From an uncultured candidatus Porisulfidus sp. (GTDB taxonomy: Bacteria > Pseudomonadota > Gammaproteobacteria > Poriferisulfidales > Oxydemutatoraceae): a stretch of DNA of 64,000 nt. Below the pieces are notes generated by a model. The model saw nothing but the letters and a program-made list of their open reading frames with translations, ran no database searches and had not been told where the DNA came from. The DNA lies in assembly GCA_965215125.1 (NCBI GenBank), contig OZ244052.1, positions 544,001 through 608,000 on the forward strand, written 5' to 3'. Positions 1 to 64,000 of this stretch are shown here, in pieces. The stretch's first letter is position 1; the number at the start of each line of letters is the position of its first letter. The translations under genes and the position numbers were made by a program.

Positions 1-53
1 GTCAACCGACGCTACGCGTAGACGGGATGACGGTGGGAGGAACCGATATTTGA
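1..53 (+). CDS. tldD: 3' end of TldD metalloprotease (partial)
   Basis: Translates as (G)QPTLRVDGMTVGGTDI*, the conserved TldD C-terminus; overlaps the pmbA start. Confidence 0.8.
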   Translation, partial: QPTLRVDGMTVGGTDI

Positions 54-1399
54 AACCCGAACATTCCGATTTAGTAACGGCAAAAACGCCGCAACAGCTA
101 AAAGAAATAGTCGCCGAAATTCTGGAAAAAGCACAGGGATGCGGTGTGAGTGCTGCCGAAGTATCGGCGTCGGTAAGTCAGAACCTGTCGGTCTCGGTGC
201 GCATGGGAGACATAGACATATTAGAGCGCGGTAGCGATCAGGGCATGGACCTGACCGTTTATCTAGGGAAACGCAGCGGAAGTTCGGCGGCAACCGGTTT
301 GACGCACGCGGATATCGCAAAGCTCGTAGAGGAAGCCGTGAACATCGCAAAATATACCGGCGAGGATGACTATGCGGGTCTCGCCGATGCCGACGATATG
401 GCAACCGAAATACCCGATTTGCAACTTCATCACCCGTGGACGATCGATACTGCGAGTGCTATCGAACTGGCAACCGAATGCGAGGATGCAGCACGTGCCG
501 AACCGTTGATAGTCAATTCCGAAGGTGCGCAACTATCCACGGTTCAAGGCACCTATTGCTACGGCAACACGCACGGTTTTAATGCCGCCTACCGAGGCAC
601 ACGGCATAGTATCTTGTGTTCGGTGGTCGCCGGGAAAAACGGTGCGATGCAACGCGACATGTGGTTTGATAGCAATCGCAATGCCGAAACACTGCAATCG
701 GCGAAGACCATAGGTCGGCGCGCCGCAGAACGCGCCGTGCAGAGATTGGGGGCAAGCAAAGTACAAAGCTGCAAGGTTCCGGTTTTATTTGTTCCGGAAA
801 CGGCGGCTTCGTTGATCGGACATTTCACCGCCGCAATCAGCGGTAGCGCATTATATAAAGGAACCTCGTTCTTGCCGGACTCCTTAAACAAAGCGATATT
901 CCCCGCTTTCGTGCAACTGTCCGAACAACCTCGCCTACCGTGCGGTTTATATAGCGCACCGTTCGACGGCGAGGGCGTTGCCACACGCGATCAAATTATC
1001 GTCGCCGACGGTGTGGTGCAGAACTATATACTCAACAGCTATGCTGCGCGTCGCTTGTCTATGAAAACAACCGCAAATGACGGTGGTTTGAGGAATGTGA
1101 TTTTATCCGGCAAACAAAAAAGCTTTGACGAACTACTCAAAGATATGGACAAAGGATTAGTCGTCACAGAACTCATCGGCATGGGGGTTAACCCAGTAAC
1201 CGGCGATTACTCGCGAGGTGCTTCGGGCTTCTGGGTGGAGAACGGAAAGATAGACCATCCGGTGGAGGAAATCACCATCGCCGGCAACTTGAGTGCAATG
1301 TACTCCGACATCGTAGCACTCGGCAACGATATAGACCAACGCTACAATATCCGCTGCGGTTCCATATTGATAGGGGAAATGGCTATCTCGGGGATGTAG
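50..1399 (+). CDS. pmbA: Metalloprotease PmbA/TldE
   Basis: 449 aa with PFDGEG, TGDYSRGASGFW and EITIAGNL motifs; follows tldD. Confidence 0.92.
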   Translation: MKPEHSDLVTAKTPQQLKEIVAEILEKAQGCGVSAAEVSASVSQNLSVSVRMGDIDILERGSDQGMDLTVYLGKRSGSSAATGLTHADIAKLVEEAVNIAKYTGEDDYAGLADADDMATEIPDLQLHHPWTIDTASAIELATECEDAARAEPLIVNSEGAQLSTVQGTYCYGNTHGFNAAYRGTRHSILCSVVAGKNGAMQRDMWFDSNRNAETLQSAKTIGRRAAERAVQRLGASKVQSCKVPVLFVPETAASLIGHFTAAISGSALYKGTSFLPDSLNKAIFPAFVQLSEQPRLPCGLYSAPFDGEGVATRDQIIVADGVVQNYILNSYAARRLSMKTTANDGGLRNVILSGKQKSFDELLKDMDKGLVVTELIGMGVNPVTGDYSRGASGFWVENGKIDHPVEEITIAGNLSAMYSDIVALGNDIDQRYNIRCGSILIGEMAISGM

Positions 1400-1608
1400 A
1401 TTGCCAGCACAGCCCGACGGGATGGTCGTGTCGTATCTGCACCAGTACAGGTACAGTAGTATATTTGAGCAGCCAAAACCACCTAAAAACTTTTAGATGA
1501 ACTTAGATTACCTAACAAAAATCATCAAATATGACATTTAGATATGTATATCGGATCACGGTCATGATATAGTTTAACGATTGTGTATAAGATAAAAGGA
1601 GTATTAAA

Positions 1609-1887
1609 GTGTCTACACACCTGAATGCTGCGCACCGCCGGCATGAAGTCACCAACAACAATACCAATAGTTTTATTGATGTATTGGCAGTGCTACTAAC
1701 TGGAGGAATAGGAATGTTTTTAGCATTGTTAGGTGTATATCTAGATAACCTTGGATTCCTTATCGCAGGCTGGATCATCATAGCTATTTCTATAGCAGTT
1801 GGTTTAACTAATTTAGGAAAATCTTTTATTGAATTTATGAGTTCATATCGGAATTATAAGGCTGAAAGAAAAAACAAAAATCAATAG
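1609..1887 (+). CDS. Small hypothetical membrane protein (2 TM)
   Basis: GTG start preceded by AAGGAG; two hydrophobic segments and a basic tail; AT-rich. Confidence 0.6.
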   Translation: MSTHLNAAHRRHEVTNNNTNSFIDVLAVLLTGGIGMFLALLGVYLDNLGFLIAGWIIIAISIAVGLTNLGKSFIEFMSSYRNYKAERKNKNQ

Positions 1888-2111
1888 GTTGTCGCCTACC
1901 GGCGTATAACGCAATACATCAATTTTATAGCAAATAGGTTTAGATAATTCGCTCACGGAAGTATCCGAACCCATTGACAATCTCTACTCTGTATTCTTTC
2001 AAACAAGCTGTGAAAAAAGCATTTTAAGGTATCTAAAAACTTTTAGATGACCTAGATACCTATGAGAAATCACCATATAAGCCGACCGAAGCGGCGCACC
2101 GTATCTGCACA

Positions 2112-2195
2112 AGTACATTCCCCTCCTCTGGAGGGGTGGCAGGCGCAATAGAACCGCCGAGTGGGACCGCCGAGTGAGCCAGTAGTTCAATCGGC
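2112..2195 (+). repeat. REP-like mosaic (CCCCTCC..GGAGGGG hairpin plus GCCGA..TCAATCGGC module)
   Basis: Matches copies at 3776, 5081, 9385, 11121 and others. Confidence 0.85.
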
Positions 2196-2521
2196 ATCAC
2201 GTTGTACAAAATCTAAATATTGTGTCTATTACAAACATTACATATGTCAAGGTCAATCGGCGTAACATTGTGCGGAATCTTAGTACATAGTACAAAATGT
2301 AAAGCCTTTCCATGGGGTGGTCGCACAACCGCTTGCGTCACTAAATACTCCAGACCCCAACCGCAATTCTATAAACAAATACAAACCCGTCCGACTACAA
2401 CTTGTTGAAAACCCTATACACTTTTATTAAACTATCAAATACAAACAACAACAGCACCACCGCATACAAAGGTGTGCCGGAGCTACCGTATCAAAATACT
2501 CAACCATAAGGTTTATAAAAC

Positions 2522-3436
2522 ATGAAAATACCCTCAATGACAATGTTCGCAACCACAATGTTAGATAGCTATATGTCTCTCTATCACGAAGATTTTATAG
2601 CGGATGGATTAGAAGACATGGCGGATACTGCATTTTATGACCAGGTAATTGAACTAAATCCTAAGTTGCTTCCTGCTTACTATTGCAGGGCATTGGTTAG
2701 GGGTAAATTAAAAGATGACGAGGGCGCACTTGCAGACTTTAACCGTGTGATTAAGTTAGATAAGAAGAATCAAGATGCTTATTATATGAGAGCTTTCATC
2801 AAGAATAAATTAGGAAATTTTCAGGGAGCGATTGCGGACTTAAATAGATTCCTTAAAAAGAACCCCAAGAATAGTTCCGCCTACAATACTCGAGGTTTTT
2901 CCAAATTTAAATTAAAAGACTACGAAGGAGCAGCCAAAGACTTCAACAGAGTGGTTGAACTAGACCCGAATTATTCTAGCGGCTATGATTTTAGAGGTCT
3001 TAGTAAAGTTATATTGGGAGATTATGAGTCGGCAATCGCAGACTTCAGCAAATTGATCGAACTAGACCCAAAGTATACTAATGCTTTCTATCACAGGGGT
3101 ATGGTTAAAGACGGATTAAAAGACCCTAAGGGAGCCATTGCAGACTTTGACAAAGCCATCGAACTAGACCCGGAGTATGCTGACGCTTATAGCAGTAGAG
3201 GCATTGTTAGGGGAAACCTTGGAGACTTTGAGTCTGCCATTGCAGACTTCGACAAAGCGATTGAACTAAGCCCGGAGTATACAGAGGTTTATCACAACAG
3301 GGGCCTTGCTAATGAAAACTTAAAAAACTATAAAGCGGCTGTTGCCGACTACGACGAAGCCATTAAATTAGAACCATCTAATGAGATTTTTAGACAGGCA
3401 AGGCAGAGGGTTCAAAAGAAACTTGATGATTCCTAA
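2522..3436 (+). CDS. Tetratricopeptide repeat protein
   Basis: 34-aa periodic AY..RG..K..LGD...AIADF..AIELDP repeats. Confidence 0.92.
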   Translation: MKIPSMTMFATTMLDSYMSLYHEDFIADGLEDMADTAFYDQVIELNPKLLPAYYCRALVRGKLKDDEGALADFNRVIKLDKKNQDAYYMRAFIKNKLGNFQGAIADLNRFLKKNPKNSSAYNTRGFSKFKLKDYEGAAKDFNRVVELDPNYSSGYDFRGLSKVILGDYESAIADFSKLIELDPKYTNAFYHRGMVKDGLKDPKGAIADFDKAIELDPEYADAYSSRGIVRGNLGDFESAIADFDKAIELSPEYTEVYHNRGLANENLKNYKAAVADYDEAIKLEPSNEIFRQARQRVQKKLDDS

Positions 3437-3501
3437 TCCATAGGGCAGATCATTCCTCTCCTTCGGAGGGGCGGACTTCGCCTGCTGGGTGGTTGTGTCG
3501 T

Positions 3502-3750
3502 AGGGCTGTTGAAAAAGTGAGGGCATCGCTCAAACCCAATCGCTGTGCACCGTGAATATTTGCAAACCACCTGCAGGGGCGGACTTCATTAAATTTGCCG
3601 ATTGACCTACTGGCTCAATCGGCGGCTCTATTCTGCCCGTAACGCGTTGTGCCTGCACGATTTATACATTTATTTATTCAATTTATGGAAACCAAAACCA
3701 AATGGCGCAAGCGGTTACAGTTTTGCAGAACAGTATTTTTCAACAGCCCC
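3502..3750. mobile_element. MITE-like non-autonomous element inserted in a REP spacer
   Basis: 14-bp TIR GGGCTGTTGAAAAA (3503-3516) / TTTTTCAACAGCCC (3736-3749); 5-bp direct repeat GTCGT at 3497-3501 and 3751-3755. Confidence 0.7.
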
Positions 3751-3851
3751 GTCGTGTCTGAACGAGTACGGTGTCGGTACATTCCCCTCCTTCGGAGGGG
3801 TGGTTCACAACCGCTTGCACCACATAATTATACAAACCACCTCCTCCATCC

Positions 3852-5033
3852 CTATCGATACTCCGCTAACTTTTGCATCAACTTGCTTAGTGAAATAACC
3901 ACCACATCATCGCCGATTGAAAACTCATCGCCACCCCCATACACGATGTACTTTTTAGTCGCTCCCACATCTTCGCAAGTTCGGCTGTAGTGTTTGCTCG
4001 GCTTCGGGGCAACACCGTACTTAATCTCAACTGCCCAGATTTCCGAAAACGAAAGTTTGATTACCAAATCTATCTCGGCACCCGCCGCAGTATGATAAAA
4101 GTAGGTTTCGGCACGACTCGGTAGCACGGAATGTATGTTCTCAATGACAAACCCTTCCCAACTTTTACCCAATGCCGGATACGATAACAATGCGTCATAA
4201 GTGTCAATGCCTAATAGCCGATGTTGAATACCGCTATCTCGGATATAGTAGCGCGGCGATTTTACCAACCGCTTTTTGATATTGACATACCAAGGTTGCA
4301 GCCGTCTCACTAAAAGTAAATCAACCAAGATATCAATGTAGTGATTGATCGTCACCCGTTGGACTTCCAGATTGCTCGCCAGTTTAGAGACATTCACCAC
4401 TTCACCCTGCAAATGTGCCAGCATAGTCCACAAGCGGCGCAACTTGCCGGCCGGCACCCTAAAACCCATTTGCGGCACATCGCGTTCTAGGTAGGTGCGA
4501 ATCAAATCTTCCAACCAATCCATAGTCAAGTCGTCGTCGGATGCTAAATAACTAATCGGGAAACCGCCTCTAAGCCAAAGCCGTTTAAGGTTATCGCTAT
4601 CTGCTTCGGTTTCCAATACATTAAAACCACCCATTTCAATATAACTAACACGACCAGCCAAACTCTCCGACGATTGACGCAACAAATCCGGCGAAGCGGA
4701 ACCCAATAATAAAAATTGTCCGTGCTTATGTCCCCGTTCCTTGTTCTTATCTATCAGCCCTCGCAACACCACAAACAAATCAGGCGCGCGTTGAATCTCA
4801 TCTAAGATGATTAGCTTGTCGCCGTGATTGCTCAAAAAACTACTCGGATCCCTGAGCTTCAAAACATCTTCCGGTGCCTCTAAATCAAGATAGACTGAAC
4901 TTTGACCCGCCATTACCATCTTGGCAAGCGTGGTTTTACCCACTTGACGGCATCCCAGCAACACCACAGCAGGATTGCGTGAGATAGCTTTTTCCAGCCT
5001 ATTTTTAATGTATCGCTCCAACATACCTTGCAT
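3852..5033 (-). CDS. AAA_14 family ATP-binding protein with DUF4143 domain
   Basis: Walker A GCRQVGKT, Walker B ILDEIQ, LLGSAS, SESLAGR, C-terminal EIDL..AVEIK. Confidence 0.88.
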   Translation of the reverse strand: MQGMLERYIKNRLEKAISRNPAVVLLGCRQVGKTTLAKMVMAGQSSVYLDLEAPEDVLKLRDPSSFLSNHGDKLIILDEIQRAPDLFVVLRGLIDKNKERGHKHGQFLLLGSASPDLLRQSSESLAGRVSYIEMGGFNVLETEADSDNLKRLWLRGGFPISYLASDDDLTMDWLEDLIRTYLERDVPQMGFRVPAGKLRRLWTMLAHLQGEVVNVSKLASNLEVQRVTINHYIDILVDLLLVRRLQPWYVNIKKRLVKSPRYYIRDSGIQHRLLGIDTYDALLSYPALGKSWEGFVIENIHSVLPSRAETYFYHTAAGAEIDLVIKLSFSEIWAVEIKYGVAPKPSKHYSRTCEDVGATKKYIVYGGGDEFSIGDDVVVISLSKLMQKLAEYR

Positions 5034-5080
5034 ATTGCATTATTTTTATGCAAATTGCAAGGTATCATTCCCTTCTGGAT

Positions 5081-5262
5081 GGAGTGGTTGCAACGGGTAC
5101 ATTCCCCTCCTTTGGAGGGGTGGCAGGCTATGTCCGACGGAGTGGTTGCAACGGGTACATTCCCCTCCTTTGGAGGGGTGGCAGGCTATGTCCGACGGAA
5201 TGGTTGCAACGGGTACATTCCCCTCCTTTGGAGGGGTGGCAGGCGCAGCCTGACGGGGTGGT
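5081..5262 (+). repeat. Three tandem 58-bp REP-like units
   Basis: Units start at 5081, 5139 and 5197 and are near identical. Confidence 0.92.
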
Positions 5263-5418
5263 TCACAACCGCTTGCGCCATAAATATTCACAAACCACAA
5301 ATCAAATTCCCACAAAATTAGCAAATACAAAACCCACACGACCACAACTTATTGAAAACCGCATACACTTTCATTAAACTATCAAACAAAAACAATAACG
5401 GCACCACCGTATAAAAAA

Positions 5419-6204
5419 TTGCGCCGGAGCTACCACATCAAAATACTTAACTATAAGGTTTATAAAAAGAGTAAATTAAGAGATAACGAGAACGCACTTG
5501 CGGACTTTAACCGAGCAATTAAGCTAGGCAAGAAACATCGAGATGCCTACTATATGAGAAGCTTCACCAAGTGTAGATTAGGAAATTTTCAGGGAGCACT
5601 CGTAGACTTAAATAAAGTTCTTAAAAAGGATTCCAAAGATGGTTTTGCCTACAACACACGAGGTTTTTCCAAATTTAAATTAGAAGACTACGAAGGGACA
5701 GCCAAAGACTTCAACAAAGTGGTTGAACTAGACCCGAACTATTCTACTAACTATGATGTAAGAGGTCTTAGTAAAGTTATATTGGGAGACTACGAGTCCG
5801 CAATCGCAGACTTCGACACATTGATTGAGCTAGACCCGGAATATGCTAATGCTTACCACAATAGAGGTGGTATTAAGGAAAAATTAGGAGACTTCAAGGA
5901 GGCGATTAAAGACTTTGACAGAGCGATTGAACTAGATCCAAATTATATTTATGCATACTATAACAGAGGTATTCTTAGAGGAGAGTCGGAAAACCTCAAG
6001 GGAGCGATTGAAGACTTCAGCAGAGTAATCGAGCTAAATCCAGAATATGCCGATGCTTACTATAACAGAGGCATTGTTAATGAAAACTTAAAAAACTACA
6101 CGAATGCCGTTGCCGACTTTGACGAAGCTATTAAGCTAGAACCATCTGATAAGGCTTATAGAGAAGCAAGACAACAGGCGCAACAAAAACTTGATAATTC
6201 CTAA
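5419..6204 (+). pseudogene. TPR protein, 5'-truncated paralog of 2522-3436 (could still be translated from an alternative start)
   Basis: The shared leader ending TAAGGTTTATAAAA joins directly to sequence homologous to about 2699 of the paralog; the ATG and first ~59 codons are missing. Confidence 0.6.
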
Positions 6205-6337
6205 TCCGTAGGGGGCATATCATTCCCTTCCTTGTAGATAGTATGGATGACCAGCTTTGCTGAAAGTTGGTTAAACTTTCATTTTAGTTCCCTTCTTAAG
6301 AGGGGTTTAATTAACCACTAAACAAAGGAGGTCATCC

Positions 6338-7486
6338 ATGACTAGTATACTGTATGTTGGCATTGATGTTGATGATAAGAGTTTCACTGCCACAGCCATT
6401 TCTAAACACAATAATTATCATTCCATTAAAACGCGTCCGGACTTTGCATCACTGCATAAGGCAATCACCAAAGTCGCTTTGCCGTATGAACAGATTAGGG
6501 TCTGTTATGAAGCAAGCTATTTAGGCTTTTCGTTAAAGCGACAATTTGATGCGCTGGGCATTCACTGCGATGTGATTGCGCCGTCGCTGATCCCGGTGCG
6601 TCCCTCGGATCGTATCAAGACCGATCGCCTAGATAGCGTCAAGCTGGCTGAATACTACCGACAAGGTATGTTGAAAATCGTCCACGATATTGATACTGAG
6701 ACCGAAGGTCACCGACAACTCATTCGTGGACACCAACAAGTGGTCAACACCTGCAAGATCTATAAACTGCAGATTTTGTCGTCGTGCCGTTATCGCGGGA
6801 TTAGTTATCGCACCAGTATGCAGGCCAAGAGCTATTGGACGAAGCAGCACATGGCATTCTTAAAGCGGCTCCTAGTCGACGACAGTTTAGATAAGTATTT
6901 CCGCCTCGATTTAGAGAACAAGTTATATCTATTGGAGACGCAACAAGGGGTTATCAGACGCTATGAGAACGATATACATCAGTTAGCGATATCCGAGCCG
7001 TATCGTCGGGCGGTCGGCTATTTATGTTGTATCAGAGGCATTGCCGAGTTGATTGCGATGACGCTGATTGTTGAGATTGGCGACATCGGTCGGTTTGTCA
7101 AGGCGCGTCATCTGGCCGGTTATGCCGGCTTCAGTATCAGTGAGTATAGTTCCGGTGGCAAGAGTCGCAAAGGGGGTATTACCGGGATGGGCAACAAATA
7201 CATCCGCACGGTGTGCGTGGAAGCCTGCCAGTTGGCGGGTAGACGCTATAGCGTGAATAAGGCATTGCGTGCCCGACGCGCCGACCAAGACCTAGTGGCT
7301 ATAGAGATAGGCGACCGTTGCATGAAGCGTTTGTATAAGAAGTATCAGACGATGTATCATGCCAACAAACCGTTCAACAAGATTAAGGTGGCGTGTGCCA
7401 GAGAGCTACTCGGTTTTGTGTGGGAAGCCTTGCGTGCTGCCCAGGCCGCTGAAAACGCATTGCACGCCGCACCGGTGGTTGAGTAA
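6338..7486 (+). CDS. IS110 family DEDD recombinase/transposase
   Basis: VGIDV, CYEAS, KTDRLD (DEDD) and C-terminal YAG...SSGG serine motif; RBS AAGGAGG. Confidence 0.95.
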   Translation: MTSILYVGIDVDDKSFTATAISKHNNYHSIKTRPDFASLHKAITKVALPYEQIRVCYEASYLGFSLKRQFDALGIHCDVIAPSLIPVRPSDRIKTDRLDSVKLAEYYRQGMLKIVHDIDTETEGHRQLIRGHQQVVNTCKIYKLQILSSCRYRGISYRTSMQAKSYWTKQHMAFLKRLLVDDSLDKYFRLDLENKLYLLETQQGVIRRYENDIHQLAISEPYRRAVGYLCCIRGIAELIAMTLIVEIGDIGRFVKARHLAGYAGFSISEYSSGGKSRKGGITGMGNKYIRTVCVEACQLAGRRYSVNKALRARRADQDLVAIEIGDRCMKRLYKKYQTMYHANKPFNKIKVACARELLGFVWEALRAAQAAENALHAAPVVE

Positions 7487-7979
7487 GCTCGTTAAGCAAG
7501 AGGCTGCCAGATAGAGTTCTGAGAGACCGAGGGAGTTGAAGCTAAAGTCAATGACAAGTTCCGAACTTAGATGCCGTCCTAGAGTATCTGCCCATAGAAA
7601 ACTGCCAGGCGTGATGCGTGGTAGGGCAACTGACCGTAGATTAAGGGGCACAGTTCATCCAATTAACTTATCATGTGGTAATGCGAAAGCAAAGTACACG
7701 AATATGAGGTTGATAATACCGAACGACTCATTAGTTGAGTACTTTAGCGGTGCTTCGCTCTGTCTCTCTTCGGTACAGCATGATGCCGTTAACAAGGAGA
7801 TAAAGCAGGTGCACGAAAGCCGCCACGACAAGTGGCGCATACACATACCTGATGCATGCTTTAAGAGGGGTGGCGCATTGCTATCGCTCGCTCCTTGTTG
7901 GCATCATCTGTGCCGTCATTTAACCCTTGAGTTCTGGTGACTTTTGGGAATGTAGACTTCGGTAAAAATTTAACTTGAC
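7487..7979 (+). ncRNA. Putative bridge/seek RNA region of IS110-A
   Basis: Structured non-coding right end with matches to the target (ATCTGCCC, 7586-93) and to the donor junction (ATATGAG, 7702-08); RNA boundaries unknown. Confidence 0.6.
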
Positions 7980-8201
7980 AAGCTGGTCATCCATATGAGG
8001 GGCAGATTTGCATGTCTGCCCTTAGGGTAGCAGGCGCAACCTGACGGAGTGATCACAGAGAGGGGCTGTTGAAAAAGTATCGTCATTACACAATCCAACC
8101 ACTTTGGACTTATAAGAACAGACCCTACTTGTCCGACCTACATACCCGTATTAAGACTCTGTAAAACGTTACGCAGATTAACCTACTGGCTTAATCGGCG
8201 G

Positions 8202-9170
8202 TCATCTCTTTAGCTTTTTAATTTCAGCGACAGATAAACCTGTGACTTCGGAAATCAACGAAACCTCCAGACCCTTTTGCAACATATTTAAGGCGATTTC
8301 GTGCATGCCTTGAACTCGGCCTTCCTCCATGCCCTGAACTCGGCCTTGCTCCATGCCTTTTGCCAGACCTTCCTTTAACGCACCGCGCCTTTCCAGTTGA
8401 ATCCCTATCTCATACTTCATGCGATCTATAGTCTCCCAGTGTGATTCTTTGTTTTTTGATATCTCCTCTAAATGTTCTAATATCATTTTCGTCTCTCCGT
8501 CTTGTGATAAATACGCTACTTGCTCGGGTGTCAATTCCGCCGAGTGCTTAATAATATAGCACCACCTATCCTTCATATCAACAAGGTCGCGGTAGCTCTT
8601 CTTGAACTTATTCAATTCCACTATGACGATCTTTGCACCGATATCGAAATGGTATTCTATCTCGTTGCGGTCTACAAATCCTATTTCAGTGATAAAGTTG
8701 TGCTTTCCTTTGAATACCGTGAACCGGGTAAATCCCAACGAGTAGGTCGGATTGAGGTTTGCATAGTCATCGCCACGGTTTAGGTCTTGAATAAACAGCA
8801 AAGCCCAATAGGCGAACATTCTAAGTAGGAAGTTTTTTTGGAAGGCGACTTGCATTTCTATATTGACATTTTCTCCGCCACTTAATTTGACGCTGAGGTC
8901 GAGGACGACCTGCTTGCCGTGTGGTTTAGTCGGTGGAATGGAGGTGTCTTTGAACCGTAGTTTATCACTTGATTGCTGCTGCTGTTGTTCGGCTGCTTTT
9001 TTAGAGGTGGCAGAAGTTTTGAGGTTTAGGACATCGACATCCGAGACATTATCGGAGATTGGCAAGAAGCTCTTAATGAGCGACAGCAGTAATCGCTTGT
9101 TGCCGGTAAAGTATCGTTTGAAGGCAATGTCTTTTGTCAGCGGTAAATATTTAGGTTGTTTTTTTGCCAT
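8202..9170 (-). CDS. Rpn family PD-(D/E)XK nuclease (PDDEXK_2-like)
   Basis: D.AFKR.F, LDL..NIEMQ motifs; C-terminal GM.QGR repeats and IA.NML..G....ISEVTGLS tail. Confidence 0.9.
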   Translation of the reverse strand: MAKKQPKYLPLTKDIAFKRYFTGNKRLLLSLIKSFLPISDNVSDVDVLNLKTSATSKKAAEQQQQQSSDKLRFKDTSIPPTKPHGKQVVLDLSVKLSGGENVNIEMQVAFQKNFLLRMFAYWALLFIQDLNRGDDYANLNPTYSLGFTRFTVFKGKHNFITEIGFVDRNEIEYHFDIGAKIVIVELNKFKKSYRDLVDMKDRWCYIIKHSAELTPEQVAYLSQDGETKMILEHLEEISKNKESHWETIDRMKYEIGIQLERRGALKEGLAKGMEQGRVQGMEEGRVQGMHEIALNMLQKGLEVSLISEVTGLSVAEIKKLKR

Positions 9171-9354
9171 GAAATCTCCTGTAAATTTTAGTTAAAACCT
9201 ATAATTTGAGAGAATATTCGGGATGTTTTTAGACAAACGGATGAACAGTAGTAAATATCCGATAAATGGTATGAAATGTTGGGAAATAGTCTGTTTGGGC
9301 GGATTATTTCTTTTCTTGGGAAGCAATGATGGTTTGCGTAATCAGTGGCGCAAG

Positions 9355-9515
9355 GGGTGGTCGTGTCTGTACGAGTACGGTGTCGGTACATTCCCCTCCT
9401 TCGGAGGGGTGGCAGACGCAGCCTGACTGGGTGGTCGTGGAAAATCTGCACAAGTATAGTGCTAGTACATTCCCCTCCTTCGGAGGGGTGGCAGACGCAG
9501 CCTGACGGGATGGTT
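9355..9515 (+). repeat. Two tandem REP-like units
   Basis: GTACATTCCCCTCCTTCGGAGGGGTGGCAGACGCAGCCTGAC occurs twice. Confidence 0.9.
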
Positions 9516-9651
9516 CATAACCGTTTTCGCCACAACTTATTGAAAACCACCTATGCTTTCATTAAACTATCAAACAAAAACAACAACGGCATTACCGTAT
9601 GAAAATTGTGTCGGAAATACCGTATCAAGGCACACCAAAAGGAATTTAATT

Positions 9652-11112
9652 ATGGAATTGGGAAAACTGGATAATATTTTGAAAAATTTTTATAGCTTAA
9701 GTAAACGACTTACATGCCGTTTAGTGAAATATGCAATTAGGCTTTATGGCTCGAGTAAGCAACGCATATGTTCTTTAGTGAAAAAGACAATTAGATTTTA
9801 TAGTTCATTGAAACTTGATGATCGCTTCATTGTGATTATCATAGCCTGTTTAGCATTGGCTTACATTATTATTGCTCTAGGTATTGATTTCATTATCGTC
9901 TTTTTAGTTCTGTTTCTCATAGCTACGGTATTCTATATAACCAATATGTTTGTTCAAGGATTGAAGAAGCAACGAGAAGAAAAGTATAAAGAGGCAATTA
10001 AAAATTACGATGATGTAATTGGAGCCTATCGATATATTTATCCCCTTCTTACAATCTTAAACTTAATTCTACGTCATCTTTACCCTAAAACTAGTCTGAG
10101 CATATCAGAAAATACAAAACATAGTGCATTAGCTAGTAAAAAAATTCAGGTATATCCAAGTGACAATCTATCTGAGCAGCGATATTCCTATATTCATGAA
10201 TTAACCCAAAACATGTTACGTAACACGAACATATTTGCTGACGCTTACAATAACAGAGGCATTGCTAAGGGAAAATTAGGAGACTATGAAGGGGAAATTG
10301 CAGACTATGATGAAGCCATTAAACTAGACCCTAAATCTGCTCTTGCTTACTATAATCGAGGTAATAGCAAAGTCACATTAGAAAAATACGAAGAAGCAAT
10401 TATGGACTACGACGAAGCCATTAAAATAGATCCCAGCCTTGCCTCTGCTTACTATAACAGAGGTAATAACAAAGCCATATTAGGAAAACACGAAGAGGCG
10501 ATTGCGGACTATGACGAAGCCATTGAACTAGGCTTGGAATTTGCTTTTTCTTACTCTAACAGAGGTATTAGCAAAGCCGCATTAGCAAAACACGAAGAAG
10601 CGATTGCGGACTACGACAAAGCCATTGAACTAGAACTGGAACTCGCTGACGCTTACTATAACAGAGGTAATAGTAAAGCCTCACTAGAAAAACATGAAGA
10701 GGCGATTGCAGACTATGACGAAGCTATTGAACTAGACCCTAAATTTGTTCTTGCTTACAATAATAGAGGTAATAGAAAAGACGCATTAGGAAAACACAAG
10801 GAGGCGATTGCGGACTACGACAAAGCCATTGAACTAAACCCTAAATCTGCTCCTGCTTACTTTAACAGAGGTAATAACAAAGCTAGATTAGGAAAACATG
10901 AAGAGGCGATTACGGACTACGACAAAGCCATTGAACTAGAACCTAAGTTTGCTCTTGCTTACAATAATAGAGGTAATAGTAAAGCCGCATTAGGAAAACA
11001 CAAAGAGGCAATCGCAGATTACGACAAAGCAATAAAGCTAGAACCGTCTAATCAGACTTATAAAGAGGCAAGACAACGAGCGCAAAAAAACTTGATAATT
11101 CCTAATCCGTAG
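9652..11112 (+). CDS. Membrane-anchored TPR protein
   Basis: ATG at 9652 with AAAGGA RBS (ORF track start 9553 lies in the shared leader); two hydrophobic helices then about 8 TPRs. Confidence 0.88.
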   Translation: MELGKLDNILKNFYSLSKRLTCRLVKYAIRLYGSSKQRICSLVKKTIRFYSSLKLDDRFIVIIIACLALAYIIIALGIDFIIVFLVLFLIATVFYITNMFVQGLKKQREEKYKEAIKNYDDVIGAYRYIYPLLTILNLILRHLYPKTSLSISENTKHSALASKKIQVYPSDNLSEQRYSYIHELTQNMLRNTNIFADAYNNRGIAKGKLGDYEGEIADYDEAIKLDPKSALAYYNRGNSKVTLEKYEEAIMDYDEAIKIDPSLASAYYNRGNNKAILGKHEEAIADYDEAIELGLEFAFSYSNRGISKAALAKHEEAIADYDKAIELELELADAYYNRGNSKASLEKHEEAIADYDEAIELDPKFVLAYNNRGNRKDALGKHKEAIADYDKAIELNPKSAPAYFNRGNNKARLGKHEEAITDYDKAIELEPKFALAYNNRGNSKAALGKHKEAIADYDKAIKLEPSNQTYKEARQRAQKNLIIPNP

Positions 11113-11120
11113 AGGCAGAT

Positions 11121-11168
11121 CATTCCTCCCCTTTGGAGGGGTGGCAGGCGCAGCCTGACGGGGTGGTT
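11121..11168 (+). repeat. REP-like unit between TPR genes
   Basis: CATTCCTCCCCTTTGGAGGGGTGGCAGGCGCAGCCTGACGGGGTGGTT. Confidence 0.88.
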
Positions 11169-11317
11169 CATAACCGCTTGCGCCACAACTTATTGAAAAC
11201 CACCTATGCTTTCATTAAACTATCAAACAAAAACAACAACGGCATTATACAGGCATTACCGTATAGAAAATTGTGTCCGGAGCTACCGTATCAAAGCACA
11301 CTAAAAGGAATTTAATT

Positions 11318-13300
11318 ATGGAATTTGCGAAACTAAATAATATTTTGAAAAATTTTTATAGCTTCAGTAAGCGACTTATATGCCGTTTAGTGAAATATAC
11401 AATTAGGCTTTATGGCTCAAGTAAGCAACGCATATGTTCTTTAGTTAAAAAGGCAATTTGCTTTTATAACTCATGGAAGCATTTTATTAGTTTTACTTTG
11501 CTTATTATTATTTGCTCATTATTGGCTTACAGCATTACTCCTTTTGGTAATTTTATTATCGTCTTTTTAGTTTTGCTTCTTATCGCCACGACATTCTATA
11601 TAACCTACAAGTTCACTAAGGGATCCGAGAAGCAACAAGAGGAAGATTATGAAAAAGCAATTAAATATTACGATAGTGTGATTTGGATTCATGAAAAAAC
11701 CCAATTTATATCCCCAATCTTAAATTTAATTCCAGGCATTAATCTTGAAACTGATATAAAGGCACCAACTAATACACTAGATATTAGAGTTAGCCGACCA
11801 AATCCTGAAGCTGATATAAAGGCACCAACTGACATACCAACTAATACCTCAGGTAGTACGATTAACCAAACACATAAAGATAGCACTCTGTCTGTAAAGA
11901 GTAATCGTCCATCTGCACAAAGTCGTAGCCTGTCTGTACAGGAATATTTCTTTACTTATGAATTAGATGAATACATCTTACGCAATAAAAGTATATTTAC
12001 CGCCGCTTACCATAATAGAGGTAATCTTAATGCTATATTGGAGAGCTATGAGAAGGCGATTTCGGATTATAACAAAGCCATTGAAATAGACCCTGAGTAT
12101 GCTACTGCTTACTACAGTAGAGGTAATAGCAAAGCTCTATTAAAAAAAGACTGCAGCGAAGCGATTGAAGACTATAGCAAAGCAATAGCCATAGATCCAA
12201 AGGATGCATACGCATATAATAATAGAGGTAATAGCAGAGCTAAAATAAAAGACTATCAGGGGGCACTAAAAGATTTTGGCAAAGCCATTGAACTAAACCC
12301 GGTATACACACATGGCTATAGTAACAGGGGTTCTGCTAAGTATGAATTAAGAGACTACAAAGGAGCAATTTCAGACTTCAACAAAGCCATTGAACTAGAC
12401 CCTGAGTTTGCTCTTGCTTACTACAATAGAGGTAATAGCAAGGCCGCATTAGAAAAACATGAAGAGGCGATTGCGGACTACGACGAAGCCATTAAACGAA
12501 AACCGAAATTTGCTGCTTATGCTTACTACAATAAAGGTAATAGCAAAGCCATATTAGGAAAACACAAAGAGGCGATTGCGGACTACGGCGAAGCGATTGA
12601 ATTAGACCCTAAATTTGCTGCTGCTTACTATAACAGAGGTCATGACAAAGCCACATTAGGAAAACATGAAGCGGCGATTGCCGACTACGACAAAGCCATT
12701 GAACTAAAACCTAAATTTGCTGCTGCTTACTGTAATAGAGGTAATAGCAAGGCCGCATTAGAAAAACACGAAGAGGCGATCGCAGACTACGACGAAGCCA
12801 TTAAACTAGAGCGTAAATTTATTCTTGCTTACTATAATAGAGGTCATGACAAAGCCGCATTAGGAAAACACAAAGAGGCGATTGCAGACTACGACGAAGC
12901 CATTGAACTAGAACCTAGGTTTGCTTCTGCTTACTATAATAGAGGTAATAGCAAAAACATATTAGGAAAACATGAAGCGGCGATCGCCGACTACGGCAAA
13001 GCTATTGAACTAAAACCTAAATTTGTTGATGCTTACAATAACAGGGGCACTGTTAAGGGGAAATTAGAGGACTGTGAAGGGGCGATTACAGATTTCGAAA
13101 AGGCAATTGAAATAAATCCAAAGTGTGCTGATGCTTACTATAACAGAGGTTTAGCTAAAAAAATATTAGGGGACTGCAAGGGAGCAATTGCAGACTATGA
13201 CAGAGCCATTGAAATAAATCCATCTAATGATAAGTATACAAAGGCAAGACAACAGTTGCAAAAAAAACTTAATGATTCCAATCCAGCACATAAGCTATAA
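11318..13300 (+). CDS. Membrane-anchored TPR protein (paralog of 9652-11112)
   Basis: Same leader, RBS and N-terminus; TM helices; about 12 TPRs. Confidence 0.88.
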   Translation: MEFAKLNNILKNFYSFSKRLICRLVKYTIRLYGSSKQRICSLVKKAICFYNSWKHFISFTLLIIICSLLAYSITPFGNFIIVFLVLLLIATTFYITYKFTKGSEKQQEEDYEKAIKYYDSVIWIHEKTQFISPILNLIPGINLETDIKAPTNTLDIRVSRPNPEADIKAPTDIPTNTSGSTINQTHKDSTLSVKSNRPSAQSRSLSVQEYFFTYELDEYILRNKSIFTAAYHNRGNLNAILESYEKAISDYNKAIEIDPEYATAYYSRGNSKALLKKDCSEAIEDYSKAIAIDPKDAYAYNNRGNSRAKIKDYQGALKDFGKAIELNPVYTHGYSNRGSAKYELRDYKGAISDFNKAIELDPEFALAYYNRGNSKAALEKHEEAIADYDEAIKRKPKFAAYAYYNKGNSKAILGKHKEAIADYGEAIELDPKFAAAYYNRGHDKATLGKHEAAIADYDKAIELKPKFAAAYCNRGNSKAALEKHEEAIADYDEAIKLERKFILAYYNRGHDKAALGKHKEAIADYDEAIELEPRFASAYYNRGNSKNILGKHEAAIADYGKAIELKPKFVDAYNNRGTVKGKLEDCEGAITDFEKAIEINPKCADAYYNRGLAKKILGDCKGAIADYDRAIEINPSNDKYTKARQQLQKKLNDSNPAHKL

Positions 13301-13534
13301 ATCATTTGCAAAGAAAAGTACGCAAATGCCCTCCAACGCATTGGCATTACTGCTTTGTGCTGATAAAGCCTGCTATAATTGCAATATTTCACCTAAACTA
13401 ATATAGTAATCATCACAAAAATTAGATAAATTCAAAAGAATCATGGCTAAGTATATGCTCACCTTAAGAGAAAAAGTAATTGCATGTTCTCGGAAAAACC
13501 TAGAGAAACAAGTAAAAAATGAGATGAACAAAAT

Positions 13535-14455
13535 ATGAGTATTCCATCATCTAAACAACTTTGGCTTCCTGCACTAAAAATAATGAAGGATGATAAGGAA
13601 CGTCACAGAAGAGAAATCTTTGATCGTATTATTAAAGAATTCCAGTTTTCGGAAGAGGATAAAACCCAAAAGTTAGTAAGTGGTCGCTGTAAATTAGAAA
13701 ACCGCATGGCTTGGACATTATCTATCCTGAAAAATGCTAACTTGCTGAAAAATACAGCTCAAGGTTATTACAAAATTACCGAACAAGGGCAAGAAGTCTT
13801 AAAGGAAAATCCAAGCACTATCAGCATAGAAACTCTTCTCCAATACGCTCCTGCCGATAGCAAGTTTTTCTATTCTCAGAAACAAGATAAAGAATCAACT
13901 GACAACGAACCAAAACTGGACGAAGATTTAGAGACATCTCAAACACCGCTAGAACTGATAGAAGAGAACTACCAAAAGTTACAAGACTCTTTGTCGGATG
14001 AATTACTTCAGAACATTAAAAAGAAAGACCCGGACTTTTTTGAAGGTCTAGTAGTAGATTTGTTACTTGCTATGGGCTACGGCGGTTCCCGCAAAGAAGC
14101 AGGAGCAGCCATAGGCAAAAGTCATGACGGCGGTATTGACGGCATCATCAAAGAAGATAAGCTGGGACTTGATATTATTTATCTCCAAGCCAAGCGATAC
14201 GACAGCGGTTCAATCGGAGAAGGGGCAATCCGAAATTTTGTAGGCGCACTCGCTGCAAAACATGCCCAGAAAGGCATCTTTATCACGACCGCCGGCTATT
14301 CCAAAAGTGCCAGAGAATATGTTGAAAAGGTTCCGCAAAAAGTCATCTTGATTGACGGTGCCGACCTAGTGGATTTCATGATTGAAAACGATGTCGGTGT
14401 GTCGAAAGACCTCACATTTGAAATAAAAAAGATTGACCTTGATTATTTTGAATAA
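13535..14455 (+). CDS. mrr: Mrr family (type IV) restriction endonuclease
   Basis: N-terminal Mrr_N (NRMAW..L..A.L) and catalytic DGGIDG..QAKRY motif. Confidence 0.92.
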   Translation: MSIPSSKQLWLPALKIMKDDKERHRREIFDRIIKEFQFSEEDKTQKLVSGRCKLENRMAWTLSILKNANLLKNTAQGYYKITEQGQEVLKENPSTISIETLLQYAPADSKFFYSQKQDKESTDNEPKLDEDLETSQTPLELIEENYQKLQDSLSDELLQNIKKKDPDFFEGLVVDLLLAMGYGGSRKEAGAAIGKSHDGGIDGIIKEDKLGLDIIYLQAKRYDSGSIGEGAIRNFVGALAAKHAQKGIFITTAGYSKSAREYVEKVPQKVILIDGADLVDFMIENDVGVSKDLTFEIKKIDLDYFE

Positions 14456-14472
14456 TAAACAAACATCCCCCA

Positions 14473-16596
14473 ATGGAACTTTCTGATAACGAAAAGCGGG
14501 ATATTATTCAATATATTGAAGCCGGCAAGCCATTGCCGGAAAAATATCGTTGGCTCTTATTTGAAGACAAAAAACAAGTGGAGTTGGTATGGAACGGTAA
14601 GACCACGGATGTAACAAAAACGGTTCTACCATTTCAAACCATTGAGGTAGTCGATGAACCTCGTGCCGAAAAAAAGGCAGATACAAAAATGCAATTAACC
14701 CTTGATATTGATGAACGGGGGCGTCAAATCGCCGGGTGGACAAATAAGCTCATCTGGGGGGATAACAAACTTATACTTTCCAGTCTCAAAAGCGGAATGC
14801 TTCGTGAGGAAATAGAAAAAGCCGGCGGGCTTAAACTTATTTACATTGATCCACCATTTGATGTAGGGGCAGATTTCAGTATGAAATTGGAAATCGGCGA
14901 CGACGAAGATGAACTCATTAAAAAGCCTAATGTTTTGGAGGAAATTGCTTATCGCGATACATGGGGCAAGGGAGCAGATTCCTTTATTGCGATGATCTAT
15001 GAGCGATTGGTACTGATGCGTGATTTATTGGCGGAAGATGGCAGTATTTATGTGCACTGTGATTGGCGTTTGAACGCTAATATTCGATTGATTCTTGAAG
15101 ATATATTTAATGAGGAGTTTTTCCAGAGAGAAATAGTATGGTACTTTGACAATGTTTCCGGATACAAAAGCATTGCTTTGAATTGGATTAGAGATCACGA
15201 AACTATACTGTGGTTGACTAAATCCAAATCTTTCATATTTAATAAAGTGTATGGTGAGTATCCAGAAGGCTATGAAAATAAATTTAGTAATATAGACGAG
15301 AATGGTAGATATTACATGAAACGGGCTGGAAGACGACAATACCTTGACGAATTAAAAGGTAAACCATTGGGGGATGTGTGGCGTATTCCTTTTATAAATA
15401 ACATGGCAAATGAAAGAGTAGGCTACCCCACCCAAAAGCCCGAAGCTCTTCTTGAACGGATCATCAAAGCCTCTTCCAACGAAGGGGATTTAGTTGCCGA
15501 TTTTTTCTGTGGAAGCGGCACGACATTGGCGGTTGCAGAGAAACTTGGTAGAAAATGGATTGGTTCCGATCTCGGCAAGTTTGCTATTCACACTACCCGT
15601 AAACGGATGATTGGTGTGCAGCGAGAAATGAAAAGTTCGGGTAAAGATTTTCGTGCGTTTGAGATCTTAAACCTCGGCAAATACGAAAGGCAATATTATA
15701 TCGGTGCTAATCCCAATCTACGCGAAGAGCAACAGGTGAAGCAACTTGCCCAAAAAGAGGCTGATTTCATAAGGCTTATTATCAAAGCATACAAAGCTGA
15801 AAGTATAAATAATTTCAAGACATTCGTAGCCAAAAAGGCGGATCGCTTGATCGCAATCGGGCCGATTAATCTACCTGCGTCAAGACTTTTCGTAGAAACG
15901 GTGATAGACGAATGTCTGGAAAACAAAATTACCAAAGTGGATATTCTCTCTTTTGAGTTTGAGATGGGATTATTCCCGAAGATTCAGGAAGAAGCGAAAG
16001 ATAAGGGAATCAACTTAGCCCTTAAGTATATCCCTAAAGAAGTTTTTGATAAGCAAGCGGTCGAGAAAAATCAAGTGATATTTCATGATGTATCGTATAT
16101 TGAAGTGAAAGCGCATGTAAAACCACCCGCTAAGGGTAACCACGGTACTGTCGCCGTGGAACTTACCGATTTTTCTGTTTTCTATAATCAAGACTTCATA
16201 GATAATGTTGTCGAAAAATTGAAAAAGAATCAGTCTAAACTGATCGTGGAACAAGGCAACATTATAAAAATCACCAAAGACGAAGATGGCGAGGCAAAGC
16301 GTGAATTGCTAACAAAAAAATGGACCGATTGGATTGACTATTGGGCGGTAGATTTTAATTTTGAAAGCAAAGAAGAAATTGAACGTTTCAAAAATGATGA
16401 CGGAGAGATTGAAGAACGATGGACAGGTGATTACATCTTTGAAAACGAATGGCAAAGTTTTCGCACTAAAACAGATCGCTCAATTGAACTGAAAAGCACC
16501 GAATATGAATGTGAATCGGGTGAACGCAAAATTGCCGTTAAAATCGTTGATCTCTTCGGCAACGACACGATGAAAGTTATAAAGGTTACCATATAA
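14473..16596 (+). CDS. Type III-like site-specific DNA methyltransferase (Mod)
   Basis: YIDPPF motif IV, YPTQKPE, DFFCGSGTT motif I. Confidence 0.9.
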   Translation: MELSDNEKRDIIQYIEAGKPLPEKYRWLLFEDKKQVELVWNGKTTDVTKTVLPFQTIEVVDEPRAEKKADTKMQLTLDIDERGRQIAGWTNKLIWGDNKLILSSLKSGMLREEIEKAGGLKLIYIDPPFDVGADFSMKLEIGDDEDELIKKPNVLEEIAYRDTWGKGADSFIAMIYERLVLMRDLLAEDGSIYVHCDWRLNANIRLILEDIFNEEFFQREIVWYFDNVSGYKSIALNWIRDHETILWLTKSKSFIFNKVYGEYPEGYENKFSNIDENGRYYMKRAGRRQYLDELKGKPLGDVWRIPFINNMANERVGYPTQKPEALLERIIKASSNEGDLVADFFCGSGTTLAVAEKLGRKWIGSDLGKFAIHTTRKRMIGVQREMKSSGKDFRAFEILNLGKYERQYYIGANPNLREEQQVKQLAQKEADFIRLIIKAYKAESINNFKTFVAKKADRLIAIGPINLPASRLFVETVIDECLENKITKVDILSFEFEMGLFPKIQEEAKDKGINLALKYIPKEVFDKQAVEKNQVIFHDVSYIEVKAHVKPPAKGNHGTVAVELTDFSVFYNQDFIDNVVEKLKKNQSKLIVEQGNIIKITKDEDGEAKRELLTKKWTDWIDYWAVDFNFESKEEIERFKNDDGEIEERWTGDYIFENEWQSFRTKTDRSIELKSTEYECESGERKIAVKIVDLFGNDTMKVIKVTI

Positions 16597-16599
16597 GCT

Positions 16600-17352
16600 A
16601 TGATAGAGAACGAATATAAGCCACCAAAGTTTGGAGAGAAAGCCTTCCATTGTCCACATTGCGGGGTATTAGCAACTCAAACATGGAGCAATGATGAGAG
16701 TTTCCGAAAAGACTTATTTGAATGCCAGCATGATTTTTTTCTAAATTATAGGGAGAAAATAGGATGGGAGGGGCAACACTACATTCAAAGATTCCTTGAT
16801 GAAGTTGAACCAAAAATTCTAAATAATAGTAATAGACCATATTTTTTAGTGACATGCACACATTGCAACGACTTCTCCTTTTGGGTAAACGAAAAAATGG
16901 TTTATCCTTTGGTTCCTACATCTCCACCACCCCACGAAGATATGCCTGAAGATGTAAAAAAAACTTATGAAGAGGCACGGCAAGTACAACCCTTCTCAGT
17001 GAGAGCTTCCGCTGCGCTATTGCGAGTTTCACTGGAACAACTAACCGTACATCTAGGAGAAACCAAGGGCAACTTAAATACAAGAATTGCAAACTTAAAA
17101 AAGAAAGGATTGCCTTCACGGATTATTAAAAGTTTAGATATATTGAGAATATATGCAAACGAGGGAGGCGCACACGCGGGAACAATTGATTTAGAGGGTA
17201 AAGATAATGAAGATACAGTACTTAATTTATACAAACTAATAAACAACATCGTTTATCACACAATCGCCAGTGATAAAATGGTAGATGACTTATACGACGG
17301 TATTCCCGACGCTAAAAAAGAAGGCATTAAAAACAGAGATTCAAATAACTAA
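16600..17352 (+). CDS. DUF4145-like (HEPN-related) protein with N-terminal Zn finger
   Basis: CPHC and CTHC pairs; Y.EA, ASAALLR..LE, LRIYAN...H motifs. Confidence 0.75.
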   Translation: MIENEYKPPKFGEKAFHCPHCGVLATQTWSNDESFRKDLFECQHDFFLNYREKIGWEGQHYIQRFLDEVEPKILNNSNRPYFLVTCTHCNDFSFWVNEKMVYPLVPTSPPPHEDMPEDVKKTYEEARQVQPFSVRASAALLRVSLEQLTVHLGETKGNLNTRIANLKKKGLPSRIIKSLDILRIYANEGGAHAGTIDLEGKDNEDTVLNLYKLINNIVYHTIASDKMVDDLYDGIPDAKKEGIKNRDSNN

Positions 17353-17354
17353 TT

Positions 17355-20042
17355 ATGGCTTTACACAAAGACTTTCCGAAATCACCGCATGCGATAATTC
17401 CACCGGAAATGAGGTGGTCTCCCAGTGCAGAAGAATATGATAAGTTTCCCCCACTCGTTGAGAGGCTCAGAAAAGAAGTCTATGAATGGCGAAAGTGCAA
17501 TTATGAAGGAGCCAGCGATACCAGCAAATCGCTTCTGAATTGGTGGTTTGCAAACGAACATATATCGGAATCCGGCGGCCACATCAGCTATTTTCGATAT
17601 TACTTTGCGCAAAGAGAAGCTGTTGAAACGGTCATTTACTTATACGATATAGCAAAGGCTAAAGATCCTAATACCTTGATAAAGTTTAGCTCTTGGCAAG
17701 ATCTAAGCCTCGGTATGTTTTATGAAACATGGCCGCGATATGTGATTAAGATGGCAACAGGGTCGGGAAAAACCAAAGTGATAAGCCTGCTTCTAGCGTG
17801 GTCTTATTTCCATAAAACATACGAAGGAAACTCGGAACTTTCTAGAAACTTTCTTATCGTTGCCCCTAACATCATCGTCTTAGATAGATTGAGAGCAGAC
17901 TTTGAGGGACTTAAGATCTTTCATAACGACCCTATCCTGCCGGTGAACGGCTATGGTGGTAGAAATTGGCAAAGCGATTTTCAGACGACTTTGCATATAC
18001 AGGATGAACTAAATGTGGTGCAACCTTTAGGGAACATTTTTCTTACTAACATCCACAGAGTCTACTCCGGAAACAACTCGCTTCCTTCGTACGAAGACGA
18101 CGATACGACAGAGTATTTTTTAGGAGATAAGCCGGTGGCTAAAACCACAGACTCCAAGATAGATTTAGGAGACATCGTACGAGAGGTTGACGAACTTCTG
18201 GTTTTTAACGATGAAGCGCACCATATCCACGATAAAGAGTTAGTCTGGTTCCAGTCTATTCAAGATATACATAATCATCTAAAACCAAAAAATAAACTTT
18301 TATCTTTGCAGATTGATGTTACCGCTACTCCCAAACACCATAACGGGGCTATCTTTGTGCAGACCATATCCGATTACCCTTTGGTAGAAGCCATCGCCCA
18401 AAATATCGTCAAACATCCGGTGTTGCCCGATGATGGTAGTTGCAAAAAATTAATAGAAAAGAAGTCCTCAAAATACACGGAGAAATACGGAGACTATATC
18501 CATCTCGGGGTCAAAGAATGGAAAAAGGCTTACGATGCAAACCTTAAGCTAGATAAAAAGTCTATTCTTTTTGTTATGACCGATGACACAAAAAATTGCG
18601 ATGAAGTCGCCGAATATCTTGAAACCACATTTCCCCAATTAAAAGATGCCGTTCTATCAATTCATACAAAGAAAAATGGAGAAATTAGTGAAGCGCAAAC
18701 GGGCAAGAAAAAAAAGGAACTGGATAAGTTAAGAAAGCAAGCGAATGAAATTGATAAATTGGATAATCCTTATAAAGCTATTGTTTCCGTTCTAGTTTTG
18801 AAAGAAGGCTGGGATGTTAAAAATGTCACCACCATCGTGGGCTTGAGACCATATGATTCGGAAAGCAAGATACTCCCGGAACAAACCTTAGGAAGAGGAT
18901 TGAGGCTCATGTATGGAGGCAAAGATAGCGATATCAAGGAAAAAGTGAGTGTTATCGGCACCAAGAACTTTATGGAATTTGTAAAGAGTGTTGACAAAGA
19001 AGGTGTTGAACTTGAATACGAAGAGATGGGAGACGATACCCCTCCCAAAACCCCTACCATTGTAGAGGTTGATAGGGGAAATAAATCAAAGGATATAGCA
19101 AAACTGAATATAACAGTACCTGTTCTAACACCTAGAAATTACAAAAAGTACGAAGACCTATCTCTTTTGGATCCCGGGAAATTCAAGACGAAAAAACTTT
19201 CGTTGGAAAAAATGAAATCAAAAGGCAAAAGAAAAATTCATTTTAATTACATGGCAGTTAAAGAGGAGCAACCCCCTTATTCCCACACAACGATACTAGA
19301 CGACTCGGAAGTTTTGGATTACAGAAATATCATAGGTTTTTTCGCAAGTACAATTAAAAAAGAGCTAAGGTTTCCCGGTGGGTACAATGTTATATACGGG
19401 AAGGTAAAGGAATTCATACGCGATCACTTATTTGAAAAGCCCGTTGAATTAGATGATATCAACACAATCTTAAATCTATCAAAATCCGATGTCACTAGAT
19501 TCATCATTGAAACTTTTATCAGAGAAATTAATATCCTGACAATCAAACCGCGTGAACAGGTAAGCTCAAAAGATCCCTCTATTAAACTAACCGACACTAA
19601 ACCGTTTATCGTGAAAGGGAAAGAGGATATGATTATTATTCCTAAAAAAAGTGTTTTTAATAAAAGTATCGGAGATAATAATTTAGAAAAGGAATTTATA
19701 GCCTTTTTAGAAAATTGCGATGACATTATTGCGTATACCAAAAACTATATCAATATAGGTATTAATATGGACTACGTAAATAAGGACGGGGATATCAAAA
19801 ATTACTATCCGGACTTTCTCGTAAAAAAATCCGAAGATGAAGTGTATGTCGTTGAGACCAAAGGGCGTGAAGATTTGAACGACTCCTTAAAACTCAAACG
19901 TTTGAAGCAATGGTGCAAGGATATGAATAACCAAGGATACAAAGCAAAATACGGCTTTGTATTTGTAGATCAAGAAGGTTTTGAAAAATATAGACCCGTT
20001 GACTTTCAGGGCCTTATTGATACATTTAAGGAATATCAGTAA
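17355..20042 (+). CDS. Type III restriction enzyme Res subunit (SF2 helicase + nuclease)
   Basis: MATGSGKT, DEAHH, TATP, EGWDV, EQTLGRGLR, C-terminal PDF..VETKG. Confidence 0.9.
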   Translation: MALHKDFPKSPHAIIPPEMRWSPSAEEYDKFPPLVERLRKEVYEWRKCNYEGASDTSKSLLNWWFANEHISESGGHISYFRYYFAQREAVETVIYLYDIAKAKDPNTLIKFSSWQDLSLGMFYETWPRYVIKMATGSGKTKVISLLLAWSYFHKTYEGNSELSRNFLIVAPNIIVLDRLRADFEGLKIFHNDPILPVNGYGGRNWQSDFQTTLHIQDELNVVQPLGNIFLTNIHRVYSGNNSLPSYEDDDTTEYFLGDKPVAKTTDSKIDLGDIVREVDELLVFNDEAHHIHDKELVWFQSIQDIHNHLKPKNKLLSLQIDVTATPKHHNGAIFVQTISDYPLVEAIAQNIVKHPVLPDDGSCKKLIEKKSSKYTEKYGDYIHLGVKEWKKAYDANLKLDKKSILFVMTDDTKNCDEVAEYLETTFPQLKDAVLSIHTKKNGEISEAQTGKKKKELDKLRKQANEIDKLDNPYKAIVSVLVLKEGWDVKNVTTIVGLRPYDSESKILPEQTLGRGLRLMYGGKDSDIKEKVSVIGTKNFMEFVKSVDKEGVELEYEEMGDDTPPKTPTIVEVDRGNKSKDIAKLNITVPVLTPRNYKKYEDLSLLDPGKFKTKKLSLEKMKSKGKRKIHFNYMAVKEEQPPYSHTTILDDSEVLDYRNIIGFFASTIKKELRFPGGYNVIYGKVKEFIRDHLFEKPVELDDINTILNLSKSDVTRFIIETFIREINILTIKPREQVSSKDPSIKLTDTKPFIVKGKEDMIIIPKKSVFNKSIGDNNLEKEFIAFLENCDDIIAYTKNYINIGINMDYVNKDGDIKNYYPDFLVKKSEDEVYVVETKGREDLNDSLKLKRLKQWCKDMNNQGYKAKYGFVFVDQEGFEKYRPVDFQGLIDTFKEYQ

Positions 20043-20105
20043 CCCGCGACTAATCTATCGCATAGCTCTGATGCAATCTAAAGTGCTGTTCGGAAGTTCG
20101 GCAAA

Positions 20106-20315
20106 CTAGTTTTGCTTATAACCCTTTATGGTCGGGCCGGGACCACCAAGAGGCGGAGACAATGTGTAGCCGGGAGGCTTGATGTCTATACCTAATTTCT
20201 TTAATTGCGCCTCTAGTTCGTTATATTGATCAATAATGGACTTAGGTACTCGTGTGTTGGTTTTAAGTAATCCCTTTGATGCTTTATATGGATCCTCTTT
20301 TTGTTTGGTGCTCAT
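20106..20315 (-). CDS. Small hypothetical protein
   Basis: 69 aa, ATG preceded by GGAGGA. Confidence 0.55.
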   Translation of the reverse strand: MSTKQKEDPYKASKGLLKTNTRVPKSIIDQYNELEAQLKKLGIDIKPPGYTLSPPLGGPGPTIKGYKQN

Positions 20316-20477
20316 AGTTAAAAATATTCCTCCGTAATTGATAATGTGTGATTCGATGGCTAGCGGGTTGCTCGGATGATTGCCTCAGTGCCACTCTTTT
20401 ATATGCAGGTTCCTTTTGCAAATAGTTTTTCGCCATATCGGGCAGCCCAATTTTTGTACCTCGTACAGAAACGATAC

Positions 20478-20670
20478 GACCACCCCGTCAGGCTACGCCT
20501 GCCACCCCTCCGAAGGAGGGGAATTGACTTGTGCAGAATCTTAGCGACCACCCCATGAAAAGGTTTTATATTTTGCATATATGTTAGGGTTCTGTACGAT
20601 GGCACGCCAATTGACCTGCTGGCTCAATCGGCGGTTCTGTTGCGCCTGCCACCCCTATAAGGAGGGGAAT
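20478..20670 (-). repeat. REP-like mosaic, reverse orientation
   Basis: Reverse-complement units at 20478-20525 and 20606-20670. Confidence 0.85.
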
Positions 20671-20698
20671 GGACGAGCATCGTGCTTGTGGTTCGGTT

Positions 20699-21619
20699 CT
20701 ATTTTTTCAGCTGTTTAATCTCGGCAACGGATAAACTGGTCAATTTTGAAATCGCAGAAACTTCATAACCTTCTTTCAACATGTTCAAAGCGATTTTTCG
20801 GGCTGTGTTTTCTTCGCCTTCTTCTATCAGTTCTTGCTTTCTCAACTGAGCTTCCCACTCACGTTTCTCCCGGGATATAGCGTTCCAATACTCCCTCTGT
20901 TCTTTGGATACTTCCTCTAAATGTTCTAATGCCATCTTCGTCTCTCCATGTTGTGATAAGTAGGCTACCTGCTCGGCTGTCAACTTCGCCGAGTGCTTGA
21001 TAATATAGCACCATCTGTCGGTCATATCAAATAGTTCAAAGTGGTTCTTATTGAACCTATTCAATTCCACGAAGAACATCTTAAACCCCCAGTAAAGTGC
21101 TCTATCCTGATAGCCTTCAAAATAGATATTTGCCTTTTTTATATAATCTTTCTCTGCTTTACTAAGCGCGCTGAACTTGGTAAATATCAGTGAGTAAGTC
21201 GGATTAGTTTTGTTCAGTTTTTGTCCACGCTTTAAGGATTGAATATGTAACTTCGCCCAATAGAACAACATTCTAAACAAGAAGTATTTATGAGGATAGC
21301 CTTGCATCTCTATGTCGACATGCTCACCGCTGTTTAATTTGACATGGAGGTCTAGCACGACCTGTTTGCCATCCGGTGTGTGTGGTGGGATAGCACTGTC
21401 CTGCAGATGTAACTTATCGTCCGATTGACCGGGTTGATTGGTGGTGTCGGATGCGGTGTCTAGTATGTTGGGATTGAGTATCACCATATCCGAAGCACGA
21501 TCGGAGATCGGCAGGAAGCTCTTAAGTAGCGAGAACAATAATTGCTTATTGCTAGAGAAGTATCGCTTAAAGGAAATGTCTTCTGTCAAGTCTAAGTAGC
21601 CGAGATGTTTTTCATCCAT
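20699..21619 (-). CDS. Rpn family PD-(D/E)XK nuclease, paralog of 8202-9170
   Basis: Same motifs; ATG at 21619 chosen from AGGAG RBS and the upstream leader shared with the paralog. Confidence 0.9.
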   Translation of the reverse strand: MDEKHLGYLDLTEDISFKRYFSSNKQLLFSLLKSFLPISDRASDMVILNPNILDTASDTTNQPGQSDDKLHLQDSAIPPHTPDGKQVVLDLHVKLNSGEHVDIEMQGYPHKYFLFRMLFYWAKLHIQSLKRGQKLNKTNPTYSLIFTKFSALSKAEKDYIKKANIYFEGYQDRALYWGFKMFFVELNRFNKNHFELFDMTDRWCYIIKHSAKLTAEQVAYLSQHGETKMALEHLEEVSKEQREYWNAISREKREWEAQLRKQELIEEGEENTARKIALNMLKEGYEVSAISKLTSLSVAEIKQLKK

Positions 21620-21782
21620 AGTAAATCTCCTATAAATTGAGTGTAAAACATCTACCATAAAGCCGGTATTGGGTGCGATGAGAGACAAATGGATGAACGG
21701 TAGTAAATAAGGGTTGAACGGTATGTTAGGGTGATGTGAGGCGGCTGAGTCGCTGCTTGTTGCAGTTGTGCAGACTCTTATC

Positions 21783-21909
21783 GACCACCCCGTCAGGCTG
21801 CGCCTGCCACCCCTCCACAGGAGGGGAATGTACCGACACTATACCTTGTGCAGACCCTTAGCGACCACCCCGTCAGGCTTCGCCTGCCACCCCTCCACAG
21901 GAGGGGAAT
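21783..21909 (-). repeat. Two tandem REP-like units, reverse orientation
   Basis: GACCACCCCGTCAGGC..CGCCTGCCACCCCTCCACAGGAGGGGAAT occurs twice. Confidence 0.9.
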
Positions 21910-21927
21910 TAAAAAGATTGGCCTTGA

Positions 21928-22569
21928 TTATTTTGAATAGTTATTCGGGGGATCTATATCTGCAACCCCCGCCGCAGATTTCCGAGTTTGTGGGTCAATA
22001 TTACTAACGGATATGTCACAGGCTTTCAATACTTGATCTCTTAGTATCAGTCCTAAAACCCGCATTAAATCCCTTATCTGGATACCTTCGTTAAAAGCCA
22101 CATTAGCCAGCTTATCGTATTGCTCTTTATCATTTTTTTCTAAGTCTTTGGGGATTTGGTTTTGCGCAAAATCAAAACAACTTTGCTGTATTTGATAAGC
22201 ATTCATTTCCCGCTTTTTAGCTTTCTTAGTAAGTTTCTCTCTGTATCTATCAGTTATGAACTTTACATCAATCTTTTTAGACAGTGATTCCCCATATTCA
22301 CTCAATGACACCGGGCTATCGCTTCGATATATTGCCTTACCTCTAGAGGCAATCACTTCATCGGAAAGAGTATCTACTCTTTCGATAAGAACATTTATTT
22401 TGTCACGAATTTCCTCTATTGACTTAAGTCCTTTGAGAAGACCTTGTGCGTTTGTTCTGATATCTTCTAAATCTTTCAATTTTGAGTTCGCTGTGACAAA
22501 CCACGCGATAATACCAAAGAGGATTACGAAAGATAAGATATTCTCTAATATATAATTGACTACAATCAT
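21928..22569 (-). CDS. Hypothetical protein, N-terminal TM plus coiled coil
   Basis: 213-aa ORF, AAGGA RBS, hydrophobic residues 1-26. Confidence 0.7.
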   Translation of the reverse strand: MIVVNYILENILSFVILFGIIAWFVTANSKLKDLEDIRTNAQGLLKGLKSIEEIRDKINVLIERVDTLSDEVIASRGKAIYRSDSPVSLSEYGESLSKKIDVKFITDRYREKLTKKAKKREMNAYQIQQSCFDFAQNQIPKDLEKNDKEQYDKLANVAFNEGIQIRDLMRVLGLILRDQVLKACDISVSNIDPQTRKSAAGVADIDPPNNYSK

Positions 22570-22699
22570 TTCATTATCCTTTAACTAACTTTTATTTGTA
22601 CGCAATTATACAATAAATTACTTTGCCCTGCCCTCATTTTTAGAGTCACCCGACACCCCGCCACAGGAGGGGAATCGTACGAGACTACAAAGGAAGGGG

Positions 22700-23086
22700 C
22701 TAGCTTTCTTCTACAGGTGGTGTTTGTTGTTCACGACCGACCAAGCATACATAAGCCATCGGGGCATTATCTCCTTTGCGAAAGCCGTGTTTGAGGATGC
22801 GTAGATAGCCGCCGGGACGTTCACGATAATAGGGGCCGAGGTCGGTGAATAGTTTATTGACTGCCGACTTATCGCGCAGTTTGGCAAAGGCGCGCCTGCG
22901 TGCGGCAACATTATCGTTCTTAGCGAGCGTGATGATAGGTTCTATAACTCGTCTTAATTCTTTCGCTCGGGTAAGCGTTGTGTGTATTTTCTCGTGTTCA
23001 ATCAGCGATACCGACATATTTGCAAAGAGGGCTTTGCGGTGTGACGGGGTGATATTGAGTTTTCTGCCCGAATTAAGATGGCGCAT
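22700..23086 (-). CDS. rplQ: 50S ribosomal protein L17
   Basis: MRH..SGRKL, GGYLRI; operon position. Confidence 0.97.
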
Positions 23087-23098
23087 GGTTTTCTCGTC

Positions 23099-24103
23099 TT
23101 AATCTCTGCCGGGGCGACCTGCCGTCCAGTTAGAGGCTAATTGAGCCGGCGGCCAATTTTCAATTTCCATGCCTAAGCGCAGGCCGAAATCGGCAAGCAT
23201 ATTCTTGATCTCGGTTAAAGACTTTTTACCTAAATTGGGTGTTCTCATCAAGTCCATTTCCGATCTAATCACCAAATCGCCCAAGTAGTATATTTTCTCG
23301 GATTTCAAACAATTTGCCGAGCGTACGGTCAAGTCAACTTCCTCGACCGGCTTCATCAAGAGTTCGTCTATTTCATTTTTGCTACTTTCTTGCTCGGTGA
23401 TTTCAATTTCTTCAAGATTAACGAAAACATTCAACTGGGAATGTAGCGTTATTGCTGCTTGGCTAACAAGTTCCTCTGCGCTGACCGTGCCGTTGGTCTC
23501 TAACTCTAATATCAGTTTATCCAAATCGGTACGGTCGCCCACACGGGTGCTCTCGACATTGTACGATACCTTTTTGATCGGGCTGAAACTGGCATCGAGT
23601 AATAAGCTACCTACGACTTGATTTTCTTTTTTCTCTTTGCGCACGACCGCCGGCTGGTAGCCTCGCCCTTTTTCAATCCACAGATCCATTTCCAGTTCGC
23701 CCCTATCGCTCAGATGTGCGATAATATGGTCTTTATTGGCGATTTCAACCGTCTCTTCTATTTGTATATCGGCACCGGTAACCACACCCTTGCCTTTTTT
23801 ATGCACACGCACCATCGTTGCGTCTTTCTCGTATAGCCTAATTGCCAGTCCTTTCAAATTGAGCAGTATATCTATGACATCTTCCTGCACACCTTCGAGT
23901 GTGGAATATTCGTGCAATACATTAGCGATTTTTGCTTCCACAACGGCGGCACCGGTCATTGCCGAAAATAAAACGCGACGCATGGCATTGCCTAGGGTAT
24001 GCCCGAAACCGCGCTCCAGCGGCTGTATACAAACACGTACGTGATTGTCGGAAAATCTTTGTATTTCAACCGAACCCGGTCTTAATAAATTAGTATAGCT
24101 CAC
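23099..24103 (-). CDS. rpoA: RNA polymerase alpha subunit
   Basis: [23 protein letters not shown]. Confidence 0.98.
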
Positions 24104-24125
24104 GCTTGCCTCCTGATCATTGAGT

Positions 24126-24746
24126 TTATTTGGAGTACAGCTCTACTACGAGCGACTCGTTAATTTCTTGGGGTAAATCGGAACGTTGCGGATAAGATTT
24201 GAATTCCGCTTCAAAGGCTTTGGTATCAACCTTAATCCATTCTACAAAACCGAGCTGCTCGGCAATGTCTATTGCGTCTTTGATTCTAAGCTGTGCTTTT
24301 GCCTTATCGGTAATTGCAATCTTATCGGACGGTTTAACTTGATACGAGGGTATATTGACTACGATGCCGTTGACCATAACCGCTTTATGACTCACCAGTT
24401 GACGACATTCCGCACGGGTAGAACCGAATCCCGAACGATATACTACGTTATCTAATCTACCCTCCAATAGACGTAATAAATTCTCGCCGGTAGAACCTCT
24501 TTCTTTGGCAGCTTTCTTGTAGTAATTTCTGAATTGTCTCTCAAGCACGCCGTAAATACGACGCAATTTTTGTTTTTCTCGTAGCTGTATACCGTAATCG
24601 GTTTGTCGCGGACGTCTCTCTAGTTGTGGCCCGGGCGGTCTCGACATATTGCATTTTTTGTCTAAAGAACGACCGCGACCTTTCAACATCAAGTCTGTAC
24701 TTTCGCGTTTGCTAAGTTTGCATGTAGGACCTAAATAGCGTGCCAT
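24126..24746 (-). CDS. rpsD: 30S ribosomal protein S4
   Basis: [21 protein letters not shown]. Confidence 0.98.
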
Positions 24747-24759
24747 CGTTTCCGTCTCC

Positions 24760-25155
24760 TCAAATCCTGCGTTTCTTAGGAGGTCTGCACCCGTTGTGCG
24801 GCAGCGGCGTCACATCGGTAATGCTGCGAATACTAAAACCGACTGCATGCAATGCGCGTATAGCCGACTCTCGGCCGGGACCGGGACCTCTGACTTGCAC
24901 TGTCACGCGCTTGACACCGTATTGCTGTGCTCGTTCCGCCGCTTGAGTCGCTGCGATCTGTGCGGCAAACGGCGTGCTTTTACGCGAACCTTTGAATCCT
25001 GCGGCACCGGCACTAGACCAGCACAGGGTATCGCCTGTGGGGTCGGAAATGGTAACGATAGTATTGTTGAAAGAAGAGTTGATGTGGGCTATCGCCTCGG
25101 GTACTTCTTTCTTTATTTTCTTACGTGTTTTGGTTTTAGTCTTTGCTTTTGCCAT
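24760..25155 (-). CDS. rpsK: 30S ribosomal protein S11
   Basis: [24 protein letters not shown]. Confidence 0.98.
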
Positions 25156-25164
25156 AGTGTCGTT

Positions 25165-25521
25165 TTACTTCTTCATTTGTCGTCTGGGTCCTTTGCGGGT
25201 ACGCGCATTGGTTTTGGTGCGCTGACCGCGTACCGGCAACCCGCGTCTGTGTCGTATGCCTCTATAGCACCCTAAATCTCTAAGTCGTTTGATATTCAGG
25301 CTGATATCGCGGCGCAAATCGCCTTCTATCGTATAATTCGTAACTTCCTGGCGCAATTTGTCTAAATCGCTATCGGACAGTTCTTTGATTTTGCGGCTGG
25401 GTTCGATCTTCGTATTCGCACAAATTTCGCGTGCACGGGTTCTGCCGATGCCGAATATGGCGGTTAAAGCAATCTCGGCGTGCTTATTATCGGGTATATT
25501 AACTCCTGCTATACGTGCCAT
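25165..25521 (-). CDS. rpsM: 30S ribosomal protein S13
   Basis: [25 protein letters not shown]. Confidence 0.98.
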
Positions 25522-25563
25522 ACTCTAAAAGTTTCCTGCTTTAGTTGTTGAAAAAAACGCATT

Positions 25564-25592
25564 ATTATAAACCGCTTAAGGCTGTTTGACTA
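25564..25592 (-). promoter_or_regulatory. Candidate sigma70 promoter of the alpha operon
   Basis: TAGTCA-17 bp-TATAAT upstream of rpsM. Confidence 0.55.
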
Positions 25593-25599
25593 GCTTTAT

Positions 25600-25713
25600 T
25601 TAGCCTTGCCGTTGCTTATGGCGAGGATCTTTGCAGATCACCCGCAATACACCTTTCCTGCGTAATAACTTGCAGTGGCGACATATTTTCTTAACCGATG
25701 CACCTACTTTCAT
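25600..25713 (-). CDS. rpmJ: 50S ribosomal protein L36 (not in ORF track)
   Basis: [37 protein letters not shown], between secY and rpsM. Confidence 0.96.
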
Positions 25714-25723
25714 AATACCTCCG

Positions 25724-27061
25724 TCATACTAATCTACGGCTTGCACCGCGGCGCTGTTTCAGGTTTGCTTTCTTAAGCAAACCCTCGTATTGATGAGACA
25801 TTAGGTGGGTCTGTAATTGCCCCATAAAATCCATAATAACAACAACAATAATCAACAAGGATGTGCCGCCGAAATAAAACGGCACATTCCACGATAAAAT
25901 CAAAAACTCGGGCAATAAACAAACCAAAGTGATATAAATAGCTCCCATCACCGTCAAACGGCTCAGTATATTATCTATATAGGTTGCGGTCTGCTCGCCG
26001 GGGCGTATACCCGGAATAAACGCACCGCCTCGCTTTAAGTTATCCGCCGTTTCTCTAGCATCAAACACGATCGCGGTATAGAAAAAACAAAAGAACATAA
26101 TCGCAAAAGCATAAAAAGCGATATAGAGCGGCTGACCGGGTGCCATTGCATTGGATATCTCCGATAGCCATCCCATCCCTTCGGCGCGACCGAACCATTG
26201 GCCTAGGGTTGCAGGAAACAAAATAATACTTGAAGCAAAGATCGGCGGAATCACGCCTGCCATGTTGAGCTTGAGCGGGAGATGACTGGACGGTGCGGAA
26301 AATAGCCTTTGCCCGCGTTGTTGTCTCGCATAGTTTATAGTCACTCGCCGTTGTCCTTTCTCGGCAAATACCACAAAAGCGGTCACCGCAATCGCTAAAA
26401 ACAAAATTAGCATAACCAAAGGCGGAGCCAGTTCGCCGGTGTTGGCCAACTCTAGGGTGCCGCCGAATGCAGCGGGTAGCCCGGCAACGATACCGGCGAA
26501 GATCAATATAGAGATGCCGTTGCCTATTCCTCTTTCGTTAATCTGCTCTCCGAGCCACATTAGAAACATCGTCCCGGTAACCAAAGAAATAGCAACCACC
26601 GCAATAAAACCAAAGCCGGTAATGTAAGATACATTTTGACTTTGCAATGCGATGGCAACACCTATCGCTTGAAAGGTTGCAAGCACAACCGTGCCGTAGC
26701 GAGTATATTTGGTAATGGTGCGGCGACCTTGCTCGCCTTCCTTCTTGAGTTCTTTGAGGTAGGGTATGATTGCCGACATCAGCTGCATAATAATCGCCGA
26801 AGAGATATAAGGCATCACGCCCAACGCAAACAAGCTTAACCTTTCCAACGCACCACCGGAAAACATGTTGAACATCGCCAAGATAGTACCGCTTTGCTGC
26901 TCAAAAAATTGTGCCATTTGAACGGGGTCTATACCCGGCACCGGAATAAAACTGCCTAAACGAAAAATTACCAAAGCCAGCAATACGAAACCGATTCGTC
27001 TTTTGAGCTCACCGTACTTGCTACCCGCAATGTTTGCCATTTGTGCCGCTGCTGCAACCAT
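25724..27061 (-). CDS. secY: Preprotein translocase SecY
   Basis: [33 protein letters not shown]. Confidence 0.98.
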
Positions 27062-27062
27062 T

Positions 27063-27506
27063 TTATTCCACCTTCCCGCCGAGCGACTCTATTTGCACAC
27101 GCGCCCCTTTGCTGAGCTTCACACCTTTGACGGTCAAAGTTTTTTCTAAACTGCCCGAGACGATTATTTTTGCTTTCTCGGTTTGCTTAGAAATAATCTT
27201 TGCTTCTTGCAATGCTTTTATATCGCATACATCGCCCGATAATTTATTCAACTCGTGCAGTTTTACTTCGGCGCATCCGACAATTCTGGAAGAGAAGCCG
27301 ACCTTGGGCAATCGTCTCTGTAAAGGCATTTGCCCACCCTCGAAACCAACCTTATGATAGCCGCCGGAACGAGATTTTTGACCTTTGTAGCCCCGTCCGC
27401 AGGTTGTTCCGAAACCCGAACCGTTGCCGCGTCCGACCCGCTTACGTGCGGCCTTTTGCCGACTTCCCTTAATCGTATTTAAGGTTAAGGATGGATGCTC
27501 AGACAT
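27063..27506 (-). CDS. rplO: 50S ribosomal protein L15
   Basis: [15 protein letters not shown]. Confidence 0.97.
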
Positions 27507-27687
27507 TTTCTTCCACCCGCAGTAAATAATTAATTTTGTTGATCATTCCACGATTTTCCGGCGTATCTATCACCCACACCGGATTATGCATACGCCTGAT
27601 GCCCAGACCTTGCGCACACGCTTTGTGTTTTTTCAATCGCCCGTTTAGGCTCTTGACTAGAGTCAATTTGATTCGTTTATCACTCAT
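27499..27687 (-). CDS. rpmD: 50S ribosomal protein L30
   Basis: TLVKS..GR, RGMINK; operon position. Confidence 0.95.
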
Positions 27688-28190
27688 GGCAATATATCCT
27701 TGACATCGAGACCTCGTTTTGCAGCAATGTCTTGCGGCGAGTAGATGTTTTGTAGACCGTTCAATGTCGCCTTAACAATGTTGATCGGGTTTCTTGACCC
27801 TATGCACTTGGCAAGTACGTTATGTACGCCTATAACCTCAAACACCGCCCGCATTGCGCCGCCGGCGATGATACCGGTACCTTCGGATGCCGGCGACAGA
27901 TAGACTTTGGCAGCCCCGTACTTTCCTACGATAGGATAATAAAGCGTGTTATTGTTCAAAGAGACTTCTATCATTTCTCGGCGCGCGCTTTCCATTGCTT
28001 TGTGAATCGCCATCGGCACTTCTTTGGCTTTGCCGTAGCCTATGCCGATTTTACCGGCACCATTACCGACAACGGTCAGCGCGGTAAAACCGAATTGCCT
28101 GCCTCCTTTGATGACTTTGGCGACGCGGTTTACCACAATGAGCTTTTCCAGCAAGCCGTCCGTTGATTCAGCTATTTCTATATTAGACAT
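27684..28190 (-). CDS. rpsE: 30S ribosomal protein S5
   Basis: [19 protein letters not shown]. Confidence 0.97.
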
Positions 28191-28192
28191 CT

Positions 28193-28543
28193 CTAAAATT
28201 CCATGCCGTTTTCGCGCATCGCATCGGCTAAAGATCGAATACGTCCATGATACTTGAAGCCCGATCGATCAAAAGCGATACGTGTGATACCACAATCTTT
28301 AGCTTTGGCAGCCATCATCTCGCCGACTTTACGCGCTGCCGCTTTTTTGTCACCGCGCTCGTTAAAAGATTTGCCGACGGTAGAAGCCGAAGCTAAGGTC
28401 TTGCCGCTCGGTTCAATCAACTGCGCATAAATATGCTGCGGGGTTTTATGGATGCATACGCGATGCGTATCTTTGAGACGCGCGATTCTCGCACGTGTTC
28501 TGCTTACACGTTTGACGGACGATGCGGTATGTTTTGCTCTCAT
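28193..28543 (-). CDS. rplR: 50S ribosomal protein L18
   Basis: [16 protein letters not shown]. Confidence 0.97.
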
Positions 28544-28553
28544 CTATATAGCC

Positions 28554-29081
28554 CTACTTCTTCTTAGCTTCTTTTCTGGTTATTTGCTCGCCGGCATAGC
28601 GCAAACCTTTGCCCTTATAGGGTTCGGGTGGACGAAAGGCGCGAATTTCGGTTGCGACCTGCCCTACTTTTTGTTTGTCTATGCCTTTGACCACAATCTC
28701 GGTGGCACTCGGTGTCTCTACCGTAACACCCTCGATTACCTGATAATCTACGGGGTGTGAAAAACCTATTTGCAAATTCAATTTGTCCTTGCCTTTAGCT
28801 TGCGCCCTATACCCTACCCCGACTAGTTCAAGCTTACGCTCAAAACCTTCTGCCACACCCTGGATCAGGTTGTTGGTCAAAGCGTGCATCGTCCCGGCGA
28901 GTGCTTTACCATCGCGCTCGGCACTAAACATAATACCTTCGTCTTTTAATTCAAATTGAACCATTTCGTGTATCTCCAATGTGTTTTCACCCTTTTTGCC
29001 TTTGGCGCGTATTTTTTGTCCTTCTATTTTAACTTCTACACCGTCGGGAATAATGACCGGTTTTTTAATCAATCTAGACAT
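28554..29081 (-). CDS. rplF: 50S ribosomal protein L6
   Basis: Start at MSRLIKKP; RPPEPYKGKG. Confidence 0.97.
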   Translation of the reverse strand: MSRLIKKPVIIPDGVEVKIEGQKIRAKGKKGENTLEIHEMVQFELKDEGIMFSAERDGKALAGTMHALTNNLIQGVAEGFERKLELVGVGYRAQAKGKDKLNLQIGFSHPVDYQVIEGVTVETPSATEIVVKGIDKQKVGQVATEIRAFRPPEPYKGKGLRYAGEQITRKEAKKK

Positions 29082-29082
29082 C

Positions 29083-29481
29083 TTATTCCACCACGCATAA
29101 AATTTCACCGCCGCATTTGATCGCTTTTGCTTTCTTGCCGCTGATTACGCCTTTAGAAGTAGAACAAATCACCGTCCCCATACCTCCCATTATTTGAGGG
29201 AAGTCGTCGACCCGTCTATAAAGCCTAAGCCCCGGACGGCTGACGCGCCGTATCTTCGATATGACCGGTTTGCCTTTATAGTACTTAAGTTCTATCGTTA
29301 ATTCCTTTTTATCCATAGCTTGAGTATCTTCGCGATACCCCTTGATATAGCCCTCTTCGTGTAACACCTTGGCGATAGCACATTTCAATTTGGAACTCGG
29401 CATGCTCACCGTTGCTTTGGCTCTCGCCTGTGCGTTCCTGATGCGGCTCAGCATATCGGCAATCGGATCACTCATACTCAT
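29083..29481 (-). CDS. rpsH: 30S ribosomal protein S8
   Basis: DPIADML.RIRN, SRPGLR. Confidence 0.97.
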
Positions 29482-29499
29482 TACATCAACCTCGCTATA

Positions 29500-29805
29500 T
29501 CACCAACTGGATTTCATTAAACCGGGTATATAACCCAGCATTGCGTATTCGCGCAGTTTGTTGCGCCCTAAACCGAATTTGCGGTAGTAGCCCTTGGGAC
29601 GTCCGGTGATACGGCAACGGTTGCGCATTCTGGATGGACTTGAATTGCGCGGCAATTTCTGCATTGCAACGACTGCTTCGGCTTTCTCATGCGCAGGCGT
29701 ATGTGGACTTTTGATCTTTTGCCTCAATTCGTCGCGACGCGCTTTATACTTCTGAACCGTCAACTTACGCTTCTTTTCTCGTTCTATCATACATACTTTA
29801 GCCAT
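29500..29805 (-). CDS. rpsN: 30S ribosomal protein S14 (long, Zn-independent type)
   Basis: 101 aa; LPRNSS..R.RNRC..TGRP. Confidence 0.97.
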
Positions 29806-29810
29806 TGTTT

Positions 29811-30353
29811 CTAATCCTTAAACGGGAAATTAAATGCCGAAAGCAGATGCTTGGCTTCCTCGTCGGTATCGGCACTCGTCGTAATTGCGATGTCTAAACC
29901 ACTAATTTTGCTGATTTTGTCAAAATCAATCTCGGGGAAAACAATCTGCTCTTTAATCCCCATATTAAAGTTGCCGCGCCCGTCAAAAGCCCTGGAACCG
30001 AACCCTCTGAAGTCTCTGATTCTGGGGATTGCGATATTAACCAAACGTTCAAAAAAGTCATACATCATGTTACGACGCAAGGTAACCATGCAACCTATAG
30101 GCCACCCTTCGCGTATGCCGAAACCGGCAATTGCCTTGCGCGCCTTCGTCACCACCGCCCGTTGCCCGGAGATCAATGCCATTTCTTCTTGTGCGACTTT
30201 GAGGTTGCTCTTGTCTTTAGCCGAATCACCCAAGCCCATATTCAAAGTGATTTTGACCAATCGGGGTACCGCCATAGGGTTTGTATATCCCGGGGTCTCC
30301 ATCAACTGTTTGACAACCGTCTGTTTATAAAACTCAGCCATGCGCGACATCAA
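29811..30353 (-). CDS. rplE: 50S ribosomal protein L5
   Basis: [14 protein letters not shown]. Confidence 0.97.
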
Positions 30354-30667
30354 TCTATCTCCTGGTCGCTACGCTTAAAATAGCGTACTTTCTTGCCGTC
30401 TTCCTTGATCCTGAAACCGACACGCTCGCCTTTATTGGTTTTTGCGTTGTACAGCATTACATTGGATATATGCAAGGGGCTCTCTTTCTCTACGATGCCG
30501 CCTTGCTCGCCTTTATCGGGATTCGGCCGCACCATTTTCTTGACGATATTGACATTTTCCACCAACACCGTGTCGTCCGCAGACATGATGCGTAATACTC
30601 TTCCTTGTTGACCTTTACTTCTACCGGAAATCACGGTCACTTGATCTCCTTTGCGTATTTTTTTCAT
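30350..30667 (-). CDS. rplX: 50S ribosomal protein L24
   Basis: KIRKGD.V.VISG KOW motif. Confidence 0.97.
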
Positions 30668-30676
30668 TTACTATAC

Positions 30677-31045
30677 TCACAAAACTTCCGGTGCTAAAGA
30701 AATAATCTTCATAAATTTTTCGGTGCGTAATTCTCGGGTCACCGGCCCGAAGATACGCGTGCCTATAATCTGCATCTGATTATCCAAAAGCACTGCTGCG
30801 TTGGTATCAAAGCGCACTAAAGAACCGTCGGCGCGCCGCACACCTTTACAGGTGCGCACTATAACCGCGCTATAAACTTCGCCTTTTTTGACTCTGCCGC
30901 GTGGAATCGCTTCCTTTACGCTCACCTTGACTACATCGCCCACATTCGCATATCGGCGACGCGATCCTCCCAGAACTTTGATACATTGTAGTTTTCTTGC
31001 ACCACTATTATCGGCTACTTTCAAAAAAGTCTCAACCTGTATCAT
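30677..31045 (-). CDS. rplN: 50S ribosomal protein L14
   Basis: [21 protein letters not shown]. Confidence 0.98.
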
Positions 31046-31353
31046 GTTTCAGCCTCTGCGCCTTGCTCTTGCAAGGTTTCCGCGGGGGTGTCGCCGGACC
31101 CACGCCGCACGATCTCTACAAGACGCCACGCCTTCGTTTTAGATTTACGCGGACTTGCGATAATTTTAACCAAATCACCGACCTGTCCTTCGTTGGCTTC
31201 GTCGTGTACATGCAACTTGCCGGATCGGGTAATATATTTTCCGTAGGTCGGGTGACGTAGCTGGCGTTCAATCATCACGATCACCGTCTTATCGGAACTT
31301 TTTTTGACGATGTTGCAGATTATAAAATGTTTTGTTTTCTGTTCGCCACTCAC
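31042..31353 (-). CDS. rpsQ: 30S ribosomal protein S17
   Basis: DKTV.V, HP.YGK, SKTK.W. Confidence 0.95.
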
Positions 31354-31550
31354 GACTGCTCCTTTTCTTTTTGCCTTAGCAAAGTCTTGATACGCGCAAT
31401 ATCGCGCCTATAACTCTTAAAGCGGCTACATTGGGCACTGTTACGGTCTCGTCCTTGTAGCTCCAGCTTGAGCTTTTTCTCTACAAGTTCTCTTAAATCC
31501 ACTTGTAGATCTTCCGGGGTCTTGTTGAGTAATTTAGAGTATTTCATCAC
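31350..31550 (-). CDS. rpmC: 50S ribosomal protein L29
   Basis: RRDIARIKT; operon position. Confidence 0.93.
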
Positions 31551-31960
31551 ATAATCACCCGACTGGTAAAAGTGGTGCGTATAGGCAACTTGGATCCTGC
31601 CAGCTTAAAGGCTTCGCGTGCGATATCCTCCGGAACACCTTCTATTTCATAAAGCATCTTGCCGGGCTTGATCAGTGCCACCCAATATTCAACATTTCCT
31701 TTGCCTTTACCTTGTCTTACTTCTAAAGGCTTTTTGGTAATCGGTTTATCGGGAAATATACGAATCCAAATCTTGCCTCTGCGTTTGACATAGCGCGTCA
31801 TCGCCCGACGCGCAGCTTCTATTTGCCGCGATGTGATGCGGCCGCGGGTAGTCGCTTTCAGGCCGAATTCACCGAAGCTGACTTTGTTGCCGTTGACTGC
31901 CAAACCTCTGTTGCGGCCTTTTTGCTGTTTCCTATATTTAGTTTTATTCGGTTGTAACAT
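31547..31960 (-). CDS. rplP: 50S ribosomal protein L16
   Basis: [13 protein letters not shown]. Confidence 0.98.
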
Positions 31961-31981
31961 TTCTCTTGAGGCTCAAGCCGG

Positions 31982-32650
31982 TCAACCGGCTACGCCTATC
32001 TCCGTATCTTTTTGGTCGCTAAAATTGCCTTTATAAATCCAGACCTTGACACCTATAATCCCGTATGTGGTTTTAGCTTCGGCAAGTCCGTAGTCTATAT
32101 TGGCATCGAGAGTGTGCAGAGGTACGCGTCCTTCCTTGGACCATTCGGAACGAGCGATTTCGGCCCCGTTCAAACGTCCGGATACGCAAATCTTAATACC
32201 CAGAGCCCCTAAACGCATCGTGTTTTGCACTGCGCGTCTCATCGCACGACGAAACATGATGCGTCGTTCCAACTGCAGTGCGATGCTGGAGGCAACCAAT
32301 GTTGCGTCGGTTTCCGGTTTACGTATCTCCTCTATGCTAATCTGCACATTATTAACCGAAATACCGTTAATATCGGCGATTTCGTGGCGTAAAGCCTCTA
32401 TGTCTCCGCCTTTTTTACCGATGACAATACCCGGGCGCGCCGTGTGTACGGCAATATGCACAGCCTTATCGGTGCGTTCTATCGTGACACGGCTTACCGA
32501 GGCATGCGCAAGCTTTTTCAACAAATAGCTACGTATTTTTATATCGCTATGTAAGGTCTCGCAATACTCGTTGCGGGAAACCAACCACTTTGATTCCCAA
32601 TCGATTACGATGCCCACTCTAAAACCGGTGGGGTGTACTTTTTGTCCCAT
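31982..32650 (-). CDS. rpsC: 30S ribosomal protein S3
   Basis: [17 protein letters not shown]. Confidence 0.98.
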
Positions 32651-32663
32651 AAACTATATTTCC

Positions 32664-32996
32664 TTATTCATCACTCAATGTAATGCTAATATGACTCGTT
32701 CTCTTTTTAATCGCAGAAGCACGCCCTCTGGCGCGTGCTCTAAAGCGGTTTAAGGTTGCCCCTTGATCCACTCGTATCGTGCGCACTTTGAGCTCATCTA
32801 TATCGGCACCTTCGTTATTCTCGGCGTTTGCAATCGCCGACTCTAACAGTTTCAAAACCAAGCCTGCCGACTTAGTTCGACCAAATCGTAAATTTTCAAG
32901 TGCGCGTTCGACCGACAGCCCGCGTAGCCGATCGGCGACCAATCTGCATTTTTGCGGCGATATTCTACATCTTTTTAAGGTTGCCGAAATTTCCAT
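32664..32996 (-). CDS. rplV: 50S ribosomal protein L22
   Basis: Start at MEISA with AAGGAG RBS; SAIANAE, RARGRA. Confidence 0.96.
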   Translation of the reverse strand: MEISATLKRCRISPQKCRLVADRLRGLSVERALENLRFGRTKSAGLVLKLLESAIANAENNEGADIDELKVRTIRVDQGATLNRFRARARGRASAIKKRTSHISITLSDE

Positions 32997-33006
32997 CACA
33001 TTCTCC

Positions 33007-33279
33007 TTAACGAGCCTTCCGGTCGCCCGAATGTTCCTTGAAAGTGCGCGTCGGAGCGAATTCACCCAGTTTATGTCCGACCATATGCTCGGAGATATAA
33101 ATCGGTACATGCGCACGCCCGTTATGTACTGCGATATTCAAACCGACCATTTCCGGCACTACCATAGACCGCCTAGACCATGTCTTAATCGGGCGTTTGT
33201 CTCGGGCTTCGGCTGCCTTTCTAACCTTTTTCATCAAATGTTCGTCGACAAAAGGACCTTTTTTTATAGAACGCGGCAT
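33007..33279 (-). CDS. rpsS: 30S ribosomal protein S19
   Basis: [21 protein letters not shown]. Confidence 0.98.
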
Positions 33280-33292
33280 ATTCGTAATCTCT

Positions 33293-34123
33293 TTATCTTC
33301 TGTTACTGCGACGACGCACGATATATTTATCGGTGCTTCTATTTTTTCTAGTCCTAAAACCTTTGGTCGGCATTCCCCACGGGCTTACCGGGTGACGGCC
33401 GCCGGAGGTTTTGCCCTCACCACCGCCGTGCGGATGATCTATAGGATTCATCGCCACACCTCTAACCGTAGGTCTCACCCCTCGCCATCTCTTGGCACCG
33501 GCTTTACCCAGTTTTCTTAAACCGTGCTCGTTATTAGAAACGATGCCGATCGTCGCCCGACATGACAGTTCTATGCGGCGCATTTCTCCCGACACCAATC
33601 GCAACATTGCGTAGTTTCCTTCGCGTGCCACATATTGCAACGAGGTGCCTGCCGCTCGCGCAAGCTGGGCACCCTTCTTGGGCTTCATCTCCACACAATG
33701 TACGGTTGTACCGACCGGAATATCTTTGAGTAAAAGTGCGTTCCCGCGTTTGATAGGTGCATCGCTACCCGACATCAGTTGGTCGCCGGGTGCGATATTC
33801 TCGGGAGCGATAATGTAGCGTCGTTCTCCGTCGGCGTATAACACCAAAGCGATATTGGCACTTCTGTTCGGGTCGTATTCTATGCGTTCCACACGGCACT
33901 GAATTCCATCTTTGTCGCGCTTAAAATCAATATGGCGGTAACGACGTTTATGCCCACCCCCTATATGCCTCACCGTAATTCTGCCGCCGGCACCACGTCC
34001 GCTGCTCGTTTTTTTGCCCTGCACCAAAGGTGCATACGGATCGCCTTTGTACAAGTCGCCGCGTTTGGTCGTCACCCTAAAGCGGGTGCCCGGCGATGTC
34101 GGTTTATATTTATGCAGTGCCAT
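33293..34123 (-). CDS. rplB: 50S ribosomal protein L2
   Basis: [17 protein letters not shown]. Confidence 0.98.
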
Positions 34124-34432
34124 CTATTCGCTTCCCGAAATGATGATATTGGAACCTTCGGCCAGGGTGATATAAGCCTTTTTCCAGTCCTTGCAACGCC
34201 CGAGCTTACCTTTAATCCTTCCTTTGCGCTTGCCTTTGACATTGACGACACGCACTCGCTCAACCTTGACTTCGTAATGCGACTCAATCGCCTTTTTAAT
34301 AGCGTGTTTGGTGGCTTTGGGTGCAACCCTGAATGTATGTTGATTAGACTGCATTACTCGGGTTGATTTCTCGGAGATATGGGGGCGGATTAACACACGG
34401 GCGGTTTTCTCTATCGGTAATAAATTTTTCAT
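34124..34432 (-). CDS. rplW: 50S ribosomal protein L23
   Basis: P.ISEK, WKKAYITL. Confidence 0.96.
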   Translation of the reverse strand: MKNLLPIEKTARVLIRPHISEKSTRVMQSNQHTFRVAPKATKHAIKKAIESHYEVKVERVRVVNVKGKRKGRIKGKLGRCKDWKKAYITLAEGSNIIISGSE

Positions 34433-35031
34433 CGCAGGTTGTCCTGTATTTTTTCGATCGCCGGCTTGGTCATCAATACTTTATCGAAGCGCATCAAATT
34501 CACCGGGTCTATTTCGTGCGCCAGCAATACGCCGACCCACGGGATATTACTGCTTGCCATAAAGAGGGTTTCGTCCTCTTCCGCCAGCACGATCAAAACC
34601 GAGGTGATAGACATCGTTTTTAGTTTCTCTATCAATAGCTTGGTTTTGGGCTTTTCTATCGTCAATTCGTCTACGACGATTAAACGGTTTGAGCGGTTGA
34701 GTTCGGATAGCAAAGACTTTAGTGCGCCGCGATACATCTTTTTATTCAACTTTTGATTAAAGCTACGCGGTTGTGCCGCGAAAGTACGACCGCCACCTCG
34801 CCATAACGGGCTTCTGATGGTTCCGGCACGCGCACGCCCCATACCCTTTTGACGCCACGGCTTACTCCCTCCACCCGCAACTCTAGAGCGGTTCTTCTGA
34901 GCTTTAGTGCCACTTCGCGCCCGTGCTTGAAACGCTACCGCGGCTTGATGTATCAAGGCAGCATTGTACCGACAGTCAAAGATGCCTGCATCGACGAACA
35001 AGGTGCCGCCGTCTGCTTGTTTAAGTTCCAT
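34429..35031 (-). CDS. rplD: 50S ribosomal protein L4
   Basis: KPWRQKG.GRARAG. Confidence 0.97.
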
Positions 35032-35833
35032 CTTTGTTTCCTTCTTTCTGTGGTTGCGCTTGCTCGGATTCGGCTTTTTGATCCGCCTCGGTGGCTGGTT
35101 CGGGTTGTGTCTCTGCTTTCGCTTCGGTGGTTTGCTCGGATGTCGGTGTTGTTTCGTCGGATTGTTGCGGTTCTATATCGGGAGATACCGCTTGTATATC
35201 TATATCGGATAAATGTCTTATCAGTACCGTGTTATTGCGGCTCCCGGGTACCGCACCTTTAATCCATAATAACTGGCGTTCTTCGTCTACTTTGACGATC
35301 TCCAAATTTTTGACGGTCACACGCGCATTGCCCATTTGTCCGGGCATTTTTTTGCCTTTGAACACACGCCCCGGAAACTGACATTGCCCTACCGAACCCA
35401 TGACTCGATGGGATAACGAGTTGCCGTGGCTGTTGTCTTGCCCGCGAAAGTTATGCCGTTTGATGGTGCCGGCAAACCCTTTGCCTTTGCTGATTCCCGT
35501 AACTCGTACTTTCTGTCCTTCGCTGAATATCTCCACACCGATTTGCCCGCCGACTTTTTTGACTTCGCTGTCGGCAATACGAAATTCGCATATTTCTTTA
35601 CCTGCCAACACGCTTGTTTTTCTAAAATGTCCTTTCATAGGGCGCGTAATCCGCGATGCTTTTTTGTCATCGCCACCCACTAACTGCATCGCGTTATAGC
35701 CGTCTTTTTCAATCGTTTTAACTTGGGCTATGCGATTAGGAATGACGCGTATGATAGTGCACGGTACGGAGATACCCTCTTCCTTAAAGAGCCTACTCAT
35801 GCCCGCTTTCTGTCCGATTACGCCTATTGCCAT
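35021..35833 (-). CDS. rplC: 50S ribosomal protein L3 with acidic C-terminal extension
   Basis: [19 protein letters not shown]; start at MAIG (alternative 35848). Confidence 0.96.
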
Positions 35834-35844
35834 TGTCCCGTCCG

Positions 35845-36174
35845 TCAATTTAACTTTATCTGTACATCTACGCCGGCGGCTAAATCCAAATTCATTAATG
35901 CATCCACCGTTTTCTCGGTCGGACCGACGATATCCATAATGCGTTTATGAGTTCTAATCTCGTATTGATCGCGGGCATCTTTATCTACATGAGGCGAGAT
36001 CAATACCGTAAAGTGTTCTATCTTGGTCGGTAAAGGAATAGGTCCTTTAATACTGGCACCGGTGCGTTTAACCGCTTCTGCAATCTCGCTTGCGGATTTA
36101 TCGAGCAGACGATGATCAAAGGCTTTTAATCTAATTCTTATTTTGCTCCCTGTTTCTAACATTTGTTTAGCCAT
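35845..36174 (-). CDS. rpsJ: 30S ribosomal protein S10
   Basis: [17 protein letters not shown]. Confidence 0.98.
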
Positions 36175-36199
36175 TTTCCGATTTCCCGTATAGTGCGTC

Positions 36200-37393
36200 T
36201 TATTCTATGATTTTAGCTACTACGCCTGCGCCTACCGTGCGACCCCCTTCCCTGATCGCAAAACGCAAACCCTCTTCCATCGCAATAGGTCCTATTAAAC
36301 TCACCGCCATCTTTACATTGTCCCCCGGCATCACCATCTCTACACCGGACTCCAATTCTACCGCACCGGTCACATCCGTCGTCCTAAAATAAAACTGCGG
36401 TCTGTAGCCTTTGAAAAACGGCGTGTGCCGACCGCCTTCCTCTTTAGACAATATATACACCTCCGCCTCGAACTTCTTGTGCGGCGTGATCGAACCCGGC
36501 TTGCACAACACCTGACCTCGCTCTACTTCCTCTCGCTTCGTCCCTCGCAACAACACCCCGACATTGTCTCCGGCACGACCCTCGTCCAACAGCTTCCTGA
36601 ACATCTCTACTCCCGTACAGGTCGTCTTGTTCGTCTCTCTTATTCCTACAATCTCTATCTCGTCTCCTACTTTCACAATCCCTCGCTCTATGCGACCGGT
36701 CACCACCGTTCCCCGTCCCGATATCGAAAATACATCTTCTACCGGCATCAGATAGTCTCCGTCTATCGCTCGCTCCGGTTCCGGGATATACTTGTCCATC
36801 TCCGCTATCAACTGCTCTATCGACGACACGCCCATCTCCGAGCTGTCTCCTTCCAACGCCTTCAGTGCCGAACCCGTCACAATCGGAATATCGTCTCCCG
36901 GAAACTCGTAGTTGGACAACAACTCGCGCACTTCCATCTCTACCAACTCCATCAACTCCTTATCGTCTACCATGTCCGCTTTATTCAAATACACGACGAT
37001 ATGCGGCACACCCACTTGGCGTGCCAACAAAATATGCTCTCGCGTCTGGGGCATCGGACCATCCGCCGCACTCACCACCAAAATCGCACCGTCCATCTGT
37101 GCTGCGCCGGTTATCATGTTCTTGATATAGTCGGCGTGCCCCGGACAATCCACATGCGCATAGTGCCTCGCTTCCGATTCATACTCTACATGTGCCGTCG
37201 CTATCGTTATCCCTCGCTCTCGTTCCTCCGGCGCATTGTCTATCTGCTCATACGAACGATACTCGCCGGCACCCTGCTGATCCAACATCACTTTAGTCAT
37301 CGCCGCCGTCAATGTCGTCTTGCCGTGATCTACATGCCCTATGGTTCCCACATTGACATGCGGTTTCGTTCTTTCAAATTTCTCTTTAGACAT
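36200..37393 (-). CDS. tuf: Elongation factor Tu
   Basis: [17 protein letters not shown]. Confidence 0.99.
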
Positions 37394-37407
37394 GTTATCC
37401 CTATCGT

Positions 37408-39498
37408 TTATTGTTTCTTGATAATGTCATCGGCTACATTATTCGGCACTTGCGTATACTTCAAAAATTCCATGGTATAGGTTGCGCGACCTTGCGTAGC
37501 CGAGCGTAAATCGGTTGCGTAGCCGAACATTTCCTTAAGCGGCACTTCGGCGCGTATCGTCTTACCCAATACACTTTCCTCCATAGCATCTATAATACCT
37601 CTGCGCCTATTCAAGTCACCCACGACATCGCCCATATAATCCTCCGGGGTTACGACTTCCACTTTCATCATCGGTTCAAGTAGCACCGGCGAGGCATTGT
37701 TAAATCCTTCTCTAAAGCAACGCGAGGCAGCGGTCTTGAATGCAATTTCCGATGAATCCACATCGTGATACGAACCGTCGTATAAAGTCACTTTAACATC
37801 AACCACCGGATACCCTGCAATCACGCCGTTCTGCATCTGCTCTTGAATACCTTTGTCTACCGCCGGGATATATTCCTTCGGCACAACACCGCCTACTATT
37901 TCATTGACAAAGGTATAGCCACTACCCGCTTCGGCAGGCTCTATCTTCAACCATACATGTCCGTATTGCCCTCGACCACCGGTCTGCTTGATATATTTGC
38001 CTTCTTGTTGGATCGCTTGCAGCGCGGTTTCGCGATACGCAACTTGCGGTTCGCCTACGTTTGCATCGACATTAAACTCACGACGCAAACGATCCACGAT
38101 GATTTCCAAGTGTAATTCACCCATCCCTGAAATAATCGTTTGACCCGACTCCTCGTCGGTCTTGACCTTAAAAGAGGGGTCTTCGGTAGATAATTTCTGC
38201 AAAGCCAGACCCATTTTTTCTTGATCTACTTTGGTCTTAGGTTCTACTGCCACTGCGATAACCGGTTCCGGAAAATTCATACTCTCCAGTGCAATCGGGT
38301 TGTTGCCGTCGCATAGGGTATGACCCGTAACCACACCTTTGAAACCGACACCGGCAGCAATATCTCCCGCCCTGACTTCTTTGATCTCTTCACGAGAATT
38401 AGAATGCATCTGCAACAATCGCCCGGCACGCTCTTTTTTGTCGGTTGAAGCATTCAAAATACTATCGCCGGAGTTCAACACGCCCGAATACACGCGGAAA
38501 AAAGTTAACACACCGACATACGGGTCGGTCGCAACTTTGAAAGCCAAAGCCGAGAAGGGTTCGTCGTCGGATGCTTTGCGTTGCGGCGGTTCCTTACCGT
38601 CTTCGCATAAACCGACGATATCGGGCACCTCCGACGGCGACGGCAGATAATAAATCGCTGCATCGAGCAGTGCTTGAACACCCTTATTCTTAAACGCCGT
38701 TCCACACAATACCGGCACGATCTCGTTGGCAAGGGTACGTATACGTATACCTTTGCGTATATCGTCCGCTTGTAGTTCGTTTTCCAGATATTTCTCCATC
38801 AGCTCTTCGCTGGCTTCGGCGGCACTCTCGGTGAGTTGATGGTGCAAGGTTTCACACTCCTCTTTCATATCATCGGGGATATCACCCGCTTCATAAGTAA
38901 CGCCTTTATCCTCACTGTTCCAACGTATTGCCGTTTGAGTGACTAAATCTATGACACCTTCAAACTTATCCTCACTTCCTATAGGAACTTGTAGCGGTAT
39001 CGCTTTTGCCCCCAAACGCTCCTTTATCTGAGATACAACTCTAAAGAAATCGGCACCCGCCCTATCCATCTTATTGACGAATGCGATACGCGGAACTGTA
39101 TAGCGATTGGCTTGCCGCCACACCGTCTCCGATTGTGGTTCGACACCGCCGACCGCACAAAATACCGCAACGGCACCGTCTAATACGCGCAAAGAACGCT
39201 CAACTTCTATAGTGAAATCAACATGGCCGGGCGTGTCTATAATGTTGATGCGATGTTCGTCGAACTGCTGATCCATGCCTTGCCAAAAGCATGTGGTTGC
39301 TGCCGAGGTAATTGTGATACCGCGTTCTTGTTCTTGTTCCATCCAGTCCATAACCGCCGAGCCTTCGTGCACCTCACCCATTTTGTGCGAGATGCCGGTA
39401 TAGAATAAAATTCTTTCGGTCGTCGTCGTCTTGCCGGCATCTATATGTGCCATGATGCCGATGTTGCGATAATGTTGCAAAGGTGTCTTACGAGCCAT
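37408..39498 (-). CDS. fusA: Elongation factor G
   Basis: [24 protein letters not shown]. Confidence 0.99.
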
Positions 39499-39502
39499 CT
39501 TT

Positions 39503-39970
39503 CTACCACCTATAATGTGAAAAGGCTTTGTTCGCTTCCGCCATCTTCATCGTGTCTTCGCGTTTCTTGACGGCACCTCCGCGATTATCTGCGGCATCTC
39601 GTATCTCTGCAGCGAGCTTGTTGACCATAGAGTCCGCTTTGCGCTTGCTCGCTGCATCTATAATCCAACGCATCGCCAAGGTTTGCTGACGAACCGGGCG
39701 CACTTCTACCGGCACCTGATAGTTTGCTCCGCCTACTCTGCGAGATTTAACTTCCACACGGGGCTTAGCGGCATCCAAAGCCTTCTTGAATACATCCAGT
39801 GCTTTATCGGATTTTTTATCAATTTTATTTAATGCGCCATAAACGATGCCTTCGGCAACAGACTTCTTGCCTCGCTGCATCACCAAGTTGATAAACTTAG
39901 CCAAGGTTTGGTCATGGTATTTCGGGTCTACTAATATTTCTCTAGGCTGTATTTCACGGCGACGCGGCAT
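39503..39970 (-). CDS. rpsG: 30S ribosomal protein S7
   Basis: [19 protein letters not shown]. Confidence 0.98.
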
Positions 39971-39985
39971 TTCTCTACTCTCCTA

Positions 39986-40360
39986 TTATGCTTTGGCACG
40001 TTTGGTTCCGTATTTGGAACGGCCTTTTTTCCTTCCTTCTACACCTTGGGTATCCAAGCTGCCGCGAATCGTATGGTAGCGTACTCCCGGCAAATCCTTT
40101 ACTCGCCCACCCCGTATTAGCACAACCGAGTGCTCTTGTAGATTGTGCCCTTCACCACCTATATAGGTCGTCACCTCGTAGCCGTTTGTCAAGCGGACGC
40201 GTGCAACCTTGCGCAGTGCCGAATTAGGCTTCTTAGGTGTTGTGGTATAAACACGAGTACAAACGCCTCGCTTTTGAGGGCATCTTTCCAATGCCACCAC
40301 ATTGCTTTTCGCAACCTTGGGTTTCCTCGGTTTGCGTACTAATTGGTTAATCGTCGTCAT
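39986..40360 (-). CDS. rpsL: 30S ribosomal protein S12
   Basis: [17 protein letters not shown]. Confidence 0.99.
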
Positions 40361-40450
40361 GTAATTAAAATACTCCTTTTCGGCAATATATAAGCGTAAA
40401 TAATCCTATCCGCCTTATTGCGGAATCAGCCTTTAGGGGAAGGATAAGGA

Positions 40451-40479
40451 ATTATAATAGGAAATGGAAAAATGTGCAA
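40451..40479 (-). promoter_or_regulatory. Sigma70 promoter of the str operon
   Basis: TTGCAC-17 bp-TATAAT, 90 bp upstream of rpsL. Confidence 0.75.
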
Positions 40480-41513
40480 GGGGATGTACGATGCCATGAC
40501 ATATTGGACAAATGGGGGCAAAAGGAAGCGAGCTGTTGTGCCGGTGTTTTATAGGCTAGACTTTGGTGCGGTCTCCTGAAGTTATACCGCCCGAGATATT
40601 CAAATAATACATCGTTAAATCGTCCTAAATCGGTCACTAAAATATCCTCATGATGTGCTACAAACTCCTCCTGAATGGTGCGGTTAAATCTCTCGTCTAC
40701 GGCATTCATTTTCGGGCAACGAGGATAAGTATAACAGTGTTTAATGTTGTGTTGTTGTAGATAAGCCTCGAAGTCGCCGGCAAACTCGCTGCCGTTGTCG
40801 GTCAGTACTTGAGAGAGGTTGCCGGGGAATACCGTGTCCACCAATCTTGCGAATGTCGCAGCATTTTTACTGTGGGCACGTCGGCAGGCGACGGCAACGG
40901 CGAAACGGCTGTAGTGGTCAATCGCAGTGAACAGATAATAGCGTGTCCGATCAACGAAATAATGGATGGTATCCATAGCCACGCAGTGTCCGGGAAATTG
41001 CGCTTTGGCATCTTTGCCGAGACGGTTGCGTGGTTGAGAAACCTTACGTTTGTGTGTTTTCTTAGAGGGCGAACAACGCATGTTGTCCGATGCATCGGCA
41101 ATCAACCGAGCAATGGTGCGAGGCTTCGGACACTGCAGTTCCCGTGCATCACACCACGGCTTTAAGAAGTAGTAAATCTTCGGCGCACCCATATTCGGAT
41201 AGCTGTGTCGCAGTCGCCTAATCTCATCACTGATGTGAGTAGACCAATTACGGCGACGACGCTGCCGAGGTGCTTTACTTGCGTCTCGCAAAGCGGATAC
41301 ACCGCCCTCGTCAAAGCACTTTTTCCAGCGGTATAGGGTGGAACGGCTCACCCCGACAAAGTCTTGGGTTGCGTTTAAGCCGTGTTTGTTCCAAAATTCT
41401 AGTGCATTAAGTTTTTGTTTGGCATCTGTTGCCATCATAGCCTCCGTTTTGTTGGAAAAAGAGGCTATTTTATAAAAACCTGTAATGCGGTAGCCGATGT
41501 GCTGGTTTTGCAT
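40452..41513 (-). CDS. IS481-like DDE (rve) transposase
   Basis: HTH VSRSTLYRWK; DT, TDNGSEF, ERFNRT; reads through the element end into host DNA. Confidence 0.9.
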   Translation of the reverse strand: MQNQHIGYRITGFYKIASFSNKTEAMMATDAKQKLNALEFWNKHGLNATQDFVGVSRSTLYRWKKCFDEGGVSALRDASKAPRQRRRRNWSTHISDEIRRLRHSYPNMGAPKIYYFLKPWCDARELQCPKPRTIARLIADASDNMRCSPSKKTHKRKVSQPRNRLGKDAKAQFPGHCVAMDTIHYFVDRTRYYLFTAIDHYSRFAVAVACRRAHSKNAATFARLVDTVFPGNLSQVLTDNGSEFAGDFEAYLQQHNIKHCYTYPRCPKMNAVDERFNRTIQEEFVAHHEDILVTDLGRFNDVLFEYLGRYNFRRPHQSLAYKTPAQQLASFCPHLSNMSWHRTSPCTFFHFLL

Positions 41514-41616
41514 GTCGGCTACTTTGATTTAAGAGGTATTTTTCCACTAGGAAAAGTACTTTTCCTAGTGGAAAGATTAGGTTCTAAAGAGTCCAATATG
41601 TATCTGGCATTGTACA
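40485..41616 (-). mobile_element. IS481-family element
   Basis: TGT...ACA termini with ~25-bp imperfect IR (TGTACGATGCCATGACATATTGGAC / TGTACAATGCCAGATACATATTGGAC); 5-bp direct repeat GGGGA (40480-84, 41617-21). Confidence 0.85.
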
Positions 41617-41780
41617 GGGGAACCTTGATTTTTTGTCAACCTCAAGCGGTAATACCTCGTCCGTCCTGCAGCGTGTCTCCTCCGACTTCCTAGGCACTGC
41701 ATCTGACCTTACCCCCCAAAACTGGGCCATGACAAAGATGAGATTTCCAGTTAAATTAGTAAACAACAGGAGGTTTCAAA

Positions 41781-42044
41781 ATGAAGAAACGATATACAGA
41801 AGAGCAAATTATCGGTGCGGTCAAATCACATGAGGCAGGTCGCACGATAGAGGATATTTGCCGAGAACTCGGTATAGCGCATGGCACCTTTTACAACTGG
41901 CGTAGCAAATATGCCGGGTTAGAAGTCAATGACGCCAAGCGATTAAAGAACCTTGTATCGGAGAATAACCGACTCAAGAAACTACTCGGCGAGCAATTAC
42001 TAGAAATCACCGCCCTCAAGGATGTGCTATCAAAAAAGTGGTGA
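41781..42044 (+). CDS. IS3 transposase OrfA
   Basis: KRYTEEQII, TFYNWRSKY; A6G frameshift motif at the 3' end. Confidence 0.93.
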   Translation: MKKRYTEEQIIGAVKSHEAGRTIEDICRELGIAHGTFYNWRSKYAGLEVNDAKRLKNLVSENNRLKKLLGEQLLEITALKDVLSKKW

Positions 42045-42856
42045 CCCCGGCAAGCAAAAGAAGCGTTGTTGCAGAGCTGAATACCCATTGGAGTTTGAGT
42101 GAGAGGCGCAGTTGCGCGCTGGTCGGGATCAGCCGTAGTAGTTATCACTATCAAGCACAGCCGCGTTGTGATGCAGAGATTAGAAGTCGCTTGTGCGAGT
42201 TGGCAAGCAAGTATCCACGCTATGGCTATTTGCTACTCTACCGTTTGCTACGAGAGGCAGGCTTTGTAGTGAATAAAAAACGGGTTCACCGCATCTACAA
42301 AGAAGCGAGACTGCAAGTACCCAAAAGACTGCGCAAGAAGCTCATCCGCACGAGGCAACGGCAGGCATTGCCTGAACAGGTGAATTGTCGCTGGTCAATG
42401 GACTTTGTGCATGATCGGTTAAGCGACGGCAGGTCGTTTAGGATATTCAATGTGATGGACGATTACAGTCGCGAACTGATCGGTCAATTCGCTGGTTTTT
42501 CGATTAGCAGTGGGCAAGTGGTGAGATGTTTAGAGCAACTCATCGCCGAGCGAGGTTGTCCGCAAAGCATCGTCTGCGACAACGGGCCGGAGTTCACTAG
42601 TAAAAAGATGCAGGTCTGGTCGCAAGATAGCGGCGTGGAACTACACTTTATTCAACCGGGTAAGCCGACCCAGAATGCTTTGGTGGAAAGCCTGAACGGT
42701 AAGTTTAGAGACAATTGCCTTAACCAGCACTGGTTCCGCAGCCTTCAGGAAGCGCGTCATATTATTGAACAGTGGCGATACCACTATAACCATGAACGCC
42801 CGCATAGCTCATTAGATTATATGACCCCGGTAGCATTCGCCACACGTGTTGCGTAG
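42038..42856 (+). CDS. IS3 transposase OrfB (frameshift fusion)
   Basis: WSMDF, DNGPEF, ES.NGKFR. Confidence 0.93.
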   Translation: MVTPASKRSVVAELNTHWSLSERRSCALVGISRSSYHYQAQPRCDAEIRSRLCELASKYPRYGYLLLYRLLREAGFVVNKKRVHRIYKEARLQVPKRLRKKLIRTRQRQALPEQVNCRWSMDFVHDRLSDGRSFRIFNVMDDYSRELIGQFAGFSISSGQVVRCLEQLIAERGCPQSIVCDNGPEFTSKKMQVWSQDSGVELHFIQPGKPTQNALVESLNGKFRDNCLNQHWFRSLQEARHIIEQWRYHYNHERPHSSLDYMTPVAFATRVA

Positions 42857-43175
42857 CGTAAGGCTTGTTTAGTAGTTATGAAACGAGCTAAAAATCAGCA
42901 GCTAGTAGAGGTCATCTCGACTAGAGATCGTCGCTTAAAGGCGCATTATGAGGCTGGTTTTTTAGTTGCAAGACTTCAATTTAGGCAACAACATAGGATT
43001 TTGTCTAAATTGCCACTGAACGAGAATAACCAACCCATATTGGAATGCGAGCTTGGAAATCTAGCTTTATTTAAGATTTTATTAGCATAAGGCACAGAGG
43101 TGACTTATAATACAGATCTCATTTAAGTTTTGGCCCTGAAAATGGGGAAAAGTCAAGTTGGTGAATTAGGAGACA

Positions 43176-44669
43176 ATGATGATAAAACGACTGCTGGTAT
43201 TTTTTGCAAGCATCTTATTGACTGGATGTTATGCTATAGGGATAAATAATTTAGAACCAAATTATGCTAAGGCGATTGAGTCAAGCTCGGATGATGCTAT
43301 TGCCTACATTAATCGAGGGAATGTTAAACATAATTTAGGCGATTATGAAGATGCAATCGCTGATTATGATAGGGCGATTAAGTTAGACCCGGATGATGCT
43401 CTTGCTTACTATAATCGGGCGGTTTCTAAAGGGGAATTAGGCAATTATGAAGATGCAATCGCTGATTATGATAGGGCGATTAAGTTAGACCCGGATGATG
43501 CTCTTGCCTACTATAATCGGGCGGTTTCTAAAGGGGAATTAGGCAATTATGAAGATGCAATCGCTGATTATGATAGGGCGATTAAGTTAGACCCGGATGA
43601 TGCTCTTGCCTACTATAATCGAGGGGTTAATAAATATAATTTAGGCTATTATGAAGATGCAATCGCTGATTATGATAGGGCGATTAAGTTAGACCCGGAT
43701 GATGCTCTTGCCTACTATAATCGGGCGGTTTCTAAAGGGGAATTAGGCAATTATGAAGATGCAATCGCTGATTATGATAGGGCGATTAAGTTAGACCCGG
43801 ATGATGCTCTTGCCTACTATAATCGAGGGGTTAATAAATATAATTTAGGCAATTATGAAGATGCAATCGCTGATTATGACAGGGCGATTAAGTTAGACCC
43901 GGATGATGCTCTTGCCTACACTAATCGGGGGATTTCTAAAGAGAAATTAGGCGATTATGAAGATGCAATCGCTGATTATGACAGGGCGATTAAGTTAGAC
44001 CCGGATGATGCTCTTGCCTACACTAATCGGGGGATTTCTAAAGAGAAATTAGGCGATTATGAAGATGCAATCGCTGATTATGACAGAGCGATTGAGTTAG
44101 ACTCGGATGACGCTCTTGCTCACACTAATCGGGGGGCTGCTAAAGAGAAATTAGGCTACTATGAAGATGCAATCGCTGATTATGATAGGGTGATTGAGTT
44201 AGACCCGGATGATGCTATTGCCTACATTAATCAGGGGGTTGCTAAAGAGAAATTAGGCAATTATGAAGATGCAATCGCTGATTATGACAGGGCGATTGAG
44301 TCAGACCCGGATAATTCTTTTGCCTACAATAATCGGGCGATTTCTAAAGGGAAATTAGGCAATTATGAAGATGCAATCGCTGATTATGACAGGGCGATTG
44401 AGTTAGACCCGGATTTTGCTATTGCCTACTATAATCGAGGGACTGCTAAAGAGAAATTAGGCAATTATGAAGATGCAATCGCTGATTATGACAGGGCGAT
44501 TGAGTTAGACCCGGATAATTCTTTTGCCTACAATAATCGGGCGATTTCTAAAGGGAAATTAGGCTATTATGAAGATGCAATCGCTGATTATGACAGGGCG
44601 ATTGAGTTAGACCCGGATAACACTACTGTTCGTAACAATCGAGAAAGGTTACTTAAAGATAAGGAATAA
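43176..44669 (+). CDS. TPR lipoprotein with 13 near-identical 102-bp repeats
   Basis: Signal peptide with lipobox LLTGC; AGGAG RBS; 13 TPRs. Confidence 0.9.
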   Translation: MMIKRLLVFFASILLTGCYAIGINNLEPNYAKAIESSSDDAIAYINRGNVKHNLGDYEDAIADYDRAIKLDPDDALAYYNRAVSKGELGNYEDAIADYDRAIKLDPDDALAYYNRAVSKGELGNYEDAIADYDRAIKLDPDDALAYYNRGVNKYNLGYYEDAIADYDRAIKLDPDDALAYYNRAVSKGELGNYEDAIADYDRAIKLDPDDALAYYNRGVNKYNLGNYEDAIADYDRAIKLDPDDALAYTNRGISKEKLGDYEDAIADYDRAIKLDPDDALAYTNRGISKEKLGDYEDAIADYDRAIELDSDDALAHTNRGAAKEKLGYYEDAIADYDRVIELDPDDAIAYINQGVAKEKLGNYEDAIADYDRAIESDPDNSFAYNNRAISKGKLGNYEDAIADYDRAIELDPDFAIAYYNRGTAKEKLGNYEDAIADYDRAIELDPDNSFAYNNRAISKGKLGYYEDAIADYDRAIELDPDNTTVRNNRERLLKDKE

Positions 44670-44918
44670 ATTCTACTTGATTTTCCCCATTTTTAGGGCC
44701 ACCTGCAAAGTCAGTTTTCATGCTATTGCCTACGCAAATACACGAGGGGGTTGATAACCCGGTGCGCTGTGCGAACGGACTTCATTATAATCTGTGCACC
44801 AGGCTTCTATAATCTCTCTTGCCTCTTTTATTGAACGAAACTGACCTTACCCCCCAAAACTGGGCCATGACAAAGATGAGATTTCCAGTTAAATTAGTAA
44901 ACAACAGGAGGTTTCAAA

Positions 44919-45182
44919 ATGAATAAACGATATACAGAAGAGCAAATTATCGGTGCGATCAAATCGCACGAGGCAGGTCGCAGCACAGAGGACATTTGCC
45001 GAGAACTCGGTATAGCGCATGGCACCTTTTACAACTGGCGTAGCAAATATGCCGGGTTAGAAGTCAATGATGCCAAGCGATTAAAGAACCTTGTATCGGA
45101 GAATAACCGACTCAAGAAACTACTCGGCGAGCAACTATTAGAAATCACCGCCCTCAAGGATGTGCTATCAAAAAAGTGGTGA
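44919..45182 (+). CDS. IS3 transposase OrfA
   Basis: Near-identical to 41781-42044. Confidence 0.93.
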   Translation: MNKRYTEEQIIGAIKSHEAGRSTEDICRELGIAHGTFYNWRSKYAGLEVNDAKRLKNLVSENNRLKKLLGEQLLEITALKDVLSKKW

Positions 45183-45994
45183 CCCCGGCAAGCAAAAGAA
45201 GCGTTGTTGCAGAGCTGAATACCCATTGGAGTTTGAGTGAGAGGCGCAGTTGCGAGCTGGTCGGGATAAGCCGTAGTAGTTATCACTATCGAACACAGCC
45301 GCGTTGTGATGCAGAGATTAGAAGTCGCTTGTGCGAGTTGGCAAGCAAGTATCCACGCTATGGCTATTTGCTACTCTACCGTTTGCTACGAGAGGCAGGC
45401 TTTGTAGTGAATAAAAAACGGGTTCACCGCATCTACAAAGAAGCGAGACTGCAAGTACCCAAAAGACTGCGCAAGAAGCTCATCCGCACGAGGCAACGGC
45501 AGGCATTGCCTGAACAGGTGAATTGTCGCTGGTCAATGGACTTTGTGCATGATCGGTTAAGCGACGGCAGGTCGTTTAGGATATTCAATGTGATGGACGA
45601 TTACAGTCGCGAACTGATCGGTCAATTCGCTGGTTTTTCGATTAGCAGTGGGCAAGTGGTGAGATGTTTAGAGCAACTCATCGCCGAGCGAGGTTGTCCG
45701 CAAAGCATCGTCTGCGACAACGGGCCGGAGTTCACTAGTAAAAAGATGCAGGTCTGGTCGCAAGATAGCGGCGTGGAACTATACTTTATTCAACCGGGTA
45801 AACCGACCCAGAATGCTTTGGTGGAAAGCCTGAACGGTAAGTTTAGAGACAATTGCCTTAACCAGCACTGGTTCCGCAGCCTTCAGGAAGTGCGTCATAT
45901 TATTGAACAGTGGCGATACCACTATAACCATGAACGCCCGCATAGCTCATTAGATTATATGACCCCGGTAGCATTCGCCACACGTGTTGCGTAG
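45176..45994 (+). CDS. IS3 transposase OrfB
   Basis: Near-identical to 42038-42856. Confidence 0.93.
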   Translation: MVTPASKRSVVAELNTHWSLSERRSCELVGISRSSYHYRTQPRCDAEIRSRLCELASKYPRYGYLLLYRLLREAGFVVNKKRVHRIYKEARLQVPKRLRKKLIRTRQRQALPEQVNCRWSMDFVHDRLSDGRSFRIFNVMDDYSRELIGQFAGFSISSGQVVRCLEQLIAERGCPQSIVCDNGPEFTSKKMQVWSQDSGVELYFIQPGKPTQNALVESLNGKFRDNCLNQHWFRSLQEVRHIIEQWRYHYNHERPHSSLDYMTPVAFATRVA

Positions 45995-46647
45995 CGTAAG
46001 GCTTGTTTAGTAGTTATGAAACGAGCTAAAAATCAGCAGCTAGTAGAGGTCATCTCGACTAGAGATCGTCGCTTAAAGGCGCATTATGAGGCTGGTTTTT
46101 TAGTTGCAAGACTTCAATTTAGGCAACAACATAGGATTTTGTCTAAATTGCCACTGAACGAGAATAACCAACCCATATTGGAATGCGAGCTTGGAAATCT
46201 AGCTTTATTTAAGATTTTATTAGCATAAGGCACAGAGGTGACTTATAATACAGATCTCATTTAAGTTTTGGCCCTGAAAATGGGGGAAGGTCAAAACCAG
46301 AACTGGTGCAGACAACCGTCTCGGAACTTGCCGTTGAAACTTTCTACAAAGGCATTCCGGGTCGGTTTGCCGGGTTGAATAAAGTCCAATTCCACCTGCT
46401 GGTCTCGGCTCCAGTGGAATATTGCCTTGCATCTAAACTCGATGCCATTGTCGCAGACGACACAGCTTCTTGAGCTTGCCGTTCTCAACTTCAAGCTCTC
46501 GCAGGCGTTTGGCTTCCGATACTTCCATGCCATTATACTTGCTGCGCCAGCGATAAAATGTCTTCTCGGCGATGCCTAGATCACGACAGATATCTACTAC
46601 TTTCATACCGGCTTCGTTTGACCACATTAAGTTGATGTACAGTGTCA

Positions 46648-46733
46648 TGCCGATTGACCTATCGGGCACACATGCGAGTCTGCCCCTACAAGCTCAATCG
46701 GCGGCTCTATTTTGCCCCTACAAGGAGGGGAAT
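46648..46733 (-). repeat. REP mosaic containing an uninterrupted GTAG hairpin
   Basis: Reverse complement of 46664-46692 is CTTGTAGGGGCAGACTCGCATGTGTGCCC. Confidence 0.82.
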
Positions 46734-46786
46734 AGGCGGTATTCTGTGCTACTATAGATTACATTTTCACGAAAACTAAACCGACA

Positions 46787-48151
46787 ATGTTATCTAAAAT
46801 TACTGCGATTAGTCCTATAGACGGACGATACCAGAATAAGAGCGAGGAACTTAGCGATTTTTTCAGCGAATATGCGCTGATGCGTTACCGCCTAATTGCA
46901 GAGATAGAGTGGTTTAAGTTTCTAGCTGCTCATAAGGGAATAAATGAAATCCCCGAACTTTCCGAACAAGCGGAGACATTTTTGACCAAACTAGTGGACG
47001 ACTTCGGAGAACAACAGGCGATTCAAGTCAAAACCATAGAAAAAACAACCCAGCACGATGTCAAGGCATTGGAATACTATATCGTCTCTCAAGTGCAAAC
47101 AATACCGGAACTCTCTAGGCTATCCAACTTTTTTCATTTTGCATGCACATCCGAAGATATCAACAGCACCGCTTACGGCATGATGTTCATAAATGCTCGC
47201 GGACAATGCCTGCTGCCTTGCATCCATCGCATCCGAGACAGCTTGAAAAATATGGCAACGCGTTATGCCGATGTCGCACTCTTAGCCAAAACCCACGGAC
47301 AACCGGCATCGCCGACCACGCTGGGCAAAGAAATGGCAAACTTTTGTTACCGCCTGCACGAGCAAACCAAAAAATTCGCTGCGATTAAAATAAGTGCTAA
47401 AACCAGCGGTGCGAGCGGCAATTACAACGCACACCATATCGCTTATCCCAAAGTTGATTGGCATCGCCTAAGCGAAGAGTATCTGGCATCGTTGGGATTG
47501 GCTCGCCACCCTTACAGCACACAAATAGAACCACACGATCAACTTGCCGAATTGATGGATGCGACTGCGCGTATCGCGCATATATTGTTGGACTTATGCA
47601 GAGATATTTGGCTTTATATCTCACTAGGAATATTCAGGCAGAAGACTGTAGACCAAGAGGTGGGGTCTTCAACCATGCCTCATAAGGTCAATCCTATACA
47701 TTTTGAGAATGCCGAAGGCAATTTGGGTCTTGCAGTTGCATTGGCAAGACACTTGTCGGATAAATTACCGGTGTCTCGTTGGCAACGAGATTTATCGGAT
47801 TCAACGGTGTTGCGGTCGTCGGGTACCGTCTTTGCTTATATGTTAATAGCCTTTGATTCGATAACTACGGGACTGGATAGGCTCAAAATTAATCACGAGC
47901 GGATAGCGGAAGAATTATCGGCACACCCCGAAGTACTGGGAGAAGCGATACAAACACTGCTAAGAAAATACGGTATGCAAGATGCCTACGAACAGCTCAA
48001 ACAGTTGCAACGGGGACAAGATGTATCGTTGCAGATGCTTAGACAATTTATAGAAAATACCGATTTGCCGGATAGCGATAAAAAATTATTGCTTTCTCTT
48101 GAACCAAAAAACTATACGGGCATCGCCGAACGTTTAGCTAGAAATGTATAA
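46787..48151 (+). CDS. purB: Adenylosuccinate lyase
   Basis: SPIDGRY, HFACTSED, GSSTMPHKVNP. Confidence 0.97.
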   Translation: MLSKITAISPIDGRYQNKSEELSDFFSEYALMRYRLIAEIEWFKFLAAHKGINEIPELSEQAETFLTKLVDDFGEQQAIQVKTIEKTTQHDVKALEYYIVSQVQTIPELSRLSNFFHFACTSEDINSTAYGMMFINARGQCLLPCIHRIRDSLKNMATRYADVALLAKTHGQPASPTTLGKEMANFCYRLHEQTKKFAAIKISAKTSGASGNYNAHHIAYPKVDWHRLSEEYLASLGLARHPYSTQIEPHDQLAELMDATARIAHILLDLCRDIWLYISLGIFRQKTVDQEVGSSTMPHKVNPIHFENAEGNLGLAVALARHLSDKLPVSRWQRDLSDSTVLRSSGTVFAYMLIAFDSITTGLDRLKINHERIAEELSAHPEVLGEAIQTLLRKYGMQDAYEQLKQLQRGQDVSLQMLRQFIENTDLPDSDKKLLLSLEPKNYTGIAERLARNV

Positions 48152-48199
48152 GGCTGCGGGTGGTTTGCGTAATTATGTGGTGCCAGCGGTTGCAGTTGT

Positions 48200-48246
48200 G
48201 ACCACCCCGTCAAGCTACGCTTGCCACCCCTCCGAAGGAGGGGAAT
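48200..48246 (-). repeat. REP-like unit between convergent genes
   Basis: GACCACCCCGTCAAGCTACGCTTGCCACCCCTCCGAAGGAGGGGAAT. Confidence 0.85.
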
Positions 48247-48265
48247 AGTCGGCACTTACAGGTGG

Positions 48266-49324
48266 TTATTCTTTTTCGGCGGTCAGGTCGTCAAGCTCCA
48301 TATCCAGAGAGTCGTACGTGGGGCTTAGTAGCTTGTAGTACCAATTTGCGTAGAGTTGCGATAGGTACTCGTTATCGCTTTGTATCGCTGCTCTTGTTTC
48401 TACGAGGGTGTCGTATTGCGATGCAATATCTTCATTGAACGCAACCGACACGGTCGCATAAGATTCTTCGTCCAATTGATAACTTTGCATACCGAGTTCC
48501 AAGCCGTCAAAGGTAGTGAATGTTGCGTTTATATGCTTGTCGGGTAACAAAAAGCTATCGTCTTTAGGAAATACTTCCTTGAATTGCAGATAATCAACCG
48601 CAGCGGCAATTTGTTGTATCAGGTAGTCGCTTTTCATTTTACGATCTTCGGGTAAATTTTCCAGCTTGAAGTCGCCGCCCTTTATAAGTCTCACTAAGGC
48701 CATAGTGCTTACGGTCTCGCCGTCATGTCGTTCTATGACGATGCGATGTAAATCCTCGGGTGGGATATGAATAATATATTTATCCAACCATTTATCAATC
48801 TCTATATCCAAGTCCAAACGGCGATTGATCATCCAATTACGATTTTCATCGGGCAATCGTATATATTGTCCTTGATCTAAATGTGGTGCGGCATTGCCCA
48901 CGATAAGCTGCCAGCTACGATCTGCGTCGCTAATTTCTACTAAAATGCCTGCCCCTTCCTCCGCATCGGAATCGGCAATACCGAGCTTAGGAAAATCCTC
49001 CGGACGCGAGCTCATCTCTTCTATTTTTTCCGCTTCGGATAAAGAACGCAGCAAACTGCGTATCATCGTTACATCGGCGGGAAAATCGCCTTTTTCGACG
49101 ACCTGCCAGATATCCTCGTCGCTTTTTTGTATGCTCAGGGTTTGCTCGCCCTGCTTGAGGCGCAATTCGTTCAATCGGTTAATCACATTGACTGTATCGG
49201 TTGCGATATCGGGAAAAAGTTTTTGAGGCTCTTGTGTTTTGTCTTGTTCGCGAACCAGCATAACAACGGCGGCAGCGCAAACTGCGATCGCAAGTACGAT
49301 AAAGACCAGTGTTTTAGATCTCAT
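48266..49324 (-). CDS. DUF4340-like membrane-anchored protein
   Basis: N-terminal TM, FPAD...L..L motif; last gene of a Gld-like ABC operon. Confidence 0.75.
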   Translation of the reverse strand: MRSKTLVFIVLAIAVCAAAVVMLVREQDKTQEPQKLFPDIATDTVNVINRLNELRLKQGEQTLSIQKSDEDIWQVVEKGDFPADVTMIRSLLRSLSEAEKIEEMSSRPEDFPKLGIADSDAEEGAGILVEISDADRSWQLIVGNAAPHLDQGQYIRLPDENRNWMINRRLDLDIEIDKWLDKYIIHIPPEDLHRIVIERHDGETVSTMALVRLIKGGDFKLENLPEDRKMKSDYLIQQIAAAVDYLQFKEVFPKDDSFLLPDKHINATFTTFDGLELGMQSYQLDEESYATVSVAFNEDIASQYDTLVETRAAIQSDNEYLSQLYANWYYKLLSPTYDSLDMELDDLTAEKE

Positions 49325-51279
49325 CGTCTTTGCCGACGTCGTTTAACAAATGCAAAAATTAGTGCTAAAACGGTGATTACCGCCGGCACTGCGCCGATGT
49401 TGATAATTTTAAGATCGCGCCCCAGTTGGTCTATGTCTTTAGCTAGATTATATTTAACATCGCGAAGTTGTTTGCGGGTTTGTAGCCTTTGATTTTGGAA
49501 TTTTTGGTATTCCTTCATCTGTTCGGCACTCAATAGGTTTGTACCTTTTTTGCGATCGGTGCGCTGCTCCTGTAATTCTTGCAATTTGGCTTCGGTTTCT
49601 CTGAGTTTGCTTTCCAATTCTTGTTCTACTTCTCTGTATTTGACCACAGCCCCTCGCTCTATCTCCGCCACCTTAGTAAAAGGGCGGCTAAAACTTGCAC
49701 GGCTGCGTATTCCTATTAAATCCTTGCCTCCGGTCATATTATCTATCGCGTTGATTACGAAGTCGCGGTTGTTGGCTATCGGTTGATACAGGCGTTGACC
49801 GAAAAAGTTCTGTACGACAACCCATAAACGATCGCTCAACACATCGACATCGGCAACGACAAGCAGATTTACCGGACCGTCCGATTTCGCTATATGCGGT
49901 GGTAAATCGGATTTGCTTTCGGCTGTTTTCTCTTCTTCTTCAACTTCCTCACCACTTACATCATCCTCTTCGTTTGCGCTCTCTTCGCCTTCTTCCTCTT
50001 CCTCCTCTTCTTCTTTAGGCGGGCCGTCAAATGCACTGCTAACTTCGCCTTTAAGGCGGGCAGCAATCGGATATTCTTTTTCGGAAGCACTAAACCCTTT
50101 TTCCAATTCGGACGGGTCGCTCATAAAACGCAGTATGTTCAGGGGCAACAGCGAAGATTCCTTGCTGGTGTAGATCAGCGGTGTCATTTCTATTTTGTCA
50201 TCATCCAGCACCTGCACATGCGATGCCATCGCAAAATTGACCTGCTCCAGTGCCGAAGTGACTACATCGTCTCGGTCTATACTATCTTTATTCAGACCTA
50301 AATAAAGAATGTTACGTTGCGGCCGCTGTCCCGGCACACTTATCTGCAAACCATGATTGAAGTCCGTCACTACAGTACGCTCGGCTACTTCAAAGCCCCA
50401 TTTCTTAAATAAGGTATTCAACGACGAACTCCTTATCGTTAAATCTTGCATGGGCATATCGTTCGGCAAAGGAATATCGTCTACTTCCGCAAAAGGATCT
50501 ACAAAAAAGATTGCATTGCCGCCGCGCATGACGTATTGATCGATTGCATAGAGCGTTTTATCCTTCAGGTTTTTAGGATGCACCACCATCAGCACGTCGA
50601 TCTCTTCTTCTATACGCTCGCTGTCGGTAAAGACCAATTTAACCTCAAAGAGCTGCTCTATTTGTTCTATAACCACCCACGGATTTTGTTGACTCCTGGC
50701 ACCCAAACCTTCTACCGGATACATAGGCAATGTAGACATCAAGCCTATTATCGGTTTCTCCGGATTCATCAGCGTGTAGAGCAGTTTGTCTATATCGTAT
50801 TCCAAAAAGACCTCGCGACGAGGATCTAGAAAGGGAATTTTTTCTACATCCCCGACTGCGTTACTGCCGGCAAGACCGAAGTACAACACATCGCCACTAT
50901 CTTCTAGAGGAATTCTTTGTATGCCGAAACCGGCGGCGCGGTCCTCATCCTCCGAAAAAGGTTCCGGATCTATAAAATTGAGCCTTAACTTATTGCCGGC
51001 ATAGAGCGCGTACTCTTCCAAAATCTCACGCACGCGTTGATAGTATTTACGATAATACGGGTTGTTACTGCTCGATTCCTGGGTGAAAAACAGATAGAGG
51101 TTGAGTGGCTGATCTATCGCAGATACGATATTGCGGGTACTCTCGGACAGTGTATATATTTTATTTTCGGTAAGATCTAAACGCGTGTGCTTGAACAACA
51201 TATTCGATAGAGTGATCAATACCAAAAATAATATCGCCAACAATATACAAATACTTTTAGAAGAAGATAAAAATTGCAT
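49321..51279 (-). CDS. GldG-like ABC transporter auxiliary component
   Basis: RLDLTE.K.YTLS, DQYVMRGG, C-terminal coiled coil and TM; poly-Glu insert. Confidence 0.85.
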   Translation of the reverse strand: MQFLSSSKSICILLAILFLVLITLSNMLFKHTRLDLTENKIYTLSESTRNIVSAIDQPLNLYLFFTQESSSNNPYYRKYYQRVREILEEYALYAGNKLRLNFIDPEPFSEDEDRAAGFGIQRIPLEDSGDVLYFGLAGSNAVGDVEKIPFLDPRREVFLEYDIDKLLYTLMNPEKPIIGLMSTLPMYPVEGLGARSQQNPWVVIEQIEQLFEVKLVFTDSERIEEEIDVLMVVHPKNLKDKTLYAIDQYVMRGGNAIFFVDPFAEVDDIPLPNDMPMQDLTIRSSSLNTLFKKWGFEVAERTVVTDFNHGLQISVPGQRPQRNILYLGLNKDSIDRDDVVTSALEQVNFAMASHVQVLDDDKIEMTPLIYTSKESSLLPLNILRFMSDPSELEKGFSASEKEYPIAARLKGEVSSAFDGPPKEEEEEEEEGEESANEEDDVSGEEVEEEEKTAESKSDLPPHIAKSDGPVNLLVVADVDVLSDRLWVVVQNFFGQRLYQPIANNRDFVINAIDNMTGGKDLIGIRSRASFSRPFTKVAEIERGAVVKYREVEQELESKLRETEAKLQELQEQRTDRKKGTNLLSAEQMKEYQKFQNQRLQTRKQLRDVKYNLAKDIDQLGRDLKIINIGAVPAVITVLALIFAFVKRRRQRR

Positions 51280-51285
51280 TGCTTG

Positions 51286-52020
51286 TCACCCTTGCTTTCT
51301 ATTTTCCAAGATAACGACATTGGCAGCCAGCCAAAAACCTATCATCAACATAAAATAAATCAGGTCTCTAAGATCTATCACGCCTTTGTTGATGGAACTA
51401 AAATGAGATAAAAAGCTCAACGAAGTGATCGTGTCCAGTAAGGCCTGCGGCAACCATAGCTTAAAGAAATCAATCACGAAAGGGAAATTCGTAGTAATAA
51501 ATAAAAAACAAATAACGATGCTAATGATAAACGCAATCACTTGATTGCTGGTGGTTGCGGAAATACACGAACCAATCGCTAAAAACGCACCTGCCATTAA
51601 AAAGCTGCCCAAATACGACGAGAAGATAACGCCGTTGTCCGGGGCACCCAAGTAATTGACCGTTAACCAAACCGGAAATGTCAACAACAACGCCAGTCCG
51701 GCGAATAACCACGCAGCGAGATATTTGCCCAACACCGCCTGCGTGATGCTGATCGGCAAAGTCATCAGCAACTCTATGCTACCGTTCTTTTTCTCTTCCG
51801 CCCACAAGCGCATCGATATGGCAGGGATTAAAAACAGATAAAGCCACGGGTGATATTGAAAGAAAGGCACCAAATCGGCTTGCCGACGCTCGTATAGGTT
51901 GCCCAAATAAAAAGTAAAGGTCGCAGCGAGCATCAAAAATATTATGATGAACACATAAGCGAGCGGGGTCGTGAAATAGTGCGACAATTCCCTTTTCATA
52001 ATGGCATAAATCGTCTTCAT
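51286..52020 (-). CDS. ABC-2 type permease (GldF-like)
   Basis: MRLWAEE, GSIELLMTLP, six hydrophobic helices. Confidence 0.88.
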   Translation of the reverse strand: MKTIYAIMKRELSHYFTTPLAYVFIIIFLMLAATFTFYLGNLYERRQADLVPFFQYHPWLYLFLIPAISMRLWAEEKKNGSIELLMTLPISITQAVLGKYLAAWLFAGLALLLTFPVWLTVNYLGAPDNGVIFSSYLGSFLMAGAFLAIGSCISATTSNQVIAFIISIVICFLFITTNFPFVIDFFKLWLPQALLDTITSLSFLSHFSSINKGVIDLRDLIYFMLMIGFWLAANVVILENRKQG

Positions 52021-52946
52021 GCCAAGCTACCTTCGGTTATTTTTCTAAATACATCGTCCAAGCGACCGTGTTCAAATCTTAAATCGTCAACATCGGGGGT
52101 TCTGCTCGACATCCAGCTTTCAATCTGATTATAGACATTCATTTTTTCTTGGCCCTTTACAAACACCAGCCAGCGTTTACTGAGCGTATCGTATTCCAAA
52201 GATTTGACACCGGACATAGTTTTTAGATCCGTCAAAAGCTCCTCATCTTTAGCATACAGGCTAAGCGTGTTCTGATAACGAGATTGGGTCAATAATTTAT
52301 CGGGTGTCGTGTTGATCAGCATTTTCCCCCCGGCAATAATCAATGCTCTGTTACAAACCGCTGTAACCTCCTCTAATATATGGGTGGAAATGACAACTAT
52401 TTTGCTCGCGCTTAAGGAATTGATCAAAGTTCTTACATGGTGTTTCTGATTCGGGTCCAAACCGTCGGTGGGTTCGTCCATAATCAAAACTTTAGGGTCG
52501 TGTATCAGAGCTTGAGCCAAACCGACACGCCGCTTAAAACCTTTGGATAAGGTATCTATAGGCTGCATTAATACGTCTTCGAGAGCCAGCTCTTCTATCA
52601 CATAATCCAAGCCGTTGCGCGTTTGCTCCTTACTCAACCGGCGGACTTCGGCAACGAAGTCGAGAAAGTCTCTGACCGCCATATCACCGTAGGTCGGCGC
52701 ACCTTCCGGCAAATAGCCTATCAGTTTTTTCGCTTCTATGGGATCTACGTCTATATCGTGATCGTACACGCCGATACTGCCCGAGGTCGGTTTCAGATAG
52801 CCACAAATCATCTTCATCGTCGTAGATTTTCCCGCACCGTTAGGGCCCAAAAAACCTAAGATATCGCCTGCAGCGACATTAAAACTAATGCGGTCTACCG
52901 CGACAAAACTATCAAAGCGTTTATGTAAATCTTTTACTCTTAACAT
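52017..52946 (-). CDS. ABC transporter ATP-binding protein (GldA-like)
   Basis: GPNGAGKST, LSKGF, DEPT. Confidence 0.92.
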   Translation of the reverse strand: MLRVKDLHKRFDSFVAVDRISFNVAAGDILGFLGPNGAGKSTTMKMICGYLKPTSGSIGVYDHDIDVDPIEAKKLIGYLPEGAPTYGDMAVRDFLDFVAEVRRLSKEQTRNGLDYVIEELALEDVLMQPIDTLSKGFKRRVGLAQALIHDPKVLIMDEPTDGLDPNQKHHVRTLINSLSASKIVVISTHILEEVTAVCNRALIIAGGKMLINTTPDKLLTQSRYQNTLSLYAKDEELLTDLKTMSGVKSLEYDTLSKRWLVFVKGQEKMNVYNQIESWMSSRTPDVDDLRFEHGRLDDVFRKITEGSLA

Positions 52947-53009
52947 TTTTATTGCTTATCAATCTAAGTATATTTGAAAAACCTTATTTATGGTCACACC
53001 TATATATTT

Positions 53010-53762
53010 TCAAGACCCCTGCAACATTTTTTCTAGTTTGGGAACATCCGCTTCGGTATCTACCGAAATATGCGATGATGTCGAAACGACTCCCACATAA
53101 ATCGTGCCACCATGCCATAACACCCGCAACTGCTCAAGACACTCGCTCAGTTCTATTTCCGCCTGCGCAAGCGAGGCAAAATGCTTAAGGAAATTACAAT
53201 AATATACATAAATTCCTATATGGTGCAAACCTGTTTTAGCCCCCGCAGGTAACCCTGCACGGCTAAAGTATAAAGCAAATTGCTTGCTATCGCAAACTAC
53301 GCTCACTACACTATCGGATGCTAAATCTTCCGCCGACACTTGTGTAGCAAGGGTTGCAACATCGGCACCGGGATGCATCCATAAGCATTGAACCGCAGTA
53401 CGTATGTCTTGCGGGCTTAGCAAAGGCTCGTCGCCTTGTAAATTCACGACGATTTGTTCGTCCTTCCATTTTTTGGCTACCGCTATCTCGGCACAGCGAT
53501 CGCTACCGGTTTTATGCGCCGGCGAACTCAGACACGCAATACCACCGAAACGATGAACGCAATCAATAATCCTCTGATCGTCGCTTGCGACGATAACTTC
53601 ATCGGCACCGCTTTGCACCGCATTTTCGTAGGTATATTGTATGAGCGGCTTAGCAAAAATTTTGTGCAGAGGCTTACCGGGAAAACGTTGTGATGCATAA
53701 CGCGCCGGAATGACGACCTTGAAATTAGGTAGAGATGGTCCGTTGCTTTTTATAATGCTCAT
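53010..53762 (-). CDS. kdsB: 3-deoxy-manno-octulosonate cytidylyltransferase
   Basis: [26 protein letters not shown]. Confidence 0.95.
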
Positions 53763-53934
53763 ATTCCTCGTCGGACAACTGCCGCGCCTCGTCCGCTATC
53801 ATCATCGGCAAACCGTCCCGTATTTCATAAGCGAGCTTCGCCGACAACGAAATCAATTCCTGTTTTTCCTTATCGTAGATCAACGCGCCTTTGGTAAGCG
53901 GGCAAACCAGAATATCAAGCAACTGTTTATCCAT
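53725..53934 (-). CDS. ycaR: Trm112/YcaR family protein
   Basis: [16 protein letters not shown]; between lpxK and kdsB. Confidence 0.9.
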
Positions 53935-53973
53935 AATGATGAGAATTATATACCTAAATCCGCTCTAAAGGGT

Positions 53974-54030
53974 ATTCCCCTGCTGTGGAGGGTGGCAGGC
54001 TTCGCCTGACGGGGTGGTACATTTCCCTCC
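53974..54030 (+). repeat. REP-like unit inside the lpxK-ycaR operon
   Basis: ATTCCCCTGCTGTGGAGGGTGGCAGGCTTCGCCTGACGGGGTGGT. Confidence 0.82.
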
Positions 54031-54042
54031 TACGGGTGTTTA

Positions 54043-55065
54043 CTAATGCGGTATTCCGAGTTCGGCAAACAATGCTTGTTCAAACATCTCGTCTATTTGT
54101 AATTGTGTTTCAAGTATCCAAACATCGGCTGCTATTTTATGACCTTGCTCGGCAAGTTCCAGCCATTTCACACCGTCCTTGGCGGTCATTACCACCGGCA
54201 ATTTGTCCTTAAACTTGAAGTCAACCACGCGATAAGCATGATGATCCTTAAAGGCATGTTTGATCGGCAACATGCCGAGCGATTCCAGCGTTTCAAAAAA
54301 ACGCTCGGGATTTGCCAGTGCTGCGCATGCGTGTACACGCTGTCCCTTAAAATAATCGGTCGGGTAATGCTTATCGTAGACCGGCGTATATAAGCTCGTC
54401 GCCTTCAATCGCATACTATAACGATGTCGATGCGATGCTAATTCGTCGTTCTGCTCCGACTTCAAGTCTCCGTTGACAACCACAAACGAAACATTTTTGA
54501 TTCTTGATACCGGCTCCCGCAAAGGACCTGCAGGCAATGCATAACGGTTGCCGAAAGCTCTGCTACCGTCTACTACGGCAACCTCTACCGTTCTTGCCAA
54601 ACTGCGATGCTGTAACCCATCGTCCGACAAAATCAATTCAACGCGATGCCGATCTATCAATAGCTGCGCCGTTTGATTAAGTTTTTTACCGATTGCAAGC
54701 GGGCATCCGGTCTTTTGATAGATGAGCTTAGGTTCGTCGCCCACCACTCGAAACGAAGTATCATTCTTAACTTCTATAGGCGCACCCGTACTCCCCGAGC
54801 CACCGTAGCCGAGGCTTACCACGCCGACCTTAATACCGTACGCTTGAAAACATTCCGCTAAATGGATTACCAGCGGTGTCTTGCCGGTGCCGCCGACGCT
54901 TAGATTACCTATTACGACTACCGGCACCGACAACGGCCGCGGTGTCTTGAACCTATAATAATACGCTCTAAAGGATAGTGCGATGCGATAAAGCAACGAT
55001 AACGGCAACAACGGCCACGCCCAATAACGCGGTGCGTGATACCAAAGGCGGTCGTACCATCTCAA
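54043..55065 (-). CDS. lpxK: Tetraacyldisaccharide 4'-kinase
   Basis: GN..VGGTGKTP, DDGLQH, LPAGPLREP. Confidence 0.96.
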   Translation of the reverse strand: MRWYDRLWYHAPRYWAWPLLPLSLLYRIALSFRAYYYRFKTPRPLSVPVVVIGNLSVGGTGKTPLVIHLAECFQAYGIKVGVVSLGYGGSGSTGAPIEVKNDTSFRVVGDEPKLIYQKTGCPLAIGKKLNQTAQLLIDRHRVELILSDDGLQHRSLARTVEVAVVDGSRAFGNRYALPAGPLREPVSRIKNVSFVVVNGDLKSEQNDELASHRHRYSMRLKATSLYTPVYDKHYPTDYFKGQRVHACAALANPERFFETLESLGMLPIKHAFKDHHAYRVVDFKFKDKLPVVMTAKDGVKWLELAEQGHKIAADVWILETQLQIDEMFEQALFAELGIPH

Positions 55066-56825
55066 GCCGCTATTCTCCGACCGTGTCCGGACATGTAGAG
55101 TTTATGATAGGTCTTCTGTGCGGCGATTAACTCGTCGTGCGTACCTTGCTCTACGATATGTCCTTTTTCCAAGACTACGATGCGATTTGCCAACCTAATC
55201 GTAGAAAAACGATGGGCAATTAAGATCATCGTACATTGATCGGAAATCTTCTCCAATGCCAGTTGAATCATGTTCTCCGACTCTGCGTCTAGTGCCGAGG
55301 TTGCTTCGTCAAAAATGATAATCGGTGCGCGCTTCAACAATGCACGAGCGATTGCGACCCGTTGCCGTTCGCCTCCCGATAAGCGACCGCCGGCATCACC
55401 GATTACGGTGTCAAATCCCTGTGGTAATTTTTTTATGAAATCTATTGCGTACGCTTTTTGCGCAGCTTCTTCTATTTGCGACGGCGAGGCTTGTGTACCG
55501 TATGCAATGTTGTTGGCGACGCTGTCGTTGAACAATACGATATCTTGCCCGGCATAAGCAATTTGTGTGCGTAACTGAGCCAACGATAGTTCTTTTATAT
55601 CATGGCCGTCAAGTTCAATATAACCCTCGCTACACTCATAAAGCCGAGGAAGCAAGCTAACCAAGGTGGATTTACCCGAACCCGAAACACCGACCAATGC
55701 CAATGTCTCTAAAGAAGCAATCTCTAAATTGATATGCGACAACGCCGGCTCGGGATTCTCGGCAAGCGGCTGTGTATACGAAAACGATACATCGACATAG
55801 CGGATGTGTCCTTGCCAACGACGCGCCACATACTTGTCGTTATCCGACTCCGGTTTTATATCCAAAAAATCAAATACGCTCTGCGCTGCAACGATGCCTT
55901 GTTGCAAAATCACATTGACTTGCACTAAACTGCGTACCGGTCTAAATAGCAATATCATCGCAACGATGAAAGAGACGAAAGTCCCCGGCGATACTTTGGG
56001 AAGCAGCTGTTCGGCATTCATCAAATAGACGATTGCCGCCAAACTCAATCCTAAAATCAACATCATAACCGGCGTGCCTATAGACTTGACTGCCGATGTG
56101 CGCATTAAATAGCGGCGCACATTCTCGTTGTTGGCTTCAAAATGTGCGGTTTCGTAATCGTAGCCGTCAAAAATCTTAATCGTGCTGTTGCTTCTAACCG
56201 CCTGCTGCACATTGCCGGTTAAATTAGCCATCAATTCTTGATGACGATGATGCAACGAACGAAAGCGTCTATTAATATAATTCAATATATATATGATAAT
56301 CGGTACCAACACCAACATCAGCAAAGTCAGTTGCCAGCTGATATAAAAAAGCCAAGCCAAGAGACCCAACACCGTCAGCGTATCCCTAACCAGAATCGTC
56401 AACGCCCTAGACGAAGCACTTGCGGTAATGCCGATGTTGTAGATTATCCGTGAAGTCAGCTTGCCCTCGGAGTTTTGATCATAATAAGATGCCGGCAAAC
56501 GCAATATATGGGCGAATGTCTCGGAGCGTAGCTGCTTGACTACATAGTTGCCCACATAATCCATATAGTACGAACCCATGAAACTACCCACACCTCGGGC
56601 AAGCAATACCAATACGATGAGTAAAGGCAACCATTCCAGAAAGACATATTGATCTTCGCTATAAAAACCCTCGTCTATCAAAGGTTTCATCAACATAGCA
56701 AAACCGGTGTCGCTTGCCGCATAAATCAACATCCCCAAAATCGCAATCACAAAATAACGCGAGCGTTGCCAGCTATAACTCAGCAAGCGATAAAAAACGG
56801 CTCTATCTACATCAACATCCTTCAT
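55062..56825 (-). CDS. msbA: Lipid A export ABC transporter MsbA
   Basis: TM domain plus GSGKST, LSGGERQR, DEATSALD; upstream of lpxK. Confidence 0.93.
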   Translation of the reverse strand: MKDVDVDRAVFYRLLSYSWQRSRYFVIAILGMLIYAASDTGFAMLMKPLIDEGFYSEDQYVFLEWLPLLIVLVLLARGVGSFMGSYYMDYVGNYVVKQLRSETFAHILRLPASYYDQNSEGKLTSRIIYNIGITASASSRALTILVRDTLTVLGLLAWLFYISWQLTLLMLVLVPIIIYILNYINRRFRSLHHRHQELMANLTGNVQQAVRSNSTIKIFDGYDYETAHFEANNENVRRYLMRTSAVKSIGTPVMMLILGLSLAAIVYLMNAEQLLPKVSPGTFVSFIVAMILLFRPVRSLVQVNVILQQGIVAAQSVFDFLDIKPESDNDKYVARRWQGHIRYVDVSFSYTQPLAENPEPALSHINLEIASLETLALVGVSGSGKSTLVSLLPRLYECSEGYIELDGHDIKELSLAQLRTQIAYAGQDIVLFNDSVANNIAYGTQASPSQIEEAAQKAYAIDFIKKLPQGFDTVIGDAGGRLSGGERQRVAIARALLKRAPIIIFDEATSALDAESENMIQLALEKISDQCTMILIAHRFSTIRLANRIVVLEKGHIVEQGTHDELIAAQKTYHKLYMSGHGRRIAA

Positions 56826-56830
56826 CGTGC

Positions 56831-57289
56831 TTATTCGTCGTCGCTTATGTTAAGGGCAGCACGAATCATCTCTTCCGAATAACCGCGTTGCCAAAGAAAT
56901 CGCCGCTGTTTAGCAAGTTCCCGAGCATTGCCGGGTTTTTGAGGAAATTTCTTCCGCAGACAAATTCGTGCATTGTGTTGCCAATCGGTATCCGACTCTG
57001 CAAGCATCTGCTCGACGCTTTCGGGATTAAGTTTTTTCTGTAGCAATTCCATTTTGATACGCATAGGACCGTAGAGCCTGTTGATGCGAGAAGTGATAAA
57101 GGATTCTATATAACGCATATCCGAAAGTAAGCCTTCGGCTTCCAGACGATCCAGTACGGCCTCTACGCTAGCTTCATTATATGCTTTGCTCCTAGACAGC
57201 TTGGATTTTAATTCTGCCCTATGGTGCTCTCGCCGGCTTAAATAAGATAGTGCTTTTTTAACTAAGGCAGCCTCGTCGTCCGCCATCAA
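56831..57289 (-). CDS. recX: Regulatory protein RecX
   Basis: LSRREH..EL..KL, YGP.RI..EL, RFL.QRG; follows recA. Confidence 0.92.
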
Positions 57290-58371
57290 GCTGTAGAACC
57301 GGCGGTGGTTTTCTTAGAGGGTTCGCCGTTTGTTTTGTCTGCCTTTTCGTCCGTCTCTTTTTCGGCTTCATTCGCCGGTGTATCGCTCAATAGCAGAGTA
57401 CGCAGATTTTTTTCAAGCTCTTCCGCCACTTTAGGGTTCTCTTTTAAGTACATACGCACATTATCCTTGCCTTGTCCTATTTTCTCGTTCTTATAACTAT
57501 ACCAAGAACCCAATTTCTCGACCAAATTATGTTTCACACCCAAATCGATTAACTCGGCATCGTGCGAAATACCCTCTCCGTATCTGATCTCAAAAGTAGC
57601 AACCTTGAACGGCGGTGCCAATTTGTTCTTCACGACTTTAACGCGGGTCTCGTTGCCTACGACCTCGTCGCCTTTTTTGATCTGCCCGGTGCGCCGTATA
57701 TCCAAACGCATTGAAGAATAAAACTTTAATGCATTGCCGCCGGTTGTCGTCTCCGGGTTTCCGAACATCACACCGATTTTCATCCGTATCTGATTGATGA
57801 AAATAACGATTGCTTTTGAGCGTTGGATATTCGCGGTCAACTTACGCAGTGCTTGCGACATTAAACGCGCCTGCAAACCGACATGGGGATCCCCCATATC
57901 GCCCTCTATCTCATTGCGAGGCGTTAATGCGGCAACCGAATCGACAACCACCAAATCAACCGAACCCGAACGTACCAACATGTCGGTGATCTCCAAGCCT
58001 TGCTCGCCGGTATCCGGTTGAGATATCAAAAAATCGTTGATATTGACACCCAACTTGCCGGCGTAGACGGAGTCCAATGCATGCTCGGCATCGACAAAAG
58101 CCGCAGTGCCACCGGCAGCTTGACATTGCGCAACCGCGTGTAATGCAAGCGTCGTTTTGCCCGAGGATTCGGTGCCGAAAATCTCTATAATCCGTCCTTT
58201 GGGAAAACCACCTATACCCAATGCCAAATCCAAAGCGAGAGATCCCGACGGTATCACTTCTATATCGTAAGTCGCCTGCGTATCACCGAGACGCATAATA
58301 GAACCCTTGCCGAACTGCTTATCAATTTGCGCTAGCGCAGTCTCTAACGCTTTTCTACGACCTTCTTCCAC
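57286..58371 (-). CDS. recA: Recombinase RecA
   Basis: [26 protein letters not shown]. Confidence 0.98.
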
Positions 58372-58603
58372 TGTTATTTCTCCTCTGATTTAATGGACTT
58401 GGCTAAGTAAAAACCAATTTTCAAGCTATTCTATACCATAAATAGGCACCTTAAAAATAAAACCGACGAAGCAACCAAAATTTGGGTATGAACTGCATCT
58501 GTAGAGATAGACCCCCCGCTCCACAAACTTCATAATATTAGACCTTAATATCGTTTATGCTATAGTGTAAACATTCTAAAAATATTGATGAAGGAAATAA
58601 ATT

Positions 58604-58837
58604 ATGAAAAAAGAGGAAATGACAATAGACGAAGTTTATAGAGAACTTAAAGACGACATTCAAGGTATGGCGACTAAGCATGACTTGAAGGTTGGCTTGG
58701 ACGAACTCCGTAATGAGTTTAAGGCAGATATGTCAAAGATGCGTACTTGGGTTATTAGCTTGTTTATCGGTGCGGTAGTCATCATGGGAACGCTTGTAGG
58801 AGCGTACGCCAACATGACGATCGCGCTACTCAAATAG
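58604..58837 (+). CDS. Small coiled-coil protein with C-terminal TM (ATK.DL motif, DUF1640/Bdr-like)
   Basis: AAGGA RBS; MATKHDL, heptad pattern, hydrophobic C-terminus. Confidence 0.7.
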   Translation: MKKEEMTIDEVYRELKDDIQGMATKHDLKVGLDELRNEFKADMSKMRTWVISLFIGAVVIMGTLVGAYANMTIALLK

Positions 58838-59059
58838 GATTGCTAAAAAATACTCCATGAAAAATACCTCATAAAATTGTAGAGCAGACATACTGGGCTG
58901 TTGAAAAAGTGCGGACATCGCACAACACCAACCGTCCTGCGCCAACAAATAATGGTTTCCATAAATTGGATGAATAAATGTATAAATCATGCAGATACGA
59001 AACAACCACCCCGTCAGGCTTCGCCTGCCACCCTAAGGGCGGACAGATATATTAAACCC

Positions 59060-59260
59060 TGGCTTATTTGATATAAGATAAACGCTTAGGCAGATGCAGT
59101 GCCTAGGAAGTCGGAGGAGACACGCTGCAGGACGGACGAGGCATTAAAGCCTGATGGTATGAAAAGCACTCCTCCGGCGTTATGACTATAGAGCTCGAAA
59201 GGCAGCTTGGGACTTTAGATCTCGTATTCATCTGTTTGGGCGGCGTAGTCATACTTTCCT
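59060..59260 (+). ncRNA. Putative bridge RNA of IS110-B
   Basis: Two stem-closed internal loops whose strands match the target and donor junctions (see findings); boundaries approximate. Confidence 0.7.
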
Positions 59261-59319
59261 AAACTGTGTTTGATACCTAGTATTTCATTCATTAACCAAC
59301 CCTTATGGAGTAATTTATT

Positions 59320-60294
59320 ATGGAAAACAAACAACCCGTCACGATTGGCGTTGATGTCTCTAAAGACACTTTAGAGGCGGCTCTATTATTCACTGATAAT
59401 AGTTTTGCCGAGCAACAATTTAGTAGTGATGCCCAAGGCATCAAACAGTTGTTAGCTTGGACGAGCAAACACCGCGCACAGCAGTGTCGCATCTGTGTTG
59501 AGGCGACCGGCGGTCTTGAACTAGACCTGTGCATGGCCGGCTATGATGCCGGGCATCCAATCATCGTGGCAGCACCGGTGCTGATCGCTAGATTCCGCGA
59601 CTCGCTCGGCATACGCAGTAAAACCGATCGCGTGGATGCGCGTATCATCGCACGCTTCGTATTTGCTATCCCGCCTGAAAACAATTGGCAAAAGCCCTCA
59701 CCGGCTGTGCAAGCTTTGCGCGACGCACTGAAATGGCGCAGGGAATTAGTCAAGTGTTGTACGATGTTAAGCAATTGCGCTAATACCCTGCGCGATGCGA
59801 AGCAAAAAAAGGTGGCAGCCACTAGCCTGAAGAACCATGAGAAGCAGATCGATAAGATTAATGCCTCAATGGACAAAATCATCGCTCAAGACGAGCACCT
59901 CACACAGCTTCACCAGTTGCTGTGTTCCATTCCTGGAATCGGAACTCAAACTGCGGCTGCCCTGTGTGCAGTACTGGATGATAATACGTTTCGCCATCCA
60001 AAGCAACTCGCCGCCTATATCGGCATCACGCCCAAGCACAAGCAATCCGGCAACTGCGCATCGCCCACGCCCATCTCTAAACAGGGCAATGCCGACCTGC
60101 GCACCCTCCTATTTATGGCAGCACTCTCGGCACGTCGGCATAACCTAACCATCCGTGCATTTGCCGACCAATTAAGTCGGCGGCGTCCGGAGTTAACTAA
60201 AAAGCAGATTATTGTTGCTTGCGCTCATAAGCTCACGCGTATTATTTATGGGGTCACCACGCACAAGCAACCGTTTGACACGAATTATTGTTGA
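59320..60294 (+). CDS. IS110 family DEDD recombinase/transposase
   Basis: IGVDVSK, CVEATG, KTDRVDA, IPGIG, KQSG. Confidence 0.95.
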   Translation: MENKQPVTIGVDVSKDTLEAALLFTDNSFAEQQFSSDAQGIKQLLAWTSKHRAQQCRICVEATGGLELDLCMAGYDAGHPIIVAAPVLIARFRDSLGIRSKTDRVDARIIARFVFAIPPENNWQKPSPAVQALRDALKWRRELVKCCTMLSNCANTLRDAKQKKVAATSLKNHEKQIDKINASMDKIIAQDEHLTQLHQLLCSIPGIGTQTAAALCAVLDDNTFRHPKQLAAYIGITPKHKQSGNCASPTPISKQGNADLRTLLFMAALSARRHNLTIRAFADQLSRRRPELTKKQIIVACAHKLTRIIYGVTTHKQPFDTNYC

Positions 60295-60404
60295 GCATTT
60301 GCGTCCTAAATCGATACTCACAAAAGGAGATAAAAAATGAATAAAACGGCTTGATTTTTAATAAGGCATCATGCAAGTCCGCCCCTACAAGGAGGGGAAT
60401 GGGG

Positions 60405-60914
60405 TCAGAGTTCGGCCAGTAATCGCAAGATACCTTGCATGGCTTCGGCTACGGTTGCGCGCCGAATGTGGTCGCGCGTGCCGGCAAAGTTACAGAGCTG
60501 AATGTGCTGCGTATGGTTGCGCAGTTGCCAGCCGATCCATACCGTGCCGACGGGTTTATCGCGAGTGCCACCGTCGGGTCCGGCGATACCGCTCACCGCC
60601 ACTGCAACATTCGCATCGGCTACTTTCAACAGCGTTTTCTCGAGCATCTGCGATACGACTTCGCGGCTCACCGCACCGTATTCTCGGAGTAGCGATTGAT
60701 CGATGCCGAGTGTGGTTGCTTTCGCCTCAAGACTATAGGTCACTAAGGCGGCACTGAACCATGCAGAGCTTCCGGGTAGGTCGGTACAGGCTTTGGCAAT
60801 CCATCCGCCGGTGCAGGACTCTGCCGTTGCCAGCTTGATATTATGCCTACACAATACGGTTGCGAGCTTTTCGCACATTGTATAGATTGATTTATCGCTT
60901 AAAATATCGGTCAT
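60405..60914 (-). CDS. pncC: CinA C-terminal domain protein / NMN amidohydrolase PncC
   Basis: AESCTGG, GAVS, SGIAGP.GG..KPVGTV; start at MTDIL preferred. Confidence 0.88.
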
Positions 60915-60996
60915 GGCGGTAATCGGGCTTTGGTTATATCCTTTTATAAGCAAATCTATAGACTGTCATTATGCAATAATAAAGAACGAACATTAT

Positions 60997-63561
60997 ATGT
61001 CAAAGACTAAACACACACAGAGCATGCAACAGTATCTGGATATTAAGGCTCAGTATCCTAAGCTACTGTTGCTCTATCAGATGGGCGACTTCTACGAGTT
61101 GTTTTACGACGACGCCGAAAAGGCGGCGCGCTTGCTCGACATCACCCTAACCTCGCGCAACCGTTCCGATAAAGAACCTATTCCGATGGCAGGTGTGCCG
61201 GTACATTCGGTTGAGTCGTATATTGCCAAGCTGGTGCAACGCGGCGAATCGGTAGTGCTATGCAATCAGATAGGCGACCCTAAGACGAGCAAGGGTTTGG
61301 TCGAGCGGCAGGTGGTGCGCATTATCACTCCCGGCACTTTGACCGAAGAAAGCCTGTTGCAAGAAAGAAAAGAAAACTTACTCGTCTCCATACACCGAGA
61401 CAAGGGGAACTACGGCATCGCAACCGTCGAACTCAGCACCGGGAACTTTAGGCTTTGCGAATGCGAGGATATTGCAAGTGTCAACGCCGAACTTGAGCGT
61501 ATGCAACCTTCGGAAATCTTGCTGGCGGAGCATCAAGAATTAGAACTTTCCGTGCCGGCGCAACGAACGATACGTCCGCTCTGGCATTACGCCCACGATT
61601 ATTGTCACCGCATCCTTTGCGAGCAGATGAATACTCGGGATTTAAGCGGTTTCGGCTGTGAGCAACTGCATAGTGCGGTTTGTGCATCGGGCGCATTGCT
61701 TCATTACCTAAAGGAAACCCAAAAAAGCGTACTCCCCCATTTATCCAAATTAAGCGTAGAACATCTGCAAGATTACATCGCAATAGATGCCGAAAGTCGG
61801 GCGTGCCTAGAGATAGACAGCGCACTCTCGGGTCAAGATCGGCACAGCTTGGTTGCGACCTACGATAAAACCGGCTCGGCAATGGGTAGCCGCTGTTTGC
61901 GACGATGGTTCGGGCAGCCGCTTAAGGATCACAAGCGTATCGATAACCGGCTCGATGCGGTTGAATGGCTGATGCAACACGGCGATACCGAGGCGATTGT
62001 GCGGCAATTCAAAAAAATCAGCGATTTGGAGCGTATTATTTCCAGACTCGCTTTATTGACCGCACGCCCCAGAGACTTACTGGGTATGCGCGAAACACTG
62101 GAAATGTTGCCCGACATCAAAGCACTATTGAACAACACCGATGTGCGACTGTTGCAAAGGATCGATGCGATGCTCAATGTCAAGGAAGCCATCACCGAGA
62201 CTTTAGCGAAAGCGATAAAAGATCAACCGCCGGCAACGATACGAGACGGCGGCGTTATCAAAGCCGGCTTTGATGTTAAGTTGGACGAATTACGCACCTT
62301 GAGTAGCCACGGCGACGACTATTTACTCAAGCTGGAAAAAGACGAACAACAACGCAGCGGTTTATCCAATCTACGCCTCGGCTACAACAAAATACACGGC
62401 TACTATATAGAAGTTACCAAAGCACAAAGCCAACATGTCCCTGCCGATTATCAATGTGTGCAAACCTTGAAAAATGCCTCCCGCTTTACCATCCCCGCAT
62501 TGCAGCAATTTCAAGGGCGTATTCTGGCTGCACAGGAACAGGCACTGGCTTACGAAAAAAAACTTTATTTGGAATTATTGCAGAGCTTTGTGCCGGATCT
62601 TGTTTCATTGAAAGAATGTGCGCAAGGTCTTGCAACGTTGGATGTACTCAATAGCCTCGCACGCTGCGCACAGCAGTACCGATATTGCCGACCCGAGTTC
62701 TCGCAGCAGATCGGAATCAAAATCATCGCCGGCAGACACCCCGTTGCAGAACGCACAATGGAAAACGAATTCATTCCCAACGATTTGTATATGGACGAAC
62801 AACGGCGCATATTGATTATTACCGGACCCAATATGGGCGGCAAATCAACCTATATGCGGCAGACCGCATTGATCGTATTGCTCGCTCATATCGGTGCTTA
62901 TATCCCCGCCGACAAAGCCGTCATCGGACCTATAGATCGGATTTTTACGCGCATCGGTGCTTCGGACGACATTTCATCGGGACGGTCTACTTTCATGGTA
63001 GAGATGACCGAAACCGCAAACATATTAAATAATGCAACTCCGCACAGCCTAATCTTAATGGATGAGATCGGGCGCGGTACCAGCACCTTCGACGGCATGA
63101 GTTTGGCTTGGGCATGTGTGGCGTATCTCGCCGAATATAATCGAGCACTCACCTTGTTTGCAAGCCATTATTTTGAATTGACATCGCTAGACCGACACTA
63201 CGAAACTGTGCACAATGTACATATAGATGCGATTGAACACAAGGAGAAGATAATCTTTTTATATAAAGTCAAAGCCGGCCCCGCCAACAAGAGCTACGGA
63301 CTGCAAGTGGCTCGGCTAGCCGGGGTACCCGAAGATGTCATCAAGGTTGCCAAACAAAAGTTACATGGATTGGAGGCACAACAAAAACAAAACAATAACG
63401 ATCCCCAAATCGCATTGGAATTCTCTCAACAAACAACGCAGGTGGTTGAGCCCGAGAAAAAGCTCGCAAACCTAATTTCTGCGCTAGACCTCGATGCGCT
63501 CAGCCCGCGTGAAGCACATGCCAAACTCTATGAAATCAAAAGTGAAGCCGAAAAGATCTAA
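60997..63561 (+). CDS. mutS: DNA mismatch repair protein MutS
   Basis: [33 protein letters not shown]; start at MSKTK. Confidence 0.97.
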
Positions 63562-64000
63562 GCCTAAAAATTCTATTTTCGGTTGGATTTTATTTGTTTC
63601 GACGGTGTTGTTCGCCATTGCTGCCCTACTCAGTGCTGCGGCGCGATGGTTTATACACGATATAGAGCAATATCGTGGAATGATTGTCTCGCAGATTTCC
63701 GATACATTCGGGTTAGACGCTTCTATAACCGAAATTGAGGGACGGGTGGATTTGATCAATCCGATTATTTACGCACGGCAAGTGGAACTCTCAAACCCCG
63801 AGGCTTCGACGCCGCCACTGATAGTTGAACAAATGGAAGTCGTGATAGATTTATTCGGCTCATTACTCAATGCCGAACCGCGTTTTCATTCGCTACGGAT
63901 GGCAGGTATAGAACTTGCAATATCCACCGATGTAGAAAATAAATTATTACGCCTGCCGCAGATTGACCGAGAATTCTCTATGCCCGAAAGACAATTTAAC
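63530..64000 (+). CDS. YhdP/AsmA-like protein, N-terminal part (runs off the window)
   Basis: Open frame to the window end: TM segment, then R.FI.DIEQYR..I...IS..G....I..IEG and IDLFGSLL, typical of YhdP; start uncertain. Confidence 0.65.

Follow-up and report, generated by a model that had tools for sequence, protein, structure and literature searches.

The stretch of DNA analysed here, 64,000 nt from an uncultured candidatus Porisulfidus sp. and called the window below, carries two dissimilar IS110-family elements, A and B, inserted at different points of the same REP-like hairpin. The explanation that best accounts for the data, to which we assign a probability of roughly 0.85, is that they belong to two independent lineages, each guided by its own RNA into one abundant intergenic repeat. 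We read the common target as convergence rather than as a coupled system, since a conserved, multi-copy and harmless sequence would suit any programmable element.

Two dissimilar elements share one REP-like hairpin at different cores

The boundaries of both elements were read from the window (cores in square brackets, element boundary at the slash). Element A has the left junction ...CCTTGT[AG]/ATAGTATGG (core 6236-6237) and the right junction ...CCATATG[AG]/GGGCAGATTTGCATGTCTGCCC (core 7998-7999), and element B has ...TAAGGGCGGA[CA]/GATATATT (core 59044-59045) and ...AAGGCAT[CA]/TGCAAGTCCGCCCCTAC (core 60370-60371), respectively. With each element and one core copy removed, the restored repeats were identical in 57 of 68 columns, ends untrimmed. 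The A core AG lies at the hairpin base and the B core CA in the hairpin loop, 13 nt away, and the two elements are oppositely oriented relative to the hairpin. The sequence-only reading of this DNA had placed dissimilar IS110-family elements on one hairpin at different cores, with this spacing and these orientations; both window junction pairs confirm it, and the two transposases are only 24% identical.

The hairpin, GGGCAGAT-TTGCAT-GTCTGCCC, is found at 8000-8021 to the right of element A, and a search of the window for the 22-nt sequence with at most three mismatches returned 2 matches against 0 expected from 100 shuffles. The unoccupied window copy noticed earlier is indeed present at 46664-46686 (minus strand), where it differs from the hairpin at one arm position (GGGCACAC for GTCTGCCC) and in the module that flanks it on the 3′ side. 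All three window copies are intergenic. The repeat is short, palindromic, extragenic and multicopy, as REPs are, with 44 strict hairpins and 76 TAGGGGC[AG]GA sequences in the 2.22 Mb of genome G000. A search for the RAYT gene (Y1 transposase, PF01797) gave no match in G000, which is 99% complete, and a match in one of the six genomes searched; the repeat is therefore termed REP-like, not a strict REP.

Table 1. Positions of the two elements, their predicted RNA modules and the hairpin repeats in the window
Feature	Position	Strand	Basis
Composite REP-like repeat, 5′ part with terminal AG core (6236-6237) used by A	6221..6237	+	sequence, copy comparison
Element A, IS1111-type, 1762 bp including one core copy (7998-7999)	6238..7999	+	
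Left subterminal inverted repeat of A, ATGGATGACCAGCTT, complement at 7980-7994	6243..6257	+	
Transposase A, 382 aa, DEDD_Tnp_IS110 + Transposase_20	6338..7486	+	
A 3′ guide RNA, predicted target-binding stem/internal loop	7562..7656	+	
A candidate donor-binding module	7665..7708	+	
Right subterminal inverted repeat of A	7980..7994	+	
Hairpin (8000-8021) and composite repeat 3′ part, right of A	8000..8047	+	sequence
B-family left-end fragment, ~90% identical to left-end positions 53-130	41632..41709	-	
Free hairpin copy, one arm mismatch, other flank module	46664..46686	-	
Composite repeat 3′ part up to loop core CA (plus-strand 59044-59045), left of B	59012..59045	-	
Element B, IS110/IS621-type, 1326 bp including one core copy (60370-60371)	59046..60371	+	
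B bridge RNA, predicted target-binding loop, outer stem GUCGGAGGAG/CUCCUCCGGC	59110..59178	+	
B target-loop left guide AGGACGGACG	59129-59138	+	predicted
B target-loop right guide AUGGUAUG	59154-59161	+	predicted
B predicted donor-binding loop, outer stem UAUGACUA/UAGUCAUA	59181..59253	+	
B left donor guide AAGGCAGC	59199-59206	+	predicted
B right donor guide GUAUUCAUCUG	59224-59234	+	predicted
Transposase B, 324 aa	59320..60294	+	
B right end	60351..60371	+	
Composite repeat 5′ part, right of B, TGCAAGTCCGCCCCTACAAGGAGGGGAAT	60372..60403	-	

Both proteins score above the Pfam cut-offs for PF01548 (DEDD_Tnp_IS110) and PF02371 (Transposase_20), and the A/B pairwise and PDB alignments place their D, E, D..D and SG motifs in register. 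Transposase B aligns over its full length with those of ISCro4 (E 1e-44) and IS621 (E 2e-43), and transposase A shows remote similarity only to solved transposases (E 5e-5). Element A carries 15-bp subterminal inverted repeats (6243-6257, 7980-7994), a length within the 7-17 bp given as typical of IS1111 elements in the cited account (Durrant et al. 2024, PMC11208160), and, also as in the IS1111 group, a long right non-coding end of 512 nt with a predicted RNA. Element B has the IS110-group arrangement, with a long left non-coding end of 274 nt containing a predicted RNA, a short right end of 77 nt, no long subterminal repeat, and a bottom-strand match located 5′ of the top-strand match. The earlier assignment of the RNA to the 3′ side in A and the 5′ side in B agrees with these non-coding ends (7487-7999 versus 59046-59319), in which the RNAs are predicted. 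Elements C and D are diverged relatives of B and, with B, IS621-type. The B-family fragment at 41632-41709 adjoins a 1141-bp rve-type IS (40485-41616).

The guide RNAs described below would be made and bound by the respective transposases, and circles would form in which junction promoters act. An outward TTGACA (7975-7980) at the A right end could form such a promoter in a circle, and joining of the B ends would bring TTGATT (60351-60356) to 17 nt from TATATT (59048-53), a likely junction promoter.

Copies across the genome keep to their own cores

All copies in G000 were mapped, as the sequence-only reading had proposed, and the rule that each element uses its own core in this hairpin held for four of five A copies, found at ..GT[AG]/. 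Among the 13 left ends of the B family, which belong to 4 B, 4 C and 1 D elements and 4 solo stubs, 12 obeyed it and lie directly after GGG[C/T][G/A][G/A]A-CA. Four A right ends survive, three of which are followed by GGGCAGA, and the sequence after eight of nine B-family right ends is T[G/A][C/T][C/A]A[G/A]TC[C/T]GCCCCTAC. Every copy has a 2-nt core, which is AG in A and CA in B. The exceptions are copy A5 (1114598), which lies at CCCT[AG]GGCATAC in a degenerate repeat that fits the A guides poorly, and a solo B-family left end (670312) that follows ..GAAGAG-CA outside the REP-like hairpin. In the relative G003, the site orthologous to copy B4 is exactly empty, with the flanks joined by a single CA.

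The hairpin halves that flank every copy might be taken for element termini carried along, in which case free hairpins would be remnants rather than targets. We give this reading almost no credence, because two unrelated elements cut the hairpin at two different points, 41 of the 44 strict-pattern hairpins in G000 are not adjacent to a right end of A and vary in their loops, the flank modules vary from copy to copy, and the orthologous site in G003 is unoccupied. The empty site, the two cut points and the varied flanks already contradict hairpin halves as element parts.

A search for doubly occupied hairpins, also proposed earlier, found one at G000 1427343-1429722, where A and D are inserted facing opposite ways. 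The A and B sites do not overlap, which leaves room for both on one hairpin. This arrangement, the 13-nt spacing that lets neither element destroy the pairing segments of the other, and the location of both window insertions between convergent gene ends could suggest that two guide systems were selected to divide one repeat family, with the separate cores as niche partitioning within a coupled safe harbour. We consider such a selected or cooperative partition, which the sequence-only reading favoured, to be improbable. Unoccupied sites in G000 number 23 for A (GTAGGGGCAGA) and 60 for B (GGGC[AG]GACAT) against 4 and 12 used, so the sites are far from saturated and competition is not evident. 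In G004, the A-relative is inserted on the other side of a G-type hairpin, and relatives of B use another hairpin variant (GGGAGGGC), indicating that the targets drift independently. A pair of dissimilar IS110-family elements in Pseudomonas putida, as described in the cited parts of the reports discussed below, even has one insertion point, so separate cores are unnecessary for coexistence. Convergence of two independent lineages remains our reading of the shared target.

Predicted guide RNAs match the hairpin and covary with it

In the 3′ non-coding end of A, the predicted guide UCUGCCC (7587-7593) is complementary to top-strand GGGCAGA, and the guide ACCGUAG (7633-7639), which corresponds to top-strand ..CCGTAG, sits 3′ of it. 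The region 7665-7708 is a candidate donor-binding module suggested by sequence matches, in which CUUAUC (within 7665-7675) would face the core and left end and AUAUGAG (7702-7708) equals the right end and core. The A 3′ end folds more stably than its shuffles (z -3.98), and a guide pair of this kind arose in 23 of 5000 shuffles. An A-relative in G004 (76% identical; six matches, three inspected) carries UCCGCCC and CUUUAG in place of UCUGCCC and CCGUAG, and all three inspected copies lie at ..TT[AG]GGCGGA on the opposite hairpin side (CTTT[AG] in two, CGTT[AG] in one).

The 5′ non-coding end of B would encode a bridge RNA with two loops. The target loop would pair with the hairpin loop and one of its arms (approximately AGGGCGGA-CA / CATGCnn), and the donor loop with the element's own joined ends; together, the two pairings would set the exchange at the CA of the hairpin loop. 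The minimum-free-energy fold of the B 5′ end contains the stem/internal-loop/stem architecture, with no excess stability over shuffles (z -1.41; 18 of 200 shuffles equally stable), and Rfam gave no match within the window at gathering thresholds. Across 27 B-type elements in four genomes, five 8-nt right-guide variants fit their own target loops (for example UUGCAUG-CATGCAA, UAGCAUG-CATGCTA and UAACAUG-CATGTTA), with 5.8-7.0 Watson-Crick pairs of 8 for own targets versus 4.8-5.9 for targets of other classes. Where the stem reads G[A/G]GAGGG instead of GGGCGGA, the left guide has ..GAGGGC.. or ..GAGAGGAU.. in place of ..CGGAC.., and the donor guide changes from AUCUG to ACCUG exactly in the elements with left end GGT instead of GAT. 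The four genomes are related and the guide classes number about five, so this covariation comprises few independent events. The pairing is imperfect in places: in the left guide an A faces a C once in G000 and twice in the commonest class of G004, and in window copy B1 the right guide forms pairs at no more than 6 of its 8 positions. Shuffling a C-type 5′ end 5000 times gave a guide pair by chance 10 times. RNA segments predicted to pair with both target and donor strands, as in the IS110 family, were found in silico by complementarity, loops, covariation and shuffles.

These imperfections in the B left guide, the strength of the target hairpin and the structural contribution reported for ISPpu10 in the cited preprint would fit a protein that reads hairpin shape, with the RNA complementarities incidental. 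This is very unlikely, as the guides covary with the target in both families, chance guide pairs are rare in shuffles, and experiments in the work cited have demonstrated RNA guidance in both groups of the IS110 family (PMC11208160, PMC11187229). The preferred reading keeps RNA guidance, although the stem-loop role reported for ISPpu10 means that more than base pairing may be involved.

Junction anomalies and possible genome rearrangement

Several junctions are aberrant. The doubly occupied hairpin lacks the last 425 nt of A and the first hairpin arm, and the D right end with its CA is joined exactly to A-internal GGACGG[CA]TCTAAG, which resembles the B left guide AGGACGG; a solo left end (521887) is fused directly to the hairpin right half. 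At three of ten resolvable loci (B2, C1 and C3) the flanks lie far apart in G003, and a preprint ties ISPpu10 to amplifications of >100 kb in the part cited (bioRxiv 10.64898/2026.03.19.712850). These observations hint that the elements actively drive REP-to-REP deletion and inversion in the genome and, within the window, in the TPR/restriction cassettes, but we hold this to be doubtful, and as a whole the idea is weakly supported. Collinearity with relatives is kept at the other seven loci (B1, B3, B4, C4, C2, A5 and A4), further breaks of synteny in these stretches fall in repeat clusters that lack the elements, and both deletion junctions show 4-6 nt of microhomology, for which ordinary slippage or recombination would suffice. 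The rearrangement of TPR/defence cassettes suggested by the sequence-only reading finds no footing in the window itself, where the 54 kb between A and B hold core genes, namely a ribosomal-protein/rpoA/secY/EF-G block and recA (with EF-Tu, purB, lpxK and msbA), and where two relatives are collinear with it at the B locus.

A bolder reading would combine genus-wide co-diversification of the hairpin family and both element families, in which B guides track loop and stem variants and A guides flip palindrome sides, with interference between elements, in that at the doubly occupied hairpin a B-family recombinase may have deleted the entire guide-RNA region of A via the internal target look-alike. 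We regard this as a long shot; if true, it would be a natural bridge-RNA-guided off-target deletion, with one guided element disabling another.

Comparison with known systems

For guided recombinases, one small genome and its three sisters amount to a natural data set. Besides an exactly empty site, one hairpin with both elements and several anomalous junctions, it covers two families of elements, some five classes of right guide and two variants of the hairpin. Nature here mirrors the bench, in that few guide changes retarget an element and wobble and some mismatches are tolerated. The elements could also yield new recombinase/RNA pairs of the IS1111 and IS110 types that are compact and differ in their cores, AG and CA.

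Element B resembles IS621 and ISCro4, as far as the cited descriptions go (Durrant et al. 2024, PMC11208160; PDB 8wt6, 9t56), in full-length transposase similarity, a long left and short right end, two predicted internal loops, target guides that equal the top strand on the left and complement it on the right, a right donor guide that is discontinuous, and a likely junction promoter. It differs in its core (CA, not CT), in a target made of a hairpin loop and one arm, in the A-opposite-C positions of the left guide, and in being known from sequence alone. IS1111-type seekRNAs are described in the cited work as having a top-strand match and then a bottom-strand match (Siddiquee et al. 2024, PMC11187229). 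Element A shares its subterminal inverted repeats, downstream non-coding region and guide order with the ISEc11, ISPa11 and ISKpn4 described there, and ISPa11, like A, occupies a REP; set against these elements, A has a transposase only remotely similar to any solved one and a long 3′ end. The reverse guide order in B fits the IS110 type.

That dissimilar IS110-family elements can converge on one REP has already been published for ISPpu9 and ISPpu10 of Pseudomonas putida KT2440. According to the cited parts of those reports (Tobes & Pareja 2006, PMC1525189; NAR 2025, PMC12288879), all copies of both lie in one REP family, regarded as a safe target, with a 2-bp duplicated core, upstream RNAs and a common insertion point between REP bases 9 and 10. 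For ISPpu10, the preprint describes a 'sequence-structure dual match' in which the target stem-loop contributes to recognition (bioRxiv 10.64898/2026.03.19.712850), and its GC-rich stem-loop target and copies that mark large rearrangements, as reported in the portion cited, recall the present case. Hairpin sharing by A and B is a clean example of this already known behaviour and leaves knowledge of REP choice by such elements unchanged. Like the P. putida pair as described, A and B are dissimilar elements of one genome in one REP-like family (A5 and the left end at 670312 excepted); unlike that pair, their insertion points are 13 nt apart, their orientations are opposite, and A is IS1111-type with a predicted 3′ guide.

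Element boundaries, cores and the shared hairpin

The source genome (G000) is a single contig of 2,220,706 bp with a G+C content of 46%, and the window corresponds to G000:C1:544001-608000. The IS1111-type element A and the IS110/IS621-type element B of the window account for two of 14 insertions. Their transposases share 24% identity; that of B aligned over its full length with the solved transposases of ISCro4 (E 1e-44) and IS621 (E 2e-43), and that of A matched these weakly (E 5e-5). Both insertions lie between convergent gene ends, and the interval separating them carries TPR genes, a Mrr/methylase/ResIII cassette, an rpoA-secY-EF-Tu-EF-G block, purB, an ABC system, lpxK, msbA and recA. 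The PDDEXK_2 genes of the window belong to a multi-copy family, with three matches at 90-92% in the congeneric genome G003 and more than 12 at ~70% in G001. The neighbourhood of the B-family fragment at the 1141-bp IS is an IS graveyard.

Features of the window
Feature	Position	Size	Annotation
Element A	6238-7999		IS1111-type
Transposase A ORF	6338-7486	382 aa	DEDD_Tnp_IS110 + Transposase_20
Subterminal inverted repeats of A	6243-6257 and 7980-7994	15 bp	
Non-coding 3' end of A		512 nt	
Neighbours of A			TPR gene on one side, PDDEXK_2 gene on the other
PD-(D/E)XK 'transposase' genes	8202-9170 (-), 20699-21688 (-)		PDDEXK_2
Restriction-type cassette	13535-20042		Mrr-like nuclease, N6_N4 DNA methylase, DUF4145 protein, ResIII helicase/nuclease; bordered by TPR genes and a PDDEXK_2 gene
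1141-bp IS	40485-41616		rve-type transposase
Internal B-family left-end fragment	41632-41709		target-loop region; between the 1141-bp IS and IS3-like orfA
Free hairpin	46664-46686		one arm mismatch, different flank module
Element B (copy B1)	59046-60371		IS110/IS621-type
Non-coding 5' end of B		274 nt	
Small hairpin in B left end	59088-59104		AGGCAGA-TGCA-GTGCCT; resembles the REP-like target without core
First module of B	59110-59178		predicted target loop
Second module of B	59181-59253		predicted donor loop
Transposase B ORF	59320-60294	324 aa	DEDD_Tnp_IS110 + Transposase_20
Right end of B		77 nt	
Neighbours of B			small ORF on one side, cinA on the other

Element A is flanked by ..CCTTGT[AG] on the left and [AG]GGGCAGAT.. 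on the right, and B by ..AAGGGCGGA[CA] and [CA]TGCAAGTCCGCCCCTAC.., respectively. The sequence-only reading had claimed that both occupy the same composite repeat, and excision with retention of one core copy indeed regained it from each; in that repeat the two cores are 13 nt apart, the elements are oppositely oriented, and the copy proposed as unoccupied is free. The AG core forms the foot of an 8-bp stem, and the CA core (TG on the strand of the repeat) lies in the 6-nt loop. In G000, 44 places match the strict hairpin pattern and 76 match TAGGGGC[AG]GA; free sites number 23 for GTAGGGGCAGA and 60 for GGGC[AG]GACAT. The sequences flanking the hairpin are mosaic, drawn from several modules. 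A search of G000 gave no Y1/RAYT gene, and the repeat is therefore termed REP-like.

The composite repeat has an outer module (..CCTGCCACCC / CTCCGAAGGAGGGGAATG) that is present also without the central hairpin, as observed at the G003 ortholog of the B1 locus (L023) and in the G000 flank of copy B3 (~300620). A further small repeat (GCCGATTGACCTAC..CAATCGGCGG) lies in the loop of the G003 hairpin at L023. The arrangement of the repeats looks nested and mosaic, as though the hairpin module were itself mobile. At a locus in the relative G004 (L002, G004:C2:1953169-1957917), one composite repeat contains an A-relative and, 58 bp away, a B-relative, in adjacent hairpins of different variants.

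Most genomic copies use their own cores

Five A copies were found in G000, two of them uninterrupted, two with an 1820-bp element inserted near position 990, and one truncated at position 1337. The B family comprises four B copies (at least 99.7% identical, two of them interrupted by the 1141-bp rve-type IS), four copies of the diverged relative C (66-70% amino-acid identity, with ends and 5' region nearly unchanged), one degraded copy of D and four solo left-end stubs. The expectation that each element uses its own core in the hairpin was largely borne out by this map. Left ends of A are preceded by ..GT[AG] in 4/5 copies, and GGGCAGA follows three of the four right ends that survive. The exceptional copy, A5, lies in a degenerate repeat (CCCT[AG]GGCATAC). 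In the B family, 12/13 left ends are preceded by GGG[C/T][G/A][G/A]A-CA, and the second hairpin half comes after 8/9 right ends; that of D, the remaining one, adjoins the interior of an A copy. The solo left ends lie at G000:C1:521887, 670312, 1402589 and 1981291; that at 670312 is the left-end exception (..GAAGAG-CA) and has a different loop.

Throughout the B family, 5' ends are much more similar than genes. Copy C1 (G000:C1:1999578-1998246) has a B-type 5' non-coding end, with one change in 284 aligned nt, and a transposase just 70% identical to that of B; the lineages seem to have swapped their guide-RNA module. The 1141-bp IS is present in seven copies identical over 1141 bp and two at ~96%, and occupies the same position in B3 (300471-297989) and B4 (763818-766300). 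Two A copies are interrupted at one shared position by the 1820-bp element (ends CACCCTAATT..; ~6 copies), which is oriented differently in each, and one of its copies carries an insertion of the 1141-bp IS.

An empty site fixes the boundaries of B

The flanks of B4 are collinear in G003 with 93 bp between them, and the G003 sequence reads ..AAGGGCAGA-CA-TGCCAGTCCGCCCCTAC.., which equals both G000 flanks exactly with a single CA. This empty site fixes the boundaries and core of B, and shows that the slightly mismatched hairpin arms predate the B4 insertion. No exact empty site for A was found at the A4 and A5 loci in the relatives, where flanks are collinear and the repeat arrays are different or absent; support for the AG join comes only from a paralogous free site at G000 1091254 and from a G003 repeat of similar sequence. 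The C4 locus is likewise collinear with G003, with different repeats.

No RNA run was listed among the public runs containing this sequence. Assembled contigs of four public runs were compared with positions 57500-61900. In 4/4 runs, contigs joined 59043 to 60370 (skipping 1326, with 2 ambiguous letters), the shorter side spanning 19-22 letters; these probably derive from other free hairpins and are uninformative on excision at the B locus. No circle junction was found among these contigs, which lose rare forms. Six public runs labelled as other organisms contained about one quarter of the sampled words of 57000-62000, approximately the share of B, and the two of these that were aligned represent a relative whose flanks differ by ~5% and whose B copy is ~97% alike.

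A doubly occupied hairpin and aberrant junctions

A hairpin occupied by an A copy and a B-family copy, of the kind that the sequence-only reading suggested looking for, was found at locus L049 (G000 1427343-1429722), where A occupies the AG core and D, oriented the opposite way, the loop. This A copy lacks its last 425 nt (from position 1338 onwards), the first hairpin arm is also gone, and the D right end with its CA is joined to the A-internal sequence GGACGG-CA-TCTAAG (D strand), which is similar to the B left guide AGGACGG and is a look-alike of the B target. At the solo left end 521887, positions 1-43 abut the right hairpin half, with a 4-nt TGCA overlap at the hairpin-like stretch within the left end (59088-59104 equivalent in B). 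Both junctions look like aberrant recombinase events; short homologies could also account for both.

Thirteen locus-wise synteny searches against the relatives, whose counts stand without a genome-wide breakpoint baseline, gave collinear flanks at seven loci (B1, B3, B4, C4, C2, A5 and A4), flanks far apart in G003 at three (B2, C1 and C3), and no call at three (A1, A2 and A3+D) owing to repeated genes or missing matches. Further breaks in the same stretches fall at repeat clusters without A or B-family elements. Copy B2 (locus L052, G000:C1:983500-997000) is bracketed by a tandem pair of paralogous segments. Both segments contain a small coiled-coil-like gene and share an upstream repeat, and the outer flanks are 370 kb apart in G003.

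Predicted guide RNAs

In the 3' end of A, an outer stem (GAACU../..AGUUC, UGCC/GGCA) encloses an internal loop whose 5' side, UCUGCCC, is complementary to GGGCAGA and whose 3' side, ACCGUAG, equals ..CCGTAG, the two being separated by an apical hairpin. This order of a top-strand match followed by a bottom-strand match agrees with that reported for IS1111-type seekRNAs in PMC11187229. An A-type guide pair arose by chance in 23/5000 shuffles. In G004, a 76% identical A relative (six matches) carries UCCGCCC and GGCUUUAG at the guide places in the three copies inspected, all of which lie at ..TT[AG]GGCGGA (CTTT[AG] in two, CGTT[AG] in one), which is the opposite, TTTA side of a G-type hairpin. 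Around a further downstream hairpin of A, CUUAUC and AUAUGAG fit the joined A ends and form a candidate donor loop.

The 5' end of B is predicted to fold into two stem/internal-loop/stem modules; the stability of the whole fold was not higher than that of shuffles (z -1.41), and Rfam at gathering thresholds returned no family in the window. In the first module, the 5' side of the loop, AGGACGGACG, aligns with the top-strand sequence that runs from the left flank to the end of the core, AGGGCGGACA, with one A opposite C and a G opposite T at the final core base, and the 3' side, AUGGUAUG, shows one wobble in its pairing with CATGCC or CATATC. The second module has AAGGCAGC, which matches the right end AAGGCAT-CA, and GUAUUCAUCUG, whose pairing with the left-end CA-GATATA is discontinuous. 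This layout is the one described for IS621 (PMC11208160).

Guides were then compared with targets in 27 elements from G000, G003, G004 and G001 (28 were collected, and one with an unmatched loop pattern was omitted). Five right-guide variants track the loops of their own targets: AUGGUAUG goes with CATGCC (three), CATATC and CATGCA, GUUGCAUG / UUUGCAUG with CATGCAA (four) and CATGCCA (one), UUAGCAUG with CATGCTA (five) and CATGTTA (one), and UUAACAUG with CATGTTA (11). Watson-Crick pairs of 8 numbered 5.8-7.0 for own targets versus 4.8-5.9 for those of other classes. A hairpin stem G[A/G]GAGGGC, as in G004 and G001, goes with ..GAGGGC.. or ..GAGAGGAU.. as left guide in place of ..CGGAC..; a left end starting GGT instead of GAT goes with the donor guide ACCUG instead of AUCUG. 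Of 5000 shuffles of a C-type 5' end, 10 gave a left-guide/right-guide pair like that observed.

Joining of the B ends places TTGATT 17 nt upstream of TATATT, and joining of the A ends places TTGACA 18 nt upstream of GATAGT; on a reading of the letters, both are putative junction promoters, which are known in the IS110 family (PMC12288879).

Comparison with known systems

That IS110-family elements target REPs has been on record since 2006, and PMC1525189 and PMC12288879 report that the dissimilar ISPpu9 and ISPpu10 always lie inside one REP at the same point. RNA guidance, a 5' or 3' RNA position according to group, and natural guide/target covariation are treated in PMC11208160 and PMC11187229, and the abstract of the preprint bioRxiv 10.64898/2026.03.19.712850 describes a stem-loop as an additional determinant for ISPpu10 and rearrangements bounded by that element. 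In the literature searched, by a search not designed to exclude such a case, no account was found of one hairpin with an IS1111-type and an IS110-type element at different cores, and similar hairpin targets may already appear in the tables of Durrant et al. and Siddiquee et al. In contrast to the shared insertion point of ISPpu9 and ISPpu10, the elements studied here use two cores, AG and CA, in opposite orientation. What differs here is the combination of an IS1111-type and an IS110-type element on one hairpin at two cores, the doubly occupied copy, and a small genus-level series of predicted retargeted guides. With these differences, the A/B pair is a further instance of REP co-occupation, a kind already known.

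What the first reader, a model, noticed from the sequence alone, without database searches (positions are those of the whole stretch)
59044..60371. IS110-B: complete bridge-RNA logic readable from sequence
Seen: target AGGGCGGA-CA-TGCAA; donor (circle junction) TAAGGCAT-CA-GATAT. Circularisation creates TTGATT-17 bp-TATATT (60351-56 + 59048-53) firing into the left end. Target loop: stem GTCGGAGGAG (59110-19) / CTCCTCCGGC (59169-78) encloses AGGACGGAC (59129-37, 8/9 to the target left arm), hairpin AGGC-ATTAAA-GCCT, and GTATG (59157-61, pairs with CATGC using one G-U). Donor loop: stem TATGACTAT (59181-89) / GTAGTCATA (59245-53) encloses AAGGCAGC (59199-206, 7/8 to the donor left arm) and ATCTG (59230-34, complement of CAGAT). 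Established: this order matches the IS621 bridge RNA. Inference: a compact 324-aa RNA-guided recombinase with a CA core rather than the CT core of IS621, a candidate programmable tool.
Basis: partly seen in the sequence, partly recalled or inferred. Interest (0 to 1): 0.85.

Follow-up and report, generated by a model that had tools for sequence, protein, structure and literature searches.

The report
IS110 bridge-RNA element with CA core
This is an intact jumping gene of the IS110 family whose own small RNA guides it into a repeated hairpin sequence; the mechanism has been known since 2024, and the uncommon feature here is a CA rather than CT crossover site.

Summary
Window 59044-60371 is a 1,328-bp IS110-group insertion sequence. 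It encodes a 324-aa DEDD/Ser recombinase with all five IS621 catalytic residues aligned. It sits at a CA dinucleotide in a REP-like hairpin.

Eight copies in this genome and 25 in three related MAG records share the same ends. The left end encodes a 5' stem-loop, a target-binding loop and a donor-binding loop.

- **Fold:** a covariance model found the fold upstream of distant IS110 recombinase genes, in 25 of 40 genome loci and 55 of 80 metagenome loci. In the alignment of the six clade members plus those 25 genome-locus hits, 41 of 44 pairs show compensatory changes.
- **Guide tracking:** natural guide variants track their DNA. The right target guide pairs fully with its own site in 30 of 33 copies, across four guide types. 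The right donor guide tracks an A/G difference in 33 of 33.
- **Weaker left guides:** both left guides carry conserved mismatches, and the left target guide tracks its target only partly.
- **Core:** the CA core is real and uncommon. Distant relatives nearly all carry CT-type guides, but one more CA-core element turned up (L115).

Verdict: a well-read new member of the known bridge-RNA kind. RNA expression, circle formation and reprogramming are untested.

The parts
59044..60371 (+). Whole insertion sequence, 1,328 bp, written with CA at both ends (one of the two CAs belongs to the target).
   Evidence: A 100% identical full copy lies elsewhere in the genome. There are also two identical copies interrupted by another IS, and four copies at 80-82%. 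All have the same junctions.
59037..59045 (+). Left half of the target: REP-like hairpin arm GGGCGGAC, overlapping the CA core (59044-45).
   Evidence: Direct reading. The uninterrupted 27-nt site occurs exactly twice in the genome, and 41 times with up to 4 substitutions.
60370..60384 (+). Right half of the target: CA core, loop TGCAA, and hairpin arm GTCCGCCC (60377-84).
59048..59053 (+). TATATT, a -10-like hexamer in the left end.
   Evidence: Direct reading. It is conserved in all 14 distinct left ends. One search also lists it paired with the flank hexamer CTGCCA.
60351..60356 (+). TTGATT, a -35-like hexamer in the right end, 17 bp from TATATT once the ends are joined.
   Evidence: Direct reading. 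The same place holds TTGATT or TTGACT in all relatives printed. Function is inferred from IS621.
59085..59107 (+). 5' stem-loop of the RNA.
   Evidence: Alignment fold, with one compensatory pair within the clade. Helix 1 has 8 of 8 pairs with changes on both sides across distant relatives.
59110..59178 (+). Target-binding loop module. Outer stem 59110-19/59169-78; second stem 59124-26/59165-67; inner hairpin 59139-52.
   Evidence: helices 2-4: 17 of 17 pairs with compensatory change.
59129..59138 (+). Left target guide AGGACGGAC plus G. It has the same sense as the top strand of the left target plus core.
   Evidence: It is the only place in the left end with 8 of 9 to the left target. It varies with the target in relatives at position 4 in all three guide types, and at position 7 in two of three.
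59155..59163 (+). Right target guide UGGUAUG (59155-61), complementary to core plus right target, followed by handshake bases AA (59162-63).
   Evidence: four guide types, each matching its own sites; 30 of 33 copies pair at all 7 positions (counted by hand from the table).
59181..59253 (+). Donor-binding loop module. Outer stem 59181-89/59245-53; second stem 59193-97/59237-41; inner hairpin 59208-12/59220-24.
   Evidence: helices 5-7: 16 of 19 pairs with compensatory change.
59199..59206 (+). Left donor guide AAGGCAGC, 7 of 8 to the right-end terminus AAGGCATC.
   Evidence: The donor end never varies, so covariation cannot be tested. Three copies (own_C2-C4) have the perfect AAGGCATC.
59230..59236 (+). 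Right donor guide AUCUG, complementary to CAGAT at the left terminus, followed by handshake bases UU (59235-36).
   Evidence: AUCUG occurs with CAGAT and ACCUG with CAGGT in 33 of 33 copies.
59320..60294 (+). Recombinase gene, 324 aa, with a RuvC-like DEDD domain and a Tnp domain carrying the catalytic serine.
   Evidence: D12, E61, D103, D106 and S243 align with IS621 D11, E60, D102, D105 and S241.
60295..60371 (+). Short right end (77 bp), compared with a 276-bp left end.
   Evidence: A long left end and short right end is the IS110-group pattern.

Best explanation
Window 59044-60371 is an intact and probably recently mobile IS110-group insertion sequence that uses a bridge RNA.

By analogy with IS621, the proposed cycle is as follows:
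1. The element excises as a circle.
2. Joining right end to left end places TTGATT 17 bp upstream of TATATT.
3. Transcription from about 59060 then yields an RNA of roughly 195 nt.
4. The RNA's first internal loop reads the REP-like target GGGCGGA-CA-TGCAA. [quoted passage not shown]
5. The second loop reads the element's own joined ends, AAGGCAT-CA-GATAT, in the same way.
6. A tetramer of the 324-aa DEDD/Ser recombinase exchanges strands at the CA core.
7. The two bases after each 3' guide (AA and UU) can pair with position 7 of the other DNA after exchange. These are the handshake bases.

Shown here: the element's ends, the family of the protein with its catalytic residues, the RNA fold supported by covariation, and the tracking of guides with their DNA. 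Inferred: circle formation, the promoter, RNA production and catalysis.
For: **Ends and mobility**
- Two full copies are 100% identical at different REP sites.
- Two further copies carry the same nested IS.
- Four copies are 80-82% identical, and all have the same junctions.
- All 25 related copies in three MAG records have the same right end and a CA at both junctions.
- Unoccupied target hairpins are present in the genome: 2 exact, and 41 within 4 substitutions.

**Protein**
- Pfam PF01548 (E 1.4e-20) and PF02371 (E 1.3e-24).
- IS621 transposase 8wt6, E 2.1e-43, and ISCro4 9t56, E 1.2e-44, with DEDD+S aligned.

**RNA**
- Within the clade the RNA segment is 87-99% identical. By contrast the coding DNA is 67-78% identical in the six diverged copies with a readable ORF (own_C1, own_C3, L024, L027, L028, L031), and the rest of the left end is 57-71% identical in the six comparisons where it has diverged (own_C2, own_C3, L024, L027, L028, L031).
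- Differences within the RNA segment are concentrated in the four guide segments.
- A covariance model hit 6 of 6 clade members and 25 of 40 distant genome loci. All hits were on the coding strand, directly upstream of the gene. It also hit 55 of 80 metagenome loci.
- On the 31-row alignment, 92.1% of cells are paired against 62.5% in shuffles (0 of 500 reach it) and 34-47% when partners are slid. Compensatory changes occur in 41 of 44 pairs.
- Eight full RNA modules exist in the genome, one in each copy.

**Guides** (counted by hand)
- Right target guide types UGGUAUG, UUGCAUG, UAGCAUG and UAACAUG sit with sites CATGCCA/CATATCA, CATGCAA, CATGCTA and CATGTTA. All 7 positions pair in 30 of 33 copies.
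- The right donor guide tracks position 4 of the element in 33 of 33 copies.
- Handshake base A can pair with donor T7 in 33 of 33 copies and never with its own target's position 7.

**Core**
- The core-reading dinucleotide of the right guides is UG in 6 of 6 clade members. It is AG in 24 of 25 distant genome relatives and in 49-50 of 56 metagenome rows.

**Literature**
- The strand rule, guide lengths and loop order match those stated for IS621.
- This includes an 8-nt left donor guide that stops at the first core base.
Against: - **Fold energy:** the single-sequence fold is not better than shuffles (z -0.95 and -1.30).
- **Single guides:** each guide match is frequent by chance on its own.
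- **Left target guide:** it has a conserved A opposite target G in all 15 copies of this genome and the closest MAG. In the Porisulfidus copies it pairs at only 5 positions plus 1 wobble of 8, and would pair equally with the other lineage's target.
- **Left donor guide:** it has G opposite donor T7 in 30 of 33 copies.
- **Second core base:** the left target guide is G, A or U there, and the base after the left donor guide is U. The left guides therefore do not consistently read A.
- **Window copy:** its own right site (CATGCAA) leaves one mismatch, at position 6.
- **Promoter:** the junction promoter scores 9 of 12, the same as CTGCCA-17-TATATT already present at the integrated locus. Promoter-like sites in the region are not above shuffles (3 against 2.4).
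- **Rfam:** no family matched.
- **Alignment bias:** the alignment used for pair counts was fitted to the model, which favours the structure.
Confidence: 0.9

Rival explanations
1. Target choice rests mainly on the right target guide plus recognition of the REP hairpin as a structure. The left target guide would then be a weak or partly vestigial contributor. This resembles the 'sequence-structure dual-match' reported for ISPpu10.
For: - The target is a hairpin: GGGCGGAC, a 6-nt loop, then GTCCGCCC.
- The right guide pairs at 7 of 7 positions in 30 of 33 copies. The left guide carries conserved mismatches, and in 17 Porisulfidus copies it pairs at only 5 positions plus 1 wobble of 8.
- The ISPpu10 preprint abstract reports a target stem-loop as a second specificity determinant (abstract and outline only).
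Against: - The left guide segment still changes with the target at position 4 in all three guide types, and at position 7 in two of three.
- It is the only 8-of-9 match to the left target in the left end.
Confidence: 0.25
2. The element is of the bridge-RNA kind, but the window copy is an inactive relic and will not move again.
For: - Its right guide leaves a mismatch with its own site.
- The genome holds many decayed relatives: a copy with a broken reading frame (own_C2, 72-aa ORF) and left-end fragments.
Against: - The reading frame is intact with all catalytic residues.
- A second copy is 100% identical over 1,328 bp at another site.
- A composite derivative differs by 2 of 2,474 bases between two sites, which points to recent movement.
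- The guide UGGUAUG pairs fully with the sites of four other copies and with unoccupied CATAC-type hairpins.
Confidence: 0.15
3. The left end is only a promoter and leader region. The protein alone selects the REP site, and the guide-like matches are coincidence.
For: Single matches of this size are common by chance, and the fold energy is unremarkable.
Against: - Guide segments change together with target and donor across lineages.
- The fold is conserved with compensatory changes in relatives of about 30% protein identity.
- The RNA segment is far more conserved than the coding DNA in the diverged copies.
- The homologous IS621 system is experimentally RNA-guided.
Confidence: 0.03

Closest known systems
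IS621 of E. coli (bridge RNA; Durrant et al. 2024, Hiraizumi et al. 2024)
   Same: - The same two Pfam domains and the same DEDD+S residues; the protein aligns over residues 8-321.
- Long left end and short right end.
- RNA order: 5' stem-loop, target loop, donor loop.
- The 5' guides have top-strand sense (8-9 nt) and the 3' guides are complementary.
- An 8-nt left donor guide ending at the first core base.
- Handshake bases; a REP target; a promoter split across the joined ends.
- An ATA...TAT pair flanks the donor, as described for the IS110 group.
   Different: - The aligned stretches are clearly diverged (E about 1e-43; one search prints no identity figure).
- The core is CA instead of CT. 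The IS621 papers call T at the second core position 'almost invariant' among IS621 and related orthologues.
- The natural right target guide is 7 nt here, against 4 nt in IS621.
- The donor sequence differs (AAGGCAT-CA-GATAT).
- The IS621 RNA sequence itself was not compared here.
ISCro4 / IS622 of Citrobacter rodentium
   Same: Best match among solved structures (9t56, E 1.2e-44). It is a bridge recombinase with the same loop and handshake scheme.
   Different: CT core. It is 88% identical to IS621, so it is about as distant from this protein as IS621 is. It has been tested in human cells, whereas this element is untested.
ISPpu10 of Pseudomonas putida
   Same: An IS110 element with a bridge RNA whose target carries a GC-rich stem-loop (abstract).
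   Different: Its sequence was not compared here. Its stem-loop requirement is experimental; here it is only a possibility.
ISPpu9 of P. putida and the IS1111 group (seekRNA)
   Same: Same transposase family, REP targets, circles joined at a shared dinucleotide.
   Different: - ISPpu9's junction dinucleotide is AG, and a small-RNA gene lies downstream of its transposase gene.
- In the IS1111 group the guide RNA is predicted in the right end.
- Here the RNA is upstream, in the left end.
L115, an unnamed metagenome IS110 element (33% protein identity)
   Same: A second CA-core case. Both right guides end in AUG, and the sequences they predict are found at the two ends, sharing only CA.
   Different: It is a single copy on a 1.6-kb contig, so its ends were inferred from its own guides. 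Its left guides include the full CA, unlike most copies of the window's clade.

Membership tests
IS110 family (IS110 group) insertion sequence | N-terminal DEDD RuvC-like domain (PF01548) and C-terminal PF02371 domain | tested here: met
   both domains are above the curated cut-offs (74.1 and 86.8 bits).
IS110 family (IS110 group) insertion sequence | Catalytic D, E, D, D and serine | tested here: met
   alignment to 8wt6. D12, E61, D103, D106 and S243 correspond to IS621 D11, E60, D102, D105 and S241 (residue list; the chain numbering is offset by 2).
IS110 family (IS110 group) insertion sequence | No long terminal inverted repeats; only a short core is repeated at the junctions | tested here: met
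   The termini CAGATATATT... and ...AAGGCATCA share only CA. No flank duplication beyond CA was seen in 8 of 8 copies.
IS110 family (IS110 group) insertion sequence | Left end longer than right end, with the RNA in the left end (the IS1111 group is the reverse) | tested here: met
   The left end is 276 bp and the right end 77 bp. The RNA model hits 59080-59254 only. The rule is stated.
Bridge RNA (IS621 type) | 5' stem-loop followed by two stem-enclosed internal loops, supported by covariation | tested here: met
   41 of 44 pairs show compensatory change, and 92.1% of cells are paired against 62.5% in shuffles. The alignment was fitted to the model.
Bridge RNA (IS621 type) | [quoted passage not shown] | tested here: met
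   The left guide matches 8 of 9. The right guide pairs at 6 of 7 positions in the window copy (one of the six a G-U wobble), and at 7 of 7 in 30 of 33 copies.
Bridge RNA (IS621 type) | Second loop complementary to the joined ends in the same manner | tested here: met
   The left donor guide matches 7 of 8. The right donor guide matches 5 of 5 and covaries in 33 of 33 copies.
Bridge RNA (IS621 type) | Guides covary with target and donor across relatives | tested here: met
   Covariation is clear for both right guides, partial for the left target guide, and untestable for the left donor guide because the donor end is invariant.
Bridge RNA (IS621 type) | Handshake bases that mismatch their own DNA at position 7 and pair with the other DNA | tested here: met
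   against the rule. A pairs with donor T7 in 33 of 33 copies. For the first base after the right donor guide, U pairs with target A7 or wobbles with G7 in 32 of 33 copies; L027 has G against G.
Bridge RNA (IS621 type) | CT core dinucleotide | tested here: not met
   The core is CA. Right guides read UG, not AG. This separates the element from IS621-like orthologues, but not from the family, whose cores vary (AG in ISPpu9; CA in L115).
Bridge RNA (IS621 type) | Sigma-70 promoter rebuilt across the joined ends, driving the RNA | tested here: inconclusive
   TTGATT-17-TATATT is present and conserved in place. It is no stronger than a flank-derived match. No expression data were available.
Bridge RNA (IS621 type) | Circular intermediate, RNA bound by the recombinase, RNA-dependent recombination | not testable with these tools
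   This needs bench work. The public runs available were contigs only.

The most novel reading that the evidence does not exclude
This clade of bridge recombinases has moved its crossover site from CT to CA, changing the core base that the IS621 papers call almost invariant among IS621 and related orthologues. The change was made through the two right guides (AG to UG). The base after the left donor guide kept the ancestral C-U, and the left target guide is free at that position (G, A or U). If so, reading of the second core base on the bottom strand is dispensable in nature. These compact 324-334-aa enzymes would open CA-core sites to bridge editing. The same clade also seems to move a 2.5-kb composite, with a broken recombinase gene, in trans.
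Probability: 0.45. Interest if true: 0.5.

Novelty: new member of a known kind. Interest (0 to 1): 0.35.

Why it matters
Bridge recombinases are under active development as genome-writing tools, and most work rests on IS621 and IS622, which prefer CT (or GT) cores. A natural lineage that recombines at CA has several useful features:
- a 7-nt right target guide;
- an RNA scaffold that is almost unchanged across recombinases only 58-70% identical;
- natural variation in three of the four guide segments, set against known insertion sites.

It is therefore a ready-made test set for the rules of core choice and for scaffold/enzyme cross-compatibility.

For genome biology, it shows an uncultured lineage in which REP-like hairpins are being colonised by several co-resident, recombining bridge-RNA elements. 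The mechanism itself is already published, so the result is confirmatory rather than surprising.

Tried and rejected
- **Rfam:** a scan of 58500-60900 at E up to 1 gave no match. It neither helps nor hurts.
- **Expression and circles:** The look-up of sequencing runs listed no RNA holder, and all runs are kept as contigs.
  - Laying four runs showed no joint from right end back to left end.
  - It did show 'skip' joints 59043>60370 and 59045>60376, with only 19-25 letters on the shorter side. These are best read as paralogous empty REP hairpins, not as excision at this locus.
  - I draw nothing from this about expression, circles or habitat.
- **Orthologous empty site:** the right flank was found in four same-genus genomes. 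The intergenic region there is rearranged and holds other repeats, so no clean empty site was obtained. Paralogous empty hairpins were used instead.
- **Metagenome relatives:** the scan gave no relative above 39% identity, so it added nothing to the test of the left target guide. It was used only for the fold and for the core survey.
- **Literature on the core:**
  - A search for 'IS110' + 'bridge RNA' + 'CA core' found 0 papers.
  - A search for 'bridge RNA' + 'core dinucleotide' + 'orthologs' found 3.
  - I cannot say that CA cores are undescribed. The Methods of Durrant et al. select 'CT core guides' from a larger set, which implies that others exist.
- **Considered and dropped:**
  - A core shifted by one base (A/T-C) would need mismatched cores and does not fit the register of the right guides.
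  - AGGCAT in the inner hairpin of the target loop (59139-44) as the real left donor guide: L027 changes it while keeping the same donor end.
- **Closed or unused tools:** No structure or complex prediction was run, because the sequence match to solved IS621 was sufficient.
- **Papers, and what I saw of each:**
  - PMC11208160: passages.
  - PMC11208158: passages and section 8.
  - bioRxiv 2025.05.14.653916: passages.
  - Preprints 2026.03.19.712850 and 2026.08.31.748434: abstract and outline only.
  - PMC12288879 and PMC13626964: passages.
- **From recall only:** the name 'IS481-like' for the nested IS.
Full report
**What is in the sequence**

The element runs from 59044 to 60371. It has a 276-bp left end, a 324-aa open reading frame (59320-60294) and a 77-bp right end. 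The flanks read ...AGGGCGGA|CA... and ...CA|TGCAAGTCCGCCCC. Without the element, the site is therefore a hairpin: GGGCGGAC, a six-base loop, then GTCCGCCC.

**Are the ends real?**

The window's genome is one 2.22-Mb contig. It holds the following:
- a second full copy, 100% identical;
- two further identical copies, each split by the same 1,140-bp insert;
- four full copies at 80-82%;
- one partial copy at 76%;
- nine short left-end fragments.

All eight full or split copies have the same termini and lie in the same kind of hairpin, while their wider flanks differ. The rebuilt 27-nt target occurs unbroken twice exactly, and 41 times within four substitutions. Insertion is always in one orientation of the palindrome.

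A search of one genome per species found 25 further copies with 59-97% protein identity (best tblastn segment). They lie in three MAG records titled Candidatus Oxydemutatoraceae and candidatus Porisulfidus. All have a CA at both junctions and the same right terminus.

No clean empty site was found at the orthologous locus of four same-genus genomes, because the region is rearranged there.

**The protein**

Pfam gives DEDD_Tnp_IS110 and Transposase_20. Against solved structures, the best matches are the ISCro4 transposase (E 1.2e-44) and the IS621 transposase (E 2.1e-43), both over residues 8-321.

D12, E61, D103, D106 and S243 align with the IS621 catalytic residues listed. The EATG motif and the hydrophobic 'wedge' positions (F265, M266, L269) are also kept.

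**The RNA fold**

- **Within the clade.** The stems never vary, so they say nothing by themselves. The RNA segment is nonetheless 87-99% identical. By contrast the coding DNA is only 67-78% identical in the six diverged copies with a readable ORF (own_C1, own_C3, L024, L027, L028, L031). The remaining left end is 57-71% identical in the six comparisons where it has diverged (own_C2, own_C3, L024, L027, L028, L031).
- **Distant relatives, model building.** I built a covariance model from ten sequences and widened it once with four distant hits.
- **Distant relatives, model hits.** The second model matched 31 of 46 sources at E up to 0.01. That is all 6 clade members and 25 of 40 distant loci with about 30-37% protein identity. 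Every hit was on the coding strand, immediately upstream of the gene. It also matched 55 of 80 metagenome loci.
- **Pair counts.** On the 31-row alignment, 92.1% of cells form standard pairs. Shuffles give 62.5% (0 of 500 reach the observed value), and slid partners give 34-47%. Of 44 pairs, 41 show changes on both sides. The alignment was fitted to the model, which favours the structure, but the margin is large.

The architecture is a 5' stem-loop followed by two modules. Each module runs outer stem, short second stem, 5' guide, capping hairpin, 3' guide. This is the order described for IS621.

**The guides**

Published rule:
One guide match alone means little. The four together, in order and spacing, occurred in 22 of 5000 shuffles and in 21 of 5000 random genome windows.

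The stronger evidence is natural variation (counts made by hand from its table of 33 copies).

| Right target guide | Sites where it sits |
|---|---|
| UGGUAUG | CATGCCA (three copies), CATATCA, CATGCAA |
| UUGCAUG | CATGCAA (four copies), CATGCCA |
| UAGCAUG | CATGCTA (five copies), CATGTTA |
| UAACAUG | CATGTTA (sixteen copies), CATGCTA |

- **Right target guide.** All seven positions pair, counting G-U, in 30 of 33 copies. The window copy is one of the three exceptions, with G against A at position 6. Its guide would pair perfectly with the CATAC-type hairpins that are still unoccupied. With wobble it also covers the CATGC and CATAT types.
- **Right donor guide.** It reads AUCUG where the element starts CAGAT and ACCUG where it starts CAGGT, in 33 of 33 copies.
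- **Left target guide.** It follows the target at position 4 in all three guide types and at position 7 in two of three. It also has a conserved A opposite G in 15 copies. In the Porisulfidus lineage it pairs at only 5 positions plus one wobble of 8, no better than it would with the other lineage's target.
- **Left donor guide.** It cannot be tested, because the right terminus never varies. It has G opposite T7 in 30 of 33 copies, and three copies have the perfect match.
- **Handshake bases.** A in the target loop can pair with donor T7 in 33 of 33 copies and never with its own target. For the donor loop, the first base after the right donor guide fits in 32 of 33 copies; L027 does not.

Natural G-T pairs in IS621's own guides are reported, so imperfect guides are not unusual.

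**The core**

CA is the only dinucleotide shared by the two junctions.

| Sample | Right target guide | Right donor guide |
|---|---|---|
| Window's clade | UG in 6 of 6 | UG in 6 of 6 |
| Distant genome relatives | AG in 24 of 25 | not tallied |
| Metagenome rows | AG in 49 of 56 | AG in 50 of 56 |

- Most exceptions among the metagenome rows are shifts of register or truncated rows.
- One exception, L115, ends both right guides in AUG. The sequences its guides predict are present at its two ends and share only CA. It is a single copy, so this is weaker evidence.
- CA cores are therefore uncommon but not unique to this clade.
- In this clade the base after the left donor guide keeps C-U, as in CT-core relatives. 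The left target guide has G, A or U at the second core position.
- The IS621 papers state that T at that core position is almost invariant in IS621 and related orthologues and is read by a main-chain amide. What replaces that contact here is unknown.

**Promoter**

Joining the ends gives TTGATT, 17 bp, TATATT. Both hexamers keep their places in all relatives (TTGACT in the 80% copies). The integrated locus already offers CTGCCA-17-TATATT with the same score, and promoter-like sites are not enriched in the region. The promoter is therefore plausible by analogy, not shown.

**Activity**

Identical copies at different sites point to recent movement. So does a composite copy that differs by 2 of 2,474 bases between two sites with unrelated wider flanks. 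No RNA run was listed and no circle joint was seen in contigs. As the tool instructs, nothing is concluded from that.

**Comparison and verdict**

The element works like IS621 and meets every family feature I could test except the CT core. It is a new member of the known bridge-RNA kind, from an uncultured lineage. Its notable features are a CA core, a natural 7-nt right target guide and a very conserved scaffold shared by recombinases only 58-70% identical.

Its claim of 'complete logic' should be tempered by the conserved mismatches in the left guides. One open possibility is that the target hairpin itself contributes to recognition, as reported for ISPpu10 (abstract only).

Confidence that this is a genuine bridge-RNA element is 0.9. 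Interest is 0.35.

Noticed in passing
genome G000:C1 297990-300463 (-) and 763826-766299 (+); loci L003/L011 and L004/L010: Two copies of the element carry the same 1,140-bp IS at the same base, with the same 6-bp duplication (ACTCGC). The nested IS encodes an HTH + rve transposase and has 7 identical copies in the genome. It breaks the recombinase gene after about 230 codons. The two composites differ by 2 of 2,474 bases and sit in different REP sites with unrelated wider flanks. The simplest reading is that the whole composite was moved in trans by an intact copy, which would be natural carriage of cargo. Two independent hits at the same base are the alternative.
   Followed up: partly
window 41642-41705 (-), next to window 40485-41615: A fragment of the left end (element positions 48-111, 94% identical) begins exactly at an internal CAGAT, which repeats the terminal CAGAT read by the right donor guide. 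It is preceded by ...TAAGGT-CA, which resembles the right terminus. A 96% copy of the 1,140-bp IS lies beside it. This may be a product of recombination at a pseudo-donor half-site.
   Followed up: partly
genome G000:C1 521885-521933 (+) and 2109565-2109617 (-): These are left-end remnants of about 45-58 bp that run directly into the right half of the REP hairpin. Nearly the whole element appears to have been deleted up to its right junction.
   Followed up: no
genome G000:C1 1998246-1999580 (own_C1); L022: Mosaic elements. own_C1 has a left end 99-100% identical to the window copy but coding DNA only 78% identical. L022 has the coding DNA of the window type (97%) with the guide set of the 66% sister type. 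Co-resident elements seem to exchange their RNA modules.
   Followed up: partly
L029 (record OZ241323.1), locus positions about 1151-1228: The first 77 bp of a left end, ending in the outer stem GTCGGAGGAGA, is followed by CA and then a complete copy, with a normal right REP half at the far end. It looks like an insertion into another copy's RNA gene at a target-like GGAGGAGA-CA site, followed by loss of the duplicated part.
   Followed up: no
window 6338-7486 (+): A second, different IS110-family gene (382 aa; PF01548 + PF02371). It has at most about 130 bp between it and the upstream gene and no match to the RNA model. Three related copies exist in the genome. Its RNA, if any, may lie downstream, as in the IS1111 group.
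   Followed up: no
genome G000:C1 about 1334400-1334700 (L018): A diverged target-loop-like module stands alone, with no donor loop and no recombinase gene. Its outer stem carries one compensatory change (A-U to U-A) and its inner loop is longer.
   Followed up: no
window 59085-59107 compared with 59036-45 plus 60370-84: [quoted passage not shown] This is by eye only and may be chance.
   Followed up: no
genome G000:C1 1121645-1122978 (own_C2): This 80% copy has a broken reading frame (longest ORF from the usual start is 72 aa). It keeps a full RNA module, with the best-matching left guides of the whole set.
   Followed up: no
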